This document shows positions 1-64,000 of a stretch of DNA of 64,000 bases, in pieces. This stretch comes from Chiloscyllium plagiosum (taxonomy: Eukaryota), in contig NC_057718.1 in the NCBI RefSeq assembly GCF_004010195.1, positions 84,541,446-84,605,445 on the forward strand. Reading direction: 5' to 3'. Within the stretch, counting starts at the first letter, position 1; each line of letters starts with the position of its first letter. The translations under genes were made by a program, and so were the position numbers. The notes beneath the pieces are model-generated. The model was given only the letters and a program-made list of their open reading frames with translations, was not told the DNA's origin and ran no database searches.

Positions 1-968
1 CACCCTTTTTCCTCAAATTCTCCCTAAACGTCTTGCCTTTCACTTTAAAATTTTGCCTTTTTGTTATTGATCCTTTGACTAAGATCCTATTGACAATATA
101 CTTTCCTACATATCTTTATGGCTATAAAATTAGATGCATTGACCTCTACTTGCACCAATGATCTATTTATTACATTCCAAATACTGCATGTAGTCAAGTA
201 AAGAGCAATCAATTTTGCCTTTTATACTATTATTTCCTCTATTGACTCTTTTTGCTGCTGTTTTTTCTGTGTTTGCACAGACTATCCCTTTCTGTCTATG
301 TTTGTACTCTCTGTTCATTCCTTCAGGATTACCCTGAGATAAATATAAATATAGATAGATTGCACTTTGAGCAACTTTCACCCTGAAAGTCCTAAAATGT
401 CTGCAAAAATTCAATTGCGGGAGGGAGTGATAAATTGGAGAAAGGTTGGAAAGACAGAATCTCTTTCAAGCCTCTCCTCTTGTCAAAGACACCCATGAAT
501 GCTGCTCCAACTCCACCATTTATGGTTCCCACTGACCCTATTCCACCATGTACAAAGGATGGAATTTTCCCAGCTCCTGGACAACATTGACGATGACAAA
601 TCAGTTGGGAAAATATGGAGCGATCAGAAAAAAATGACGTTGAGAACAAAAGTCTGATTTTCACGGATGGGTGAGAATCTCCAAGTGAGTGGCAAGGGAT
701 CTATTTGTATGAATGATTACCTCATTGTTACCTAATCTCACCTCATTTATACGCAATTTGCTATTTTCCTCAGTTCTGGAGAGAAACTGGACCGTGACCC
801 TCCCTGATGTCAAAGTCAGAGAGAGTACCTTGCAGGCACCTTGTCTCAACCTTCGCTGAGATTCCCCAACATCTCAGGTCATTGGGCAGTGACCACCTGT
901 AAACTGTATCTTTGGAGACCAGCATCGGCAAAGCCTTTTAGCGTTGACAGATATTGAAGTCAATTACA

Positions 969-1071
969 ATCATAGAGTCATAAAGATACACCACATGGAA
1001 TCAGACCCTTTGGTCCAACTCATCAAAGCAGACCAGATATCCTAAACTAATCTAGCCCCATTGGCTAGCAC
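969..1071 (-). mobile_element. CR1 LINE 3' tail fragment
   Basis: ATCATAGAGTCATA...CAGACCCTTTGGTCCAAC...AGATATCCTAAACTAATCTAG is the reverse complement of the CR1 3' UTR seen in many copies in this window. Confidence 0.8.
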
Positions 1072-1250
1072 CTTTCATTAAGGCTTATGATCTCTCATAA
1101 TCTCAATATTGCATGGAACATCTTTCTTCAATTGCTTTCACCTATTCCCCCAAACTACCAAGCCTTCCTACTCTCCACTTCCTACTCACTCACTCAGGAC
1201 TCCACACCAACTTTCCTGACTGACTAAACCCCTGCCTGACCTTAGTGCTC

Positions 1251-1420
1251 AAAATGTGTTGCTGGAAAAGCGCAGCAAGTCAGGCAGCATCCAAGGAGCA
1301 GGAGAATCGACGTTTCAAGCATGAGCCCTTCTTCAGGATGCTGTCTGACCTGCTGCGATTTTCCAGCAACACATTTTCAGCTCTGATCTCCAGCATCTGC
1401 AGACCTCACTTTCTCCTAGG
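1251..1420 (-). mobile_element. Short PLE-terminus-derived insertion with hammerhead-like core and 14 bp TSD
   Basis: TSD TGACCTTAGTGCTC at 1237-1250 and 1421-1434; internal inverted arms; minus strand 1339-1306 reads AUC-CUGAAGA-A-GGGC-UCAU-GCUU-GAAAC-GUC-GAU. Confidence 0.8.
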
Positions 1421-1459
1421 TGACCTTAGTGCTCCTTGACTGATCATTGCTGGCAAGGG

Positions 1460-1714
1460 GAAAGACTTAAAAGGGGCAGATTTTTCTTGCAGATGGTGGC
1501 GTGTGTATGGAATGAGCTGCCAGAGAAAGTGGTGGAGGCTGGTACAATTACAATGTTTAAAAGGCATCTGAATGGGTATATGCCTAGGAAGGGTTTAGAG
1601 GGATATGGACCAAATGCTGGCCAATGGGACTAGATTAGCTTAGGATATCTGGTCTGCATGGATGAGTTGGACCAAAGGGTCTGATTCCATGCTGTGTGGC
1701 TCTCTGACTCTATG
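1460..1714 (+). mobile_element. CR1 LINE 3' end (ORF2 C-terminus plus 3' UTR)
   Basis: Encodes VWNELPEKVVEAGTITMFKRHLNGYM...GYGPNAGQWD, the same terminus as other CR1 copies here. Confidence 0.85.
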
Positions 1715-3504
1715 ATTGTAATTTACCTCAATATCTGTCAACGCAAAAGGCATAGTGGGGCTGAGATGCTGTGAACACCCAAGCAAGCGCTAAGTGGATG
1801 GTTCCAAAGAAAGCAAGCAAAGAGCCTTGAGGTGCACCCTATTCCAATATATGAGGGAAGTGTTGTCCCTGTACACAACACAGCCTAGCAGTAGCATTAC
1901 AATGAAAGGTGAGTCACAAGTGAATCCACAAAGCGGTCATTCTCGTGCTTTGCTGAGGCTGGTCTCCAAAGATACAGTTTACAGGTGGTCACTGCCCATG
2001 AAGCAGTGACCTGAGATGTTGGGGAATCTCAGCAGAGATTGAGAGAAGATGCCAGAAATGCAATAAGTATAAAGTAGCAGAGAGAAGGTGGTGACATTTA
2101 ACCTTATGGAGTGTAGTAGTTCATTAACCGTCTTTGCAGCATCACTGCATATTCCTTTGGATTGTGGAGATGGCTACTCCAGTCTGGGCCAGCAATGTTT
2201 GACTCAGCACACAACTGCGGTTTAAATATGGCGGCCACAACATAAATACAGGAAGACCCTGGTGAGTGCAGAATCGTATGAGAGCAGCACCATGCAGATG
2301 TGAGGTGAGCAGCATAAAATTGCTCACTCAGGCTCACAGAAGGAAACCCTCCAGGAAATTCCCCAAAGTTGATTTTTAGTAGATTTTTTTGGAAAATTCA
2401 GCTCAGAACCTGTCAAGGGCAGGAGCATGGGATCTGGTGATTAGAGGAGCTATTATGATCATTCCCACAGTAGGATACTGATTAAGGATGATCAGCCATG
2501 ATCATATTGAATGGTGGTGCAAGCTCGAAGGGCAAAATGGCCTACTCCTGCACCTATTGTCTATTGCCATGCAGAGCTGCTTTGCTTAACAGAAATCTAT
2601 CTGTCTCACATTTAAAATTAACAACTGATCCACCACTACCATTTGTGGAAGGGAGTTCCAAACATATATCACTCTTTGTGTAGAAGTGCTTTCTAACATC
2701 ACTCCTGAATGGTCTGTAAAGTATCATTTAATAACAGAGTTAGTGAGAATGAAAAGGTGTCCCTTTAAAATCAAGACGTAATCCAAATGACAAAATCTCA
2801 AGAGAAATCCTCAAAAAAAAGTATTTCTATCCTTTGTGGGTCAGCAATTATGAAAACTCTGTCCCCATTCTGAATAAATTATAATTCTTTATTTTCAAAG
2901 ATTTAGCTTTGATTTGCCCTTACCACCTCTCCAACAGGGAATGCCTCAACTACTGCTCACATCTTGGTGGTTTAATCACTTCTCTGTGCCTGAGTTTCCA
3001 AGAAATTTCCACTCCTTTGAATGCTCCCAAGCTTCTGTTTATTTCAGCTTTATCACCAGCTAATTTCTCTGAGCTGTCTCTGACTGCATCAAACAAACAG
3101 TGCTTGTGGGCTTCCTTTAGCTGACTCTCAGCTGCACTATATTACCAATAACTGCCAGACCTTTATTTTTGTCCTAACCTTCTTCCATGACATGGAGCCA
3201 TCATTCCTTGGGGCTTGTCCTGAGTCTTAACTGCCTAGATTAGCATCTCTTTGGCTTTGGCACTCCGAGCTCCAAATTACAATAATTACAATTCCCAGCA
3301 AATACACGGCCAGAGAATTCAAAATTTGAGAACCTTCTAAGTTCCACCATCTCCATTATGATGGAGATTGCTCTGAGCTATCCTTAACCTGACTTTAAGG
3401 TTCAGTATCCCTCATTTATAATTCATTATTTATCTGATTATGTAAATGTGTTTTACACCCTTGCAGGGCTCACTGAACGTTTTAACTGACTTGGGTTTAA
3501 CTCC

Positions 3505-4090
3505 TGAATATAGGAGTTGGAATGTCATGTTGAGGTAGTACAGGATGTTGGTGAGGCCTCTTCTGGAGTGCTGTGTTCAATTCTGGTCTTCCTGTTAAAC
3601 AAGGGAGATTATCAAGCTGGAGAGGATTCAGAAAAGATTTACCAGGATGTTGTGAAGAATGAAAGGTTTGCCTTATAGGGAGAGGCTGGGTAGGCTGAGA
3701 TTTTTCTCACTGGAGCATAGGAAGTTGAGGGGTGACCTTACAGAGGTTTATAAAATAATGAGGGATATAGATAAGGTGAATGGCAGGTTTCTTTTACAAG
3801 AGGATTTCAAGAGTAGGGAGAATATGTTTAAAGTGAGAGGAGAAAGATTTTAAAAAGACATGAGAGGCATTTTTTTTTTACCCAGACAGTGGATTCATGT
3901 GTGGAATGAACTTCTGGAAGAATGTTGGATGTGTACAGTTACAATGTTTAAAAGACATTTGGATTAGGTACATGTATAAGAAATGTTTGGAGGGATATAG
4001 ACCAAATGGGATTAGTTTAGTTTGGGATTATATTTGGCATGGACTAGTTGGACTAAAAGGTCTGTTTCTGTGCCTAATGACACAATGACT
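3505..4090 (+). mobile_element. CR1 LINE 3' fragment, decayed
   Basis: ORF 3659-3853 reads YRERLGRLRFFSLEHRKLRGDLTEVYKIM; a CR1 3' UTR follows. Confidence 0.85.
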
Positions 4091-4107
4091 CCTGAAACAT
4101 CCAAGTG

Positions 4108-4423
4108 GGAGATGATGATAATGTGGTGGTAATTTTACTGGGCAAGGAATGTGGAGGCCCAGACTAATACACTAGGGTCATGGGTTCAAATCCCATTGCA
4201 TCAGTTGATGGGAATTAAATTCAAAGTAATAAGAATCTGGAGTTGAACCATCATTAATTTTCATAACAAAAAGCATCTGATTCACTAATGCTCTTTATGG
4301 AAGAAAATCTGCCATATTTACCCGATCTGTCCTAGATGTGGTGTGCCAGTCATTAAGTTCAGAATAGGAAACAAATGCTGACCTTGCTGACTGCTCCCAT
4401 AGCCCATAAAAGAGTAAATAAAA
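4108..4423 (+). mobile_element. Old SINE with LINE-like 3' tail
   Basis: Degenerate tRNA-like head with B-box GGGTTCAAATCCC (4182-4194); A-rich tail resembles the 3' end at 13600-13670. Confidence 0.55.
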
Positions 4424-4872
4424 TGTAACAATCTGGACTGTCATTATTGTAAGCAATGATGACAATACATCAGTAGCTCCATTAACAAGCCGACCTGCTG
4501 TTTCTGATCCTATCTTTCTAGTTGTTAGCTTATAAAGACTCAGGAAGCCTTTAGAAAATAGGGAAAGTATAAGGAAGAATGTATAATACAGTGTTTGGTA
4601 ATGACCTGGGATTTGCTGACCAAAAAGATGATGAAGTGGAAAATGCTTTCAAAAGAAAATTGGTTGGCACTTAAAGGAGGCAAACCAGCAGGGATTGAGA
4701 CTGACTGGATTGCTCTACATGGGGCAAACATATATTTGATGGACTGGATCGCTTCCCTTCAGTTCTGTAAATTACTCCACCCAATAGAAAGGCTTGTCTT
4801 GGACTAGCTCCCTACTATGTTGCCATCTCTTTTGTTTCTGAATATTCATGATCTGTTGTTGGTATTTTGCAT

Positions 4873-4978
4873 CAACCCATTCAAGGATGTTACGATACAC
4901 CTCTGGAAACAGGTGAACCTTGAGCTCAGCCCTCCTGGCTCAGAGGTAGAGACATTACCACATTACCACAAGAGCTCT
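4873..4978 (-). mobile_element. Short tRNA-derived SINE (same family as 29040-29147 and 41143-41250)
   Basis: Shared motif TCAGAGGTAGRGACATTA and mutual similarity of the three copies. Confidence 0.55.
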
Positions 4979-6106
4979 TCTGATCTATTGTATAAGTCAT
5001 GAGGCCCCACTAAATACTACATTGGCTCCTCAGGAGCTGATGGAAAGTTTGTTTAACAAGATCAGTTATCTAAACCAGGCAGCTTGCCTGCTCACACCCC
5101 ATGTAAAATCACCAACGGTCAGAAAGATAACAATATTACTATGGCTGTAAGGTGACTAATTTTTGTGCTCGCCTATCCCCATACAATGCTAAATGGGATG
5201 ACTGTGTTTGATAAATTCTGCATTCTTTGTTTCTTTCACTGTGCTTGAACAATACAATATTTCACTTTTCAGAAGTGTATTAACATGAGATGAGATAAAA
5301 TTCAATAACCATTTCTTCATCCGCACATGACTACGACACAAAAATCGATGTGTGCTTACTTTGGATGATGTTGCAATGGGATTGTTAGATTGTACTTGTT
5401 TTGTTATGTACAGATAATGCTAAACAACAGCACAAAGTTACATTTTAAACAAATAGAGCACAGCTTTTTTATACTTGCAATATGTTCCATAAGGTTAGGA
5501 AACTCAGCAGAAATTGGTAAGACTGGGGATTCTTCAACGCAGATATCAGGGTTCAGTGAATCATGGCATATATGATTTATAGAAATGAACTCCATTCAGA
5601 ATAAAACAAATTCAAGAAGAGCACGTTTAAAGTGCTACCCCTCTATAATTAAATACTACAGACTGTTATTGTTGCTGTCTCCAGTAGGAGTGGGAATGTG
5701 AGGGTGGTCAGGCATTGTTCTCTTGGGGCACCTCACTGAGAATGCTGCACTCAAACACATGCATTCAATCTGGGGGGCAAAACATTGGGATTGATGTAGA
5801 GATAAGACCGTCTCATTAAATCAGCTTCTGTCAAAAATTCCTCACTGCGCACATTCGTAAGGATGGGATTGGAGAAGGGACTGAGTCAGTGTTGAGCTAA
5901 AAGTAGGATTCTTACAGTGATTGGGTGTGGGTTACAGAAGATTCTGCTTGGAGTGTGGTCTGCCTACGCTGCTATTTGAGATTTCAGTATAACATCTCTC
6001 ACATGTTCTTGCACCATATCCTTTCTTTCTAGAGTTCTGTTGTAAATATCTTTTTTTTGCTTCCTCCTGAGGGGTGTTTTATTTTCTGTTTTAGAGAAAA
6101 AAGAAA

Positions 6107-6432
6107 GTGGGCGGCACGGTGGCACAGTGGTTAGCACTGCTGCCTCACAGTGCCAGAGACCCGGGTTCAATTCCCGCCTCAGGCGACTGTCTGTGTGGAG
6201 TTTGCACATTCTCCCCGTGTCTGTGTGGGTTTCCTCCGGGTGCTCCGGTTTTCTCCCACAGTCCAAAGATGTGCAGGGTCAGGTGAATTGGCCATGCTAA
6301 ATTGTCTGTAGTGTTAGGTAAGGGGTAAATGTAGGGGTATGGGTGTTTTGCGCTTCGGCGGGTCGGTGTGGACTTGTTGGGCCGAAGGGCCTGTTTCCAC
6401 ACTGTAAAGTAATCTAATCTAACCTAAAAAAA
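6107..6432 (+). mobile_element. Full-length tRNA-derived V-SINE (HE1-type)
   Basis: A-box GGCACAGTGGTTAGC, B-box GGGTTCAATTCCC, central GTGGAGTTTGCACATTCTCCCCGTG domain, CR1-like tail GGGCCGAAGGGCCTGTTTCC and (AATCT)n end. Confidence 0.9.
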
Positions 6433-7727
6433 CATTCAAGTCACTGGCCTCAAGAACCAGGGCAGGATACACCAACTGATACACCAGCTGACCTGATGAA
6501 GAGGAACTAAAAGTGATCGAACAAGTAAGAATAATGTTTGTAGTTCCGCTTTTTGTTTGCATTTGTTTCTTTAAATTGACCATTGTGAAGTCTGACGAGA
6601 ATAAATTGTACCATTGAAGTTTGACCATAAGTGCATTTGAATAACTTTGTTCAATCCTCAAATTACTCTGATTCAAGTTGGAGCACTGACATTTTCAGCA
6701 AAGCCTGAACTATCTTTTGAATAAAAGGCCTTTCAAGCTATTACTGCTGACGTTGGCAACATTGGAGAAAAATATTGCTGCTCTCTATGGCTATTACTGT
6801 GTCCTTTAAGAGCAGCTTTCTGGTTAACAGTTCTTCGCACACTACAGCTACTTACACAACACTGGGAGCAGCTGCAGAGAATACACACTTTTTACAAGTT
6901 AAATGTAATAACATTGAAAACTGTGATAGAATGCTATGTGATAAACCACTGGGCTTTAAAATCCTAATAAGAGTTTCTGTATTGAAATCTGAGCTCTTCT
7001 CTTGCTAAACTAAACAAGGCAATTCTCTGTTTCTTTTATTAAATTAAAAATAACTTTAAAAAAAAGTTGGACAATTACAATTTAACATCAAGTCTTGTTG
7101 ATTTTTTAAAGAATGTTGATAAATTTTGAGGAATCCGAAGATCTGTCTGGTAATCACTGCCAACTGCAATGCCATATACGGTAGTGACTGTCATTTGATA
7201 TATTCAGATATAAATGTTTTATTTTCACTGGTGTGTTATGGCACCATGTAAAAAGGTGATAGTGGCTAGATAAATGTGTTATTTAAAGAAAACCTAAAAC
7301 AACTTCAGTAATTATGATTGGGTGTGCCATGATACATTGAGAATTTTATTTCTTATATTTTAAAATTGAGTGTGCAAGGATATGCATATTTACAAATGCC
7401 TTGGGTTATTTTAAGAGCAAGTGAACCTCCTTGCTACTGCAGTCAGCATTATATCCTTCAGAGTGCAGATGTACTAAGTTTAGAGTTTCATTTACCTTTG
7501 CCCTTCACTTGGATATCTTCTCCTCATCATAAAGCTTAGCAATTTGACCATCGGCCTCTAAAATAGTTATGTCCATATAAATCACATCATAGCAAAACTT
7601 TGATTTAAACTTAAATGTGTTTTTAAATGCATCATAACTAAACACTCTAAACTATCCAATCCATGAATCTATTGTTTGGAAACAGCAGTTAAACACAACC
7701 TTTTGAGCAAATCCAACTGTCACATTG

Positions 7728-8185
7728 AATGAATGAATTAGCTTTATTGTCACATGTACTCAAATGAGCACAGTGAAAGGTTTATAAGTCTCCACTTACA
7801 GCATCATCTCAAAAAGGTATCCAGGCACAATCCTTAGTTACAGAATAGGGAAATGAAAAAACGAAAGTTACCTTACAGCTATATACAGTATAACCATAGG
7901 TCAGAAAAACATAAAGTTAAAAAGACAAACATCACAGTCTCTTTCCAAAGGCTCTCGGCAGCAGTCCAACATAGGGGGCCTCCATGCGGTCTGACTGCTG
8001 GCTGCCAACGCACTCTGCACTGGATCACTGGTCGCCGACATCCCCTCTCTGGCTGCTGGTGGCTGGCATCCCTGTTCCAACTGCTGGTATTATCTGCTGA
8101 CTAAACTTCAAAGACCGGCTCCAGGAATCTAAGGCTGAGAGAAGGGAGAGAAGAGCAATCTAAAACAGAATTTTGGAAGCATGGA
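7728..8185 (-). mobile_element. Non-autonomous retroelement with Rex1/Babar-like 3' tail
   Basis: TTTATTGTCACATGTACT...ACAGTGAAA resembles the tails at 17602 and 27370, followed by an A-rich and then a GC-rich body. Confidence 0.45.
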
Positions 8186-9124
8186 CATTAAGTACTTGGA
8201 TAAGTAAAACATATTTTGTTACTGTTTTATCATTGTTTTATACTGAGTAGATATAGTGTTTTCCAGTTGGTTAGGGACTGTAACATCAGTCAACAGTCCA
8301 AAGGTAATGGCAAGTGACAGCCTTAAGACACTTTTCAACTGTCTCCTCACATTCACCCTGAGATGTGACTTCAAGTGGAAGCTGATGAAGGTGTCACTAT
8401 GGAGCTCATGATGCTCACATTTCCTTGCCAACCCTGCCAGAAAGTTATCCGGTGAAGACTAGAACTAAAGCTTGTTTTTATACACATTTATAAGTTTTTA
8501 TGTTCAATTACACATTACAGCAAGCCTCCTAACCCCAGTAAAAGTCAATGACTTTCTACCAGTTATTCAGATTCACAGTTATAGCACTGTGCATGAGCCC
8601 AGAGACTGGTAAAGGCATCTGCAGGACAAGCATTAATTAATAGAATGTTATTATGATCAGTTCCTGGATGAGGTTCCCAATTTACAGAATATTCCCAATT
8701 GCTAAATTCTTGGGTGTGATGGATGCATTGTAGATATTTAAGGTGTTATTTCAAAATACATAGAATAAACTGGAAGAAAATTCCAAAGAGAGGAGCCACC
8801 AACTGTGGTTAGCTAAACAATTTAAAGAAAGTATCCAATTTAAGAAAAAGCATATGATTGTACAAACATAAGTAACGGTCAGAAGATTGGACTGAATATA
8901 ATTAAGAGCAAAGAATGACGTAAAGAGTAACAAGGGGGGAAATTAGAGTACAAGAGAAAGCTAAATTGAATATAAAAACAGAAATTTAGTTTTTATCAAA
9001 AATATAGTTTCGATAGATGTTTGAAAAAAAATTAAGTGAGCATTGAATAGTGGTAAGGAAAAGCTGAGGAACTATAGTGTTAGGTAAGGTGTTGGAGGGC
9101 ATTCTGAGGGACAGGAGTTACATG

Positions 9125-9251
9125 ATTAGATTACTTACAGTGTGGAAGCAGGCCTTTCGGCCCAACAAGTCCACACCAACCATCTGAAGGGCAACTCACC
9201 CAGACCCATTCCCCGACATGTACCCCTTCACCTAACCCTACGGGCAATTTA
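9125..9251 (-). mobile_element. HE1-type SINE 3' fragment
   Basis: Reverse complement of the tail of the SINE at 6107-6432. Confidence 0.8.
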
Positions 9252-10130
9252 GCGAAGAAGGTTACTTCAGATTACAACAGGATCTTGACCAGATGGGTCA
9301 ATGGGCTGAGAAGTGGCAGATGGGGTTTAATTCAGATAAATGCAAGGTGCTGCATTTTGGGAACGCAAATCTTAGCAGGACTTATACACTTAATGGTAAG
9401 GTCCTGGGGACTGTTGCTGAACAAAGAGAGCTTGGAGTGCAAGATAGCTCCTTGAAAGTGGAGTCACAGGTAGATAGGATAGTGAAGAAGGTGTTTAGTA
9501 TGCTTTCTTTTATTGATCAGGGTATTGAGTACAGGAGTTGGGAGGTCATGTTGCGGCTGTACAGGACATTGGTTAGGCCACTGTCGGAATATTGTGTGCA
9601 ATTCTGGTTTCCTTTCTATTGGAAAGATGTTGTGAAACTTGAAAGGGTTCAGGAAAGATTTACAAGGATGTTGCCAGGGTTGGAGGATTTGAGCTATGGG
9701 GAGAAGCTGAACAGGCTGGGGCTGTTTTCCCTGGAACATCGGAGGTTGAGGGTTGACCTTATAGAGGTTTACAAAATCATGAGAGGCATGGATAAGATAA
9801 ATAGACAAAGTGTTTTCCCTGGAGTGGGGGAGTCCAGAACTAGAGGGCATAGGGTTAGGGTGAGAGGGGAAAGATATAAAAGAGACCTAAGGGGCAACTT
9901 TTTCACGCAGAGGGTGGTACATGTATGGAATGAGCTGCCACAGGAAGTGGTGGAGGCTGGTACGATTGCAACATTTAAAAGCCATTTGGATAGGTATATG
10001 AATAGGCAGGGGTTGGAGGGATATGGGCCGTGTGCTGGCAGGTGGGACTAGATTGGGTTTGGATATCTTGTTGGCATGGACGGGTTGGACCGAAGGGTCT
10101 GTTTCCATGCTGTACGTCTTTATGACGCTA
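9252..10130 (+). mobile_element. 5'-truncated CR1 LINE with open 252 aa C-terminal ORF2 remnant (9293-10051)
   Basis: WAEKWQMGFNSDKCKVLHFG, LYRTLVRPLSEYCVQFW and VWNELPQEVVEA are typical of the CR1 RT C-terminal region; 3' UTR follows. Confidence 0.92.
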
Positions 10131-12009
10131 CAATAACAGGTACTCTGTATCAGTTTTCATTATAAATAGTAAGGGTCACATCCCAGATATAGCTGTGATT
10201 CAGGAAATATAAATTAGGGAGGAACTCAAGATTAGTTCAATAACAAAAGAAGGGGTAATAAGCAAATTATTGATACTTTTGGTTGACTAGTCTTCAGATT
10301 CTGATAGATTTCATCCTATGGTATTGAAAGAAGTTGCTATTGTGATTGTTGATTTCAATTTTACAGAATTCCTTGGTTTCAGGGAAGGTCCCATTATATT
10401 GGGAAATAGTGAATAGAACTCATTTACACACAAAAGGGTGGAGACATAAAGCAGGAAACTACAGACCAGTTATTTCAACATGTGTCATATATGATCAAAG
10501 AAATTATTAAAGATATTACAACAGGGTGCTTAGAAAAATTCAAGATTATCAGGCAAAGTCAACATAATCTTTGGAAGTGAAAGTATATCTGGCCAATTTC
10601 TTGGAGTTCTTTAAAATGTGTGTTGTGGATAAAGGTGAACTGGTGGATGTACTATACGTAGATTTCCAGAATATATTTGATTAGGTATCACATGAAAAGG
10701 TATTGTGAAAAACAAAAAGCAGAGGTAAGATATTGGCATGGATTGAAGATTGGCTAGCTAACAGAAAATAACAGGCATATAGGTCATCTTCTGGTTGGTA
10801 AGATGTAACAAGTGATATGTCACAGTGATCAGTGCTGGGCCTCAACTTCTTACAAAATGTATAATCTACAATATATACAAATGTACAGATAAACAGACTG
10901 AAGATATGGTCACTAAGTTTGTGATAACACCAAGATAGATAAGAAAATAATTTGTGATGAGGATATAGGGAGAGTAGAAAGCGATATAGATAGATTAAGT
11001 GAGTGGGCAAACATCAATCAATTGATTTGTAATGTGGGAAAATGTAAAATTGTTTATTTGGCAGGAAGAAAGAAAAGAAGCACATTTACTGAATGCTGAG
11101 AGATTGTAGAATTCTAAGATGCAAAGTGATCCGGGTGTCCTAATGCATGAATTGTAAAAGATTAGTGTAAAGGAACAGCAAGCAATTAGGAAAATTAACG
11201 TAATGTTCCTGATAATTGTGAGGGCAATTTAATGCAAAAGTAGGGAGGTTATGCTTCAATTATGCAGGGCACATCTGGGGTTGTGGGTGCAGCACTGATC
11301 TTATTTAAAGATGAATATTTATGCTTTGAAAGTATTTCAGAGAAGGTTTACTAAACTAATGCCTGGAATTGATCCTGAGAAGTCTCGATAGAATCGATGT
11401 GGAAAGGATTTCCCCTCTCGTGAAATAATCCTGAACTAGGGCTCACTGTTTAAAAATAAGAGATTGTCCATTTAAGATGGACAGATGTTTCAGAGGGTCA
11501 TGTGTCTTTGAAACTACCTTCTTCAAAAGACAGTTAAAGCAGAGCCTTTGAATATATTTAAGACTAAGGTAGCGAGGTAGATAAGCAAGAAGGAGCAATG
11601 TTATCACGGTAGGCAGGAATGTGGATTATGGTCATACTGAATGGCAGAGAGGCTTGAGGGGCCAGGGGGCTTAAATGCTGTTCCTAATTTATATGCTCGT
11701 TTGTCAATTAAGAAGCATCCACATGTAAACCAAGACTGACAACTGTTTTTCAAGGTTTACTATCTGGAAAATTCCTGTCTTCTTTTCCTGTCCCCAGAAG
11801 GATAATCTTGCCTTATCTTGACCCAAATGTCTGAGTTTAATATGCTTCCCTTGGATTCCAAGAAATTGTTGTTGATTGAACGTGGCACGGTTCCTTAGGG
11901 TGTTCCATTCAACGCTTACTTTTGGCTCTCCCACCTTCCCTTAACCAACCTCCTATGCAGACACAGGTATTACTTTGAATCCCATTATTTTAGGTTTCAG
12001 TAACTATCT

Positions 12010-12252
12010 TTAACAAGAAACATGAAATAACTCCACACAGACTGGTATCCTGCAATCAAATCACGCTTTATTGACACATGGGTAGTACATGATCTAAATA
12101 GATCAGAGCCAGCTCCTAGAGTAAGCAGGACCTCTGACACTCCTATTTATGTCTGTCAGCCAGGACTCCCTGATTGGACCAGATGAACAGCCCCAATCAG
12201 GAAACTCATTTTCTATGACATCTACCTGGCTGACCTCAATACAATCACTACA
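12010..12252 (-). mobile_element. Solo-LTR-like element
   Basis: On the minus strand CCAAT (12173-12177), a TATA-like motif (~12144-12149) and AATAAA (12067-12072) occur in LTR order; + strand end ...CTACA. No clear TSD. Confidence 0.45.
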
Positions 12253-12277
12253 AAGCCTTATTACAAAGTAGTATAAT

Positions 12278-12662
12278 GATATAGTGCCCTTTATAACACA
12301 AAATGTTCCAAAGTCCTTGGCAGCCAATGAATTGTTTTTGATATGTTATAGTGTGGGAAACATGGCAGCCTATTTACACACAGAAAACAAACTCAAAATG
12401 CAACAGCAAGCTAAGATGTTTAAGTGCCGTAAGTTGAGGATATATTGTCCAGGACATCAAGAACTTCCATCTCCTTCTCAAAATAGTTCAATGAATCTTT
12501 TGCTTGCATCCAAGAGCAATTAGGTTTAACCTCTGAAAGGAGAGGTGTCTCTAAGTACTGGAGCATCATATTCAAATGATGGGCTAAAGTCTCCATAGTG
12601 GGGTAGAAACTCACAACATCCTTATTCAATGCAAGAAATGTTACCACAAAGCCACTGTTGAC
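12278..12662 (-). mobile_element. Ancient DeuSINE/SacSINE-like SINE, decayed
   Basis: Degenerate tRNA-like head at the right end; conserved-domain-like GGAAACATGGCAGCC and CAGCCAATGAA; ATATAGTGCCCTT tail at the left. Confidence 0.5.
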
Positions 12663-13154
12663 AAAGTTTTCTCAGAGTTTGAATGTTCCTTATCATATGG
12701 CCTTCCATTTCCTCATTTCTTCAGAAATGTTGAATAGATTTCTCAAAATCACATCCTTCTATCTGGTAAATAATAGATTACTTTTATGCAATAAATCCTA
12801 AGTTTGTGTCAGAGAATTATTTACGTTATTTTCTTATATCTTGATGTTAGATTGATATGTATGAATTCACTTTTTTTAAGCACTGTTTGTTAGCTTTTTA
12901 TAAATTTCTAGCTGGCCTAAAGTTTGGCTCCACAGGCTTGTGACATGCTAAAGTATTTTCCCCTTTTTCAGTGGTGTTATTTCAAAATGGATATCTTCAT
13001 AACTTTGCCCTTTTAGCACCTCCGCTGGGGAGCTATTGTATTAAAGGCCTATTTCTAACAATTGCTTTATACAAGCAAGTTAGAAGCGTGGAACTGGTGA
13101 ACTTGCACATGGACATAAACTATAAAGACATCCATAACCTAGACAGTGGTGGAG

Positions 13155-13331
13155 GCTAGTACAATTACGACATTTAAAAGGCATCTGGATGGGTATATGA
13201 ATAGGTAGGGTTTTGGAAGGATATGGGCCAGATATTGGCAGGTGGGACTAGATTGGGATGGGATATCTGATCGGTATGGACAGGTTGGACCGAAGGGTCT
13301 GTTTCCGTGCTGTACATCTCTATGACTCTAT
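13155..13331 (+). mobile_element. CR1 3' tail
   Basis: ACATTTAAAAGGCATCTGGATGGGTATATGAATAGG...GGACCGAAGGGTCTGTTTCC...CTATGACTCTA. Confidence 0.85.
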
Positions 13332-13399
13332 AATTGCTCTTAGGTGCAAGCAACTTTGGTTGATTTTCCACATGTTGTAATTCTGTTTGTGGTACCTAA

Positions 13400-13670
13400 A
13401 ACAGCATTTACCACCTAGAAAGACAAGAACATCAAAAGCATGAGCAGACCACCATCTTCACGTTCTCTTCCAAGCCACATCTTATCCTGACTTGGAACTG
13501 TTTAATCATTCCATCACTATCATGGAAAAATCCTGGAACTTCCCAGCAGTGGGTGTACGTACACAAAATTAACTACAGCAGTTCAAGAAGGCAACTCACC
13601 GCAATCTTCTCTGGAACAATTAGAGATGTACAATAAATACCAGTGACATCCTTATTCTGCAAAAGAATAA
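13400..13670 (+). mobile_element. Old LINE 3' end
   Basis: CAGCAGTTCAAGAAGGCAACTCACC...CAATAAA 3' terminus; related minus-strand pieces at about 32830-33430 and 39545-39960. Confidence 0.5.
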
Positions 13671-14375
13671 ACAAGAGCAATTTAAGAAGGAGCAATAAGT
13701 GCTGACCTAATCAATTAGAATTTTAATCCTCATTATCACATCTGCTTAACCATTGCAAGGACCATCTTCCCATATTAAAATACAACACTCAAAAATTAAT
13801 CTTTATATATGATGAAGGGACATCAACAGGTAGCAATGAAAATAGGACACTCATATACAATAACACATATTCAGTACAAATGGTGCATGTACAGAATCTA
13901 CATATATTCAGTTATAGTATAACCAGCTTTCTCAGGAAGGATGGAAAATAAAAACGATCTGGGTTACTCCCAGATGATACTTATTAATTGAAATTTGTCT
14001 GTAATTAGAAACTAGGTTAGCAACCCCATTGACTGTAGAAAATTAGATTTGAGTTCTAATAAATTCTGATGAGATGCTATTTAGTAGCGTTGAAGGTTAT
14101 CAGTTAACATTGGGCCCACTTTGTTCCTTTCAGTGGCACAATTTGGTGAATGACATAAAATACTTATTGCAATTACTGGAATAAACCACAGGGACTGAGT
14201 AGCATTGTGAACTAGCCCACAGTTCATCGCTTGGATCCTGAATTTGAGTTTAATGCAGGTTGATGAGATGAGATTTTTCTATTAAAATCTACAGGAAATT
14301 GCAAATAGGATTTTGAGAAGGCTCAGTCTTGGTAGATACTGTGGCCCACAATTTGACATTAATTGGCATTAAATT

Positions 14376-15758
14376 CCAGACCAGTGAGCCTGACCTCGGT
14401 GGTGGGCAAGTTGTTGGAGGGAATCCTGAGGGACAGGATGTACATGTATTTGGAAAGGCAAGGACTGATTAGGGATAGTCAACATGGCTTTGTGCGTGGG
14501 AAATCATGTCTCACAAACTTGATTGAGTTTTTTGAAGAAGTAACAAAGAGGATTGATGAGGGCAGAGCGGTAGATGTGATCTATGTGGACTTCAGTAAGG
14601 TGTAGAACAAGGTTCCCCATGGGAGCAAGGTTAGATCTCACAGAATACAGGGAGAACTAGCCATTTGGATACAGAACTGGCACAAAGGTAGAAGACAGAC
14701 GGTGGTGGTGAAGGGTTGTTTTTCAGACTCGAGGCGTGTGACCAGTGGAGTGCCACAAGGATTGGTGTTGGGTTCTCTTCTTTTTGTCATTTACATAAAT
14801 GATTTGGATGCAAGCATAAGAGGAACAGTTAGTAAGTTTGCACATTACACCAAAATTGGAGGTGTTGTGGACAGTGAAGAGGGTTACCTCAGATTACAAC
14901 AGGATCTGGACCAGATGGGCCAATGGGCTGAGAAGTGGCAGATGGAGATTAATTCAGATAAATGCGAGGTGCTGCATTTTGGAAAGCAAATCTTGGCAGG
15001 ACTTATACACTTAATGGTAAGGTCCTAGGGTGTGTTGCTGAACAAGGAGAGCTTGGAGTGCAGGTTCATAGCTCCTTGAAAGTGGAGTCACAGGTAGATA
15101 GGATAGTGAAGAAGGCGTTTAGTATGCTTTTTTTTATTGGTCAGGGTAATGAGTACTGGAGTTGGGAGGTCATGTTGCAGCTGTACAAGACATTGGTTAG
15201 GTCACTGTTGGAATATTGCGTGCAATTCTGGTCTCCTTCCTATCGGAAAGATGTTGTGAAACTTGAAAGGGTTCAGAAAAGATTTACAAGGATGTTGCCA
15301 GGGTTGGAGAACTTGAGCTATAGGGAGAGGTTGAATAGGCGGAGCTGTTTTCCCTGGAGCGTCGGAGGTTGAGGGGTGACCTTATAGAGGTTTACAAAAT
15401 TATGAGGGGCATGGATAGGATAAATAGGCAAAGTCTTTTCCCTGGGGTGGGGGAGTCCAGAACTAGAGGGCATAGGTTTAGGGTGAGAGGGAAAAGATAT
15501 AAAAGAGACCTAAGGGGCAACTTTTTCACACAGAGGGTGGTACAGGTATGGAATGAGCCGCCAGAGGATGTGGTGGAGGCTGGTACAATTGCAACATTTA
15601 AGAGGCATTTGGATAGGTATATGAATAGGAAGGGTTTGAAGGGATATGGGCTGGGTGCTGGCAGGTGGGACTAGATTGGGTTGGGACATCTGGTCGCTAT
15701 GGACTGGTTGGACCGAAGGGTCTGTTTCCATGCTGTACATGTCTATGACTCTATGACT
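14376..15758 (+). mobile_element. 5'-truncated CR1 LINE (RT domain to 3' UTR), frameshifted
   Basis: ORFs with RPVSLTSVVGKLLE, SQHGFVRGKSCLTNL, SGVPQGLVLG, LFVIYINDLD and the CR1 C-terminus; (CTATGACT)n end. Confidence 0.95.
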
Positions 15759-17601
15759 CATCATTTTCAGAAATAATTTAAGAAGAGCTAATGCAGGTAA
15801 TGGAAAAGACCTCAGGAAGTTAGATAAAAATGTTCAGTATCCAGGCTCAGTGATAGCAGCAGCAGGATGCAGAAATTGGGCAAAAGCCTCAGCCCCTCCT
15901 GTCACAACTTCCAAGAGGTAGGGAGTTGACTGCTACCAGCTGGCTGCTCCTTGGTGGAAGCAAGAGGTTGGGAGAGGTCTGTGAAAAGGTCCTCGCTCAA
16001 ATCTAAAGTGATATTTGCTATAATCCCCAGCCCACTCATCCCTGTTCAGAATTGGAATGACCAAAATGTTTTTCTTATTTGCTTTGTTGCTGACAACAAC
16101 TTCAAAAACGGCCATTTAAATAAGGTAATGTTGGTGCAATTACAGTCAGTCTGTACCAGCAACAGAAGTGCCATTGGACTTTAGGATTTTATATCAGCTG
16201 ACCTACAAACATCTAACACCCCCACTGGGGGATCCTGGCTAGCAGCCTTTTACATTCTGTTGGGCCTTTAGCTGAATCCAAGGTTATATAACAGAGTACT
16301 GAGCAGCTTAATGAGTTGCACAGCCTTACAGAGCTAACTACTAAACTTCTAACAGCCAGCCGTTGAAGTAGGAAACCAGATACCAATATTTTACTTGATA
16401 TTAAATTCATTTACTTAACTGCAACATTACAAATTTCTCCTTAACTGACACACAGTGCCCCACAAGTACTTCTTTAACTGTATATCCTTGACCTTATTGT
16501 ACAATTAAGATGCCATTAAAATTTTTTCTTGTTTCCTTTAAAACTTTAGGGCACACAAGGAATATTTCAAAACATATCAAAGAAAAAGAAGACAAATGAT
16601 TTTCTGTGTTCTGTACCTCACATCATAATACAAGATATTCCTCTACTAGGATCTCCCAAAATCTGTCTATGCAACCATTCAAAAGCTCACCAGTGATGGC
16701 TTTTATCCACATATTTTGTTTTCGAGCTTTCTTTTTTTTCTAGCACCTTATTCCCACGATCAAGATTAATCCTTAACCTCACTTCAGTCATTCTCTTTGT
16801 CAAATATGTGTATCTTAAAAGGAGCAGTTATCCATAAAATGTTCAGTGCACAAGCTATTCTCAGAATGCCCCTTTATATGATTAATTCCTTCTGGGTTAG
16901 TCAGGGTTGGAAATCTGAGTGTACACTGCTTTAAACTTCATTTCTTTAACTTCTTATGTGCCTTCAACACTTCTCTAATAGTGATATATTTTAAAATGCT
17001 GTTTAATTTTAATACATTGGAGCACAATTCTTCGCCAATTAAACTTCTCAACCATCTGCTTCTTCCCTAGTTGTAGATCTTTTTGAATCCTATTAATATA
17101 TTCTAGGTTTAACTGTTGATTCAGGGGTATTCCCAACTTAGTCTGCCTAATATTAAAACCTGTGGACAGCCAGCTACTGACCAACTTGGGCACTGGGAAG
17201 AAAGTTAGGAGAATCACATTAAATCAGCAGGAAAACCAGACTTCCAATGATGAAATTAAAAATTCCTATTTTCCAACAATATATTGAATGGCGAGTTGAG
17301 ATTCTTACCAATGAGTGATGAGAGGCTTTTTCATTCTTATTCTCAATATTGGCTCTTCTCACCTGATGTATATGCAGTTTCCCATTCCCTCAACAACTCC
17401 AATCCCTCCACCCCACCAACTAAGCACTACCACCAGGGCACATTCCATGGGCAGGGACTGCATGCAGGACATCCAGTCCCCATTGAGAAAGTGGTGTGCC
17501 AATTTCCCCTCTACCCGACATGTCTGAGACAATTGCCAAGAACCGTGCAGGGTAGCTGCAGATTGCCAGCACCTGACTGGGCACATGACTAGGCTTTTTG
17601 G

Positions 17602-18190
17602 TTTGATTTATTATTGTCACGTACTGAGATACAGCAAAAAGTATTGTTTTCTGTGCTATCCAGACAAATCTTATCTTAGGTAAATACATCAGGGTAATAG
17701 AACAGAACACAGAATATAGTGTTACTATAGGTACAAAAGAAGTGCAGAAGAAGAGCAAGTCTACTATGTGAGAGGTCCGTTCATGTCTGATTACAGCGGG
17801 GAAGAAGCTGATCTTGAGTCTGTTGGCACGTATTTTCAAATTTTTGTATCTTCTGTCCTATAGAAGAGGATGGAAGTGTGTATAACTGGGGTGCGAAAGA
17901 TCTTTGATTATGTTGGCTACATTCCTGAGGCAGCAGGAAATGTAGACGGAGTTAATGGAAGAAAGGTTGGTTTTCATGATGGTCTGAGCTGCATTCACAA
18001 CCCTCTGTAATTTCTTGTGGTCTTGGGCAGAGCAGTTGCCATTCCAAACTGTGATGCATCTGTTTAGGATGCTTTCTATGGTGCATCTATAAAAATTGGT
18101 AACAGTCATTGTTGACATGTCCAGTTTCCTTAGCTTTCTGAGGAGGTAGAGGTGTTTGTGTGGTTTCTTGCCTGTAGCATTGATGTGGAT
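17602..18190 (-). mobile_element. Rex1/Babar-type LINE 3' fragment
   Basis: ORF 17858-18118 NFYRCTIESILNRCITVWNGNCSAQDHKKLQRVV...IIKDLSHP is the characteristic Rex1/Babar C-terminal region; tail GTGACAATAATAAATCA. Confidence 0.85.
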
Positions 18191-18826
18191 GGATAGGCTT
18201 TATAGGTGACATGGTACCAGGAATGCTGGAGATCCCAGCAGTGCCCAGTACCTCTGCCTGTGGTGAGGGGAAAAAACACAATCATTGGGATGCAAAAGGG
18301 GTGTAAATACTAAAGCAACTTTGGGAAAACAGTGTGAGAAATTTCACTAGGACTTATGGAGAGAAACCCTCCATGACACTTGCCAAAATTGCCAAAATTC
18401 AATGCTATATATTTAATAGCACCTGGGATCTGACTTCCAATTACGAATTCCATTATTAAGCTTACCTATCACTAATCTTTCCCAGAAGCAACTTGCCCAC
18501 ATTCATTAAGAAAATGCCTCAAGTTATCATTCGCAGTTCCAATACAACATTGCTGGATCGGCTTTTAGCTGAGTACAAGTTTTTAGTAGGAGAGAACTAA
18601 TGGAAAAATACCACATCCTGTATGCATTTATCCCATAGATACCTTCATAATTTAACATCTGTTTCTTCAGCTCCTTCTGGAGGCTTTGAATATACTTCCT
18701 TTTGAAACTGGTGCCCTTGCAGAAAATGCTTTTTTTTACATCAATGGCTGTACAAATTCATTAGTGTCTTGCTAAATGTGCTAGGAAAATCCGAAAACTT
18801 GTTTTCTGGCTGTTGGAGAGTCTCTG

Positions 18827-18946
18827 AGAGAAAGTGAGGGCTGCAGGTGCTGGAGATCAGAGCTGAAAATGTGTTGCTGGAAAAGCGCAGCAGGTCAGGC
18901 AGCATCCAAGGAACAGGAGAATCGACGTTTCGGGCATAAGCCCTTC
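18827..18946 (-). mobile_element. Short PLE-terminus-derived insertion inside the Copia RT
   Basis: AGAAAGTGAGGGCTGCAGGTGCTGGAGATCAGAGCTG...GACGTTTCGGGCATAAGCCCTTC; same family as 1251-1420; truncated within the ribozyme core. Confidence 0.8.
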
Positions 18947-19020
18947 ACTCCTTGTCTACCCTCACTCCTTGTTGTCCATTTGTTTCTCAAGTTTCGTAGC
19001 AAGTTTGGCCTTGGTTCCAA

Positions 19021-21692
19021 ATCATAGAATCGCAGACACGTACAGCAGGGAAACAGATCCAGCAAGGTTTTATTGGAACTGTGAATGATAACTCGAGGCA
19101 TTTTCTTAATGAATGTGGGCAAGTTTCTTCTGGGAAGCTCTGAAGCTTTTGAAAAATTGGTGATAGGTAAGCTTAATAATGGAATTCATAATTGGAAGTC
19201 AGACTCCAAGAACTATTAAATACAAATCAGATATCCTAAACTAATCTACTCCCATTTGCCAGCACTTGGCCCATATCCCTCTAACCCTTCCTATTCATAT
19301 ACCACCAAGATTCCTTTTAAATGTTGTAATTGTACCAGCTTCCACCACTTCCTCTGGCACCATCCTCTGTGTGAAAAAGCAGCTCCTTGGGGCCCTTTTA
19401 AATTTTTCCCCTTTCACCCTAAATCTATGTCCTCTAGTTCTGAACTGGAAGGAAAACACCCTGTCTATTTACCCTATCCATGCCCCTCATGATTTTATAA
19501 ACATCTATAAGCCCCTCAGCCTCCAAACTCCAGGGAAAACAGCAACAGTCTTTTCAGTCTCTCCATTAGCTGAAACCTTTGAACTCTGGCAACATCCTTG
19601 TAAATCTTTAATGAATCCTTTCAAGTTTCACAACATCCTTCCTGTAGCATGGAGAACAGAATTGCGCGCAATATTCCAGAAGTGGCCTAACCAGTGTACA
19701 GCACAGCCACAACATGACCTTCCAACTCCTTTACTCAATGCTCATTGCACTGACCCATAAAGGAAAGCATACTAAACACCTTCTTTACTATCCTATCTAC
19801 CAGCAACTCCACTTTAAAGGAACCTGCACTCCCAGGGCTCTTTGTTCAGCAATACTCCTTAGGACCTTACCAATAAATTTATAAGTCCTGCCCTGATTTG
19901 CCTTTCCAAAATGCAGCACGATACATTTATCTAAATTAATCTCCATCTGCCACTCCTTGACCCATTGGCCCATCTGATCAAGTTCCTGGTGTACTCTGAA
20001 GTAACTTTCATCGCTGTCCACTACATCTCCAATTTTGAAGTCATCTGCAAACTGACTAACGGCACGGTGGCTCAGTGGTTAGCACTGCTGCCTCACAGTA
20101 CCAGGGACCTGGGTTTGATTCCACCCTCAGGTGACTGCCTGGGTGGAGTTTGCACATTCTCCCCATGTCTGTGTGGGTTTCCTCTGGGCGCTCTGGTTTC
20201 CTCCCACAATTCAAAGATGCGCAGCTTAGGTAAATTGGCAATGCTAAATTGCCCATGGTGTTCAGGGATGTGGAGGTTAGATGCATTAGTTAGGGGTAAA
20301 TGTAGAATAATAAGGTAGGGGAAAGGGTCTGGGTGAGTTTCTCTTGGGAGGATTGGTGTGGACTTGTTGGGCCAAAGGGCCTGTTTCCACACAGTAGGGA
20401 TTCTGTGAATGCATACCTCCAATGTTCACATCCAAATCATTTATACAAATGATGAAAAGTAGTGGACCCAGCACTGATCATTGTGGCACACCACTGGTCA
20501 CAGGCCTCCAATCTGGAAGACAATCCACCACCGCTCTCTGTCTTCTACCTGCGAGCCAATTTTGTATCCAAATGGCTAGATCTCCCTGTATTCCATGGGA
20601 TCTAGCCTTGCTAATCAGTCTACCATGAGGAATCTTCAAATGCCTTACTGAAGTCCATATATATCAGGTCCACTGCATTGCCCTCATCAATCCTCTTCGT
20701 TACTTCTTCAAAAAGCTCCATCAAGTTGGTGAGACGACATTTCCCATGCACAAAGTCATGTTGACTATCCCTAATCAGTCCTTGCCTTTCCAAATACATG
20801 TCAATCGTATCCCTCCAACAACATGCCCACCACTGATGTCTGGCTCACCGGTCTATAGTTCCCTTGGTTTTCCTTACCAACTTTCTTAAACAGTGGCACC
20901 ACGTTAGTCAACCTCCAGTCTTCTGGCATCTCACTGGTGACTATTGATGATACAAATATCTCAGCAAGGGGCCAGCAATCACTTCACTCTTTTCCCACAG
21001 AGTTCTCAGGTACACGTGATCAAAGCCTGGGGATTTATTCACTTTTATGCATTTTAAGACATCTAACATCTCCTCCTCTGTAATATAGACATTTTTCAAG
21101 ATGTCACCATCTATTTCCCCACACTCTATACCTTTCAGATCCTTCCCCACATTAAACACTGATGCAAAATACTCGTTTAGTATCTCCCCATCTGCTTCAG
21201 TTCCACACATAGGCTGCCTTGCTGAACTTTGAGGGGTCCTATCTCTCCCTAATTACCCTTTTGTCCTTAATATATTTATAAAATTGCTTTGGCTTCTCCT
21301 TAACCCTATTTGTGAAAGCTATCTCTTGTCCCCTTTTTGCCATCCTGATTTCTCTCTTAAGTATATTCCTCCTGTCTTTATACTCTTCTAAGGATTCACT
21401 CGATTTCTGCAGTTCATACCTGACACATGCTTCCTTCTTTTTCTTGACCAAAAACCTCAATTTCTCTAGTCATCCAGCATTCCCTATACCTACCAGCTTG
21501 CCCTTCACCCTTCCAGGAACAGTCCGTGGGCACTCATTATCTCATTTTCCAACAGTCCCTTTATCTGCAAACGTCTGCTCCCAATCAACTTTTGAAAGTT
21601 CCTGCCTAATACTATCAAAAATGGCCTTCCTCCAATTTAGAACTTTTACTTTTACATCCAGTATATACTTTTCCATTATTATTTTAAAACTA
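19021..21692 (-). mobile_element. CR1 LINE (~2.2 kb of ORF2) inserted in the Copia RT, with nested SINE and inverted templated insertion
   Basis: Minus-strand ORFs LGPLLFIICINDLD, WVKEWQMEINLDKC and GEILNEYFASVF; 3' tail at the left end. Confidence 0.92.
20060..20410 (+). mobile_element. HE1-type V-SINE nested in CR1
   Basis: GGCACGGTGGCTCAGTGGTTAGCACTGCTGCCTCACAG head, V-domain and CR1-like tail; CR1 sequence resumes on both sides. Confidence 0.9.
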
Positions 21693-22380
21693 TGAAGTAC
21701 CATCAGGAAGTACTTTTTCCATATATATTCACTTATGAGGTAATGCTGGTCGTCCTTTAACTAGCACCCTTACATATACCCCAAATTCTTTCCAACTTCC
21801 AAGTTTTTTTCATTTTATTGCCTTTTACCCTTTCCTATCTAGCTTTGTCAGCCACTAGAGTTTCTCTATCATGAGGATCTTACTGCTTGCGGTGTTCCCC
21901 ACCTATTCTTCGGCTCTTGCTCTTGTTTAACCACATCCCCTACCAGGATCCTTGTTCCTGCCTGAACTATTACATCTCAACCTGCCACCAGACTTCCTTT
22001 CAGAGGTTCTTGATCTTTTCCTTGAACTAAGATCAGCATGAAGCTCAACGTCTGACCTGACATTATGTTTCTTGACTTTCCACAATTTTTATCTCCTCCT
22101 TTCAATCATTCGATCTGATATTCTGCTCCTTGTCTTGCAAATTCAGTCACCTTTTGTATTTCCTAGTGTTGCTTCCTGCCCTTCCTACTATGATGACTCA
22201 CTCGGTCCTCCTGGATGATTGATCTTTGTGACAAATGGCATCACTTGGTATACTCTTAGTCTGTTGTATTTCACAGCTGCTGTCTGCATAGGCACATCAT
22301 TGGTCTTCATCATTTGTCCAGACTCCATCAGCGTGCAATCAGTGGCAGTAAGAATGTACGCTATATGGAATGTACTCTAA

Positions 22381-23866
22381 CAGGTTGTAATTGCTTTCAG
22401 ATGCTAGGTGACATCATCAGTGAGCCTCCAGTGAAGTGCTGGTGTTCTGTCCACTTTCTATTTATTTGTCTTGGTCTATTAGGGTGGGTGATATCATTTC
22501 CAGTTCTTTTTCTCAGAGATTGGTAAATGGGTTCCAAATCGATGTGTTTATTGATGGATATCCAGTTTCTAGCCTCTAGGAGTTCCTGTGCATGTCTCTG
22601 TTTAGCCTGTCCTAGGATGGATGTGTTGTCCCATTCGAATGGTGACCTTCTTCGTCCATTTGTAAGGATACTAGTGATAGTTGGTCATGTCTTTTGGTGG
22701 CTAGTTGGTGCTCGTGTATCCTGGTGGCTAGTTTCCTGCCTGCCTGTCTGAAGTAGTGTTTGTTGCAGTCCTTGCAGGGTATTTTGTAAATGACATTCAT
22801 TTTACTGGTTGTTGGTACAGGGTCCTTTAGTTTCATCAGCAGCTGTTTCAGTGTGTTTGTAGAATTAGAAGAAACCTATAATATCATTAACCACATATTT
22901 ACTGGCATAAATTTCATCAATGAATAAGAGAACAACAACAGGCTCCCCTTCCTACATGGAACAAACAGTCAATGGAGGACTGCAGACCAGCATCTACAGG
23001 AAAGCAACACAGATATTCAATGACAGGAACAATCATCTCAACACCCACAAACGGAGCTGCAGGACACTATTTATACTTCCACAACATATTGCAGCACCCA
23101 GGAACTACGAGAAGCAGAAGAAAAATACCTATACAGAGTATTCAAGAACAATGAGTACCCGATAAACATAGTATGCCAATCCTTAAACAACAAACCCAAA
23201 AAGAAGATACAACACACCCAGAGACTCTCATCACATACCATACATCAAAAACATCTTTGAGATGACTACCAGACTACTCCGACTCCTTGGCATCATGGTA
23301 GCCCACAAACCTACCAACACACTGAAACAGCTACTGATGAACCTAAAGGACCCTGCAACAATAACCAGCAAAATGAATGTCATTTACAAAATAGCCTGCA
23401 AGGACTGCAACAAACACTACATCGGACAGACAGGCAGAAAACTAGCCACTAGGATACACAAACACCAACCAGCCACCAAAAGACATGACCAGCTATCATG
23501 AGTATCCTTCCACACAGACGAAGAAGGACACCACTTCCATTGGGACAACACATTCATCCTTGGACAGGCTAAACAGAGACATGCACAGGAATTCCTAGAG
23601 GCCTGGCATTCAAACTGGAACTCCATCAATAAACACATCGATTTGGACCCCATTTACCAACCTGGAATAGAACTGGAAATGATATCACCCACCATAACAG
23701 ACCGAGACCCATAAACAGAAAGTTGGACAGAACACCAACACTTCAATGGAGGTTCACTGATGATGTCACCTAGCATGGTGACGAAATGTCTAAGGACAAA
23801 CCTACTGGCTCAGCAAGCAAACTTACAACCTGAACCTCAACCTGAGCTAAAGATCTTCTCAAAAAT
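22381..23866 (+). mobile_element. Penelope-like element (RT C-terminus plus GIY-YIG endonuclease) with an inverted partial copy at its 5' side
   Basis: ORF 23262-23501 NVIYKIACKDCNKHYIGQTGRKLATRIH is a GIY-YIG motif; 22381-22862 is the reverse complement of about 23311-23832. Confidence 0.9.
23753..23794 (+). ncRNA. Hammerhead ribozyme core in the PLE 3' region, partly decayed
   Basis: CUGAUGA (23757-23763), U, stem II GUCACC/GGUGAC (6 bp), GAAA (23783-23786), U, GUC (23788-23790). Confidence 0.65.
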
Positions 23867-23999
23867 CATAATTACTTTAATAACTTAGTTTCTATGTTGC
23901 AAGATTATAGTTGTACCATCAGTGCCTCTACCTTTCTTGTCCGTTCTTTTTAGTCTTCCCTCTTAGAGTGTGCTATGTCCACAGGATTTAAATGCTTTT

Positions 24000-24465
24000 T
24001 TTTCCCAGGGGCAAGGTCTGTACTGACACTCTTACCCATTGTCTCTGGTCTTGTGGTAGGCTTCAAACATACTGGAATGCTGTGGTGGGTGCAATGGAGA
24101 AGATTCTGGGTGCAAGGGTGGAGAAGGACCCGATTTCTCTTCTTCTTGGCCTGCCCAGTGTGTTCCCTGCAGATGCGAATAAGAAAAAAAACTTTCAAAA
24201 TCCTCACTTTAAGTGCAAGAAAGAATATCTTGCTGGGTTGGGTATCTGAAAACACCCCCGGGCCTGTCAGGTTGGTGGAAGATTGTTATGGAGCATATCT
24301 CTTTGGATTTTCTCACTAGTATAGTACCCCACAAAACTGAGAATTTTTATAAGACATGGCAGCCCTTTTTGGAATATCTGGACACAGCTTTAACTGCCAC
24401 ACCATCAAGGACTTTTATATAGCTGTAACGATTATGTTTTAAGAGTCCAATATCCAGGGAGGAGG
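24000..24465 (+). mobile_element. L1-clade LINE ORF2 C-terminal fragment
   Basis: TLTHCLWSCGRLQTYW...DPISLLLG...ARKNILLGW...FYKTWQPFLEYL resembles the Cys-rich C-terminus of fish-type L1 ORF2. Confidence 0.75.
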
Positions 24466-24468
24466 AAT

Positions 24469-24708
24469 TAGAGTCATAGAGATGTACAACATGGAAACAG
24501 ACCCTTCAGTCCAACCCGTCCATGCCAACCAGATATTCCAACCTAACCTAGTTGGATTTGCCAGCATTTGGCCCCATATCCCTTTAAACCCTTCCTATTC
24601 AAATACCCATCCAGATGTCTTTTAAATGTTGCAATTGTACCAGCCTCCACCACTTTCTCTGGCTGCTCATTCCATACATGCACCACCTTCTGCATGAAAA
24701 GGTTGCTC
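24469..24708 (-). mobile_element. CR1 3' tail
   Basis: Reverse complement of the CR1 C-terminus and 3' UTR (VWNEQPEKVVEAGTIATFKRHLDGY). Confidence 0.88.
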
Positions 24709-26009
24709 CTGATCTTTTCTGAAAAGTCCACCTTAATAAATGCTATACTGTTAGCATGCATGGAATTTAGTTGATCTAATTGTAGCCCTTTCCAAAGTCT
24801 GGGGTTGGGGGTAATCCCACATGATGGAGAATATTTTTCGGATTCCTTCCAAAAATTAACTGATGGGCACTACAGACCCCAGATATCTGATTTTGTTTTG
24901 CATGTACTGGCTGTATTAAAGTAGTTGTCAATTAAGATTATTGTCCAGCATTTTGTTAATCATAGCATAATTTCTTTCTCAAATCTCATTACTAACGAGA
25001 CTTTCTGCTATCATGTGCATTGCTATAACATTCTAATTTTCACAAATACTCCTGAAATACTCATTGGAACGTTCTCCTTCATTGTCTGTTTGGCATGTAA
25101 TGATGATCCCCACCCATCTCTCTAATATGTTATCAATAATTTCACTGTAATCTTTTCTATAAATTACCACTAGACTAAACTTGGTCACTATGACCACAAA
25201 ATATAAAAGATAAATCTTTATTCCTTAAAGTCTATTGCTACAGTTTAATTAGAATTTATTTCCAGTGGAAGACTTACTACTGTTTGCAATTTCATTCTCC
25301 TATACTTTTTAAAACTATTACAGTTTTTGTGAATATCCTCAAAGTTTACCACATTCCTCATTGAGTACGTTTGCATCCTTTCAGAGAATTTTCAATTTGT
25401 GACATGATGGATGTAAAATCTTTCAATGTGGTTTTGAAATAATCGGCTTCTTTCCCTGTAAATCCTCATCCCCAATGCCATTTATAATACCCTAATGATC
25501 TGCTTAAAAATGGTAGGCCTTCTAATGGATTGCAATAAAGTCGTAACTGTGTGAATTGCAAATCTACAGATCTCCCAAAGACAAATCACTTTATTGTACT
25601 CCATATCCAACTTAATTTGGTGCTTTTTAAGTAAGTGGTCAATTAAAAGTAAAGGTATATCATCAGACACTTTGTCGGTACTTTTGATGTGATTTACCAA
25701 TGTTGTCTTGCACAGTATTACTATTCTTTTCGGTGATTTCAATGTATGGTCATCACTGATCCTAAATTAGTAGAACATCATATTTTTTGAAACAAGCAAA
25801 AATGTAAATTACTGGAGAAACTCAGCAGGTTGGCAACATCTGTGAAGCAAAAACAGTGTTAATATTTCAAGTCCAGTAATTCTCATATTCTTTGACCTTG
25901 TTTCAGTCTCCCAAGAATCTATGTAACACTTCAACTCTTTGGAGTTACACTCATTATCGAGAACTGTACAATTGAACAAATCTGTTACTCAATTTGATAC
26001 TTGTTACTG

Positions 26010-26912
26010 GACATTTGTATAAATGATTTGGATGTGAAGATAGGAGATATTGTAGTACGTTTACAGATGACACCAAAATTGGAAGTGTAGTGGACAGGTT
26101 GCTTCAAAGTACAATAGGATCTTGATCAAATGGGCCAATGGGCTGAGGGGTGGTAGATGGAGTTGAATTTAGGTAAATGTGAGGTGTTGCATTTTGGAAA
26201 AGTAGGACTCATACACTTAATGGTAATGTTACGGAGTGTTGCTGAACAAAGAGACCTTGGTGTGCAGGTTCATAGTTCCTTGAAAGTAGAGTCACAGATA
26301 GATAGGATAGTGAAGAAGGCATTTGGTGGGAGGTCATGTTGCAGCTGTACAGGGCATTGGTTAAGCCACTTTTAGAATATTGTGTGCAATTCTGGTCTCC
26401 TCCTATTGGAAGGATGTTGTGAAACTTGAAAGGGTTCAGAAAAGATTTACAAGGATGTTGCCAGGGTTGGAGGATTTGAGCTATATAGAGAGGCTGAATA
26501 GGCTAGGGCTGTTTTCCCTGGTGCGTCGGCAGATGAGGGGTGACCTCATAGAGGTTTATAAAGTCATGAGGGGCATGAATATGATAAATAGAGAAAGTCT
26601 TTTGCCTGGGATGGGCGAATACTGAACTAGAGGGCATAAGGTTAGATTGAGAGGGGAAATATATAAAAGGTACCGAACAGGCAACCTTTTCATGCAGAGG
26701 GTTGTGCAGGTATGGAATGAGCTGCTAGAGGAAGTAGTGGAGGCTGCTCCTATTGCAGCATTTAAAAAGCATCTTGATGGGTATATGAATAGGAAGGGTT
26801 TAGAGAGATATGGGCCAAATACTGGCAAATGGGACTAGCTTAATTCAGGCTATCTGGTCAGCATGGACCAAAGGGTCTGTTTCCCTGCTGTACATCTCTT
26901 TGACACCATGAC
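26010..26912 (+). mobile_element. 5'-truncated CR1 LINE
   Basis: ORFs KCEVLHFG, KLERVQKRFTRMLPGL and VWNELLEEVVEA; 3' UTR present. Confidence 0.9.
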
Positions 26913-27367
26913 TGAAGGTTCTGGTGATCAATACATTTCTTTCTGATTGGATATTATTGTCTTCCTCTCCTTCCAGACTTTCTGTTTATATATCATGGTG
27001 AAATTCCTGTTATTCCACTCACAATAATATTTTGTGTCACATTTGAAGCCTCTATTACCTCCATCTTGTTTTTTTGGTGTTCATGCCTCTTCCATAATTG
27101 TTGAATTTCAGCTGCCTATTACAGCTAACAGAAGAGTTTTTATCTTCAGTCTTTCTTTACATGACAATTTGGGCCTCATACTCAAATGCATCAATGCTGC
27201 TATCGTTACATTGTCCATTTGTGCTGTTACTGCTAATTAGCCACTTTTTAACCATAAAAGTCACTAGAAATTAATACTTGCTTGAAAATTTTTTTAGAGG
27301 TGCAGATCTAGAAGCATGTATCTGTCTTTGAACCCAAATCCCATTGGCACATAAAGGCTATCCATGT

Positions 27368-28180
27368 TTAATGTTTGATTTATTTACTGTCAAGTGTATC
27401 TTGTTACAAAAGACAGTGAAAAGTGTTGTATAGTGTTGACACTCTCAGGCACCATGTTAAAACACAGAAAAATAAACCAAAACATAGAATATAAAGGCAG
27501 AAAAATGAAGAAATAAAGTGTCAAACTTTACAGTCTTTCTTGTTAAATGCTGCGTTACAGCCCATGGGCCTGGTGGCCTGGCATGACTCCCCTTGTTGTT
27601 GTGCCACTGTCACTGGAACAAAGGTTGGCACTTCTGGTGCCATCCCGCCTCCAAAAATGCTCTCGCCACTGAGTCCTCATTGGACTTGGCCAAAGCAGAC
27701 GCCACCGATGCTAATGGGTGCCAATTCCGCCGCTGTCATGAATCTGATGTGGGCCCACCTTGTTGATGTGGCTGCTGCTGATGCCGCCAGATCTCACAAT
27801 ACGCCCAAACGCACCTCTGCTGCTATCTTCATGGATTTGCACTGAAAAAAGATGCTGCTGGGAACCCAAACTGCCACCAAATTAATCTCTGACACTGCCA
27901 CTATGAGTCTGTGCTGCTGGGCTCACTTGAATCTGCGCTGTTGGGCCCACTTCAGTCCATGCTGCTGGACTTTCTCAAGTCCTCATTGTTGGGCCCACTC
28001 GAGTCAATGCTGCTGGGTCTACTTGCTGCTGATGCTGTCACTGCGACTGAGCTCTTCACTAAGAGGTACATAAAATAAAATGGAAGAGAAAACAAAAAGA
28101 TAGGAGAGAAAAAAAGAAAATGAATCAAAAGCAGATGAAGTAGACGAGCCCTGGGTTCAGATGCTCCATTCCATCACTTT
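27368..28180 (-). mobile_element. Non-autonomous retroelement with Rex/Babar-like tail and GC-rich degenerate tandem body
   Basis: Tail TTTACTGTCAAGTGTA...ACAGTGAAAAGTG; repeated TGGGCCCAC/GCTGCTGG motifs at 27540-28030; interrupts the Copia gag. Confidence 0.5.
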
Positions 28181-28869
28181 AAATTCCTGGCACAATCTGA
28201 TAATTTGAAGGCAATTACAGATGTCGGGATTTTTACATGAAATTGTTGCAATCTCATATATATGTGATTAAACTCCAAGATGTAGTTTTCTTGGAAACAT
28301 CATCCAGCTTTCTAAGTCTGTCAAAATCCAACCAAGCCTCATTGGAGGGAGCCTTTAGTCTTGAAAAGGTGAGGTAACACAGATGAACATATGAAATAGG
28401 AGCAAGAATTGACCATTCAATCCCTTGGAGTTTGTTCTGCCATTGTGTTTTGAGTTCTACATTCCTATCTAACCTTTTAAATTACAGAGTCTTCTGTTCT
28501 ATGTTTTTCCATGAAATGTAAGGGAAATGCCAAATCTTTTTCATTATTCAGCTGTTCAGTTTCTAGTTCTGAAATACTTTGCAGTTGATCTTACTGCTGC
28601 CAGGAAGTGAGAAAGAAAGGGCCAGTTGTGGCTTTCTCTTTGTTAGACATGTAACTCATGCGTTGACTTTCTTCTCCATTAGTTATAAGATTCCACTTCA
28701 CAAAATAGTGGTAGGAAACCATATACTGAAACGTAATACCTGGTTTCAGTTTTCTTTTTTCAAACACTCTTCATTTGCTGCCACCTCAAAACAAATTGAT
28801 TCTAATTCGATTTGAATTGAATCTTCTATCTGAAAGTAAATCTTAGTTTCCCAGTTTCACTTTTAGAAG

Positions 28870-28886
28870 ACCATTCCATGCTACCA
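28870..28886 (-). other. Primer-binding site of the Copia element (initiator tRNA-Met)
   Basis: Minus strand TGGTAGCATGGAATGGT matches 14/17 of TGGTAGCAGAGGATGGT (complement of the tRNA-iMet 3' end), 1 nt from the LTR-type CA end at 28888-28889 and upstream of gag. Confidence 0.7.
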
Positions 28887-28887
28887 A

Positions 28888-29215
28888 TGTTAAAGAATTC
28901 CTGAGCCCATTTGTGAAACATGCACAATACTTCAGAAAAGAGTCTTTATTTCTTCAAACCGAGCTTGTTTCTCCATTCACATACACTCTCCCCCTCCTTC
29001 TGGCTGGCTCTTCATTATATACATCTTAATAACTATTTTAATTAACCTGGTCAGATATGCTCTGACACATATCTGGGACAGGCGGGATTTGAACCTGGAC
29101 TTTCTGGTTCAGAGGTAGGGACATTATCAATGTGTTATCAGACCCCACATACATTATAATACAATTAACTAATTAATCCCAGCACCTATTTACTTTGTTA
29201 CTTTTGACTCCTAAC
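28888..29215 (-). repeat. Putative 5' LTR of the Copia element (interrupted by a SINE at 29040-29147)
   Basis: Begins TGTT on the + strand next to the PBS; minus-strand TATA (~29015-29021) precedes AATAAA (~28945-28950). Distal boundary uncertain. Confidence 0.55.
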
Positions 29216-29446
29216 TATTTAGTACACTGTTATATACTAATTATATACCACTAATAGGGAGTTCAACTTCAAGTACTGTTTCTAGATTATTTCGTAGCTC
29301 TTGTAGTGTTGTAGATTCTAGTTGAGCATAAGCATCCATTTGCACTTTGATGTTTTTCTGGGCTGCTACTACAGGTTCTCTCACATCCTTGATCAGGTGA
29401 TCACTCTTTACATAGGATTTGTTTAATTGGTTGCTGCAAATTAAGA

Positions 29447-29985
29447 GACAGGACTGCAGACGCTGGAGATCAGAGTTGAGAGTGTAGTGTTGGAAAAGCA
29501 CAGCAGGTCAGGCAGCATCCGAGGACCAGGATTATCGACGTTTTGGGCCTAAGCCCTTCCAGAGGGCAGTGTTGATTTGGAGGTTTGGGACTGGGAAAAT
29601 GTGGGTGGAGGGGAAATGAGGAAGCTGTTGAAATCCACATTTATCCCATGTGGTTGCAGGGTCCCAAGGCGGAATATGAGGCGTTCCTCCTCCAGGCGTT
29701 GGGTGGTAATGGTTTGGCGGTGGAGGAGGCCCAGCACCTGCATGTTCTTGACTGAGTGGGAGGGGGAGTTGAAGTGTTCAGCCACGGGTGAGTGGGAGGG
29801 GGAGTTGAAGTGTTCAGCCACGGGGTGGTGGCTTGGTGGGTGTGGGTGTCCCAGAGATGTTCTCTGAAACAATCTGCAAGAAGGCGTTCTGTCTCCCCGA
29901 TGTAGAGGAGTCCAGACCGGGTGCAACGTATGCAGTAGATGACATTAGTAGAGGTGCAGGTAAATGTCTGACGGATGTGAAAGGG
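29447..29985 (-). mobile_element. Penelope-like element 3' fragment (GIY-YIG region plus terminal repeat)
   Basis: PVAEHFNSPSHS...LEEERLIFRLGTLQPHGINVDF and terminal CAGCAGGTCAGGCAGCATCC repeat; contains a 36 bp tandem duplication at 29753-29824. Confidence 0.85.
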
Positions 29986-30179
29986 ACTAAGGTATCAGCA
30001 CAAGTCGAAGTCATACGATTATGATAAATCAGCCAGTACAGTTTGATCAAAAGCACTTCTCTAATCATCACTTTTTTAGTCAGAAAAGCCAACAAAAATT
30101 GCATGCACCATCATCTGCATTACAAGTTATCCATGGTACATGGTCAACAAAGTGAATGATCATTTATTAACAAAACTGT

Positions 30180-32830
30180 TACTTCAGTTTCACTTTCATT
30201 AGTTTCTACACATGCATTGCATGTATAATTTTTTATATCATGCAGGTTTTCTAATGGTGTGCGTTGTTGTTGGCTGTTTGTCTGGCATCTGCTCATTCCT
30301 GGATGATCCTTTGTGAAACATGCACGGCATGGTGAGTGTTATTACCATGGTAAACATTGTTGTTGATTCATTTCCATTGTGGGGAATACTGGACCTTTGG
30401 CACATATGGTCTTTCTCTACTTGGTGCAGATAATAAAATCACATGGAGTCATAGAGATATAGAGATGTACAGCACGGAAACAGACCCTTCGGCCCAACTC
30501 ATCCAAGCTAACCAGATATCCTAAATCAATCTAGTCCTATTTGCCAGCACTTGGCCTATATCCCGCGAAACCCTTCCGATTTATGTACCCATCTAGATGC
30601 CTTTTGAATGAATTGTGCCAGCCTCCACCACATCCTCTGGCAGCTCATTGCACACATACACCACCCTTTGCATGAAAAGGTTGCCCCTTAGGTCTCTTTT
30701 ATATCTTTCTCCTCTCACCCCTAAACTTATGCCCTCCAGTTCTGGACAGTCCAAACCAGGGAAAGGTCTTGTCTATTTACCCTATCCATTCCCCTCATGA
30801 TTTCATAAACCTCTGTGCGGTCATCCCTCAGCCTCTGATGCTCCAGGGAAAACAGCCCCAGCCTATTCAGCCTCTCCATTAGTTCAAACTCTCCAACCCT
30901 GGCAACGTCCTTGTAAATCTTTTCTGAACCCTTTCAAGTTTCACAACATCCTTCCTCTAAGAGGGAGACCAGATTTGCACACAATATTCCAAAAGTGGCC
31001 TAACCAATGTCCTGTGCAACGCAACATAATCTCCCAACTCCTTTACTCAATACTCTGACCAACACAGGAAAGCATACTAATGCCTTCTTCATTATCCTAT
31101 CTACTTGAGACTCTACTTTCAAGTGACTATGAACCTGCAGTCCAAGATCTCTTTGTTCAGCAACACTCCCCAGGACCTTACCATTAAGTGCCATTAAGTG
31201 TATAAGTCTTGCCCTCATTTGCCTTTCCAAAATGCAGCACATCACAATTATTTAAATTGAACTCTGTCTGACAGTCTTCGGCCCATTTGATCAAGATTCT
31301 GTTGTACTCTGATGTAACCTTCTTTGCTGTCCACTACACCTCCAATTTTGGTGTCATCTGTAAACTTACTAACTATATCTCCCATCTTCATATCCAAATC
31401 ATTTATATAAATGATGAGAAGTACTGGACCCAGCACCAATCCTTGTGGCACACCACTGGTCGTAAGCCTCCAGTCTAAAAAGCAACCCTGCACCACCATG
31501 ACTCTGTGTCATCTACCTTGAAGCTGATTCTGTATCCAAATGGCTTATTCTTCCTGTATTCCATGTGATCTAACTTTGCTAACCAATCTACCATGAGGAA
31601 CCTTGTCAAATGCCTTACTGAAGTCCACTTAGATCATGTTCACTTGTGCCTTCATCAATCCTCTTCGATACTTCTTCAAAAAACTTAATCAAGTTAGTGG
31701 GACATGATTTCCCAATAGCTGCCTGCAGTGAATGGACATTTGCAATAGGTCTGTGATTGAAACAAAATACATGGTAGTTCATATTCAGCATGTATGATTG
31801 AGGTGACAACTGCTCTTGTTGAGAATGGTGAATGTTTAAACTTTGTCTGGCTTTTTAATGCTTAGCTTTGGCAGTGTTAGCAAAGTGAAATATGGCTTTC
31901 TGTCAATTCACGTTGATTTTGTCACTCCCTCCTGTACTACATTTCAATTCAGCAATTTTATTTTCCAAGTTGGAAGACTATTTGGATGTGGTATGACATT
32001 TATATTAGATTGGACTGCTTTCCATGCATTCAGTGGGTAAATTTAATCACTCTAAAATTGAACTGGGGGATGCGCTGGATTTGCTTGATTTTTGTTATGA
32101 GTTGTTTGGCAGTTTTCACTGCTATCGCAGCCTTTCTTATTTGATTGAGAAAAGTATGGGAATGATGTATGGTACTGAATTTCACAATTCCTTATGATGC
32201 ACCTGAATTCTTCACTTATGAATTGAGTGCCATTGTCACTTTGTCACAATGTGATTCATACCAATTAAAGTGGGTTTTCAAGCAGTTTGCAATCCCGTTG
32301 GTTGTTGACCGCAGCTGGTCCAATTCCCAGTTGTCAGGATAGTATCAAATGGTGACAAGATAATCATTTCCTGTGCTGTTGAAGTCTACTCAAAGCATCA
32401 TTCATGGTCTGTCTGTTATTTTGTACAATCTAAGCAGTTCTTTAGTTATCTTAGCTTAGCATTTGTTATGAGCATTGCGCTAGCTAATGTCATTCTTATC
32501 ATTATTTAGGTTTGGCATTAGAGCACCTCTCCTGCCTTCTTTAGACTAGACTCAATTCCTGGATGGCTTGCTTGGATGTGCTTCAGCATTTATTTTCTCA
32601 TCTCTTTAGATATAATGACTATGTCCTTTGTGTAAAGTGGCATATACATATGTTATTACTACACCAGTCCTATCATGGGCTGTATAACATGCATCTTCAT
32701 CCTTGTTCTTTGTACCTTAATTCCTATGCTCTACTGATGCCTACACCCTATATCTGAACAATCTTTAAAGGCCTTAACCACTGGGTCTTCCATTATCCTT
32801 TGTGACACTACAGAATATTTAATTTATACT
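30180..32830 (-). mobile_element. Decayed Ty3/Gypsy integrase region, split by a CR1 (30445-31713)
   Basis: Manual translation of about 32630-32100: MLKHIQASHPGIESSLKKAGEVL, DYLVTI*YYPDNWELDQL, ANCLKTHF, matching the zinc-binding and core regions of Gypsy integrases; many stops. Confidence 0.7.
30445..31713 (-). mobile_element. 5'-truncated CR1 LINE
   Basis: SGVPQGLVLGPVLLIIYINDLD...SKFTDDTKIGG and GKSCPTNLIKFFEEV; 3' tail at the left end. Confidence 0.92.
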
Positions 32831-33430
32831 ACCAAGACTGCTGGAAATGACTTTTTCCGTAATTCACATCCTCTAATCTGCTCTTTTGGCTATAGTATTT
32901 ATATATCTGGTCCAGTTTAGTTTCTGATCAATGGTAACCTTCAGGAAATTGATAGTGAGGAATTCAGCAAAAATAATCTGCCAAATATTAAAGGAAGATA
33001 GTTAGATTCTCTCTTGTTCGAGATGGTCATTACCTGACATTTGTGTGGCCTGGATGTTACTTGCTGGTTGTCAGTGCAGGTCTGAATATTGCCCAGTCTT
33101 GCTGCATATGGACTGAGATTGCTTCAGTATCTGAGGCGCTGAAAATGATACTGAATATCATCCAATCTTCAGTGAATGTTCTCACTTTTGAACTTATGAT
33201 GAAAGGAAAATCATAGGTGAAATGACTGTAGATGACTAGGCCTAGCAAACAAACCTGAGGAATACCTACAGCAAAGCCTTGGAACCAAGATGATTGATCT
33301 CCAACACAACTATCTACCTTTGTGTTAGGTGCGACTCCAACCAGTGGAGATTTCCACCCACTCCCCCCATTCCCAGTTTTGCTAAGGATCCATGATTGCA
33401 CACTTGGTTCAATTGTCTTTGATATTAAGT
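32830..33430 (-). mobile_element. Old LINE RT fragment
   Basis: ORF 33057-33401 has degenerate RT motifs (GIPQVCLLGLVIYSHFTYDFP, VRTFTEDW). Confidence 0.55.
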
Positions 33431-34490
33431 ATACTAATGCTCAAAGTATACAGGTGGTGGATGAATTCACTAGTGAGCCTGTCAGCTGCAAAGTTGGGAA
33501 AAAAAGTGAGCCGGTTATTGGAGGAACACAAGTTTCTTCAATACTCTCATTAGCTCCTTGCTTCCCCTCTATTTCTTTTATCTACCATGGTTTGTAATAT
33601 GTAGATTGTTTGCAACTTTTGAAAAATTCTCCCACAAACTTGTAGTCAGCTTGTATGTTGAACGTAAGATGTGAACTGCCAGTGTTGGTGTTCACCAGCT
33701 GCCATGGGCATTCTGCTTAGCCTGGGCACATCTTGGTAACATTTCTATACCACCTGCTTTATCTTGTGAAGTGACTTAGAAAACAAATTTAATCTTAAAC
33801 ACGTATTCTGAGCTGAAAACTTGAGTCCAACTCCTAATTTATATATGGTCATAAACATGCAATTATTAGCTGAAAAATAGGGGGACCCTATTGACTCTAT
33901 GTATGTTATTTCTCCATTCACAGTATTAGTGTTAAATCATTTAACTTTTCTGTGTTTTGTGAGTGAGTGGGTGTGTAATTCAGGGCTTTTGAAGAGGTAT
34001 AGTTTAAGTCTCATTGTAGAAATCTTTACTTTCTCTTCGTTTTTGTTGAAGTGTGTATCAGTAAATAATTATTTTTCTGTTACTGACTTAACCCTGGAAT
34101 GAATTTCCTTTGTCCAAATAGCAATCAGTTAGGAAAATTTGTCATTTTGGTGGTTTAATTGGATTTTATATATTTTGGGATAGCTTTTGCAACAGTGGGG
34201 CACGAATATTGGCACTCTTTCCAGAGAAATCCGAAGACTTCCCTGACTGTGTACTTGCTTAAATCTTGTTCCAATTCAATTTTTTTTCCTAAAGCTCCTT
34301 GGCCTGGATCGATAACACTTTCTGTCAGATCGTAGATAGTGCCCAATCTGCTGATCACTTCGAGCTTCTACTCTGGCATCCAAAATGTTTCACTCTTATA
34401 CACACACTATTGTTTCGCAATAGCCCAAAATGCACTTTAGGTGCGTTTCAATTTTGAACCCATTTGCTCCCATGGACCGTGTATTATAAC

Positions 34491-34707
34491 GGGGAGAAAG
34501 TGAGGTCTGCAGATGCTGGAGATCAAAGTTGAAACTTTATTGCTGGAACAGCACAGCAGGTCAGGCAGCATCCAGGGAACAGGAGATTCGACGTTTCGGG
34601 CACAGGCCCTCTCATTCCTGAAGAAGGGCCTGTGCCCGAAACGTCGAATCTCCTGTTCCCTGGATGCTGCCTGACCTGCTGTGCTGTTCCAGCAATAAAG
34701 TTTCAAC
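34491..34707 (+). mobile_element. Very young palindromic PLE-derived insertion with TSD
   Basis: Perfect 83 bp inverted arms (34528-34610 / 34625-34707); direct repeat ACCGTGTATTATAAC at 34476-34490 and 34706-34720. Confidence 0.9.
34614..34649 (+). ncRNA. Minimal type I hammerhead ribozyme (PLE-type)
   Basis: AUUC-CUGAAGA-A-GGGC-CUGU-GCCC-GAAAC-GUC-GAAU: conserved core, 4 bp stem II, stem I AUUC/GAAU, loop-less palindromic stem III (ACGU), predicted cleavage after C34645. Confidence 0.75.
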
Positions 34708-34940
34708 CGTGTATTATAACAAATAGTGCGCAATCTAAATCTTGTCGCGTAAATATAAATGCTGATATTAACGTCTGTTGAGCCCGAGTAAATTTTGAAT
34801 ATTTAAGTTTTGCGTTTAATAAAGCATTGCAATTTCGGCCATTCATTTAGATGTTAAGGACTTTTGATCTGAAAAGCTGACCTATTTTAATGACATCTAA
34901 GTATTCTGAAACAGCTTGATCAATTCACATATTTATTAGT

Positions 34941-35046
34941 GGTTCTGAAGAAGGCTCACTGGACACGAAACGCTGTTTCTCCTTCCACAGGTACTGCCAA
35001 ACCTGTTGATTTCTGTTTCGGTTGCAGATTTCCAGCATTCAGCAGC
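34941..35046 (+). mobile_element. Old PLE-terminus-derived short repeat with decayed hammerhead core
   Basis: TCTGAAGAAGGCTCACTGGACACGAAACG...CCACAGGTACTGCCAAACCTG; related minus-strand copies at about 25790-25880 and 59975-60045. Confidence 0.55.
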
Positions 35047-35238
35047 TCCCTGTTCGACGTGAGTTTTGAGTTGCCTTTTTCGCTTTGATTTCGGAACAGA
35101 GCTCCAAAGGTCTCAGTTGACGAGGGGCATTAGGACCGCGCGGAGCCACAGTTCGAAGCTCCCCCAGCGGAACCGCGCTGATAAGAACCACTGCCAGGCT
35201 TTTGACGTCAGTTACATTCCTGATTTAAACTGTCAAAG

Positions 35239-35329
35239 ATGGCGGCAGGCGGCGAATGGAGGGGGTCAGCGATTTGTCGTCGTCGTGGTGGCGGCGATGA
35301 CAATGTTGAAGACGACAGCATCAGCGAAG
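35239..35329 (+). CDS. Candidate first exon of an unidentified gene (MAAGGEWRGSAICRRRGGGDDNVEDDSISE); may instead be 5' UTR
   Basis: Strong Kozak AAGATGG within the YY1 motif; open for 30 codons plus 1 nt up to donor AAG|GTAACA at 35329/35330. No downstream exon identified. Confidence 0.4.
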
Positions 35330-35594
35330 GTAACAACCCTGTCCACGGAGTATAACTCCTACATTTTAACTGTGTTGTGTCGCCGTCGGCTTATGGGAGG
35401 AATCCGGTCACATTTCCGACCGTTGCGTCCGGTTGAAAAAGTTCGTTAGCTGTCCTACCTCCGGCAAGATTTGAACAGCGTCGCGCGGTCAGGAACCCGC
35501 ACGCGTGAAGGGAAAGTTTTTTTTGGGGGGGGAGGGGGAGGAGAGTGAGAGAGGAGGGTTCAGTCCCTGGATCTATGCTGTCGCGCAGGCGCAG

Positions 35595-35820
35595 TGAGGA
35601 GGTGGCGGTTACGACGCGGTGTGTTCCGACTGTTCTCTACGCCGACTTCCCCTTCTCCCTTTACGCATGCGGCCGTGAGGCGACGTTTCTGGGCCTAGGT
35701 CGCTCGGGGGAAGGGGGTGGGTGGGGGCGAGGGTAAAGAAAAAGGAGCTGCCGTTGAAAGCGGCAGAGAAATCTGAGGAGATGCGGGTTGGGTTCCGGAG
35801 ATCCCCGGGACGGACAGCCG
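35595..35820 (+). other. Candidate alternative first exon
   Basis: Lies downstream of the NRF1-like motif and ends in consensus donor CCG|GTGAGT at 35820/35821. Start is approximate. Confidence 0.45.
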
Positions 35821-37544
35821 GTGAGTTTGAGGGGGAAAGGGAGATCATTATGGGGATGGTGTGGATGGGGAGCGCGCTTATTAAATGAAGATTTTGGACA
35901 GACGCAAATGGCCCTGCAATCCTGTGTAGGCCCGCACTGGGTGCTAAGGTCGGGATTCAGGATCAAATGAAGTCAACGAAATCAAATGAAAAACCCGTTT
36001 ACATTCCCGGGTTTAAAAAAAAACACAGTAACTACGGAAAGCCGCATATGTCAGGAGGACTGGCCCCAGCGTTGCTGGAGCGTTTTCCTTCACTGGTTGG
36101 GGGGTGGGGTGGGGTGAAGCTCCTTTTCACCTACAGGCTGGCGTGCAAGAAGGGCCCTTTGCTTTTTCATCCGATGTTGAGGGAGGAGAGAGTTGGGGAC
36201 AGACCAGAGTTGAGCAAAATGAATCGGAGGAGAGTATCTTTGCAGACGCCGCGTCCTCTCGTCATTGACGACTTGTAGGACAGAAAAGTCGACCATTCCA
36301 TCCCGCGATGTTGTGAAGTGTCAGCTGCTTTTGCGTGAGCTTGGGGGTGGGTTATAGAAGGCGTGGAGAGGGCTGAGCGCTCAGTCCATGTGTTAAGAAA
36401 TATCGGGCGCTGTAGTATATTAGAATAACGTTAATTCGACCGGGCTTTAACTGTATTCCAACTTCCCTCCCCTCCACCCGTGCCTGAGGGCTGATCATTT
36501 GTGGCTGTGCCTCGACCGTTGAAGGAGGGTTCGTGTATCTGCATGTGGCTCGTACCCCTCAAGGCTCCTCCCTCCAGGAATTTGGTTGCACACTTCGTTG
36601 GGGGGTGGTTATGTAACAGCACGCAAATCCAATGCTAAGAGAAGCAAGGACATTTTTACTAGGGGGAGGGGAGAAGTGGAGAGTGAATTCATTCTACCAG
36701 ATTCATCCTGCTATGTCAAGACCAGGTACTCTACTATTGCTTTGGAACGAAGTGGGTGGATTTGTCTCCTGATTCGGAGCTCATTGAGTGAAGTCAAAAC
36801 CTGAACATTTATCGTTTCTTTTCAATTTTCGGTTTTAAGAAAAAAAACGTAGAAAACCATTCTGGGCTTTCTGAATGTAAGGTTTGAGTATCACCGTGCA
36901 CGTTTCTGTTTTTAGTTTTGTTAATTTTGCACGTTGACCTCAGATCCTGACATTTCTTACAAACATCCCGAATTCCTTCACTTCTATTATCTCGAGTTTG
37001 TAATCTCACACTATTGATCAAAACCGGGGACTTTTTTGTGATTTCTGATGCGGTTTTGTTTGACATGGTACCTTCACCAGTCATGCTGTTGAAATAATTT
37101 TCTGCATTTTAATGCTTGCACGATTGTTGAATCATGTAGAATTGAATTAAGAAAAGTATCAACCCAAAATGTGTAATTAACCAATTGTGCAACATTTTGC
37201 GGCACTGTTGCTGATAATGTTTATTGCTGCCCCTGATGGTTACCCCCCTCCCTCCACGCTGTAAATGCTTGAGAATTTTTATCATCAAAAGCCTTTGTTA
37301 TTTGGTATTGATAATATTGGTGATTATAGATACTCGTATCTATAGGTGTAAGTCAGCTTTGTGGCATAGCTTTTTGATTGAATCTCTGACATGAAATTTG
37401 AAGAATGATCTTATTGTCACAATAAAATTTGAAAGTTTTATTGTATTTTCACCAAAAATGCATCCAACAATAAAATCACCATGAAGAACTTCCACGGTCG
37501 CTGTGATCTGGTGCCATTTTGAATAGTTTAAAAATAAGGCATTT

Positions 37545-38685
37545 GCCAAGGTTCACCATGGGAGACTGATTAGCAAGGTTAGATCTCACGGGATGCAGGG
37601 AGAACTAGCCATATGGATACAGAACTGGCTCAAAGGTAGAAGACAGTGGTGGTGGAGGGTTGTTTTTCAGACTGGAGGCCTGTGACCAGTGGAGTGCCAC
37701 AAGGATTGGTGCTGGGTCCCCAACTTTGTCATTTACATAAATGATTTGGATGCGAGCATAAGAGATATAGTTAGTAAGTTTGCACATTACACCAAAATTG
37801 GAGGTGTAGTGGACAGCGAAGAAGGTTACCTCAGATTACAACAGGATCTTTACCAGATGGGCCAATGGGCTGAGAAGTGACAGATGGAGTTTAATTCCGA
37901 TAAATGCGAGGTGCTGCATTTTGGGAAAGCAAATCTTAGCAGGACTTGTATACTTAATGGTAAGGTCCTAGGGAGTGTTGCTGAACATAGAGAGCTTGGA
38001 GTGCAGGTTCATAGTTCCTTGAAAGTGGAGTCTCAGGTAGATAGGATAGTGAAAAAGGCATTTGGTATGTTTTCCTTTATTGGTCAGAGTATTGAATACA
38101 GGAGTTGGGAGGTCATGTTGCGGCTGTACAGGACATTGGTTAGGCCCCTGTTGGAATATTGCGTGCAGTTCTGGTCTCCTTCCTATCAGAAAGATACTGT
38201 GAAACTTGAAAGGGTTCAGAAAAGATTTACAAGTGTTGCTAGGGTTGGAGGATTTGAGCTATAGGAAGAGGTTGGGGCTGTTTTTCCCTGGAGTGTCGGA
38301 GGTTGGGGGTGACCTTATAGAGGTTTACAAAATTGAGGGACATGGATAGGGGAAATAGGCAAAGTCTTTTCCCTTTGCGGGATCGGTGAGTCCAGACCTA
38401 GAGAGTATAGGTTTAGGGTGAGAGGGGGAGGATATAAAAGAGAGCTAAGGGGCAACTTTTTCACACAGAGGGTGGTACATATATGGAATGAGCTGCCAGA
38501 GGAAGTGGTGGAGGCTGGTACAATTGCAACTTTTAAGAGGCATTTGGTTGGGTATATGAATAGGAAGGGTTTGGAGGGATATGGGCCGGGTGCTGACAGG
38601 TGGGACTAGATTGGGTTGGGATATCTGGCTGGCATGGATGGGTTGGCCCGAAGGGTCTGTTTCAATGCTATACATCTGACTCTAA
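37545..38685 (+). mobile_element. 5'-truncated CR1 LINE
   Basis: FVIYINDLDASI, MEFNSDKCEVLHFG, LYRTLVRPLLEYCVQFWSP and CR1 terminus; closely similar to 14376-15758. Confidence 0.95.
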
Positions 38686-38691
38686 CTGATC

Positions 38692-38822
38692 AGTGTGCAG
38701 GTTAGGTGGGGTTAGCCATTGGGAATACAGGAGTAGGGATGGGTCTGGATGGGATGCTCTTCAAAGGGTCCGTGTAGACTTGATGAGCAGAATGGCCTGC
38801 TTCCACACTAGAGATTCTATAT
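38692..38822 (+). mobile_element. HE1-type SINE 3' fragment
   Basis: TGTGCAGGTTAGGTGG...GGCCTGCTTCCACACTAGAGATTCTAT. Confidence 0.65.
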
Positions 38823-41032
38823 AGTTCATAACACACCTGCCACTGCTTTGCTGCCGCCGGCACTGGTCTCAACCCGGATTTAAGTTATCGCTCCTCAGGC
38901 AGCATCTTTTGCCGCTGGACTTACCTTGCCAATATAGCAGCTGAAGCCGGTCCTCTGCTCACCTCTCTGCCAGCTTCCTCCTTGCTGCCATTTGTCAGGG
39001 TCCTACTTTGGGCTCACCAGCTACCTCACCAAGTAGGTCTTTAATACATTTACAAGCTATTTTATGAGCTAATCAGATCCACATAACAATCTAGTAATCC
39101 ATGCTTACTTGTTGCAAAGTACAATACTTTTTAAAATCAATGTAGGATAATATTCTGGACTTTATTCAGAGTTTCTTCATCTCCAGAAGGAGATCTTTTG
39201 AACTATTTTCAGTTGATTATAATGGCAATTCTGACCATTCTCTAAGTGTTAGTATATGTCCCTGGTATTGTATGAGCGAACTACTGTATTTATGGGTGAC
39301 ATTGTGCATCTCATAATTATTAGAATTCTTTCATAGGTGCTGTCCAGGAGTAACTTTTGTTTATTGCTGTAGCCTAGGAATGCTTTTCCGATCAGTGCAA
39401 TGAAACAGTCTTTGAAATTAGAAAGCAGCTAATTTTATTTTTCCTGCTCTACTATCACAGAAGCAACCATACTACTTTTAAGTATCACTGGCTTTCTAGT
39501 TGAAGATTAATTGATAAGGTTTCTTTGGCAATTCATCCTTCCTTCCAAGTTGTTTATTCCTAATTGCTGTTGAGAAGGTGATGGTGAGCTGCCCTCGAGC
39601 TGTTAGTCTGTCATGTAGGTACCTGCATAGTGCTGTTCAAAAAGGAGTTAAATTTTTTTTTTGACCTACCAACAATGAAAGAATGGTTGTTTTATGACAT
39701 TTGGACCTTGCAAATTGTGATGTTTCCATGTGTCTGCTGTCCTTCACTTTGTGGGTGATGGTCATGGCTTTGGAAATTGCTGTGAGTTGACAGTATGCCC
39801 TGCTACCAGCAATACTAGTAGAGGGGGATCAATATTTAACTTGGTGGAAGGGAGCTGACAAAGTGGACCTGTTTATTTTCTGTGGTCTCGAGCTTCTTGT
39901 GTGTTACTGGTACAATGCTCATCCAGGGGCAAGAAAAATATTCTATGCTCCTGACCTGGAAATACTAGCTCTGCAACCTTTTCAGTACAATTTATTCAAT
40001 ATGAATTACAGTGGACTGCGAAGCTTTTAAATGTCTTCCCTACCAGATGTTAATTTTGGAGTGCTGAAATGTTGTGGGGGCAGACGCAGCAAAGAGCTTT
40101 TCGAAAACACTTCAAGCAGTGCTTCATTTACATTAATCAGTGTAAGGAGCTTCCTACCAATGGCTTGTCCATCAAGCTTTGTGTCCACATAGCTAAATGA
40201 TGAGGTACAGTAGCAGCAGAGAAGGATGATAAAGGAGACACATTCTGGATCTTGCACCCTCGTAACCTCCTGTCCCACATGGCCAAAGATGACCTGGTAC
40301 AGAATGGGCCTGTTTAGTGATAGTCATGTGGTAGTAATGTGTGTCCTTGAATAGACTTTGTCCTCAAATCAAAGGACCGCTACTGACAAATGTTTAGAGT
40401 GTCATACAACATGGAAATAGACCCTTTTGGACCCCACAAGTCCATTGCTTTGAGGAAGAAGTCTACTCAAGGACAGTCAGTAGGTATGTTACTCAATTCC
40501 AAAATGTTTGAGGAGTTCTTGATGTTGATGATTCACAAACTTAGCTGGTAGCGTGCTTTCCAGAAAATGTTAACATTAATTTTTAAAAGATTCAACACTT
40601 ATGGATTGGTAGGATTTTGTGAATATAACTTTCTTGGGAATGTTTTGAAAATCTCTCTTTTCAACTTGCATTTAATATACTTTTTTAAACATAGTAATTA
40701 TCAAAGTGGCTACAGATTTGGTCTTGTTTAAATTTTGTAGGATTGAAGATGTAGAGCATAGATTGCTTTAGTAATGAATTGGATAACAGTGGCATAATTG
40801 TGCCATAGACTGAGTAGGGCATATGACAGTATGAAACCAAGTGTTTCCTTCTAAGGTGGCTATTGCTACATGTAGGAAGTGCTTAAAGTTGCAATTTTCA
40901 CAAATACACCACAATTTGTGAAACTTCTTTTAATTGAAGAATTGCTACGTTCCCTGTCCTTAGCAGAAGAAAGTCTGTGCCTGTACCCCACAAGTTGAAA
41001 TGCAGTGCTTTAGATTTGTAAGTGAGGGCATT

Positions 41033-41139
41033 GAATTTGCTTTGGCAGCATTATACTAAAACTGGAATGGTACAGAGGAGATTAGCATGGCCCCATGCAC
41101 AAGGATGACATGTAAATTTGTAAAGAGTTCCATATTTTT
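41033..41139 (+). pseudogene. U6: U6 snRNA pseudogene, near full length
   Basis: GGCAGCA-TTATACTAAAACTGGAATGGTACAGAGGAGATTAGCATGGCCCCATGCACAAGGATGACATGTAAATTTGTAAAGAGTTCCATATTTTT aligns along U6; CpGs decayed and ACAGAGA box changed to ACAGAGG. Confidence 0.92.
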
Positions 41140-41142
41140 AGA

Positions 41143-41250
41143 AGCCCTCTGGCACAGTGGTAATGTCTCTACCCTTGGACGGGACATCCAGTTTCTAGCT
41201 CTCCTGCTCCAGCAGTGTGTAGTAATATCTCTGGACAGGTTGGTTAGAAA
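41143..41250 (+). mobile_element. Short tRNA-derived SINE directly 3' of the U6 copy
   Basis: GGCACAGTGGTAATGTCTCTACC head and CAGGTTGGTTAGAAAA end; same family as 4873-4978 and 29040-29147. Confidence 0.6.
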
Positions 41251-41984
41251 AGTAAGTTAAATTAAGAAACAATTTGCAATATGCTAGGGTAGCGGTGGGT
41301 TCAGCATTTTTCCAAAGATTAAGATATGCCACTGGCTTTTGTCTGAGACCATTGCTTGTTACTGGTCATGCTCTGGCCATTGTCTGACTGGTGTTTCTTG
41401 CTTCTGCTTTTTGTGTCCACTCAAGCTATTGTTCATTGGGGCTACTCCTCCTCTTGGTTAGTTGTGAGGCCTTAATTTTCTTCTCCTCCAAGGTGACAGG
41501 GTGTTGATTGTGGTGGGGTTCACTGGGCTTTTTCTTTGGGGTAGCCAAAGCTGTGGGGCTTCTGCTCTAGATTGCGTTTTGTGGTTGTTCGGACAATGTG
41601 GATGAGCAGCTAAATCTTGCCCAGGTGGAGAATGATGGCCAGATTGAGTTCTGCAGTTGCCTTGCATTGTTCCACTAGTAGTCTGCAATTGACAAACTAA
41701 CCACTGGAGGGGATGTGGTATGCTGGTAAATGAACAATCTTGGAACTGGTGTTTGGGGTTGCTTGGTGTTGCATGATGTGAGCCTGCAAGCCAGCAGATT
41801 AGCAGTGGGTAGCATGTAGGCATGGAAGAGATTGTCAATTGCGTTATCAAAACAAATATTAGAACAAAAAGTTTGCAACATGTAAGCTTTCAGCTCCCAA
41901 TAACTTATCAACATTTAATGTGAAATCGCACTAAATGGGACTGTCTTAAATAAGAGATTTCTTTATTGGGTACAGCACCATAAC

Positions 41985-42545
41985 TAGAGTTGAAAAGTGT
42001 GGCGCTGGAAAAGCACAGTAGGTCAGGCAGCATCAGAGGAGCAGGAGCGATGACGTTTCAGTCATAAGCCCTTCATTGGGAATGTAGTGGGAGGGAGCTG
42101 AGGCATAAATGGGGGGTGGGGTGAGAATAGAGCTGTGGGGGGAGGGGGAAAGTATGTTGAAGGCAGTAGGTGGGGAGGTGATGTTAATAAGTCAGAGGGT
42201 GGAGCAGATATGTGGGAAGGAAGATTGACAGGTGGGATAGTTCAAGGGGGCAGTGCAGAGTTGGAGGATTGAATCTGGGATGAGTTGAGGGGGAGCACAG
42301 ATGAAGAAACTGGTGAAATCAACATTGATGCCATGTGTGGTTGGAGAGTCCCAAGGTGGAAGATGAAGTGTTCTTCTTCCAGGCATAGGCTGGCTAGGCA
42401 TTGGTGGTGGAGGTGGCCCAGAACTTGCATGTCCTTGGTGGAGTGAGAGAAGGGAGTTCAAGTGGTTGGTCACAGGGCGTTTGTGTGTCCCAGAGATGTT
42501 CTCTGAAACGTTTAGTGAGTTGGTGTCCTGTCTCCCCAATGTGGA
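41985..42545 (-). mobile_element. Penelope-like element 3' fragment
   Basis: LEEEHFIFHLGTLQP / HGINVDFTSF motifs and the terminal repeat as at 29447. Confidence 0.82.
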
Positions 42546-42897
42546 GCACATCAAGAGCAATGGGCACACTAAATGAAAACTCTTTTGAAAGTGGTCCAAG
42601 GGTAGACAGAGTTCATATTTTGGGGTCTGTTGAAAGAGCGCAGATGAATGGGGGTAAGGTTGTCTTGGTGGGGCAGGGTCAAAATATTTGGGACAGTTTA
42701 CAGCATTGGATTGACACTAGCATCCTGAAGATTAGTGCAAGGCTTACTTTTTGTCTTGGTTAATGTCTGACTAATCATGTTTGATCACTTCAAATGCAGT
42801 GGGCAATTGAGGCATTTGCATTGTGTTATAACATTGGGCAAATCCTCTTGATTAATGTAAACCACAACACAGAAAAGATTTATTTCGTGCAGTAATT

Positions 42898-43468
42898 TGT
42901 GAAAACTTGAGAGGCCATGAACTATTTAAAGTAAAAATTAACAACTTTATTTCTTAAAGTGTAACAGAATAATTAACAACTATTCACAGCTCCTTCCTCT
43001 AACCTATTGTTTACTCTCCCTTCTATAAAACTAGTCCGATAAAGCCCTCGATTAAGATTTACCAAAAAATTCAAATTTTCAAAACCAGCCAGATGTCCAA
43101 TCTTCTCTTTATATCTTCCTCCATCTCCTTCTTAGGGATTTCTGTTTCGCAGGTTATTGATCAATAAAGGTACCTTTTTAAGAGAGCTATTCTCCGGGCA
43201 GTCTGCAGATGCTGGTGGCTTGGCCGTTCTCCTCAAACTGTTCAATTTTCCCTGGTCTTGTACCCCGAAAGCATCGGCTTTTAAGATTGTCAGTATACTA
43301 AAATCAAATTTGATTGGAGTTTGGTATTTTCGGGGTATAATTTGGCCTAATTCGAATCTTTTGTTTCCAGGCAAGCTTTGTTCAGAACACTTGGTGCTGT
43401 CAGGTAGTTCTGTTAGCTTTTAGCTTTTAACTCTCTTAAAGGTACAGTACACTCTCATCTTTATAACA
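42898..43468 (-). mobile_element. Solo LTR
   Basis: TGTGA...TAACA termini; minus-strand CCAAT (~43313), TATAAA (43108-43113) and AATAAA (42946-42951); TSD imperfect (AATT/ATTG). Confidence 0.6.
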
Positions 43469-43839
43469 ATTGTACATTCTACCTGTTGCCTGTAGATTTG
43501 AGGTCATAAGGCAGATGTTATGTTCAGTAATGGTAGGAATGAGTGATTTGATGAAAGTGGAGATTTACAGTCTGAAACAAGGTGGTTCACTATATTACTG
43601 GGGCTGACCTTTTTGATTCGTAACAGTGATGTAATTGGGATAAAGTTGCTTGATTGCTCGGTGGGAAGCAAGTGATGAGTTGACGAAATTACATTAGTGC
43701 TTTTTTTTTAGAAACCTCTTTCTTGAATGCTGTACCATTTGAATTCATAAACCTTTTCATTTGTGTTGGATTCATTTAAACTTTAGATGTCTACTGTTCA
43801 GATTTCATGGAGTTGTCTTGAAAGTGCAGCTTTGAATTG

Positions 43840-44415
43840 TAAGGTTTTTCCCCACAAGAAAACTGGATCTCATAGATGTGAATGTTTCCAGTTAGTGTCA
43901 TCCTGCTTCCCCCGCAGTCAAAGCAAAATGCTCTGACACAGTATAGTTTTATCTCCTTCACCTTTATTCCGGGCCCTGGAGGGAAAGAGAACGATCGCTA
44001 ATGTGCACAGAGACATGAATTCTCAGTCTTCTCTGGAACAGCAGATTCTTAATTATATAGTCACTTACAAGGCGGAGCATCCAGATATGACAACATGCAT
44101 GTTGATTGGGTGAGCATTACAATTGGAGTGTCAATAGTAAATATTAAGCCATCTGCTGTTACGCAATGAATAACTGGTTTTGCATAATGAATATTTTTCG
44201 CCTTGTTAACTGACCTTACATACTGAATGCTACCAGTATTAATAAATGGCTTTACATAATGAACACTTTTCCACCTTTATTAATCTATTACCCTTGCCTC
44301 TAGCACCCCATTGTTAACTGCAAGTTCTTATCTGATCTAAGTCATGCTTAGCTGAACCTCTTGTTTCACAAAACTCAAAACTTAACTTTCCCTACCTGCT
44401 CATATCCTATACACA
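43840..44415 (-). mobile_element. Solo-LTR-like element, boundaries uncertain
   Basis: Minus-strand CCAAT (44105-44109), TATA (~44053-44059) and AATAAA (43963-43968); imperfect ~35 bp direct repeats at about 44176-44209 and 44248-44283. Confidence 0.5.
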
Positions 44416-44778
44416 TTCTCAAGGGGCTACACCCAAAAGTAAAAGACTTGATATACAAGGAGCTGACTGTAGATACAGAACTGTGCCATTAGATCAAGTG
44501 CTGTTCGTCAATGCAAGTAAAACACAGGTTGCTCAAGTCAATCCTGCAGTATGGTATTTGTCAGCCTTTGGAAAAATCATGTGAAACTCTTCAGTGTTTT
44601 CTGATCTGTGGTATGAGTGGCTTATCAGCATCTATGGGTGCAGTCTCTTGCATGAAAGACTACTTTTCAAAGGATATTAGGGAAGTCAAACTGAAAAGTA
44701 AAAGGCTTTTGACATTTGATGTTTACTGCATTAAAGGACAGGCATTTTGGAGTTCAGTACTGGCTTTTAAATCTTATT

Positions 44779-44897
44779 AGATAAAAACAATGACTGCAGA
44801 TGCTGAAAACCAGAGTCTCGATTAGAATGGTGCTGGAAAAGCACAGCAGTTCAGGCAGCATCCGAGGAGAAGTAAAATCGACGTTTCGGGCAGAAGC
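44779..44897 (-). mobile_element. Short PLE-terminus-derived insertion with 15 bp TSD
   Basis: CTTTTAAATCTTATT at 44764-44778 and 44898-44912 flanks AAAACAATGACTGCAGATGCTG...GACGTTTCGGGCAGAAGC. Confidence 0.85.
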
Positions 44898-46849
44898 CTT
44901 TTAAATCTTATTGTATTGGTGGTACAGTGGGCAGCAAAAGCTTTCTTCTTGGCAGAAGATGTGAATGAAAAGTACTTAATGTTAATGCTTCTATCAAGGA
45001 GATCTACAATAATCTTGTTGCCACAGAGTTAATGCTATTTAATGCTTGTACTTTAAAATTTTAATTTATAAAACATTGTACTTTGTGCTGAACTGCAGAT
45101 CATGTATTTCTTTATTACAATTGTTAAGTTTACCAGGTCACCAGACCTAGTCTTATGAAAATTTTAGTGGATCTTAAATACTTTCATCCTCACTGCCGGC
45201 ATAATATAATCTCAAATTGCTATCTCTGGATATGACAAAACTACATGGAAAAAGATCATGTTCACTTTGGGATTTATAGAAATTTCACTAGTCCTTCATT
45301 GCAATGTTTGTAGTGAGAGTTGAAAGAAAATTGTGTTTCTGTCTAACTTTGAGCATCGTTTGTTTTTAGGATTAATCAATTTAAATATGGATTACAATGT
45401 GGAAATGAAATCTTCATTCATCCATCTTTCTGCAGATTATCTTCCACTTTCTATTTCAAAATTTTGTATGTTCATTTTGTTACAAAAATGAATTTGTTCA
45501 CAAAGTTTGCAAGATAAAATATGCTGTGCAAAAGCTGCTTGCAATGGTGAAGGGAAAGAAAGCATTTAAGTTCTGTTAACAATTTATTTTTGATCTGAAA
45601 GCTAAGAAACTATGTCAAATGAGGCACCTGAGAGCTGTTAAATGTGCTGTACTTTGTGACACTAATCAGTTATCTTGAAGCTGCATTGTTGGATTTACAT
45701 AATTCAGTAACCAACATTTTTTTTGTAGGCTTTTAGTTGGTGGAATTGAAATTTATAAGTTGTGTAGAAGTTTAAAAACAAATTATTGAGGTTTACTTTT
45801 AACTACTTTAAAAGGTTTGTAAGAGCATTTGGTCCTCATCTTTTTGTGATGCAAAATTGCTAGGAAGTATCTTTTTTTTAAATTGAGCTGCTGAGATCTT
45901 TTTTACAATAAACTTTTATACTAGATGCATAACATTGGACAAATGGATTTTTTTTATCAGAAGTCTTTTTTATTATTTGAAGACCATCCAATTCCTTTTA
46001 CAGCAGTGTCTATGAAACTGAGTGGACAGTAATTACTTCCGTATTTAATACTATGAACTATATAGGTTAGATGGTTGCTTAAAAAATTAACTTATGGGTT
46101 TGTCAGTTTTTCCCCCTAGTACACCATATACATATTTTTCTCTTAGCTCTTAGTAATGTTTATATACTAAAGTGAGCTTGATCCCACTTAACCTGAAGTG
46201 GCAATAAAATTACTTGTGTGGAAATTAATTGACTTTAAATCCCCAGGTTTAAAGAAATATTTTTCATGAAATCCCAAGAAAGGCTGTCAGAATTTGGGTT
46301 AATGGATTTGATTCCTATTGTGTAAAACTAGATTCTTGCGCCTAATTTGCTATTTGTGCGCAAGTACGGAGGTTTCTTCCAAAGTAGGATTCAGAAATAT
46401 TGGGAGTGGAAACTTCTTTTTGTGTGAAAATACCTTGTTGTTTGTGATTAGTTACTTAGAGCATTTAGTTTTTCCACAGTTGCTTTATAATTTATCAGAA
46501 TGAAAATTGGTGACAAGCCGAATGACCACTTTTATTAATGTCGCTAAAATGTGCAGCCGGAAAAGCATCGCAGGTCAGGCAGCATTGGAGGAACAGGATC
46601 GTCAACGCTTTGGGTTGGAATTTTTGTTAATCCTTTGTAGCAAAAAGCGAGGATATTGTACGCATTAAAGTTTTTTAAGAAGAACTTTTTTGTTGCTGCA
46701 TATGTGCAACTTTTTAAAATGAACTTTACTGTTGTATATCAGGTAGGAAGATGTTAACAGTTGAATATCTCTACAAAAGAAATTTAGATTCAGTCCAACC
46801 ATTAATTTCCATGTAGTTGGTAACTCTCCACAGGTGCTGGCATACCTCC

Positions 46850-47257
46850 AATATTTTATCATGAGACCATTCTTCGGTCAAAATTTCACTATCAACGGTA
46901 CTTAGTGAATTGAAAAGTTTTATCAATTTCCACCTCTCACTGTCCTTCACCTGGTCTATCTCTGAATCCTCCTTTGCTTTCCTTGATATTTCTGATTCCA
47001 TTTCTGGGGATAGACTGGCCTCTGATATCCACGACAAATTCACTGACTCCCACAGTTAGCTTTATACATCCTCACATCCAGCTTCCTGTTTTTAAAAAAA
47101 AAATTGTTCTAGTCTCCCAGTTAATCCTGCTCAGTTGCATCTGTTCTGATGATGCCATCTTCTACAAGGGGGCCTCCAGAATATCCTCCACCTTCCTCAG
47201 CCCAGGTTTCCCCACCGTCATGGTTGACAGGGCTCTCAGTCATGTCTGACCCATCTC
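46850..47257 (+). mobile_element. Old Penelope-like RT fragment
   Basis: Degenerate FLDISDSISGDRLASDIHDKFTDSHS and SQLILLSCICSDDAIF, homologous to the PLE RT at 48600-49320. Confidence 0.65.
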
Positions 47258-47699
47258 CATTTTTAAAAAAATACTTGGCTGTTCCCCTGCTGTGAGCAGT
47301 TCTCCTAAGGTCTTTCGCTATTTACTGTATTTGTCTTAAACCTAACTGAAATAATGCAACAACTTTGAGTAATTACTACTCAAAGACATTAAGGAAATCA
47401 GCTCCAACACTGGAAAATACCTCAAAGGATCAGCTCTAACAGCCATAATTTTCTTCTGTCCACCTGTTCCTAAAACAGACAGGACATTGGGGCTGACTTG
47501 ATGGTTGTTAAACTCATCGTGCTGGTAATTTTAATATAGCCTTCATTTGATTCGGAGTAATGTCTGCTTTCCAGACAATAGTGAGTACAGGTTTGAGAAT
47601 TTGTAAGTCCATGTACTACAGTTTGTTCACTATGCCAAAACTGGTTGAAAATACAAGGCCTCTGAGACCAATTTTGTACCAATTGCAGTGTTGTTGATG

Positions 47700-49945
47700 G
47701 TCTTGAAAGTACAGCAGGTCAGGCAGCATCCGAGGAGCAGGAAATTGACGTTTCGGGCAAAAACCCATTATCAGGATTAGAGGCAGGAAGCCTCCGGGGT
47801 GGAGAGATAAATAGGGGGAGGGGGGGTGAGGACAGTGTTGAGTTGGAAGGTTGGAACTGAGGTAAGGTGGGGAAACTGGTGAAGTCCACATTGATGCCCT
47901 GGCGTTGAAGTGTTCTGAGGTGGAAGATGAGGTGTTCTTCCTCCAGGTGTCAGGTGGTGAGGGAGCAGCAATGGAGGAGGCCCAGGACCTGCATGTCCCT
48001 GGCAAAGTAGGAGGGGGAGTTGAAATGTTGGGCCACGGGGCGGGGGGGTTCATTGGTGCGGGTGTCCCGGAGATGTTCCCTGAAGCGCTCTGCGAGGAGG
48101 CATCCAGTCTCCCCAATGTAGAGGAGACCGCTTATGCCCGAAACGTCGATTCTCCTGCTCCTTGGATGCTGCCTGACCTGCTGCGTTTTTCCAGCAACAC
48201 ATTTTTCAGCTCGGATCTCCAGCATCTGCAGTCCTCACTTTCTTTGAGACCGCATCAGGAGCCAAGGGTTCAATAAATGACATTGGTGGATGTGCAGTTG
48301 AAACTTTGAAGGATGGGAAAGATTGCTTTGGGGCCTTGGGTGGTGGTGAGGGAGGTGGTGTGGGTGCAGGTTTTGCAATACCTGCGGTGGCAGGTGATGG
48401 TGCCAGGATGGGAGGGTGGTTTGTTGGGGGACGTAGACCTGACCAGGTAGTCACGGAGGGAACGGTCTTTGCGGAAAGGGGTGGGGAGGGAAATATATTT
48501 CTGGTGGTGGGGTCCGTTTGGAGGTGGCGGAAATGTCGGTGGATGATTATGGTTAATGGTAGAGTGGAAAGTGGGGGTGGGGGGGGGGTTCCGTCCTTGT
48601 TTCAGTTGGAGGGGTGGGGTTTGAGGGCGGAGGTGGGGGATGTGGATGAGATACATTGGAGGGCATCTTCAAACACGTGAGAAGGGAAATTGCCATCTCT
48701 AAAAAAAAAAAAGAGGACATTTGGTTTGTTCTGTAGTGGAACTGGTCCTCCTGGGAGCAGATATGGCGGAGGAATTGGGAATACGGGATGGCATTTTTGC
48801 AGGAGTTGGGGGAAAGAGGTGTAATCCAGGTAGCTGTGGGAGTTGGTGGGTTTGTAAAAATTGTCAGTGTGAAAGCCGGTCGTCATTAATGGAGATGGAG
48901 AGGTCCAGGAAGGGGAGGGAGGTGTCAGAGATGGTCCAGTTGAATTTAAGGTCGGGGTGGAATGTGTTGAAGTTGAACTGCTCAACCTCCTTGTGAGATC
49001 ACGAGGTGGCGCCGATGCAGTCATCAGTGCAGCGGAGGAAGAGGTGTGGAGTGGTGCCGGTGTAACTACGTGGCTGACAAAGAGACAGGCATAGCTGGGG
49101 CCCATATGGGTGCTCACGGCTCCCCCTTTGGTCTGGAGGAAGTGGGAGGATTCGAAGGAGAAATTGTTAAGGGTGAGGACCAGTTCAGCCAAACGAATGT
49201 GTGTCAATGGAAGGGTACTGTTGGGGACGTCGGGAGCGGAAGAAACTAAGGGCTTGGAGGCTCTGGTCATGGTGAATGGAGGTGTAGGGGGATTGGATGT
49301 CCATGGTGACGATGAGACGTTGGGGGCGGGGTGTTTTAAAAAATTCTCAAGGTCAAGGACCAGGCTCGCAGGAAAGTAGTCTGACACAGAACAAACAGCC
49401 AAGAGGCGAGTCTGCTAGAATATAAGTGTTTTTATTCCCCGCAGCGTCGCCACAACCAGTCTCGTACTTACAACGGGTCTGGTTTATACTCACTCTACGT
49501 GTTACCGGAACTGGGAGCCGTCAGTTCTCGTAGAGCGGTTGCCAACAACCCACGCTCGGCGGTTAAACGCAACCCCGGAGCAGACTCACCGAACTGGAGA
49601 CTTTTCCAGCTGATATACTCTTTTCCAGATATAAACATTCATGTGAACAGCAGAGCAAGGCTAAAAAACACATTCCATTCTGGTTACATACAGATAAGAA
49701 GATTCACACGGGGAGGTGTGTAATAAGATTCACACGGGACTAAGCAACACCTCCATTCCGGTTAGATTCACACATGTATTGGGACATAATTTTTAACCGT
49801 TTCACCACACGGGGGAAACGGAAGTCATGGAGGAGGTGGAGGACGTGGGTGGTGTCTTGGATGCTGCATGACCTGCTGTGCTTTTCCAGCATCACTCTGA
49901 TCTAAACTTTGGTTTCCAGCATCTGCAGTCCTCACCTTTGCCTAG
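47700..49945 (-). mobile_element. Penelope-like element (RT plus GIY-YIG) with inverted terminal piece, nested short insertion (48132-48245) and nested solo LTR
   Basis: LAELVLTLNNFSFESSHFLQTKGGAVSTHMGPSYACLFV (RT), LLYIGETGCLLAERFREH (GIY-YIG); inverted terminal repeat at 49860-49945; nested insertion flanked by GAGACCGC. Confidence 0.9.
49332..49809 (-). mobile_element. Solo LTR (478 bp) with 5 bp TSD, nested in the PLE RT
   Basis: CGGGG (49327-49331) TGT...ACA CGGGG (49810-49814); minus-strand AATAAA at 49431-49436; repeated AGATTCACAC; CpG-rich. Confidence 0.85.
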
Positions 49946-51369
49946 TTGAAGCGATAAGAATGCCTAGTGTAGGAAGTGAAATATATTAATGACAGGCTGA
50001 GGCTGGTTATAAACTTTTGAGCTTTGCATCTGGTATTTGTAGTCCTAGTAGCTTGTCCTTTTGTCAGGTGAACCCATGGTGTAAGCTTTGATATATTTTC
50101 TACAGTATGTGTTGCAATGCTGCATCAATAGTTGAAGGTTATGTATCCAGTTATTAGTAAACTTCTTTTGAACGTTATTTTTATTTAGCCAAATATTTAA
50201 TGGTTCGAATGTTGCGCTCTTGATAGCTATTGAGACTGTTATCTTTTTGGAACTAGTTTTGCTGTTAGCATCACTTGTTTGGTAGCTATGTGCTAAAACC
50301 GATTGAGATGTCAATGGCACCTGATGGGAATTAATATAACAGCAGTGGTGCAGTAGAGCACGTATTCAGGTTTGATTTATACAGAAAGTACTATGGTTTG
50401 GAAAGAATACTGGTATCTGATATTTAAATTGTGATGTGGTCATCTTTATTTGATTTTAGTGAAACTTGCAATCATGGAAATATAGAATTGTATTGTACCA
50501 AAAAGAGGCCATCAGCCACTGAACATATGTTGACTTTTGGTAGGACTAATTGAATAACTACTCTTCTGTCCTTTTTTCTTTTGGAGCCCTGTAGATTTTT
50601 TTCTTTTAAATATTTTCCAGTTCTTTGAGCTACTAAATAAATTGCCATTCTTTCAGGCACTGCTTTCTTGATCACCGTAACCCTGTGTATACAGAAACTA
50701 ATCCCACCTCAGTTTGCGTTTCTTGGTTGCCTGGATTCACTGGAAATATAATGTGGAAGAGCATGATACTGTAATCTTTTGCTATAAATTCTGTATCTTA
50801 TTGTCCTGCTCCACAACTACCTGATGAAGAAGCAGTGCTCCAAATAAACATGTTGGACTATCACCTGCTGTTTGTGATTTTCAACTTTGTTCACTGGAAA
50901 TAGATTTTGCTTACTGATTGATAAAAGTGCCTCATGATTTCTTTTTCCCTTGGTTTTTTTATGCTCTGAGACCAACCCCAGCCACAGTACTGAAACCCCA
51001 CACCCTGGTATTCCAGTAAATTTCCTCTCCTCTTTCCAAGAGCCTGGACACTTCAGAAGTGTGGTGCCCAATAGCACCATTGGCAATTGCTTGCTATTAA
51101 GTACGATTGACCACATCAGAGATTCTTTGTCACTGGTCATGAGTACTGTGTTCTTGTATGGCTTATGAGTCCAATCCTAGAGCTGCATCTTCAACCACAC
51201 ATTTATCACATTTCTGGGAGGTGGAATTGGCCTTGGCCTTGAGATTATTGGCATTCTTTTCTTTTTCTGTACTTGCTCTTGCCACTGGGTATTCCAAAGA
51301 TTATCTCTCCATATAGGAGTTTCTTCCACGATTGAAGAACAATTGTTTTTTTGCTAGTTCCCTGACTCG

Positions 51370-51725
51370 TTCCTAATGAAGGGCTTTTGACCAAAACATC
51401 GTTTTTCCTGCTTCTCGAATGCTGCCTGACCTGTGCTTTTCCAGCACTACTCTAATGAAGACTATGATCTCCAGCATCTGCAGTCCTCACTTTTGCCTAG
51501 TTGATTTTAACCTTACTGCGAATGCTCTTGCAAGGATGCCTACCTTGAAGTTCTCCTCCGCTCTCTGCAAGGTTTTCAGTGAGTCTCTGTCTCTGTCTCT
51601 CTGTCTCTGTCTCTCCTCTCTGTCTCTGTCTCTCCTCTCTGTCTCTGTCTCTCCTCTCTGTCTCTGTCCCGCTCCTAGGATGCTGCCTGGCCCTGCTGTG
51701 CTTTTTCAGCACCACTCTAATCTAG
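51370..51725 (+). mobile_element. PLE terminal-repeat-derived sequence containing a (TCTCTG)n microsatellite (51583-51668)
   Basis: CTAATGAAGGGCTTTTGACCAAAAC (decayed hammerhead) and TCTCCAGCATCTGCAGTCCTCACTTTTGCC; second partial repeat at 51670-51725. Confidence 0.7.
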
Positions 51726-51739
51726 ACCCCAGTTCAGTG

Positions 51740-51892
51740 TTCATGTTGATCTTTCTGTGCACCTTCTCTTCAGCTATAACATTATTCTGTAGTTTTTGTT
51801 ACCTGATGCACTTTGTGTGGTATGATCTGCCTGTAGAACGCACAAAGCAACATTTCTCACTGTATTTCAGTACATATGACGACAAATCAAAG
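51740..51892 (+). mobile_element. Rex1/Babar-type 3' tail
   Basis: CACTGTATTTCAGTACATATGACGACAAATCAA resembles the reverse complement of 17602-17760. Confidence 0.6.
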
Positions 51893-53510
51893 TCTGTTTC
51901 TCCTGAACTTCCATAGGTTGACATCTATGCTACAGTTCTTGAGGGAGGCCTTTTGGGAGTCTTTGAAACACTTCCTTTTGTCCTCTTCAAGTGTCTTCAT
52001 TGAACTGGATGAAGATGATTTTATTTTGATTGGAACTCGCAAATCCAAACACTGGTTAGGGCTTAAACCCAACTTAGGAAAGCATTGCACAACTCTTGCT
52101 TTCCTTGCCCCTATTTATACAACCAAGGATTTCCCCAATACTTTTTATAGCTTTCTCAACTTAACTTGCACCTTCCCAGACTCTACTTTATCCCTGAAAG
52201 CATCTGTTCCTACACCTTTAAAATTGGTTCTTTTTAGTTTAAATTGCTATTCCTGATTCTCTCTACTTAAAACTATTCAGCTTGCACACCTCTGTATTAA
52301 ATTATAATCTGCCATGTATCTGGTCATTGCATCAGTGTGTGTTCTCCTGAAGTCGATTACTATCCTCTTTGTATCACTCTCATCCACCACCCTTACCTGT
52401 GGAGGAGCTATCCCCTATCACTTCCAGTAGTTTCAGAATACCACTTATCTAACTTTAGACTTGTCTGTTTCTCTTTTTTTCTGCACAATGACTTGTAGCA
52501 CCTTTTTGGGATAATTGGTCCTTTTCATTCACAACCAAATCTGGCTGAACAGTATGAAGTACTAGCAAGTCCTCCTGCAATCTGGTAAAATTGCTCACTA
52601 TTTCAGGGTCATCTTTAACTGCAAATATAACCCCCAACTTTTCAACGCACTGCAAGCTGATTCAAATTTTTTTCTCCTGCATTCAGAAAAGGTGAGGGAC
52701 TCAGACTTACATTTTCACCTAAGGTGAGATGAATAACTGCCTCTGTGACTTCCCTCCTTTTTGACAAGCCCACTGCAAGCAGCTCCTTTCCTAACCCTGA
52801 ATTTGCACCTCCTAGTTTGTTTCCTATGTTCTTTAATGCCCTTTGAGCTCACTTTGTCCATGATACCCATCTCCTTTCATCTTGACTTTATTTGTGTTGA
52901 TTACCAAGCTTTGTCTCAGAGTCCTCATGTTAGCTGATGTTCTTTTAGAATTCTATTCTTTCTTGAGATACTCTTCCTTGATCCTTCTAGATCTGCTGTC
53001 ATTATCCCACTCTGCAAAAAAATGTCACTTTGTCCCCACTGTCCTTGGAAGTTACGACTTTATTTTGTAAGTCCTTGAGCATGTTATTGCATGTTCAATA
53101 ACTGCCTATCTTAACCGGAACACATTGTTAGTGTTCCCTGAATTTGGCTCTTCAGCCACATTCCAGCATCTCTTGAAGACCCAAATGATCTCGTTTTGTG
53201 TCTAATAAAAGTCATGGCCCCTTGGCCATGTTTAATCACATCATCCACCCCGACACCTTCCCAGTGCTGCCGACTTGGTTCAGCGATAAGGAATTTCCTC
53301 CATTGGCAGAATTGTCTTTGGTATTGTAGAATTTTTGTCCTTAATTTTTTTTTTTCTCCAATCTCCAACTCCACAGAGGTGCATTTCAATAAAAGCAATG
53401 CCACTTTTGAGCTTACAAACATAGCAAGATGAAACTAGACTTGCCAATGATTATGCTAGGGCATGTATATTTGCAGAGTGTGCTTGGCCGTGGCTATCTA
53501 CAAAGTGAAG

Positions 53511-53885
53511 TTAGATTAGATTATATTAGTGTGGAAACAAGAAGTGTCGGCCCAACAAGTTGGGCCGAAGGGCCTGTTTCCACACTGTAAGTAATCTAAT
53601 CTAATCTAAAAAAAAAAGTCCACACCGACCCGCCGAAGCGAAACCCACCCATACCCCTACATTTACCCCTTACCTAACACTACGGGCAATTTAGCATGGC
53701 CAATTCACCTGACCCTGCACATCTTTGGACTGTGGGAGGAAACCGGAGCACCCGGAGGAAACCCACACAGACACGGGGAGAATGTGCAAACTCCACACAG
53801 TCAGTCGCCTGAGGCGGGAATTGAACCCGGGTCTCAGGCGCTGTGAGGCAGCAGTGCTAACCACTGTGCCACCGTGCCGCCCACT
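53511..53885 (-). mobile_element. Young full-length HE1-type V-SINE with a second SINE tail nested in opposite orientation
   Basis: Reverse complement of 6107-6432 at high identity; + strand tail GGGCCGAAGGGCCTGTTTCC...(AATCT)n-A-run at about 53560-53617. Confidence 0.92.
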
Positions 53886-53994
53886 AAGTGTGGTTTTGTC
53901 AGATGCAGCACCAGAGCACAGACTGTGGGGAAACATTGAACAGTGTGTAGCTGTTGCAAAGGATGGAGATTGATCAGAGGTTGTGTATGGCTCC

Positions 53995-54066
53995 GAGATA
54001 AGCAACTGGCTGGGTCTGACATACCTGAATGTTCAGGTATGTCCGACCCAGCCAGTTGCTTACCTC
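53995..54066. repeat. Near-perfect 72 bp palindrome (35 bp arms, 2 nt spacer)
   Basis: GAGATAAGCAACTGGCTGGGTCTGACATACCTGAA-TG-TTCAGGTATGTCCGACCCAGCCAGTTGCTTACCTC, two mismatches. Confidence 0.9.
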
Positions 54067-54689
54067 TGGACATCTGGCAGTTGACTTCGAGTGCAATTTG
54101 TAAGCACTGTACTGAGATATGTTAGTGTAGATTGTTTCCTTTTCCCAGCAGATGGCACCTATTTTCTAGGTTTGACTTGCACTGGGCAAATGCTTTTTTC
54201 CCCCACTATCTCCCAATGGCTACAAGGAGTCTGGAGTAAATGATTGGTAAGAGCTCGAAGATTGTTGTGGTGTTTGGTCTGAAGATCCTGATGTTTGACT
54301 ATTAGATGTGAATTTAGCCATGGAAGACTCTGTTGTAATTAACTTTTTAGTATGCTGAACTAGTTTTCTTGGTTATAATTCACTGATAATAGTCTCATTT
54401 AAACACTACTCCATTTTATTGACCAGCATGGAACCTTAAAACATGCTTGATTTCCATGACTTAATCAATTGAATTGATGGAAGACATGGGGTTTAATTTG
54501 TAATTTTGTTTTAACCAACCTTATATTTTTGAGGCAAAATAGATTTTATAAGCGTTAATTTGGATTTAAAATTGTAGCTGCTGCTATATTTGGAAAAACC
54601 ATTAATTGAAAATGTTCCAAAAATGCTATTGTGTGCATAATAGGGCCTTAATCTAGTTGAATTCCAAATTGTACATAGCATTATAAAAC

Positions 54690-55300
54690 AGCATGACACT
54701 GATCCACAGAAAATGGTATTGGGTCAGATGTGTGAAACCTGATCAAAAATATAGGTTCTAAAGAATGCCCTTATTGCACAAAGATAGGTAGAGGTGGATT
54801 CCAGAGTTCAGGACATGGGCGGCTGGTTTCAACAATTTTAAAATTTGGGGTTGTTCAACAAACTAATATTAGATGTAAAATTCTTCTGAAATGAAAGTGT
54901 GAATATCTTGGTGGTTTCTGGAACTGGCAAAGATTAGGGGTGAGACCATGGATGGATTTGAAATGAAAACTAACACATTTAAGTTTCAAGATGTTGCTTA
55001 ACCAGGAAGGTTAGTCAGCTTGGTGAATGAGACGTGGCATGATTTAAAGATATAAATGCATTAGTGTCTTGGCTGAAGTTTAAAGTGTTTAGGATATGGA
55101 ATCTTGATCAAGAATGCATGAGAAATCTAGAGAACGAAGATATGGGTGACAGTTTTAGTAGCAAATGACCTGAGGCAAGGATGGAGATGGGCAATGGTGG
55201 AGGTGGAAGGGAATGATCTTCCTGATTGATGTTTGGGAGCTTATGCAGTAGTCAGATTTGGTTCAGGCATAGGAAAGGGATGAAATAGGAGCATGATATT
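54690..55300 (-). mobile_element. Old L2-type LINE 3' fragment
   Basis: Degenerate purine-rich L2-like 3' region (GGATTCCAGAGTT, GAGACCATGGATGGATTTG, GATGGGCAATGGTGGAGGTGGAA). Confidence 0.45.
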
Positions 55301-55899
55301 AAAGGGTTAATTTGCTCTGCTGATGTCCCGAGGCTAGGATGGGGTGTCTCTGATTTAAGGTAGATTGTAAGGAATTTACATTCCCATCCCTTGCCATTCA
55401 GAGCCATTTGCATGGCCACTTCCTAGTTGTTCAGAGTAAAAGAATTGCATCATCATCCTATTCAGAAATCAATAAGAACATTACAGTTGGCATTTTGACT
55501 ACTCCCTGCCGTTTTTAAAAAAAATGATTCACAACAGATTTGACCATTGACGGATGATTTTACATTATATTGTTTCTGGAAATGATGTGGTCACTGCGTT
55601 GTCTGGAGTGGCATGTGACTGTAGTGGAGTGACTGGGAGTTGTCTTGTGGGCATCACTGACTGTGTGATGTAAAGATTTTGTATAAAGGAAGGACTGTTT
55701 CCTTTGTTCGGAGAGAGATCCCTTCACATGAAGAAGAGTGTTAAAGGTTTCTCCAGAAAGTTTGTACTATGTTTGCTTAATAAAATTTTGGCTGTTCACA
55801 GAAGTTGGCATCTGTAGTTGCATCAAGTGTATAAGAATCTGAGGAAAAAGAACTTAACGGGGGCTAGTGAATTGAGTTACCAGGAGCCTAAAGACTATC

Positions 55900-56182
55900 T
55901 TAGAGTCATAGAGATGTACAGCACAGACTCAGACCCAGGCCCTTCAGTCCTCCGTGCCGACTAGATATCCTAAATTGGTCCAGTCCCATTTGCTAGCACT
56001 TGGCCCATATTCCTCTAAACCCTTCCTATTCATCTACCGATCTGGATGCCTTTTAAATGGTGTAATTGTCCTAGCCTCCACCACTTCCTCTGGCTGCTCA
56101 TTCCATACGTGCATGACAATGTTGTCTCTTTTTAAATCTTGCCCCTCTCACCTTAAACCTATGCCTTCTAGTTCTAGGCTCT
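55900..56182 (-). mobile_element. CR1 3' tail
   Basis: TAGAGTCATAGAGATGTACAGCA...CCACCACTTCCTCTGGCTGCTCATTCCATAC. Confidence 0.85.
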
Positions 56183-56547
56183 AATTATTTTGAAGTTTCT
56201 CCTCATCCTGTACTGGATGTTGAACAAGCAGTCTTGAGTTAGAAAGAGGGGTTGAAGGAGGTGAAAGAGGCATGTTATTAGTATGCATGCACTGACTCCA
56301 GTTGATGGTACAAATTGAGGCCTGGATTAGTAGATGATCTTTAACATAGTAGTTAGTCACTGACACATTTACGAGTCTGCAGAGTTTCTTTAATAATATA
56401 TTAGATTTTTGTTATACTGGAGAAATTACTGGAGTAATCAAACTATCTACATATGGAAAACAGCTTGAATGATTTTAATACTATTTTTGTGCTAACCTTG
56501 TTTTCCTGATGCTATCTATTACAGGGATTCATTTGTCAAAATTACTT

Positions 56548-59420
56548 GGAGTCATAGAGCTATACAGCAAGGAAATATTTGGTCCAGCTCATCCATTCTG
56601 ATCAGAAATCCTACATTAATCTAGTCCTATTTGCCAGCATTTGGCCCATATTCCTCTAAGCCTTTCCTACTCACGTACCCATCCAGGTGCCTTTTTAAAT
56701 GTTATAAATGTACCAGCCTCCACCACTTCCTCTGGCAGTTCATTCCATACACATACCAGCCTCTCTGGAAAAAATTGTCCCTTAGATCCTTTTTGAATCT
56801 TGCCCTCTCAGCTTAAACCTCTTCAGTTTTGGACTTTTCCAGCCCAGTGAAAAGACCGTGGCTACTTGCCCTATCCATGACTGTCATGATTTGATAAACG
56901 TCAAAGGTCATCTCTCTGTCTCTAACACTCTAGGGAAAATAGCCCCAGCCTATTCAGCTTCTCCCTATAGCTCAAACCCTCCTACCCCAGCAACCCCCTT
57001 TATGAATCGTTTCTGAACTCTTCCAAGTTTTGCATCCTCCCTATAGCAGGGAGACGAATAGAATTCAGTATTCCAAAAGTGGCCTAACCAATTTCCTGTA
57101 CAGCCGCAACATGACTTCCCGACTCTTACACTCGACACACTGATCAATAAAGGAAAGCTGCTTTCACTATCCTGTCTACCTGTATCATGGAGAAAATGTA
57201 GAGAATCACCAGGAGACGCAGAGTTCTTCAAGAAGTAGGTCTTTTATTTGCACACAAAAAAAACTGTGACGCTGAGAAAGCAGATTCTCGAATGCCCACG
57301 AACCTGAGTCCGTGGTTTTTTTTATATCTTGTTTCTGATAGCTTATCAGCATGTCCAACTGTATTAATCAAAGTACCTCACTCTAGCTACACAATAAACC
57401 AGTGATGTTAGTTCCCATCATCTCTTTAGTTGTACATTCTATTAATGTTATTCTAATATCACAGTTAGATATTTAGTGTCAGCTTTTGCAACAGTAGTCT
57501 TTCATTCCAGACCTACTTAATATTTTCCTAATATTATGATCAGATATTTATTATCAATAGTCTCAAGCCGGCTGACACTACTAACTATTTATTAGATATT
57601 TAAAGTCATGTCCCAAATATTTAAGGTCCCAGTCTTGTCATAATGATACTAACAGGGAGGCTAACTTTACTAATTGTGTTATCTTATCTCATACCAGCCT
57701 CAACCTTACTCTGCTAATTGGTGTAAGAGTATTCCACTATTCTTATCCCATCCTGCATTCCACAGACCCCTTGCAACCGATCGGCAGTGGACTCCATGCT
57801 TTAACCCTTCCCTTGCTTTCATGCTCTTTATTTTCCATACCTGCGACTCTACTTTCAAGGAACTATGATGCTGCACACCAAGGCCTCTGTTTAGCAACAC
57901 TCCCCAGGACTATACCATTAAGAGCATAAGTTCTGCCCTGATTTGTCTTTTCAAAATACAGTACTTTGCATTTACCTAAATTAAACTCCACCTGCCACTC
58001 CTTGGCCCATCTGATCGAGGTCCCGTTGTACTGAGGTAACCTCCTCCTTATTTTTCCACTACAGCCCAAATTTTGGTGTCACTGCAAACTTACTTACCAT
58101 AACTCCTATGTTCACATCCAAATCATTTATATAAAATGACAAAAAGGAGTGGACCCAGCACTGATCATTCTGGCACTGGTCACAGGTCTCTAGCTTGAAA
58201 AGCAACCCTCTACCACCACCCACCTTTGAGCCAGTTCTGTATCCAAATGGCTAGTTCACCCTGTATTCCATGTGATCTAGCCTTGCTAACTAGTCTACCA
58301 TGTGGAACATTGTCAAATGCCTTACTGAGATCCACATGGATCACATCCACTTTGTCTTCATCAATCCTCTGTTACTTCAAATATCTCAAAGTTAGTGAGA
58401 AATGATTTCCCACATAGAAAGCCATGTTGACTATCCACAATCAGTCCTTGCTTTTCTAAATTTTTGTAAATAGTGTGCCTCAGGATTCCCTCTAACAACT
58501 TGCCCACCACTATGTCAGGCACACTGGTCTGTAGTTCCCTGGCTTTTCTGTATCACCTTTCTTAAATAGTTGCACCACGTTAGCCAACCTTCAGCTTTTC
58601 AGCATGTCGCCGATTATTGATACAAATATCTCAAGGGGCCCAGCAATCATTTCCCTAGCTTCCCACAGAGTTCTGTGGTACACCTGATCAGGTCTTGAGG
58701 ATTTTTCCACCTTTATGCATTTTAAGACATCCTGCACCATCACCTCTGTGATACGGACATTTTTCAAAAAGTCACTATATATTCAAGTTCTTTAGCTTCT
58801 CCACTGTACTCATTTACTATCTCACTTATCTCCTGTGGTTCTACACATAAGTGGCCTTGCTGTGATCTTTGAGGCCCTATTCTCTCCCTAGTTTTTTTTT
58901 GGTCCTTCGTGTATCTGTAGAATCTCTTTTAGATTCTCCTTAACCCCATTTGCCAAAGCTATCTCCTCCGCTTTTTGCCCTCCTGATTTCCCTCTATGTA
59001 TACTCCTATTGTCTTTATACTCCCCCAGGGATTCACTCTATCTGTGCTGTCTATATCTGGTATACGCTTCCTCTTTCTCTAGTCATCCAGCATTCCCTAC
59101 AGTTATCTAGTTTTTGAAGGCATCTCATTTTCCAGAGATTCCTTTATCTGCAAATATCTGGCCCCAATCAACTTTTGAAAATTCTTTTCTAATACTACCA
59201 CAATTTGGCTTCCTTCCAATTTAGATGTTTAACTTTTTAGATCCGGTCTGTCCTTTTCCATCATTATTTTGAAACTACTTCATTCTGATCACTGGCCCCA
59301 AGTGCTCCCACACTCTCACCTCCGTTACCTGCCAAGAGTAGGTTAACCGTTGCTCCTTCTCTAGAAGGTACATCCACCTGCTGAATCAGAAAATTTTCTT
59401 GTCCACACTTAACATTCTCT
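56548..59420 (-). mobile_element. CR1 LINE (decayed) with nested solo LTR
   Basis: Collinear with the CR1 at 19021-21692; WAKEWQVEFNLGKCKVLYF in ORF 57863-58069. Confidence 0.9.
57181..57837 (-). mobile_element. Solo LTR (657 bp) with TACC TSD, nested in CR1
   Basis: TACC (57177-57180) TG...CA TACC (57838-57841); CR1 resumes exactly; minus-strand TATAAA (57323-57328) then AATAAA (57243-57248). Confidence 0.8.
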
Positions 59421-59509
59421 GTATCAAATTTAAGTTCTACTTAATTGATTCTTCCCAGTTCCCTTTCTTGTGAATTATGGAGTCTCCTTAAATGAATGCA
59501 CTCAAAATA

Positions 59510-59970
59510 CACCATGAAAAAGGAGCAGAAGTAGGACATTTGGCCAATTGAGACTGCTGTGCCATTCAATAAAATCATGTCTGATCTGATAATCATCAAG
59601 TCCACATTCCTGTATTTGCCCTATAACACTTTATTCCCTGCCTGGCTATCTGTCACTCTTAAGTGTTCTTAACAATCCCATCTCTCCAATCCATTATGGT
59701 AAAGGATTCCACAGATTCACTACTGACTGAGGGGGGAAAATACGTTCTCATTTGTCTTAAATGAGCAATCTCCTCTTCTGAGATTATGACTTCTGGTCCT
59801 ACACTGTCAAGGGGAAACAAACTCAGCATCCACACTGTCAAGCCATGTAAGGATCTTTTTATGTTTGAATAAATTTATCCTCATTTCTTCTAAACTGAGT
59901 GTAGGCCTAGCCTAACCTATTCAACCTCTCCTTGTAAGACAATATTCCATAACCAAGATCAATCTCGTAA
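59510..59970 (-). mobile_element. Old CR1-type 3' end
   Basis: AGGAGCAGAAGTAGG...CCATTCAATAAAATCATGTCTGATCTG...GATTCCACAGATTCACTAC. Confidence 0.6.
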
Positions 59971-61218
59971 GCCCAAACCAGAAATTGCTGGCAAAACTCA
60001 ACATGTCCGGCAGTATCTGTGGAAAGAAAGTAGAGTTAATGTTTCAAAGCTGTTTAGTTACTTACTACAGTTGCCCTTTTTGTAACCAGTCTATCATGTA
60101 CTTGATGAAATGTCACATGCTAATGAAGACTTAAATTGTTTGTCCAGATGATTCAGCCATTCAGAATATAACTGCTAATGTAAGGATTTGTGTATAACTT
60201 GAAGGACTTGATCCACGGACTTCCATGTTTTTGAATATTGATTAACCTCTACCTTAATCTTTTGTCCCCGGAATGTAAAGTATCTGTAATACACCACTGA
60301 AAAGGAGCTGGGAAGTCTGCCTGCTGCCTTGGCAGTAACATTCATTACTTAGGCAGTATCATACATGCTTGTGGGACCTTGCTGTGTACGGAACAGGTTG
60401 CTGCATTTGTGATGCTACACCAATGAACACTTGAAAGTCTTTGACTGTTAATGAAATGTTGCAGTGTGGAGAAAATTGTTTTATAGGTGTAAGTTCTTTA
60501 TTGGTCTTTTAACTCCCATTGCAGTTGAAATGATTTTGGTTTTCTGAATTGTCTATTTTATTTCAGCAACATTTCTGAACGCAACTCTGAATTCTAAAAT
60601 TAATATTTTCTGGCTCACCAGCTCAGCTACGATGATTCCAGAGTAAACAGAAGAAGGACTTGATCAGAGTCAGAGATGCACAGCACAGAAACAGACCCTG
60701 TGGTCCAACTCGTCCATGCCAACCAGATATCCTAAATTAATCTAGTCTAGTCCCATTTGCCAGCACTTAGCCATATCCCACCAAACCCTTCCTACTTATG
60801 CCCATCCAGATGCTTTTTTAAATGTTGTAACTGTCCTAGCCTCCTCCATATCATCTGGCAGCTCATTCCATGCGTGCATCACCTCTGTGAAAAAAAATTG
60901 CCTCTTGGGTCCCTTTTAAATCTTTCCCCTCTTGCTGTAAACCTGTGCCCTTTAGTTCTGGACTCCCCTACCCTAGGGAAAGGATCTTGTCTATTTACCC
61001 TATCCGAGTCATCTTATAAACATCTATAGGGTCTCCCATCAGCTGCTGATGCTCCAAGGAAAACAGCTTCAGCCTATTCAGCCCCTCCCTATTGCTCCAA
61101 CCTTGGCAACATCCTTGTAAATCTTTTGTGTGCCCTTTCAAGTTTCACAACATCCGTCCAATAGGAGGGAAATCAGAATTGCACACAAAAATCCAACAGT
61201 GGCCTAACCAATGTCCTG

Positions 61219-61347
61219 GAGGTAAAAACAATGACTGCAGATGCTGGAAACCAGATTCTGGATTAGTGGTGCTGGAAGAGCACAGCAATTCAGGCAGCAT
61301 CTGAGGACAGGCAAAATCGATGTTTCGGGCAAAAGCCCTTCATCAGG
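61219..61347 (-). mobile_element. Short PLE-terminus-derived insertion with 12 bp TSD and hammerhead core
   Basis: ACCAATGTCCTG at 61207-61218 and 61348-61359; minus strand CUGAUGA-A-GGGC-UUUU-GCCC-GAAAC-AUC. Confidence 0.85.
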
Positions 61348-61849
61348 ACCAATGTCCTGTACAGCCGCAACATGACCTTCCCAACTCCTATACTCAATAC
61401 TCTGACCGATTAAAGGAAAGCATACGCTGCCTTTGCTATCCTATCAACCTACGACTTCACTTTCAAGGAACATTGAACCTGCACTCTAAGGTCTCTTTGT
61501 TCAGCCACACTCCCCAGGACCTTTTAAGTGAATATGTCCTACCCTGATTTGTCTTTCCAAAATACATACCTCACATTAAACTCCATCTGCCACTCCTTCG
61601 CCCATTTGCCCACCTGATCAAGGTCCCATTGTATTCTGAAGTAACCACCTTCACTGTTCACGACACCACCAATTTTGGTGTCATCTGCAAACTATGCCTT
61701 CTATATTTACATCCAAATCATTTACATAAATGACAAAAGCAGTGAACCCAGCACTGATCCTTCTGGCACACCACTCGTCACAAGCCTCCAGTCTGAAAGG
61801 CAATCATCACCCTCCGTCTTCTACCTTTGAGCCAGTTCCAAATACAGAT

Positions 61850-61929
61850 AGGTAAAAACAATGACTGCAGATGCTGGAAACCAGATTCTGGATTAGTGGT
61901 GCTTGAAGAGCACAGCAGTTCAGGCAGCA
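61850..61929 (-). mobile_element. Short PLE-terminus-derived insertion with 13 bp TSD
   Basis: TCCAAATACAGAT at 61837-61849 and 61930-61942; nearly identical to the first 80 bp of 61219-61347. Confidence 0.85.
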
Positions 61930-62301
61930 TCCAAATACAGATGTTTAGTTCACACTGTATTCCATGAGCTCTAATCTTGCTAACCAGTCTACCACGTGGA
62001 ACCTCGTCAAATGCCTTATTGAAGTCAGTGTTCATGACATCCACTGCTGTGCCCTCATCGATCCTCTTCATTGCTACTTCAAAGAACTCAATAGTGAGAC
62101 ATGATTTCCCACGCACAAAGCCATGTAACCATCCCTAATCAGTCCTTGCCTTTCTAAATACATGTAAATCCTGTCCCTCAGGATTCCTTCCAACAACTTG
62201 TCCATCATCAATGTCAGGCTCACCGCTCTATAGTTCCCTGGCTTTTCCTTATCACCTTTCTTAAATAGTGGCACCACGTTAGTCAGCTTCCCATCTTCTG
62301 G

Positions 62302-62870
62302 TATTATGTTCTTTTTTTTTCCCCACTGAGATTCTTATGCACTTGATGCAACTGCAGATTCCAACTTCCATGAACAACCAAACTTTTATTAAGCAAATAC
62401 AGTACAAACTTTGGGGAAACTCTCAACACTCCTCGCTGTGCTTGCAAAGCGTGTTGAGAGGTGTCTCTGAACAAATTAAACATTCCTTCCTTTATACAAA
62501 ATCTTCACAGTCAGTAATACCCACAAGACAACCCTCCAGTCACTCCCCTACAGTCACATGCCACTCAAGACACAATGCAGTGACAATATAATGTAAATCA
62601 TCCCTTAATGGTCAAATCTGTTGTGAATTGTTTTAACTACAGGGAGTAGTCAAAATTCCAATTGCAATGTTCTTAGTGATTTTAAATAGGATGATGTAAA
62701 TGTAAATGATCTCTGAATAATAGATGATGGCTATGAAAATGGCTCTGAATGGCAAGGGGTTGGAATATAAATTTCTTGCAATCTACCTGCAAGTCAGAGG
62801 CATCCCACCCTAGCCTGTGGCCATCAATTTCCTGCAGAGCAGCAGAGCAAATTAACTCTTTAATGGCACA
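62302..62870 (-). mobile_element. Solo LTR (569 bp) nested in CR1
   Basis: CTGG (62298-62301) / CCGG (62871-62874) TSD differing by one CpG transition; termini TA...CA; minus-strand TATAAA (62491-62496) then AATAAA (62385-62390). Confidence 0.7.
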
Positions 62871-64000
62871 CCGGCATCTCACCTGTGACTATTGATACAA
62901 TTATCTCAACAAGGAGCCCATCAATCACTTCCCCAGAGTTCCAGGGTACACCTGATCAGGTCCTGTGGATTTATCCACCTTTATGCGTTTTAAGACATCC
63001 TGTGTCACCACCTCTGTAATTTTTCAAGATGTCACCATCTATTTACTTACATTCTATATGTTCCGTGTCCTTCTCTACCGTAGACACTGTTGCAAAATAC
63101 TCACTTAGTATCTCTGCCCTCTCCTTCAGTTCCACACATAGGCTGCCCTGCTGATCTTTGAGGGGCTCTATTCTCTTCCTAGTTACCTTTCTTGATCTTT
63201 AATCTATTGATAAAATCCCTTTTTAGATTCTCCTTAACTCTATATTTGCCAAAGCTATCTCGTGTCCCCTTTTTTGCTGTCCTGATTTCCCTCTTAAGTG
63301 TACTACTGCCTTTATACCCTTCTAAGGATTCACTCAGTCTCTGCAGTCTACACATGACGCATGCTTTTTTTTCTTAACCGAAACTTCAATTTCTCTAGTC
63401 ATCTAGCATTCCATCCACCTACCAGCCTTGCATATCACCCTAAAAGGAACATACTGTCTCTGGACTTTTGTTATCTTTTTTTTTGAAGGCTTCCCATTTT
63501 CCAGCTGTCCCTTACCTGCGAACGTGCCTAATACTGTAAAAATTGGTCTTCCTCCAATTTAAGCTTTTTAACTTTTACACCTAGTCTATCCTTTTCCATC
63601 ACTATTTTAAAACTAAAATAATTATGGCCGCTGGCCCCAAAGTGCTCACCCACTGACACCTTAGTCACTTGCCCTGCCTTATTTCCCAAGAGTAGGTCCA
63701 AGTTTTGCACCTTCTCTAGTAGGTACAGCAACATCCACATACTGACCATGTCTTTGTTGCCTTTTGTCACTTCTCTTTAAAGTGCCACTGTTTAGGCTCC
63801 TTCTCCGCCGCCACCGCCGTGCAACAGCTTATGAAACACTAATCACTGCTCCTGGGATTCAAAGAAACCACCTCCACCACCTAAAATACCTCAAAGGGAG
63901 CAGCTCTTCCAGCCACATTTTTTTTTCAGTCCTCCATCTTCAATTACCCAGAATCATTCATTGCTTCAATAGATAAGTATTTTGTTTTTAAATTATGGGC

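Follow-up and report, generated by a model that had tools for sequence, protein, structure and literature searches.

The short non-coding inserts in the window, that is, the whole 64,000-bp stretch of shark DNA that was analyzed, are, judging by their sequence, pieces of ~80-135 nt from the terminus of a Penelope-like element (PLE) of the Neptune/Nematis type, with a minimal hammerhead ribozyme (HHR). We consider it probable (roughly 0.8) that they are extreme 5'-truncated, and in two cases inverted, products of PLE RT/GIY-YIG activity and not a self-propagating family; 'extreme truncation products', one of the origins proposed in the original prediction, is thus the one that finds support. 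These PLE stubs occupy about 2% of the window (1,310 of 64,000 bp), and two weaker matches, at 25798 and 59985, were excluded from every count. Positions within the stubs are given relative to the predicted HHR cut (-, 5' of the cut; +, 3' of the cut).

Insertion by retrotransposition, as originally proposed, is supported by exact target site duplications (TSDs) and empty sites. All six short inserts for which TSDs had been reported have exact ones, of 8-15 bp: 14 bp around the two-armed insert at 1251 (left copy 1237..1250, + strand; right copy 1421-1434); 15 bp around that at 34491 (left copy 34476..34490, + strand; right copy 34706-34720), 2 nt of which also fit the element; 15 bp at 44764 and 44898 around the stub 44779-44897 (- strand, about -17..+98); 8 bp at 48124 and 48246 around 48132-48245 (+ strand, -15..+96); 12 bp at 61207 and 61348 around 61219-61347 (- strand, -28..+98); and 13 bp at 61837 and 61930 around 61850-61929 (- strand, +20..+97). 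In a control with 20,000 random positions, where an exact repeat was allowed within +/-3 nt of both boundaries, repeats of at least 8 bp occurred by chance at 0.1% of the positions and repeats of at least 12 bp at 0.015%. Empty sites, in which the insert and one TSD are missing, are found in paralogous repeats for three of the six inserts (48132, 61219 and 61850); no junction-spanning paralogous repeat was found for the other three (1251, 34491 and 44779). The stub at 44779 is also present at the same locus in related organism B, and that at 48132 is nested antisense within the GIY-YIG region of a long PLE. The stubs at 61219 and 61850 lie within the same LINE; the former covers the complete HHR core with one core mismatch, and the latter contains no HHR and shares up to 5 nt of micro-homology with its TSD. 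Over the set, cDNA is joined via 0-5 nt of micro-homology.

TSDs of variable length (8-15 bp) are found at 6 of the 13 loci and none at the remaining seven. The copies placed at 18827, 46545 and 51370, described beforehand as having no clear TSD, are indeed present and show no TSD of 7 bp or more: a single stub at 18828..18946 (- strand, -22..+95), an old stub at 46543..46614 (- strand, -10..+61) and a tail-bearing copy at 51367..51582 (+ strand). The last of these runs from about -33 through the tail to a putative ORF start, the ATG at 51536 (about +135), which is suggested by a weak N-terminal likeness to proteins P0013 and P0018, and it may represent the 5' pLTR-to-ORF junction. On visual inspection, the start of this copy may lie some 10 nt 5' of -33. 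A microsatellite (51583-51668) adjoins both this copy and an old stub at 51667..51726 (+ strand, +6 to about +53-62). Neither this old stub nor the inverted arm at 49856-49949, part of the long PLE, had been noticed before.

The parentage of the inserts is as predicted: all copies match the termini of three coding PLEs (29447, 41985 and 47700), and the stubs are 77-90% identical to the closest termini of the RT/GIY-YIG-coding copies. All three coding copies are 5'-truncated and lie on the - strand. The copy at 29447..29990 comprises the GIY-YIG end and a shortened 3' UTR joined at about -22, with its terminus at about +86..+91, and the old copy at 41986..42550 comprises the GIY-YIG end, the 3' UTR and a decayed HHR, ending at +64. 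The long, frameshifted copy at 47706..49855 contains RT, a CX2-5CxxC linker, GIY-YIG and the 3' UTR; its HHR (47774-47747) is decayed, and two insertions, the 48132 stub and one that is LTR-like, interrupt the copy. The order of RT followed by C-terminal GIY-YIG is supported by tblastn with P0001 and P0002, which covers 49304-47839, and both proteins match RVT_1 and GIY-YIG; none of the six ORF fragments of the window matched Pfam on its own. EN+ PLEs of the Neptune/Nematis group are defined by a CX2-5CxxC linker before GIY-YIG and two cysteines within it, and this linker is seen in the translation of the window as well as in P0001, P0002, P0009 and P0010. The 64-kb window contains no full-length PLE copy.

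The original prediction held that all copies share one fixed end. Instead, there are two end sites about 35-40 nt apart, which correspond to the known PLE 'tail': of 16 terminal segments, eight end at about +94..+103 (site B) and five at about +53..+65 (site A), the latter including the old stubs at 46543 and 51667 and the coding copy at 41986, and the other three end at about +86..+91, at +42, and, for the copy at 51370, beyond site B. Two 3'-end clusters also appear among the contigs and reads of the species, as loose ends at 48243 (862 contigs, X1) and 48205 (412), each of which passes into unalignable flank. The four one-armed inserts with TSDs all begin at site B.

Where there are two arms, as in the inserts at 1251 and 34491, only one carries the tail. 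At 1251, the inverted arm without tail (1251..1338, - strand, about -29..+58) contains an HHR core at 1336-1309 with a weakened helix II and overlaps by 3 nt at the junction with the direct, tail-bearing arm (1336..1420, + strand, +17..+100); the two arms are 93% identical. At 34491, the tail-bearing arm (34491..34610, - strand, -20..+96) and the inverted arm without tail (34612..34705, + strand, -33..+60) are identical over 81 of 81 nt. These two inserts had been described as folding back. We reject the fold-back of a single strand or cDNA because each arm carries sequence absent from its partner. They are miniature forms of the published inverted-arm layout. The long coding copy (47706-49949) has this layout as well, with the tail on a short inverted arm at 49856..49949 (+ strand, +14 to about +103) that directly abuts the point where the long PLE is broken off on its 5' side. 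The same organisation is apparently present in another PLE, unrelated to the first, at 22340-23830. No TSD was found for either composite (best 5-6 bp for 47706-49949), so treating 47706 to 49949 as one insertion relies on the seamless junction. Opposite-strand joints recur in both species.

A minimal HHR was found in the PLE terminal repeat by pattern search, with the definition taken from PMC4209133; no Rfam hammerhead model matched the window at the gathering score. The best-preserved example, of type I, is at 34614..34649 (+ strand), with the CUGANGA core at 34618, a predicted cut after 34645, helices I and II of 4 bp each, GAAAC-GUC and no helix III loop. Pattern scans of viral contigs gave no match, nor did a phage collection; 13 loci from a metagenome scan were rejected as chance because their matches to the window, in the 70 rows listed, span 20-38 nt, about the length of the pattern or less. 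Sub-threshold Rfam miRNA matches at 34491 reflect the hairpin shape only, and a miRNA hairpin was discarded. In folding, one of nine single copies beat its shuffles (z -2.2), and the alignment fold has a conserved stem pairing about +16..+24 with +73..+81, where 0 of 17 pairs show a compensatory change; for these reasons, we claim no selected structure.

The far ends are enriched around the hammerhead, as had been anticipated: 13 of 16 fall within about 55 nt, between about -33 and +20, and none lies between about -45 and -430. Against a constant-hazard null, itself weak, the clustering has p ~1e-5; the sample is small, and two arms that come from a single insertion do not count independently. 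Upstream of 48130, the consensus of the loose ends contains the 5' half of the HHR in each of the four runs and then diverges between them, as would be expected from many copies stopping at this point. A comparison of the flanks upstream of eight stubs with the 3' UTRs of the three coding copies yielded no anchored match. Most of the ends thus lie in or just before the HHR, as the earlier description of truncation in the hammerhead had it, but not at the cut.

This last point bears on whether the hammerhead cleaves the RNA and RT run-off at the cleaved 5' end sets the boundary, which had been proposed and which we now regard as very improbable. In four of the 13 short arms, the end lies at +6 to +20, which could be attained from a cleaved template minus a few bases, and the youngest copy has a well-formed minimal HHR. 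However, no short arm ends at the GUC cut (0/+1), and the other nine retain sequence 5' of it (-10 to -33), which a cleaved linear RNA would not have; therefore, cleavage does not set the boundary. Among the 24 listed of 6,554 loose ends, there is also no loose end or read-start pile at 48147/48148 or 44879/44880, which is a weak argument, and HHR mutants leave insertion of PAc, a PLE of Anolis carolinensis, unchanged (PMC11167929). A raw poly(A) single-cell run, a library ill-suited to this question, showed no pile of read begins or ends at the cut.

Even less probable, to a degree that we consider nearly negligible, is a non-LTR retrozyme, in which tandem HHR-to-HHR monomers would be released as circular RNAs and re-inserted. 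The type I minimal HHR, the kinship with PLEs and the long TSDs are common to animal retrozymes, which have been reported in the one chondrichthyan genome sampled. Against this, the window contains no tandem array of the element and no permuted copy, no same-strand head-to-tail joint occurs among the 15 joints listed (2,038 further), and the HHR is preceded by flanking DNA or the 3' UTR of the PLE, not by the other end of a monomer. Moreover, the 5' end differs from copy to copy, and the whole HHR core is spanned by only four of the 13 short arms, nine being without part or all of it. With no tandem copy in the window and most copies without a whole core, the proposed membership of a retrozyme-like system fails.

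Distinct subtypes exist, as predicted, but there are more than the two that had been described. Subtype A (1251, 18827 and 48132) is 93-95% alike, subtype A2 is represented by 34491, and subtype B (44779, 61219 and 61850) is 89-98% alike; a B-related group consists of 49856, 51370, 51667 and 47700, and older copies form a further set. The stubs have no conserved reading frame, and indels of 2-3 nt separate the subtypes. Subtype A has no coding partner within the window, and it is possible that it had a separate non-autonomous template. More broadly, a SINE-like non-autonomous sub-family would consist of short master loci (pLTR, tail and a little of the ORF start), for example 51367-51582, transcribed from an internal promoter of the pLTR and copied in trans by PLE protein. 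Such an arrangement would account for the excess of termini over coding parts, with 13 short arms against three coding copies in the window, and for the depth of raw RNA reads, which is about ten times as high in terminal bins as in ORF bins (contig depth was not taken as copy number); trans-mobilisation of other RNA through pLTR cis sequences has been described (PMC3846280), and non-autonomous Chlamys PLEs are known (PMC8557442). The depth excess also fits a separately transcribed short template. We nevertheless consider this origin improbable: a shared fixed 5' end is not seen, as all 13 short arms differ in their 5' junction, and there is no clade apart from the autonomous element, since the coding-linked termini 47700 and 49856 fall inside the B-related clade (support 0.97). 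B-type RNA reads also run upstream, at the loose end 44898, into a sequence that agrees at 22 of 30 nt with the 3' UTR of the coding copy at 47700 (compared by eye).

The best reading is that the stubs were dead on arrival: reverse transcription of PLE RNA was primed internally and stopped in or just before the HHR. By analogy to PAc, the PLE protein would nick the target with a stagger of 8-15 nt, and reverse transcription would be primed from one of two internal positions of the RNA, site B at about +97 or site A at about +60; the intervening 35-40 nt form the tail. A second nick may then prime a second cDNA at site A, and the two cDNAs would be joined head to head. Such joining resembles twin priming, a model developed for L1. 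In most cases, the cDNA extends for no more than about 80-135 nt and stops inside the HHR or at its 5' edge. Because PAc belongs to the Poseidon clade, transfer of its mechanism to a Neptune/Nematis-type shark element is an analogy; in PAc, internal priming at two sites defines the tail and both strands are extended, and RNA 3' of the start site is needed whereas HHR cleavage is not (PMC11167929). In vitro, PAc requires RNA that lies downstream of the priming site; as the stubs lack this part, they could presumably not be copied again. For inverted junctions, PMC3846280 favours self-priming on an antisense template.

Simple random truncation would scatter the far ends more widely than is seen, and some further factor must therefore be added to ordinary truncation. 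One possibility, which we rate at somewhat under even odds, is a template RNA whose start lies a short way upstream of the HHR; priming close to this 5' end would then yield run-off stubs. Stalling of the RT in the HHR or a nearby structure is a cause to which we give about one chance in three. A bolder and rather unlikely extension takes the stubs as a fossil map of the 5' end of PLE RNA, with each nick tied to a fixed priming site, the first to B and the second to A. Priming would then occur about 130 nt from the cap, and therefore the commonest product would be a run-off copy from transcription start to tail. The transcription start would be marked by a TCATT resembling an initiator, which precedes the HHR core by 4 nt (about -31), and a dimeric RNP would probably hold two RNAs, each supplying one of the priming sites. 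If true, one mechanism would explain solo minimal HHRs, tails and inverted arms, and the HHR would be the first feature of the mRNA and would not contribute to making the template.

As the insertion layout is already known, the finding mainly adds a shark family of PLE stubs. Its copies, which bear TSDs and number in the thousands, could serve as a natural test of how PLE tails and inverted arms form and of what the hammerhead does, where the cited papers leave such questions open. Annotators should label the stubs as ends of PLEs and avoid the categories SINE, retrozyme and microRNA hairpin.

Among known systems, EN+ PLE units (PMC8557442; PMC3846280) share with the shark inserts heavy 5' truncation, a 5'-terminal inverted copy that is itself 5'-truncated, a tail of 30-40 bp restricted to one arm, micro-homology junctions, nesting in opposite orientation and variable TSDs (8-10 bp in Adineta). 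The shark units differ in that they are often only 80-215 bp, their TSDs reach 12-15 bp, and their 5' ends cluster at the HHR; we found no paper stating such clustering, and Fig. S2 of PMC11167929 and preprint supplements might show 5'-end distributions. PAc likewise has two start sites one tail apart, 3' of a minimal HHR, with genomic ends on both sites and extension of both strands. However, its ORF begins in HHR stem II (PMC11167929), whereas that of the shark element, which belongs to another clade, appears on weak evidence to begin about 35 nt beyond site B. Animal non-LTR retrozymes are also non-coding, with a type I HHR, pLTR kinship and long TSDs, but PMC7229834 and bioRxiv 10.64898/2026.07.22.740005 describe them as tandem monomers of about 150-450 bp, each with a full HHR and giving circular RNAs, whereas the shark stubs are single or head-to-head and mostly without a whole HHR. 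Solo metazoan minimal HHRs, in the accessible part of PMC4209133, which does not mention sharks, differ in that helix II of the shark motif has only 4 bp; they share the CUGANGA / GAAA core, the extra base before helix II and the missing helix III loop (dimer-type), and there too thousands of single motifs and opposite-strand pairs are ascribed to truncated PLEs.

The window is vertebrate DNA of 41% G+C, rich in LINE 3' ends. With four probes from the listed copies we located 16 terminal segments of Penelope-like elements (PLEs) at 13 loci; weak hits at 25798 and 59985 are left out of all counts. These diverged ends (25795-25840 and 59985-60017; 78-82% identity over 33-45 nt) may, judging by sequence, be a third PLE terminus type. 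At the six short inserts (stubs) starting at 1251, 34491, 44779, 48132, 61219 and 61850, the original prediction of clean target-site duplications (TSDs) holds: they are exact, at 14, 15, 15, 8, 12 and 13 bp, and at 20,000 random positions a chance exact repeat of at least 8 bp occurred in 0.1% and of at least 12 bp in 0.015%. When the insert and one TSD are removed, the empty-site junction is spanned by other repeat copies in the window for three of the six, namely 48132 (two other PLE copies), 61219 (eight LINE copies) and 61850 (five). The exact TSDs and restored junctions thus show genuine insertion. In a related species the same locus holds the 44779 stub and also the two ends of the long PLE (a 5'-truncated coding copy, 47706-49855, minus strand); these pieces are therefore old. 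Two stubs of subtype B, one of the sequence groups of termini, are 98% alike and lie 500 bp apart in the same orientation in one LINE copy (60666-62300). The 18827 stub has a near-duplicate 14-mer (18939-18969) directly at its 5' junction, which suggests slippage during annealing of the cDNA end to target DNA. A U6 snRNA-like copy at 41038-41139 (Rfam 79.8 bits, several substitutions) is probably a pseudogene.

Rhincodon typus and Chiloscyllium punctatum supply the nearest named homologues of the PLE protein, which makes the window shark-like. Homologues align over 49304-47839, bridging the 48132 stub without loss. They bear RT and GIY-YIG domains, and both they and the window translation contain the CX2-5CxxC linker, a mark of Neptune and Nematis according to PMC8557442. 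The RT frame of the long PLE resumes past an LTR-like insert and runs up to 49855, where it abuts, seamlessly, an opposite-strand terminal segment (49856-49949); the long coding copy therefore has a short inverted arm like those of two small hairpin inserts, and no TSD supporting this composite was found. The LTR-like insert itself (49330-49812; TG start, AATAAA near the end) is absent from other PLE copies (joint 49325 to 49812), very deep in organism A and at zero depth in the related organism B, with strand-biased RNA reads; it is a species-restricted repeat. An old PLE RT fragment lies at 46904-47258 on the plus strand, and the coding copy at 29447 carries a perfect 36-bp tandem duplication within its GIY-YIG region (29753-29824).

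Positions in the termini are numbered in the PLE sense from the predicted cut of the hammerhead ribozyme (HHR; C17 = 0). A pattern search gave the motif CUGANGA-helix II-GAAAC-GUC with no helix III loop, which matches the minimal, dimer-type HHR described in PMC4209133; an intact core with both helices is found only in the 34491 arm. The far (5') ends of the 13 short arms fall at about -33, -33, -29, -28, -22, -20, -17, -15, -10, +6, +14, +17 and +20, where micro-homology of up to 5 nt moves some by a few bases and the reference extends only to -33, so that 51370 may reach slightly further upstream. The three coding copies extend more than 400 nt beyond these ends. In the 29447 copy, the 3' UTR meets the terminus within the HHR, at about -22; either a template jump or a deletion at a later stage could explain this joint.

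It had been proposed that ribozyme cleavage sets the boundary, and none of the 13 arms stops at the cut. Nine retain bases 5' of it and thus cannot derive from cleaved linear RNA; the other four are compatible with such RNA, given some loss. The ends cluster above a constant-hazard model (p 1.4e-5), a crude null with rough long-copy lengths and with arms of one insert non-independent. In the sequencing runs aligned to part of the window, the largest loose-end group, with 2,406 contigs in X1, 2,133 in X13, 731 reads in X21 and 313 in X14, lies where the 48132 copy has its 5' edge. Its consensus includes the HHR's 5' half, after which the runs diverge; this fits many copies that stop just short of the core, but also diverse 3' UTRs. 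No loose-end row lay at the HHR cut among the 24 of 6,554 listed, which is weak evidence, as the ranking rule was unseen and some rows uncounted. Retrozymes, the other suggestion for the stubs, are described in bioRxiv 10.64898/2026.07.22.740005 and PMC7229834 as tandem monomers, each HHR-complete. The window contains no tandem array of the element, and the whole core is spanned by only 4 of the 13 short arms, so this suggestion was not borne out in the window.

The members of a SINE-like family would be expected to have a common 5' end and to group in a clade of their own. In its favor, and against PLE truncation, subtype A has no coding partner in the window, and raw RNA reads cover terminal bins at about 10 times the depth of ORF bins (978 and 413 versus 40-109), a comparison in which diverged ORFs may drop below the 80% threshold. 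However, the 5' ends are all different, the B-related clade, with support 0.97, includes coding-linked termini, and RNA reads of type B continue into a 3' UTR resembling that of the coding copy.

Read in the PLE sense, the supposedly fixed end of the stubs is the 3' one, at which reverse transcription begins, and it proved not to be single. Of the 16 segments, eight have their end at site B, about +94..+103 (subtype-B ends were read by eye from the alignment), and five at site A, about +53..+65; another ends at about +86..+91, a further one at +42, and 51370 continues past site B. Both ends recur as loose ends in sequenced contigs and reads over 44600-50100: one at 48243, with 862 contigs in X1, 994 in X13 and 887 reads in X21, and the other at 48205 (412 in X1, 232 in X21). 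From each, the consensus tracks the element over a few bases before dissolving. The gap between the sites is the 30-40-bp PLE tail described in PMC8557442 and PMC3846280; PMC11167929 attributes it to a pair of internal sites at which RT starts. All four one-armed inserts with a TSD start at B, and the two-armed 1251 and 34491 have one arm from B and the other from A. At 22340-23830 lies a second PLE family that carries a minimal HHR of its own (23757-23792) and appears by eye to be an inverted pair with the tail on one arm only; a TSD was looked for there and none was found. As no CX2-5CxxC linker was seen, its sequence points to a Penelope/Poseidon-like element.

The inserts show that the target was nicked with a stagger, that copying starts at two sites and yields short cDNAs, that one arm bears the tail and that joins use micro-homology. 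We infer that the PLE protein primes within its own RNA, at B or A. Hairpin inserts would need two cDNAs, since the B arm has +60..+100 and the A arm has more upstream bases. They are similar to the products of L1 twin priming, except for an arm overlap of 43-81 nt; this points to two templates or to strand displacement. For inverted junctions, PMC3846280 proposes instead self-priming on an antisense template.

Among the short ends, the four furthest upstream fall within 6 nt, adjoining TCATT. This motif is similar to the initiator consensus, and its bases are constrained by helix I too. An Inr-like TCACT is reported for an Adineta pLTR (PLE terminal repeat) in PMC3846280, and PMC2377424 places the PLE transcription start inside the pLTR. 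The ORF seems to start at about +135 (ATG 51536), a weak placement, which gives an N-terminus similar to that in 3 of 101 homologues. The sequence past the tail (51504-51668) runs up to this putative start and then into a (GTCTCT)n microsatellite; with another PLE end at 51667, it may be one internally deleted unit. If the ORF does start there, priming would occur about 130 nt from the RNA 5' end, and run-off stubs would then be the expected main product. Alternatively, RT might stall in RNA structure at the HHR; when the copies and their alignment were folded, covariation supported no structure. PAc, the Poseidon element of Anolis carolinensis, requires RNA about 55-60 nt past its start site (PMC11167929), so the stubs, which lack that RNA, are probably dead on arrival.

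In a search of mainly non-subscription papers, we found no description of this shark PLE family, or of 5' ends piling up at the HHR. The predicted insertion family is real and abundant and most probably consists of extreme PLE truncations; an end set by ribozyme cleavage and a retrozyme nature are not supported by the copies in the window. The pile-up of far ends at the hammerhead 5' half is the one point of interest left, and the stubs are informative on PLE mechanism. They are best read as truncated and inverted PLE insertion units, an already known kind.

Follow-up and report, generated by a model that had tools for sequence, protein, structure and literature searches.

The palindromic insertion at 34476-34720 of the 64,000-nucleotide stretch of Chiloscyllium plagiosum DNA analysed here (the window) is a polymorphic, stump-sized end-repeat (pLTR) insertion of an abundant, endonuclease-bearing Penelope-like element. 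Its palindrome was probably generated in the course of this one insertion, with one RNA, capped and not cleaved, serving as the template for twin priming. Most likely, this copy has no host function. The locus is ordinary, and it is useful as evidence on mechanism: the layout of inverted pLTRs with a tail is already known, and what is new here is the empty allele, a sequence variant mirrored in both arms, and the start-site and cap signal.

Structure of the insertion

The inverted arms (34528-34610 and 34625-34707) are 83 nt each, 100% complementary and separated by a 14-nt spacer, and the insertion is flanked by direct repeats (34476-34490 and 34706-34720) with an identity of 15/15. The first-pass annotation of this DNA, which had described perfect arms, a 13-15 bp target-site duplication and retained CpGs, is confirmed on these points, with one copy of the flanking repeat in the empty allele and six CpGs counted in the element. 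The right arm shares the first two bases of the direct repeat, and therefore the insert can be read as 217 bp with a 13-bp duplication, as annotated, or as 215 bp with a 15-bp duplication. The description of the left arm as 83 bp holds for its mirrored portion, but an unmirrored 35-nt extension (34493-34527) had been left uninterpreted. When the repeat unit is numbered from +1 = 34614, with the predicted ribozyme cut after +32 (+33 being the first base past the cut), the right arm corresponds to unit -3 to +94 on the plus strand and the left arm to +12 to +129 on the minus strand. The features are as follows.

34476..34490, plus strand: left target-site duplication of 15 bp, or of 13 bp when the element is credited with the 2-nt microhomology; a single copy is present in the empty allele
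34491..34492, plus strand: two extra G at the left junction, mismatched to the continuation of the element
34493..34527, minus strand: Penelope 'tail' of 35 nt, unit +95 to +129, on the long arm only (compare PMC11167929, PMC8557442 and PMC3846280)
34528..34610, minus strand: mirrored portion of the long arm, unit +12 to +94, without the first half of the hammerhead core
34611..34707, plus strand: short arm, unit -3 to +94, with the entire hammerhead included
34612..34618, plus strand: presumed initiator-like motif, which contains 34614 (unit +1), where family copies most often have their 5' end and where transcription putatively starts
34614..34649, plus strand: minimal type I hammerhead with a loop-less helix III and a predicted cut after 34645 (PMC4209133)
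34706..34720, plus strand: right target-site duplication, 15 bp, of which 2 nt overlap the right arm
34783..35526, minus strand (likely): neighbouring transcript from a CpG island, outside the element, polyadenylated at about 34783-34793

The hammerhead motif

The anatomy of the annotated minimal type I hammerhead (34614-34649, core 34618-34645) is borne out in full. Helix I is formed by 34614-17 with 34646-49, followed by core nucleotides 34618-24, an extra A at 34625, and helix II (34626-29 with 34634-37), and the conserved core, the extra base after A9, the G10.1-C11.1 pair and the palindromic, loop-less helix III are all present, matching the motifs described in PMC4209133. The motif was not recovered by an Rfam search of 30000-40000, which returned no hammerhead family and two hairpin look-alikes far below gathering scores. 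The variants that recur within the family are changes of core position 7 and of loop II, both of which are free positions.

Folding of the whole element gave a pairing probability of 0.0 for helices I and II, which agrees with the earlier proposal that the hairpin and ribozyme folds would be mutually exclusive in a read-through RNA. For the unit from +1 to +94, the predicted probabilities are 0.99 for helix II and 0.02-0.03 for helix I, and helix I reaches 0.3-0.5 in the isolated motif. Cofolding of two hammerheads yielded no helix III dimer, such folding being weak evidence. The entire hammerhead is retained at 37 of the 77 loci described below and the core at 55, so that insertion gives the hammerhead no strong protection. 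According to PMC4209133, minimal hammerhead monomers do not cleave and dimers cleave little. In the insertion process the ribozyme would be a passenger, the template end being made without it.

An empty allele

Contigs of four runs were aligned on 33900-35300. In three of these runs (3 samples from 2 studies), contigs with 105-255 letters on the shorter side of the junction join 34475 directly to 34706, skipping 230 nt and leaving one copy of the duplication, while in the fourth run contigs enter the element from either flank. The same site is therefore empty in three samples and filled in the fourth run, and the insertion is polymorphic, as had been suspected from its apparent youth. Read support covers both junctions, and the interior of the element is taken from the assembly; the empty allele in runs X4 and X7 may derive from DNA or from nascent RNA, X5 is a presumed DNA run, and X1 may be the sample behind the assembly. 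Taken as a single copy, this is a dispensable, segregating insertion. The three empty-site samples also deviate from the window at several flank positions within 33931-35104, so that the filled allele may have its own haplotype.

Abundance and Penelope origin of the family

Exact matches in the genome number 15,848 for a 37-mer taken from the arm and 17,868 for a 26-mer that lies past the cut site, and there are 2,965 palindromes in which exact inner arms stand head to head. Reversed-pattern controls for the two oligomers gave 0 matches, which places the element family beyond chance. In a first search, the asymmetric shape was found at 40 of 40 scored loci, the window copy included, with an identity of 93-100%, and the flanks differ at each of 30 fetched loci. 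The notion of a special mini-element is not supported, the window copy being one of the 2,965 palindromes, in which the centres vary and its own centre occurs at only 4 loci.

At locus L064, a unit 100% identical to that of the window lies directly downstream of a GIY-YIG frame (Pfam PF01541, E 2e-5), and a matching ORF end is present at L061, L062, L047 and L036. The unit is therefore the pLTR, or end repeat, belonging to an element that codes for a GIY-YIG endonuclease, and the Penelope-like origin given by the first-pass annotation is upheld. What we take to be an RT-like fragment lies ahead of an N gap at L064, and a Pfam search returned no match for it. Since N gaps break the long copies, no intact master ORF was recovered from the 5 long candidates fetched, the long 'open frames' of which are N gaps.

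Around a dozen older relatives of the hammerhead unit occur in the window at 68-89% identity, three of them with a recognisable core; activity of the family has come in waves.

Older relatives, part 1: 1251-1416, 18828-18952, 23757-23790, 29450-29559, 42004-42084, 44831-44901
Older relatives, part 2: 47708-47783, 48124-48243, 49858-49938, 51366-51493, 61235-61348, 61865-61933

The window also contains a LINE-like remnant at 9236-10051 with a weak RVT_1 match (E 0.06), and 37540-38680 is presumably a further LINE-like remnant.

Pairing of long and short arms

Over the first 19.6 Mb of contig C1, all 100 matches to the 26-mer were collected, giving 77 loci that comprise 34 inverted pairs and 43 single arms (26 long and 17 short). 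Across these loci the arms end 3' at +94/95 or at +129 to +131. All 34 pairs combine a long with a short arm, in comparison with about 48% expected from the 26:17 split of single arms (p about 1e-11), the cut-off between the classes being +105 and three of the 34 'short' arms ending early (+56, +65 and +74). Among the 34 pairs, 8 have a long arm that gets no further than +33 or stops short of it, and none has such a short arm (p 0.008); the short arm extends further 5' in 22 pairs, less far in 9 and equally far in 3. At L070, the long arm ends at +94, exactly at the start of the short arm.

In the window copy, unit -3 to +11 is found on the short arm only and +95 to +129 on the long arm only. 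Each arm can thus hold sequence that is absent from the other, so neither was copied from the other and fold-back is ruled out; the palindromes consist of two opposite cDNAs, each from a target end and neither derived from the other. A loop-II variant, found in about 290 palindromes, is mirrored in both arms at 50 of 51 loci among those listed, where random pairing from a 10% mixed pool predicts about 18 single-arm cases per mirrored one, and hence both arms derive from one source. The mirrored variants, which also fit two RNAs from one locus or variant sources active at different times, fall short of proving a single RNA. Private changes, by comparison, are mirrored in 3 of 38 cases; most of the 35 confined to one arm look like later mutations.

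The target duplications measure 12-17 bp in 55 of 64 pairs. There are 24 centre types among 43 pairs, and the tail is one-sided, being in the window copy the 35 nt on the left arm. Partial tandems were found at 2 of the 77 loci (L043 and L104). At L078 and L070, 135 nt and 86 nt of unrelated sequence, respectively, are caught between the arms. Furthermore, the centres of L124, L153, L020, L105 and L107 contain sequence ending near +35/+36 joined to +1, bases that are paired at the foot of helix I; such joints hint that helix I was folded in the template, and they offer a route toward tandem hammerheads.

The template's 5' end

The 5'-most end falls at -3 to +14 in 58 of the 77 loci, with a mode at +1, upstream of -3 in 16 and past +14 in 3. 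The cut site (+33) is the 5' end at 0 of the 77 loci, the nearest starts being at +29, +29 and +31, with one further arm at +29, and ribozyme-cut RNA was rejected as the template on this count, which bears on the use of the template and not on catalysis. Helix I of the hammerhead has +1 as its first base, and this position lies inside the presumed initiator-like motif at 34612-34618.

Among the matches listed (100 of 719), a G precedes +1 in 45 of 73 copies with A at -2, against a background of 28% (p 2e-9), the base at -1 in the source element being C; in copies after C, the excess of G is not significant (4 of 27, p 0.14). Joints into 34614 make up 5 of the 12 insert rows listed (with 175 further rows), and all five have an extra G or GG. 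At the 24 G loci that were fetched, the G is explained by the target or the other arm in 8, is a clean, lone extra base in 3, belongs to a longer insert in 6, and is ambiguous in 7. A reverse-transcribed cap yields an extra G, as is established for other retroelements, and the extra G at +1 may accordingly be an indirect sign of a capped template. A splice acceptor at +1, as in D. virilis, was considered and rejected, the source having no AG there. In runs X21, X10 and X16 the interval 34300-34400 lacks depth and read starts do not pile up, no reads of X22 aligned, and the depth over the element comes from other copies; these data are neutral on expression of the window copy.

Shared interiors in the assembly

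One identical, odd interior containing a second, damaged hammerhead occurs at 34 loci (L143, L145, L147, L148, L154, L158 and L161-L190). Over its 4,830 bases no private change was seen against an expectation of about 22, compared with 6 in 2,620 for the right arms (p 0.002); 3 of 30 loci in this group are long plus long without a target duplication, and a duplication of at least 10 bp is seen in 16 of 30. The shared interior is probably a gap-fill artefact of the assembly, or else a second-generation palindrome that moved whole. A second-generation, tandem-hammerhead subfamily was rejected as a reading of these loci, with no private changes and duplications often absent, and because the interior is likely an artefact, interiors in the assembly need long-read checks. 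L040 and L053, which lie 3.5 Mb apart, share the same interior junction together with about 110 bp of one flank, and may represent an assembly chimera or a transduction.

The neighbouring promoter and transcript

A CpG island starts near 35000 (in 500-bp windows, GC 0.53 and CpG o/e 1.17 at 35000-35499). The first-pass annotation was right to place one nearby, but it lies about 300 bp to the right of the element, versus about 500 bp as claimed. A contig of run X7 starts at 34793 behind a T run and one of X10 at 34783, the read direction in X21 fits a minus-strand RNA, and a poly(A)-signal-like hexamer is present at 34820; the likely end of a minus-strand transcript is therefore 73 bp away from the right duplication. 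At 35820, immediately ahead of a splice-donor-like motif, the contigs of two runs fork, which gives a weak hint of a plus-strand first exon ending there. The region 34783-35820 is a likely two-way CpG-island promoter with an unspliced, polyadenylated minus-strand RNA. The same transcript region is also seen in the run of another organism (X16). Within the 3' part of the minus-strand transcript, and antisense to it, lies a second, older hammerhead-like Penelope relic of another family, with a degenerate core (34944-35040, plus strand). A Pfam search of plus-strand frames of at least 55 aa to the right of 35000 gave no match for 76 of 81, the remaining five having been left out, three of which fell in a separate nine-frame search or an obvious LINE stretch; the nine-frame search itself produced two weak matches only.

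Proposed mechanism and alternatives

In the proposed mechanism, transcription from a promoter in the pLTR would begin with the first base of helix I of the hammerhead. The Penelope protein, which is predicted to dimerise, would nick both target strands about 13-15 bp apart, whereupon the two target ends would prime on that one RNA, the first at unit +129 and the second at +94. Both cDNAs would then extend to the RNA 5' end, but the +129 cDNA would have to displace the other and would stop early more often. Finally, the two cDNA ends would be joined, mostly via a 0-3 nt overlap, and filled in, the outcome being two arms set head to head, with a tail on one side only and a centre that varies. 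Whether Penelope integration is an obligate asymmetric twin priming, in which a protein dimer makes two copies of one capped RNA, each begun at its own fixed site, with the hammerhead uncut at the RNA 5' end, is in our estimation an evenly balanced question. If it were, the tail, the inverted pLTR and the single hammerheads would be explained in one step, and the 'truncated' single hammerheads would be full-length run-offs from the first pLTR. Furthermore, thousands of young, segregating copies would document in vivo a step which is described in the field as undefined, and copies that retain the initiator, that of the window included, could be secondary sources.

Given the same Penelope origin, both target strands might instead prime on two separate RNAs that come from a single source locus and are kept together by an asymmetric dimer, and this we regard as rather unlikely. 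If the complex assembles on the transcripts of one locus, such a scheme fits the long-plus-short rule and the mirrored variant and makes strand displacement unnecessary, and a helix III hammerhead dimer could tether the two RNAs (PMC4209133). By itself, however, it leaves unexplained why early stops affect the long arm only (8 versus 0) and why the long arm of L070 stops at +94, and the simple cofold of two hammerheads described above, weak evidence as it is, gave no helix III dimer. Far less probable, and largely refuted, is the reading in which the palindrome itself is the mobile unit (a hammerhead mini-element or MITE-like element) or the fold-back of one cDNA. Fixed outer ends, the high identity (96-99%) at all 40 scored loci and the one interior common to 34 loci would be expected of a self-propagating palindrome, but those identical interiors point to an assembly artefact, the centres vary (24 types in 43 pairs, that of the window at 4 loci), the ends are asymmetric with each arm of the window copy having sequence missing from the other, in 22 of 34 pairs it is the short arm that extends further 5', and 43 of the 77 loci are single arms. 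That the insertion is real and its perfect interior was imposed by the assembler is the most improbable reading of all. Aligned reads do confirm the junctions only, gap-fill artefacts occur in the family, and the long copies contain N gaps; yet the rarity of the window centre (4 loci) means that no assembly path was reused, the assembler retained 35 arm-specific differences in 64-65 other pairs, and, as the family differs by 38 in 8,287 bases, perfect arms are often to be expected.

It is also very unlikely that the window copy acts on the neighbouring promoter, whether as a self-silencing ribozyme switch, a source of dsRNA or a cruciform. The element does lie 73 bp past the poly(A) end of a CpG-island transcript, and minus-strand read-through, in consequence, would meet the hairpin, folding an 83-bp perfect duplex predicted at about -181 kcal/mol (-117 kcal/mol for the DNA hairpin). 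It would not, however, meet a complete ribozyme core, the first half of which is missing on the minus strand. Self-silencing as first proposed requires a plus-strand read-through RNA, and the adjacent transcript is on the minus strand; moreover, the apparent start of the family RNA, 34614, lies rightward of the left arm, and this RNA would so lack the blocking arm. For minimal hammerheads, monomers that failed to cleave and dimers that cleaved little are reported (PMC4209133). A device at the promoter is not supported either: the insertion is missing in 3 of 4 samples and so is dispensable, and it is one of thousands of copies, some of which will lie near promoters by chance. The window allele is a natural test of the effect of a hairpin just past a poly(A) site, and the family is a large supply of presence/absence markers and perfect hairpins.

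Comparison with known systems

The general Penelope layout is an inverted repeat with a one-sided tail of 30-40 bp (PMC8557442), and inverted pLTRs, a 31-bp tail, target duplications and solo pLTRs have been published (PMC3846280). The window copy resembles Pen2a_Av of Adineta vaga (PMC3846280, PMC8557442) in its inverted pLTR joined at the 5' end, its target duplication, its one-sided tail of 30-40 bp (35 nt here and 31 in Pen2a), and the hammerhead and initiator-like motif in the pLTR. Unlike Pen2a_Av, it is without coding sequence and segregates, and its family consists of thousands of fixed-end copies; the duplications are also longer, at 12-17 bp versus 8-10 bp in A. vaga (PMC3846280).

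With the metazoan Penelope hammerheads of PMC4209133, the motif shares its core, the extra base between 9 and 10.1, the G10.1-C11.1 pair, the palindromic, loop-less helix III and the 4-bp helix I, whereas helix II is 4 bp here and 7-8 bp in the Schistosoma families. That text also reports opposite-strand hammerhead pairs 100-700 bp apart and many single motifs from truncated elements; the word 'shark' is absent from its main text, and the part of PMC6155905 consulted has nothing on sharks. A literature search covering few subscription papers found nothing on shark Penelope hammerheads or on Penelope twin priming. Non-LTR retrozymes (bioRxiv 10.64898/2026.07.22.740005) are likewise non-coding, hammerhead-bearing and derived from Penelope pLTRs, but they form tandem arrays of two or more complete hammerhead units, which the ribozyme is presumed to cut into single units. 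A retrozyme was rejected as an identity for the window copy, which is inverted and not tandem and belongs to a family with 5' ends clustered at +1 and none at +33.

In L1 twin priming, as described in PMC12016303, both target strands also prime on the same RNA and opposite cDNAs come to lie between target duplications. In L1, however, such events are in the minority (18-22%), the internal sites are scattered, and the overlap is small, with a median of 12 bp when present. Here 34 of the 77 loci have this form, the two internal sites do not vary, and a palindrome results because overlaps of 80-90 nt are frequent.

A biochemical parallel is the Poseidon element PAc of Anolis carolinensis (PMC11167929, Frangieh et al.), whose protein, a predicted dimer, cuts and extends both strands in vitro, with two internal start sites bounding the tail, uncleaved RNA as the template, and insertion independent of ribozyme cleavage. 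The family described here shares the two tail-bounding start sites, the extension of both strands, the uncleaved RNA, and the position of the hammerhead about 80-120 nt upstream of the start sites. The two differ in that each pair here uses one site per strand, whereas for PAc in vitro the choice of start site did not differ between the strands; inverted insertions are not discussed in the text available, where 'inverted' occurs once, for a blocking group. The origin of tandem and inverted Penelope structures is given as an open question in PMC8557442, and PAc, the one in vitro system (PMC11167929), accounts for the tail but not the inversion. For a PAc-type system, the present counts predict one start site per strand and arms of the same source, as well as an RNA that starts at helix I and leaves the cut site unused.
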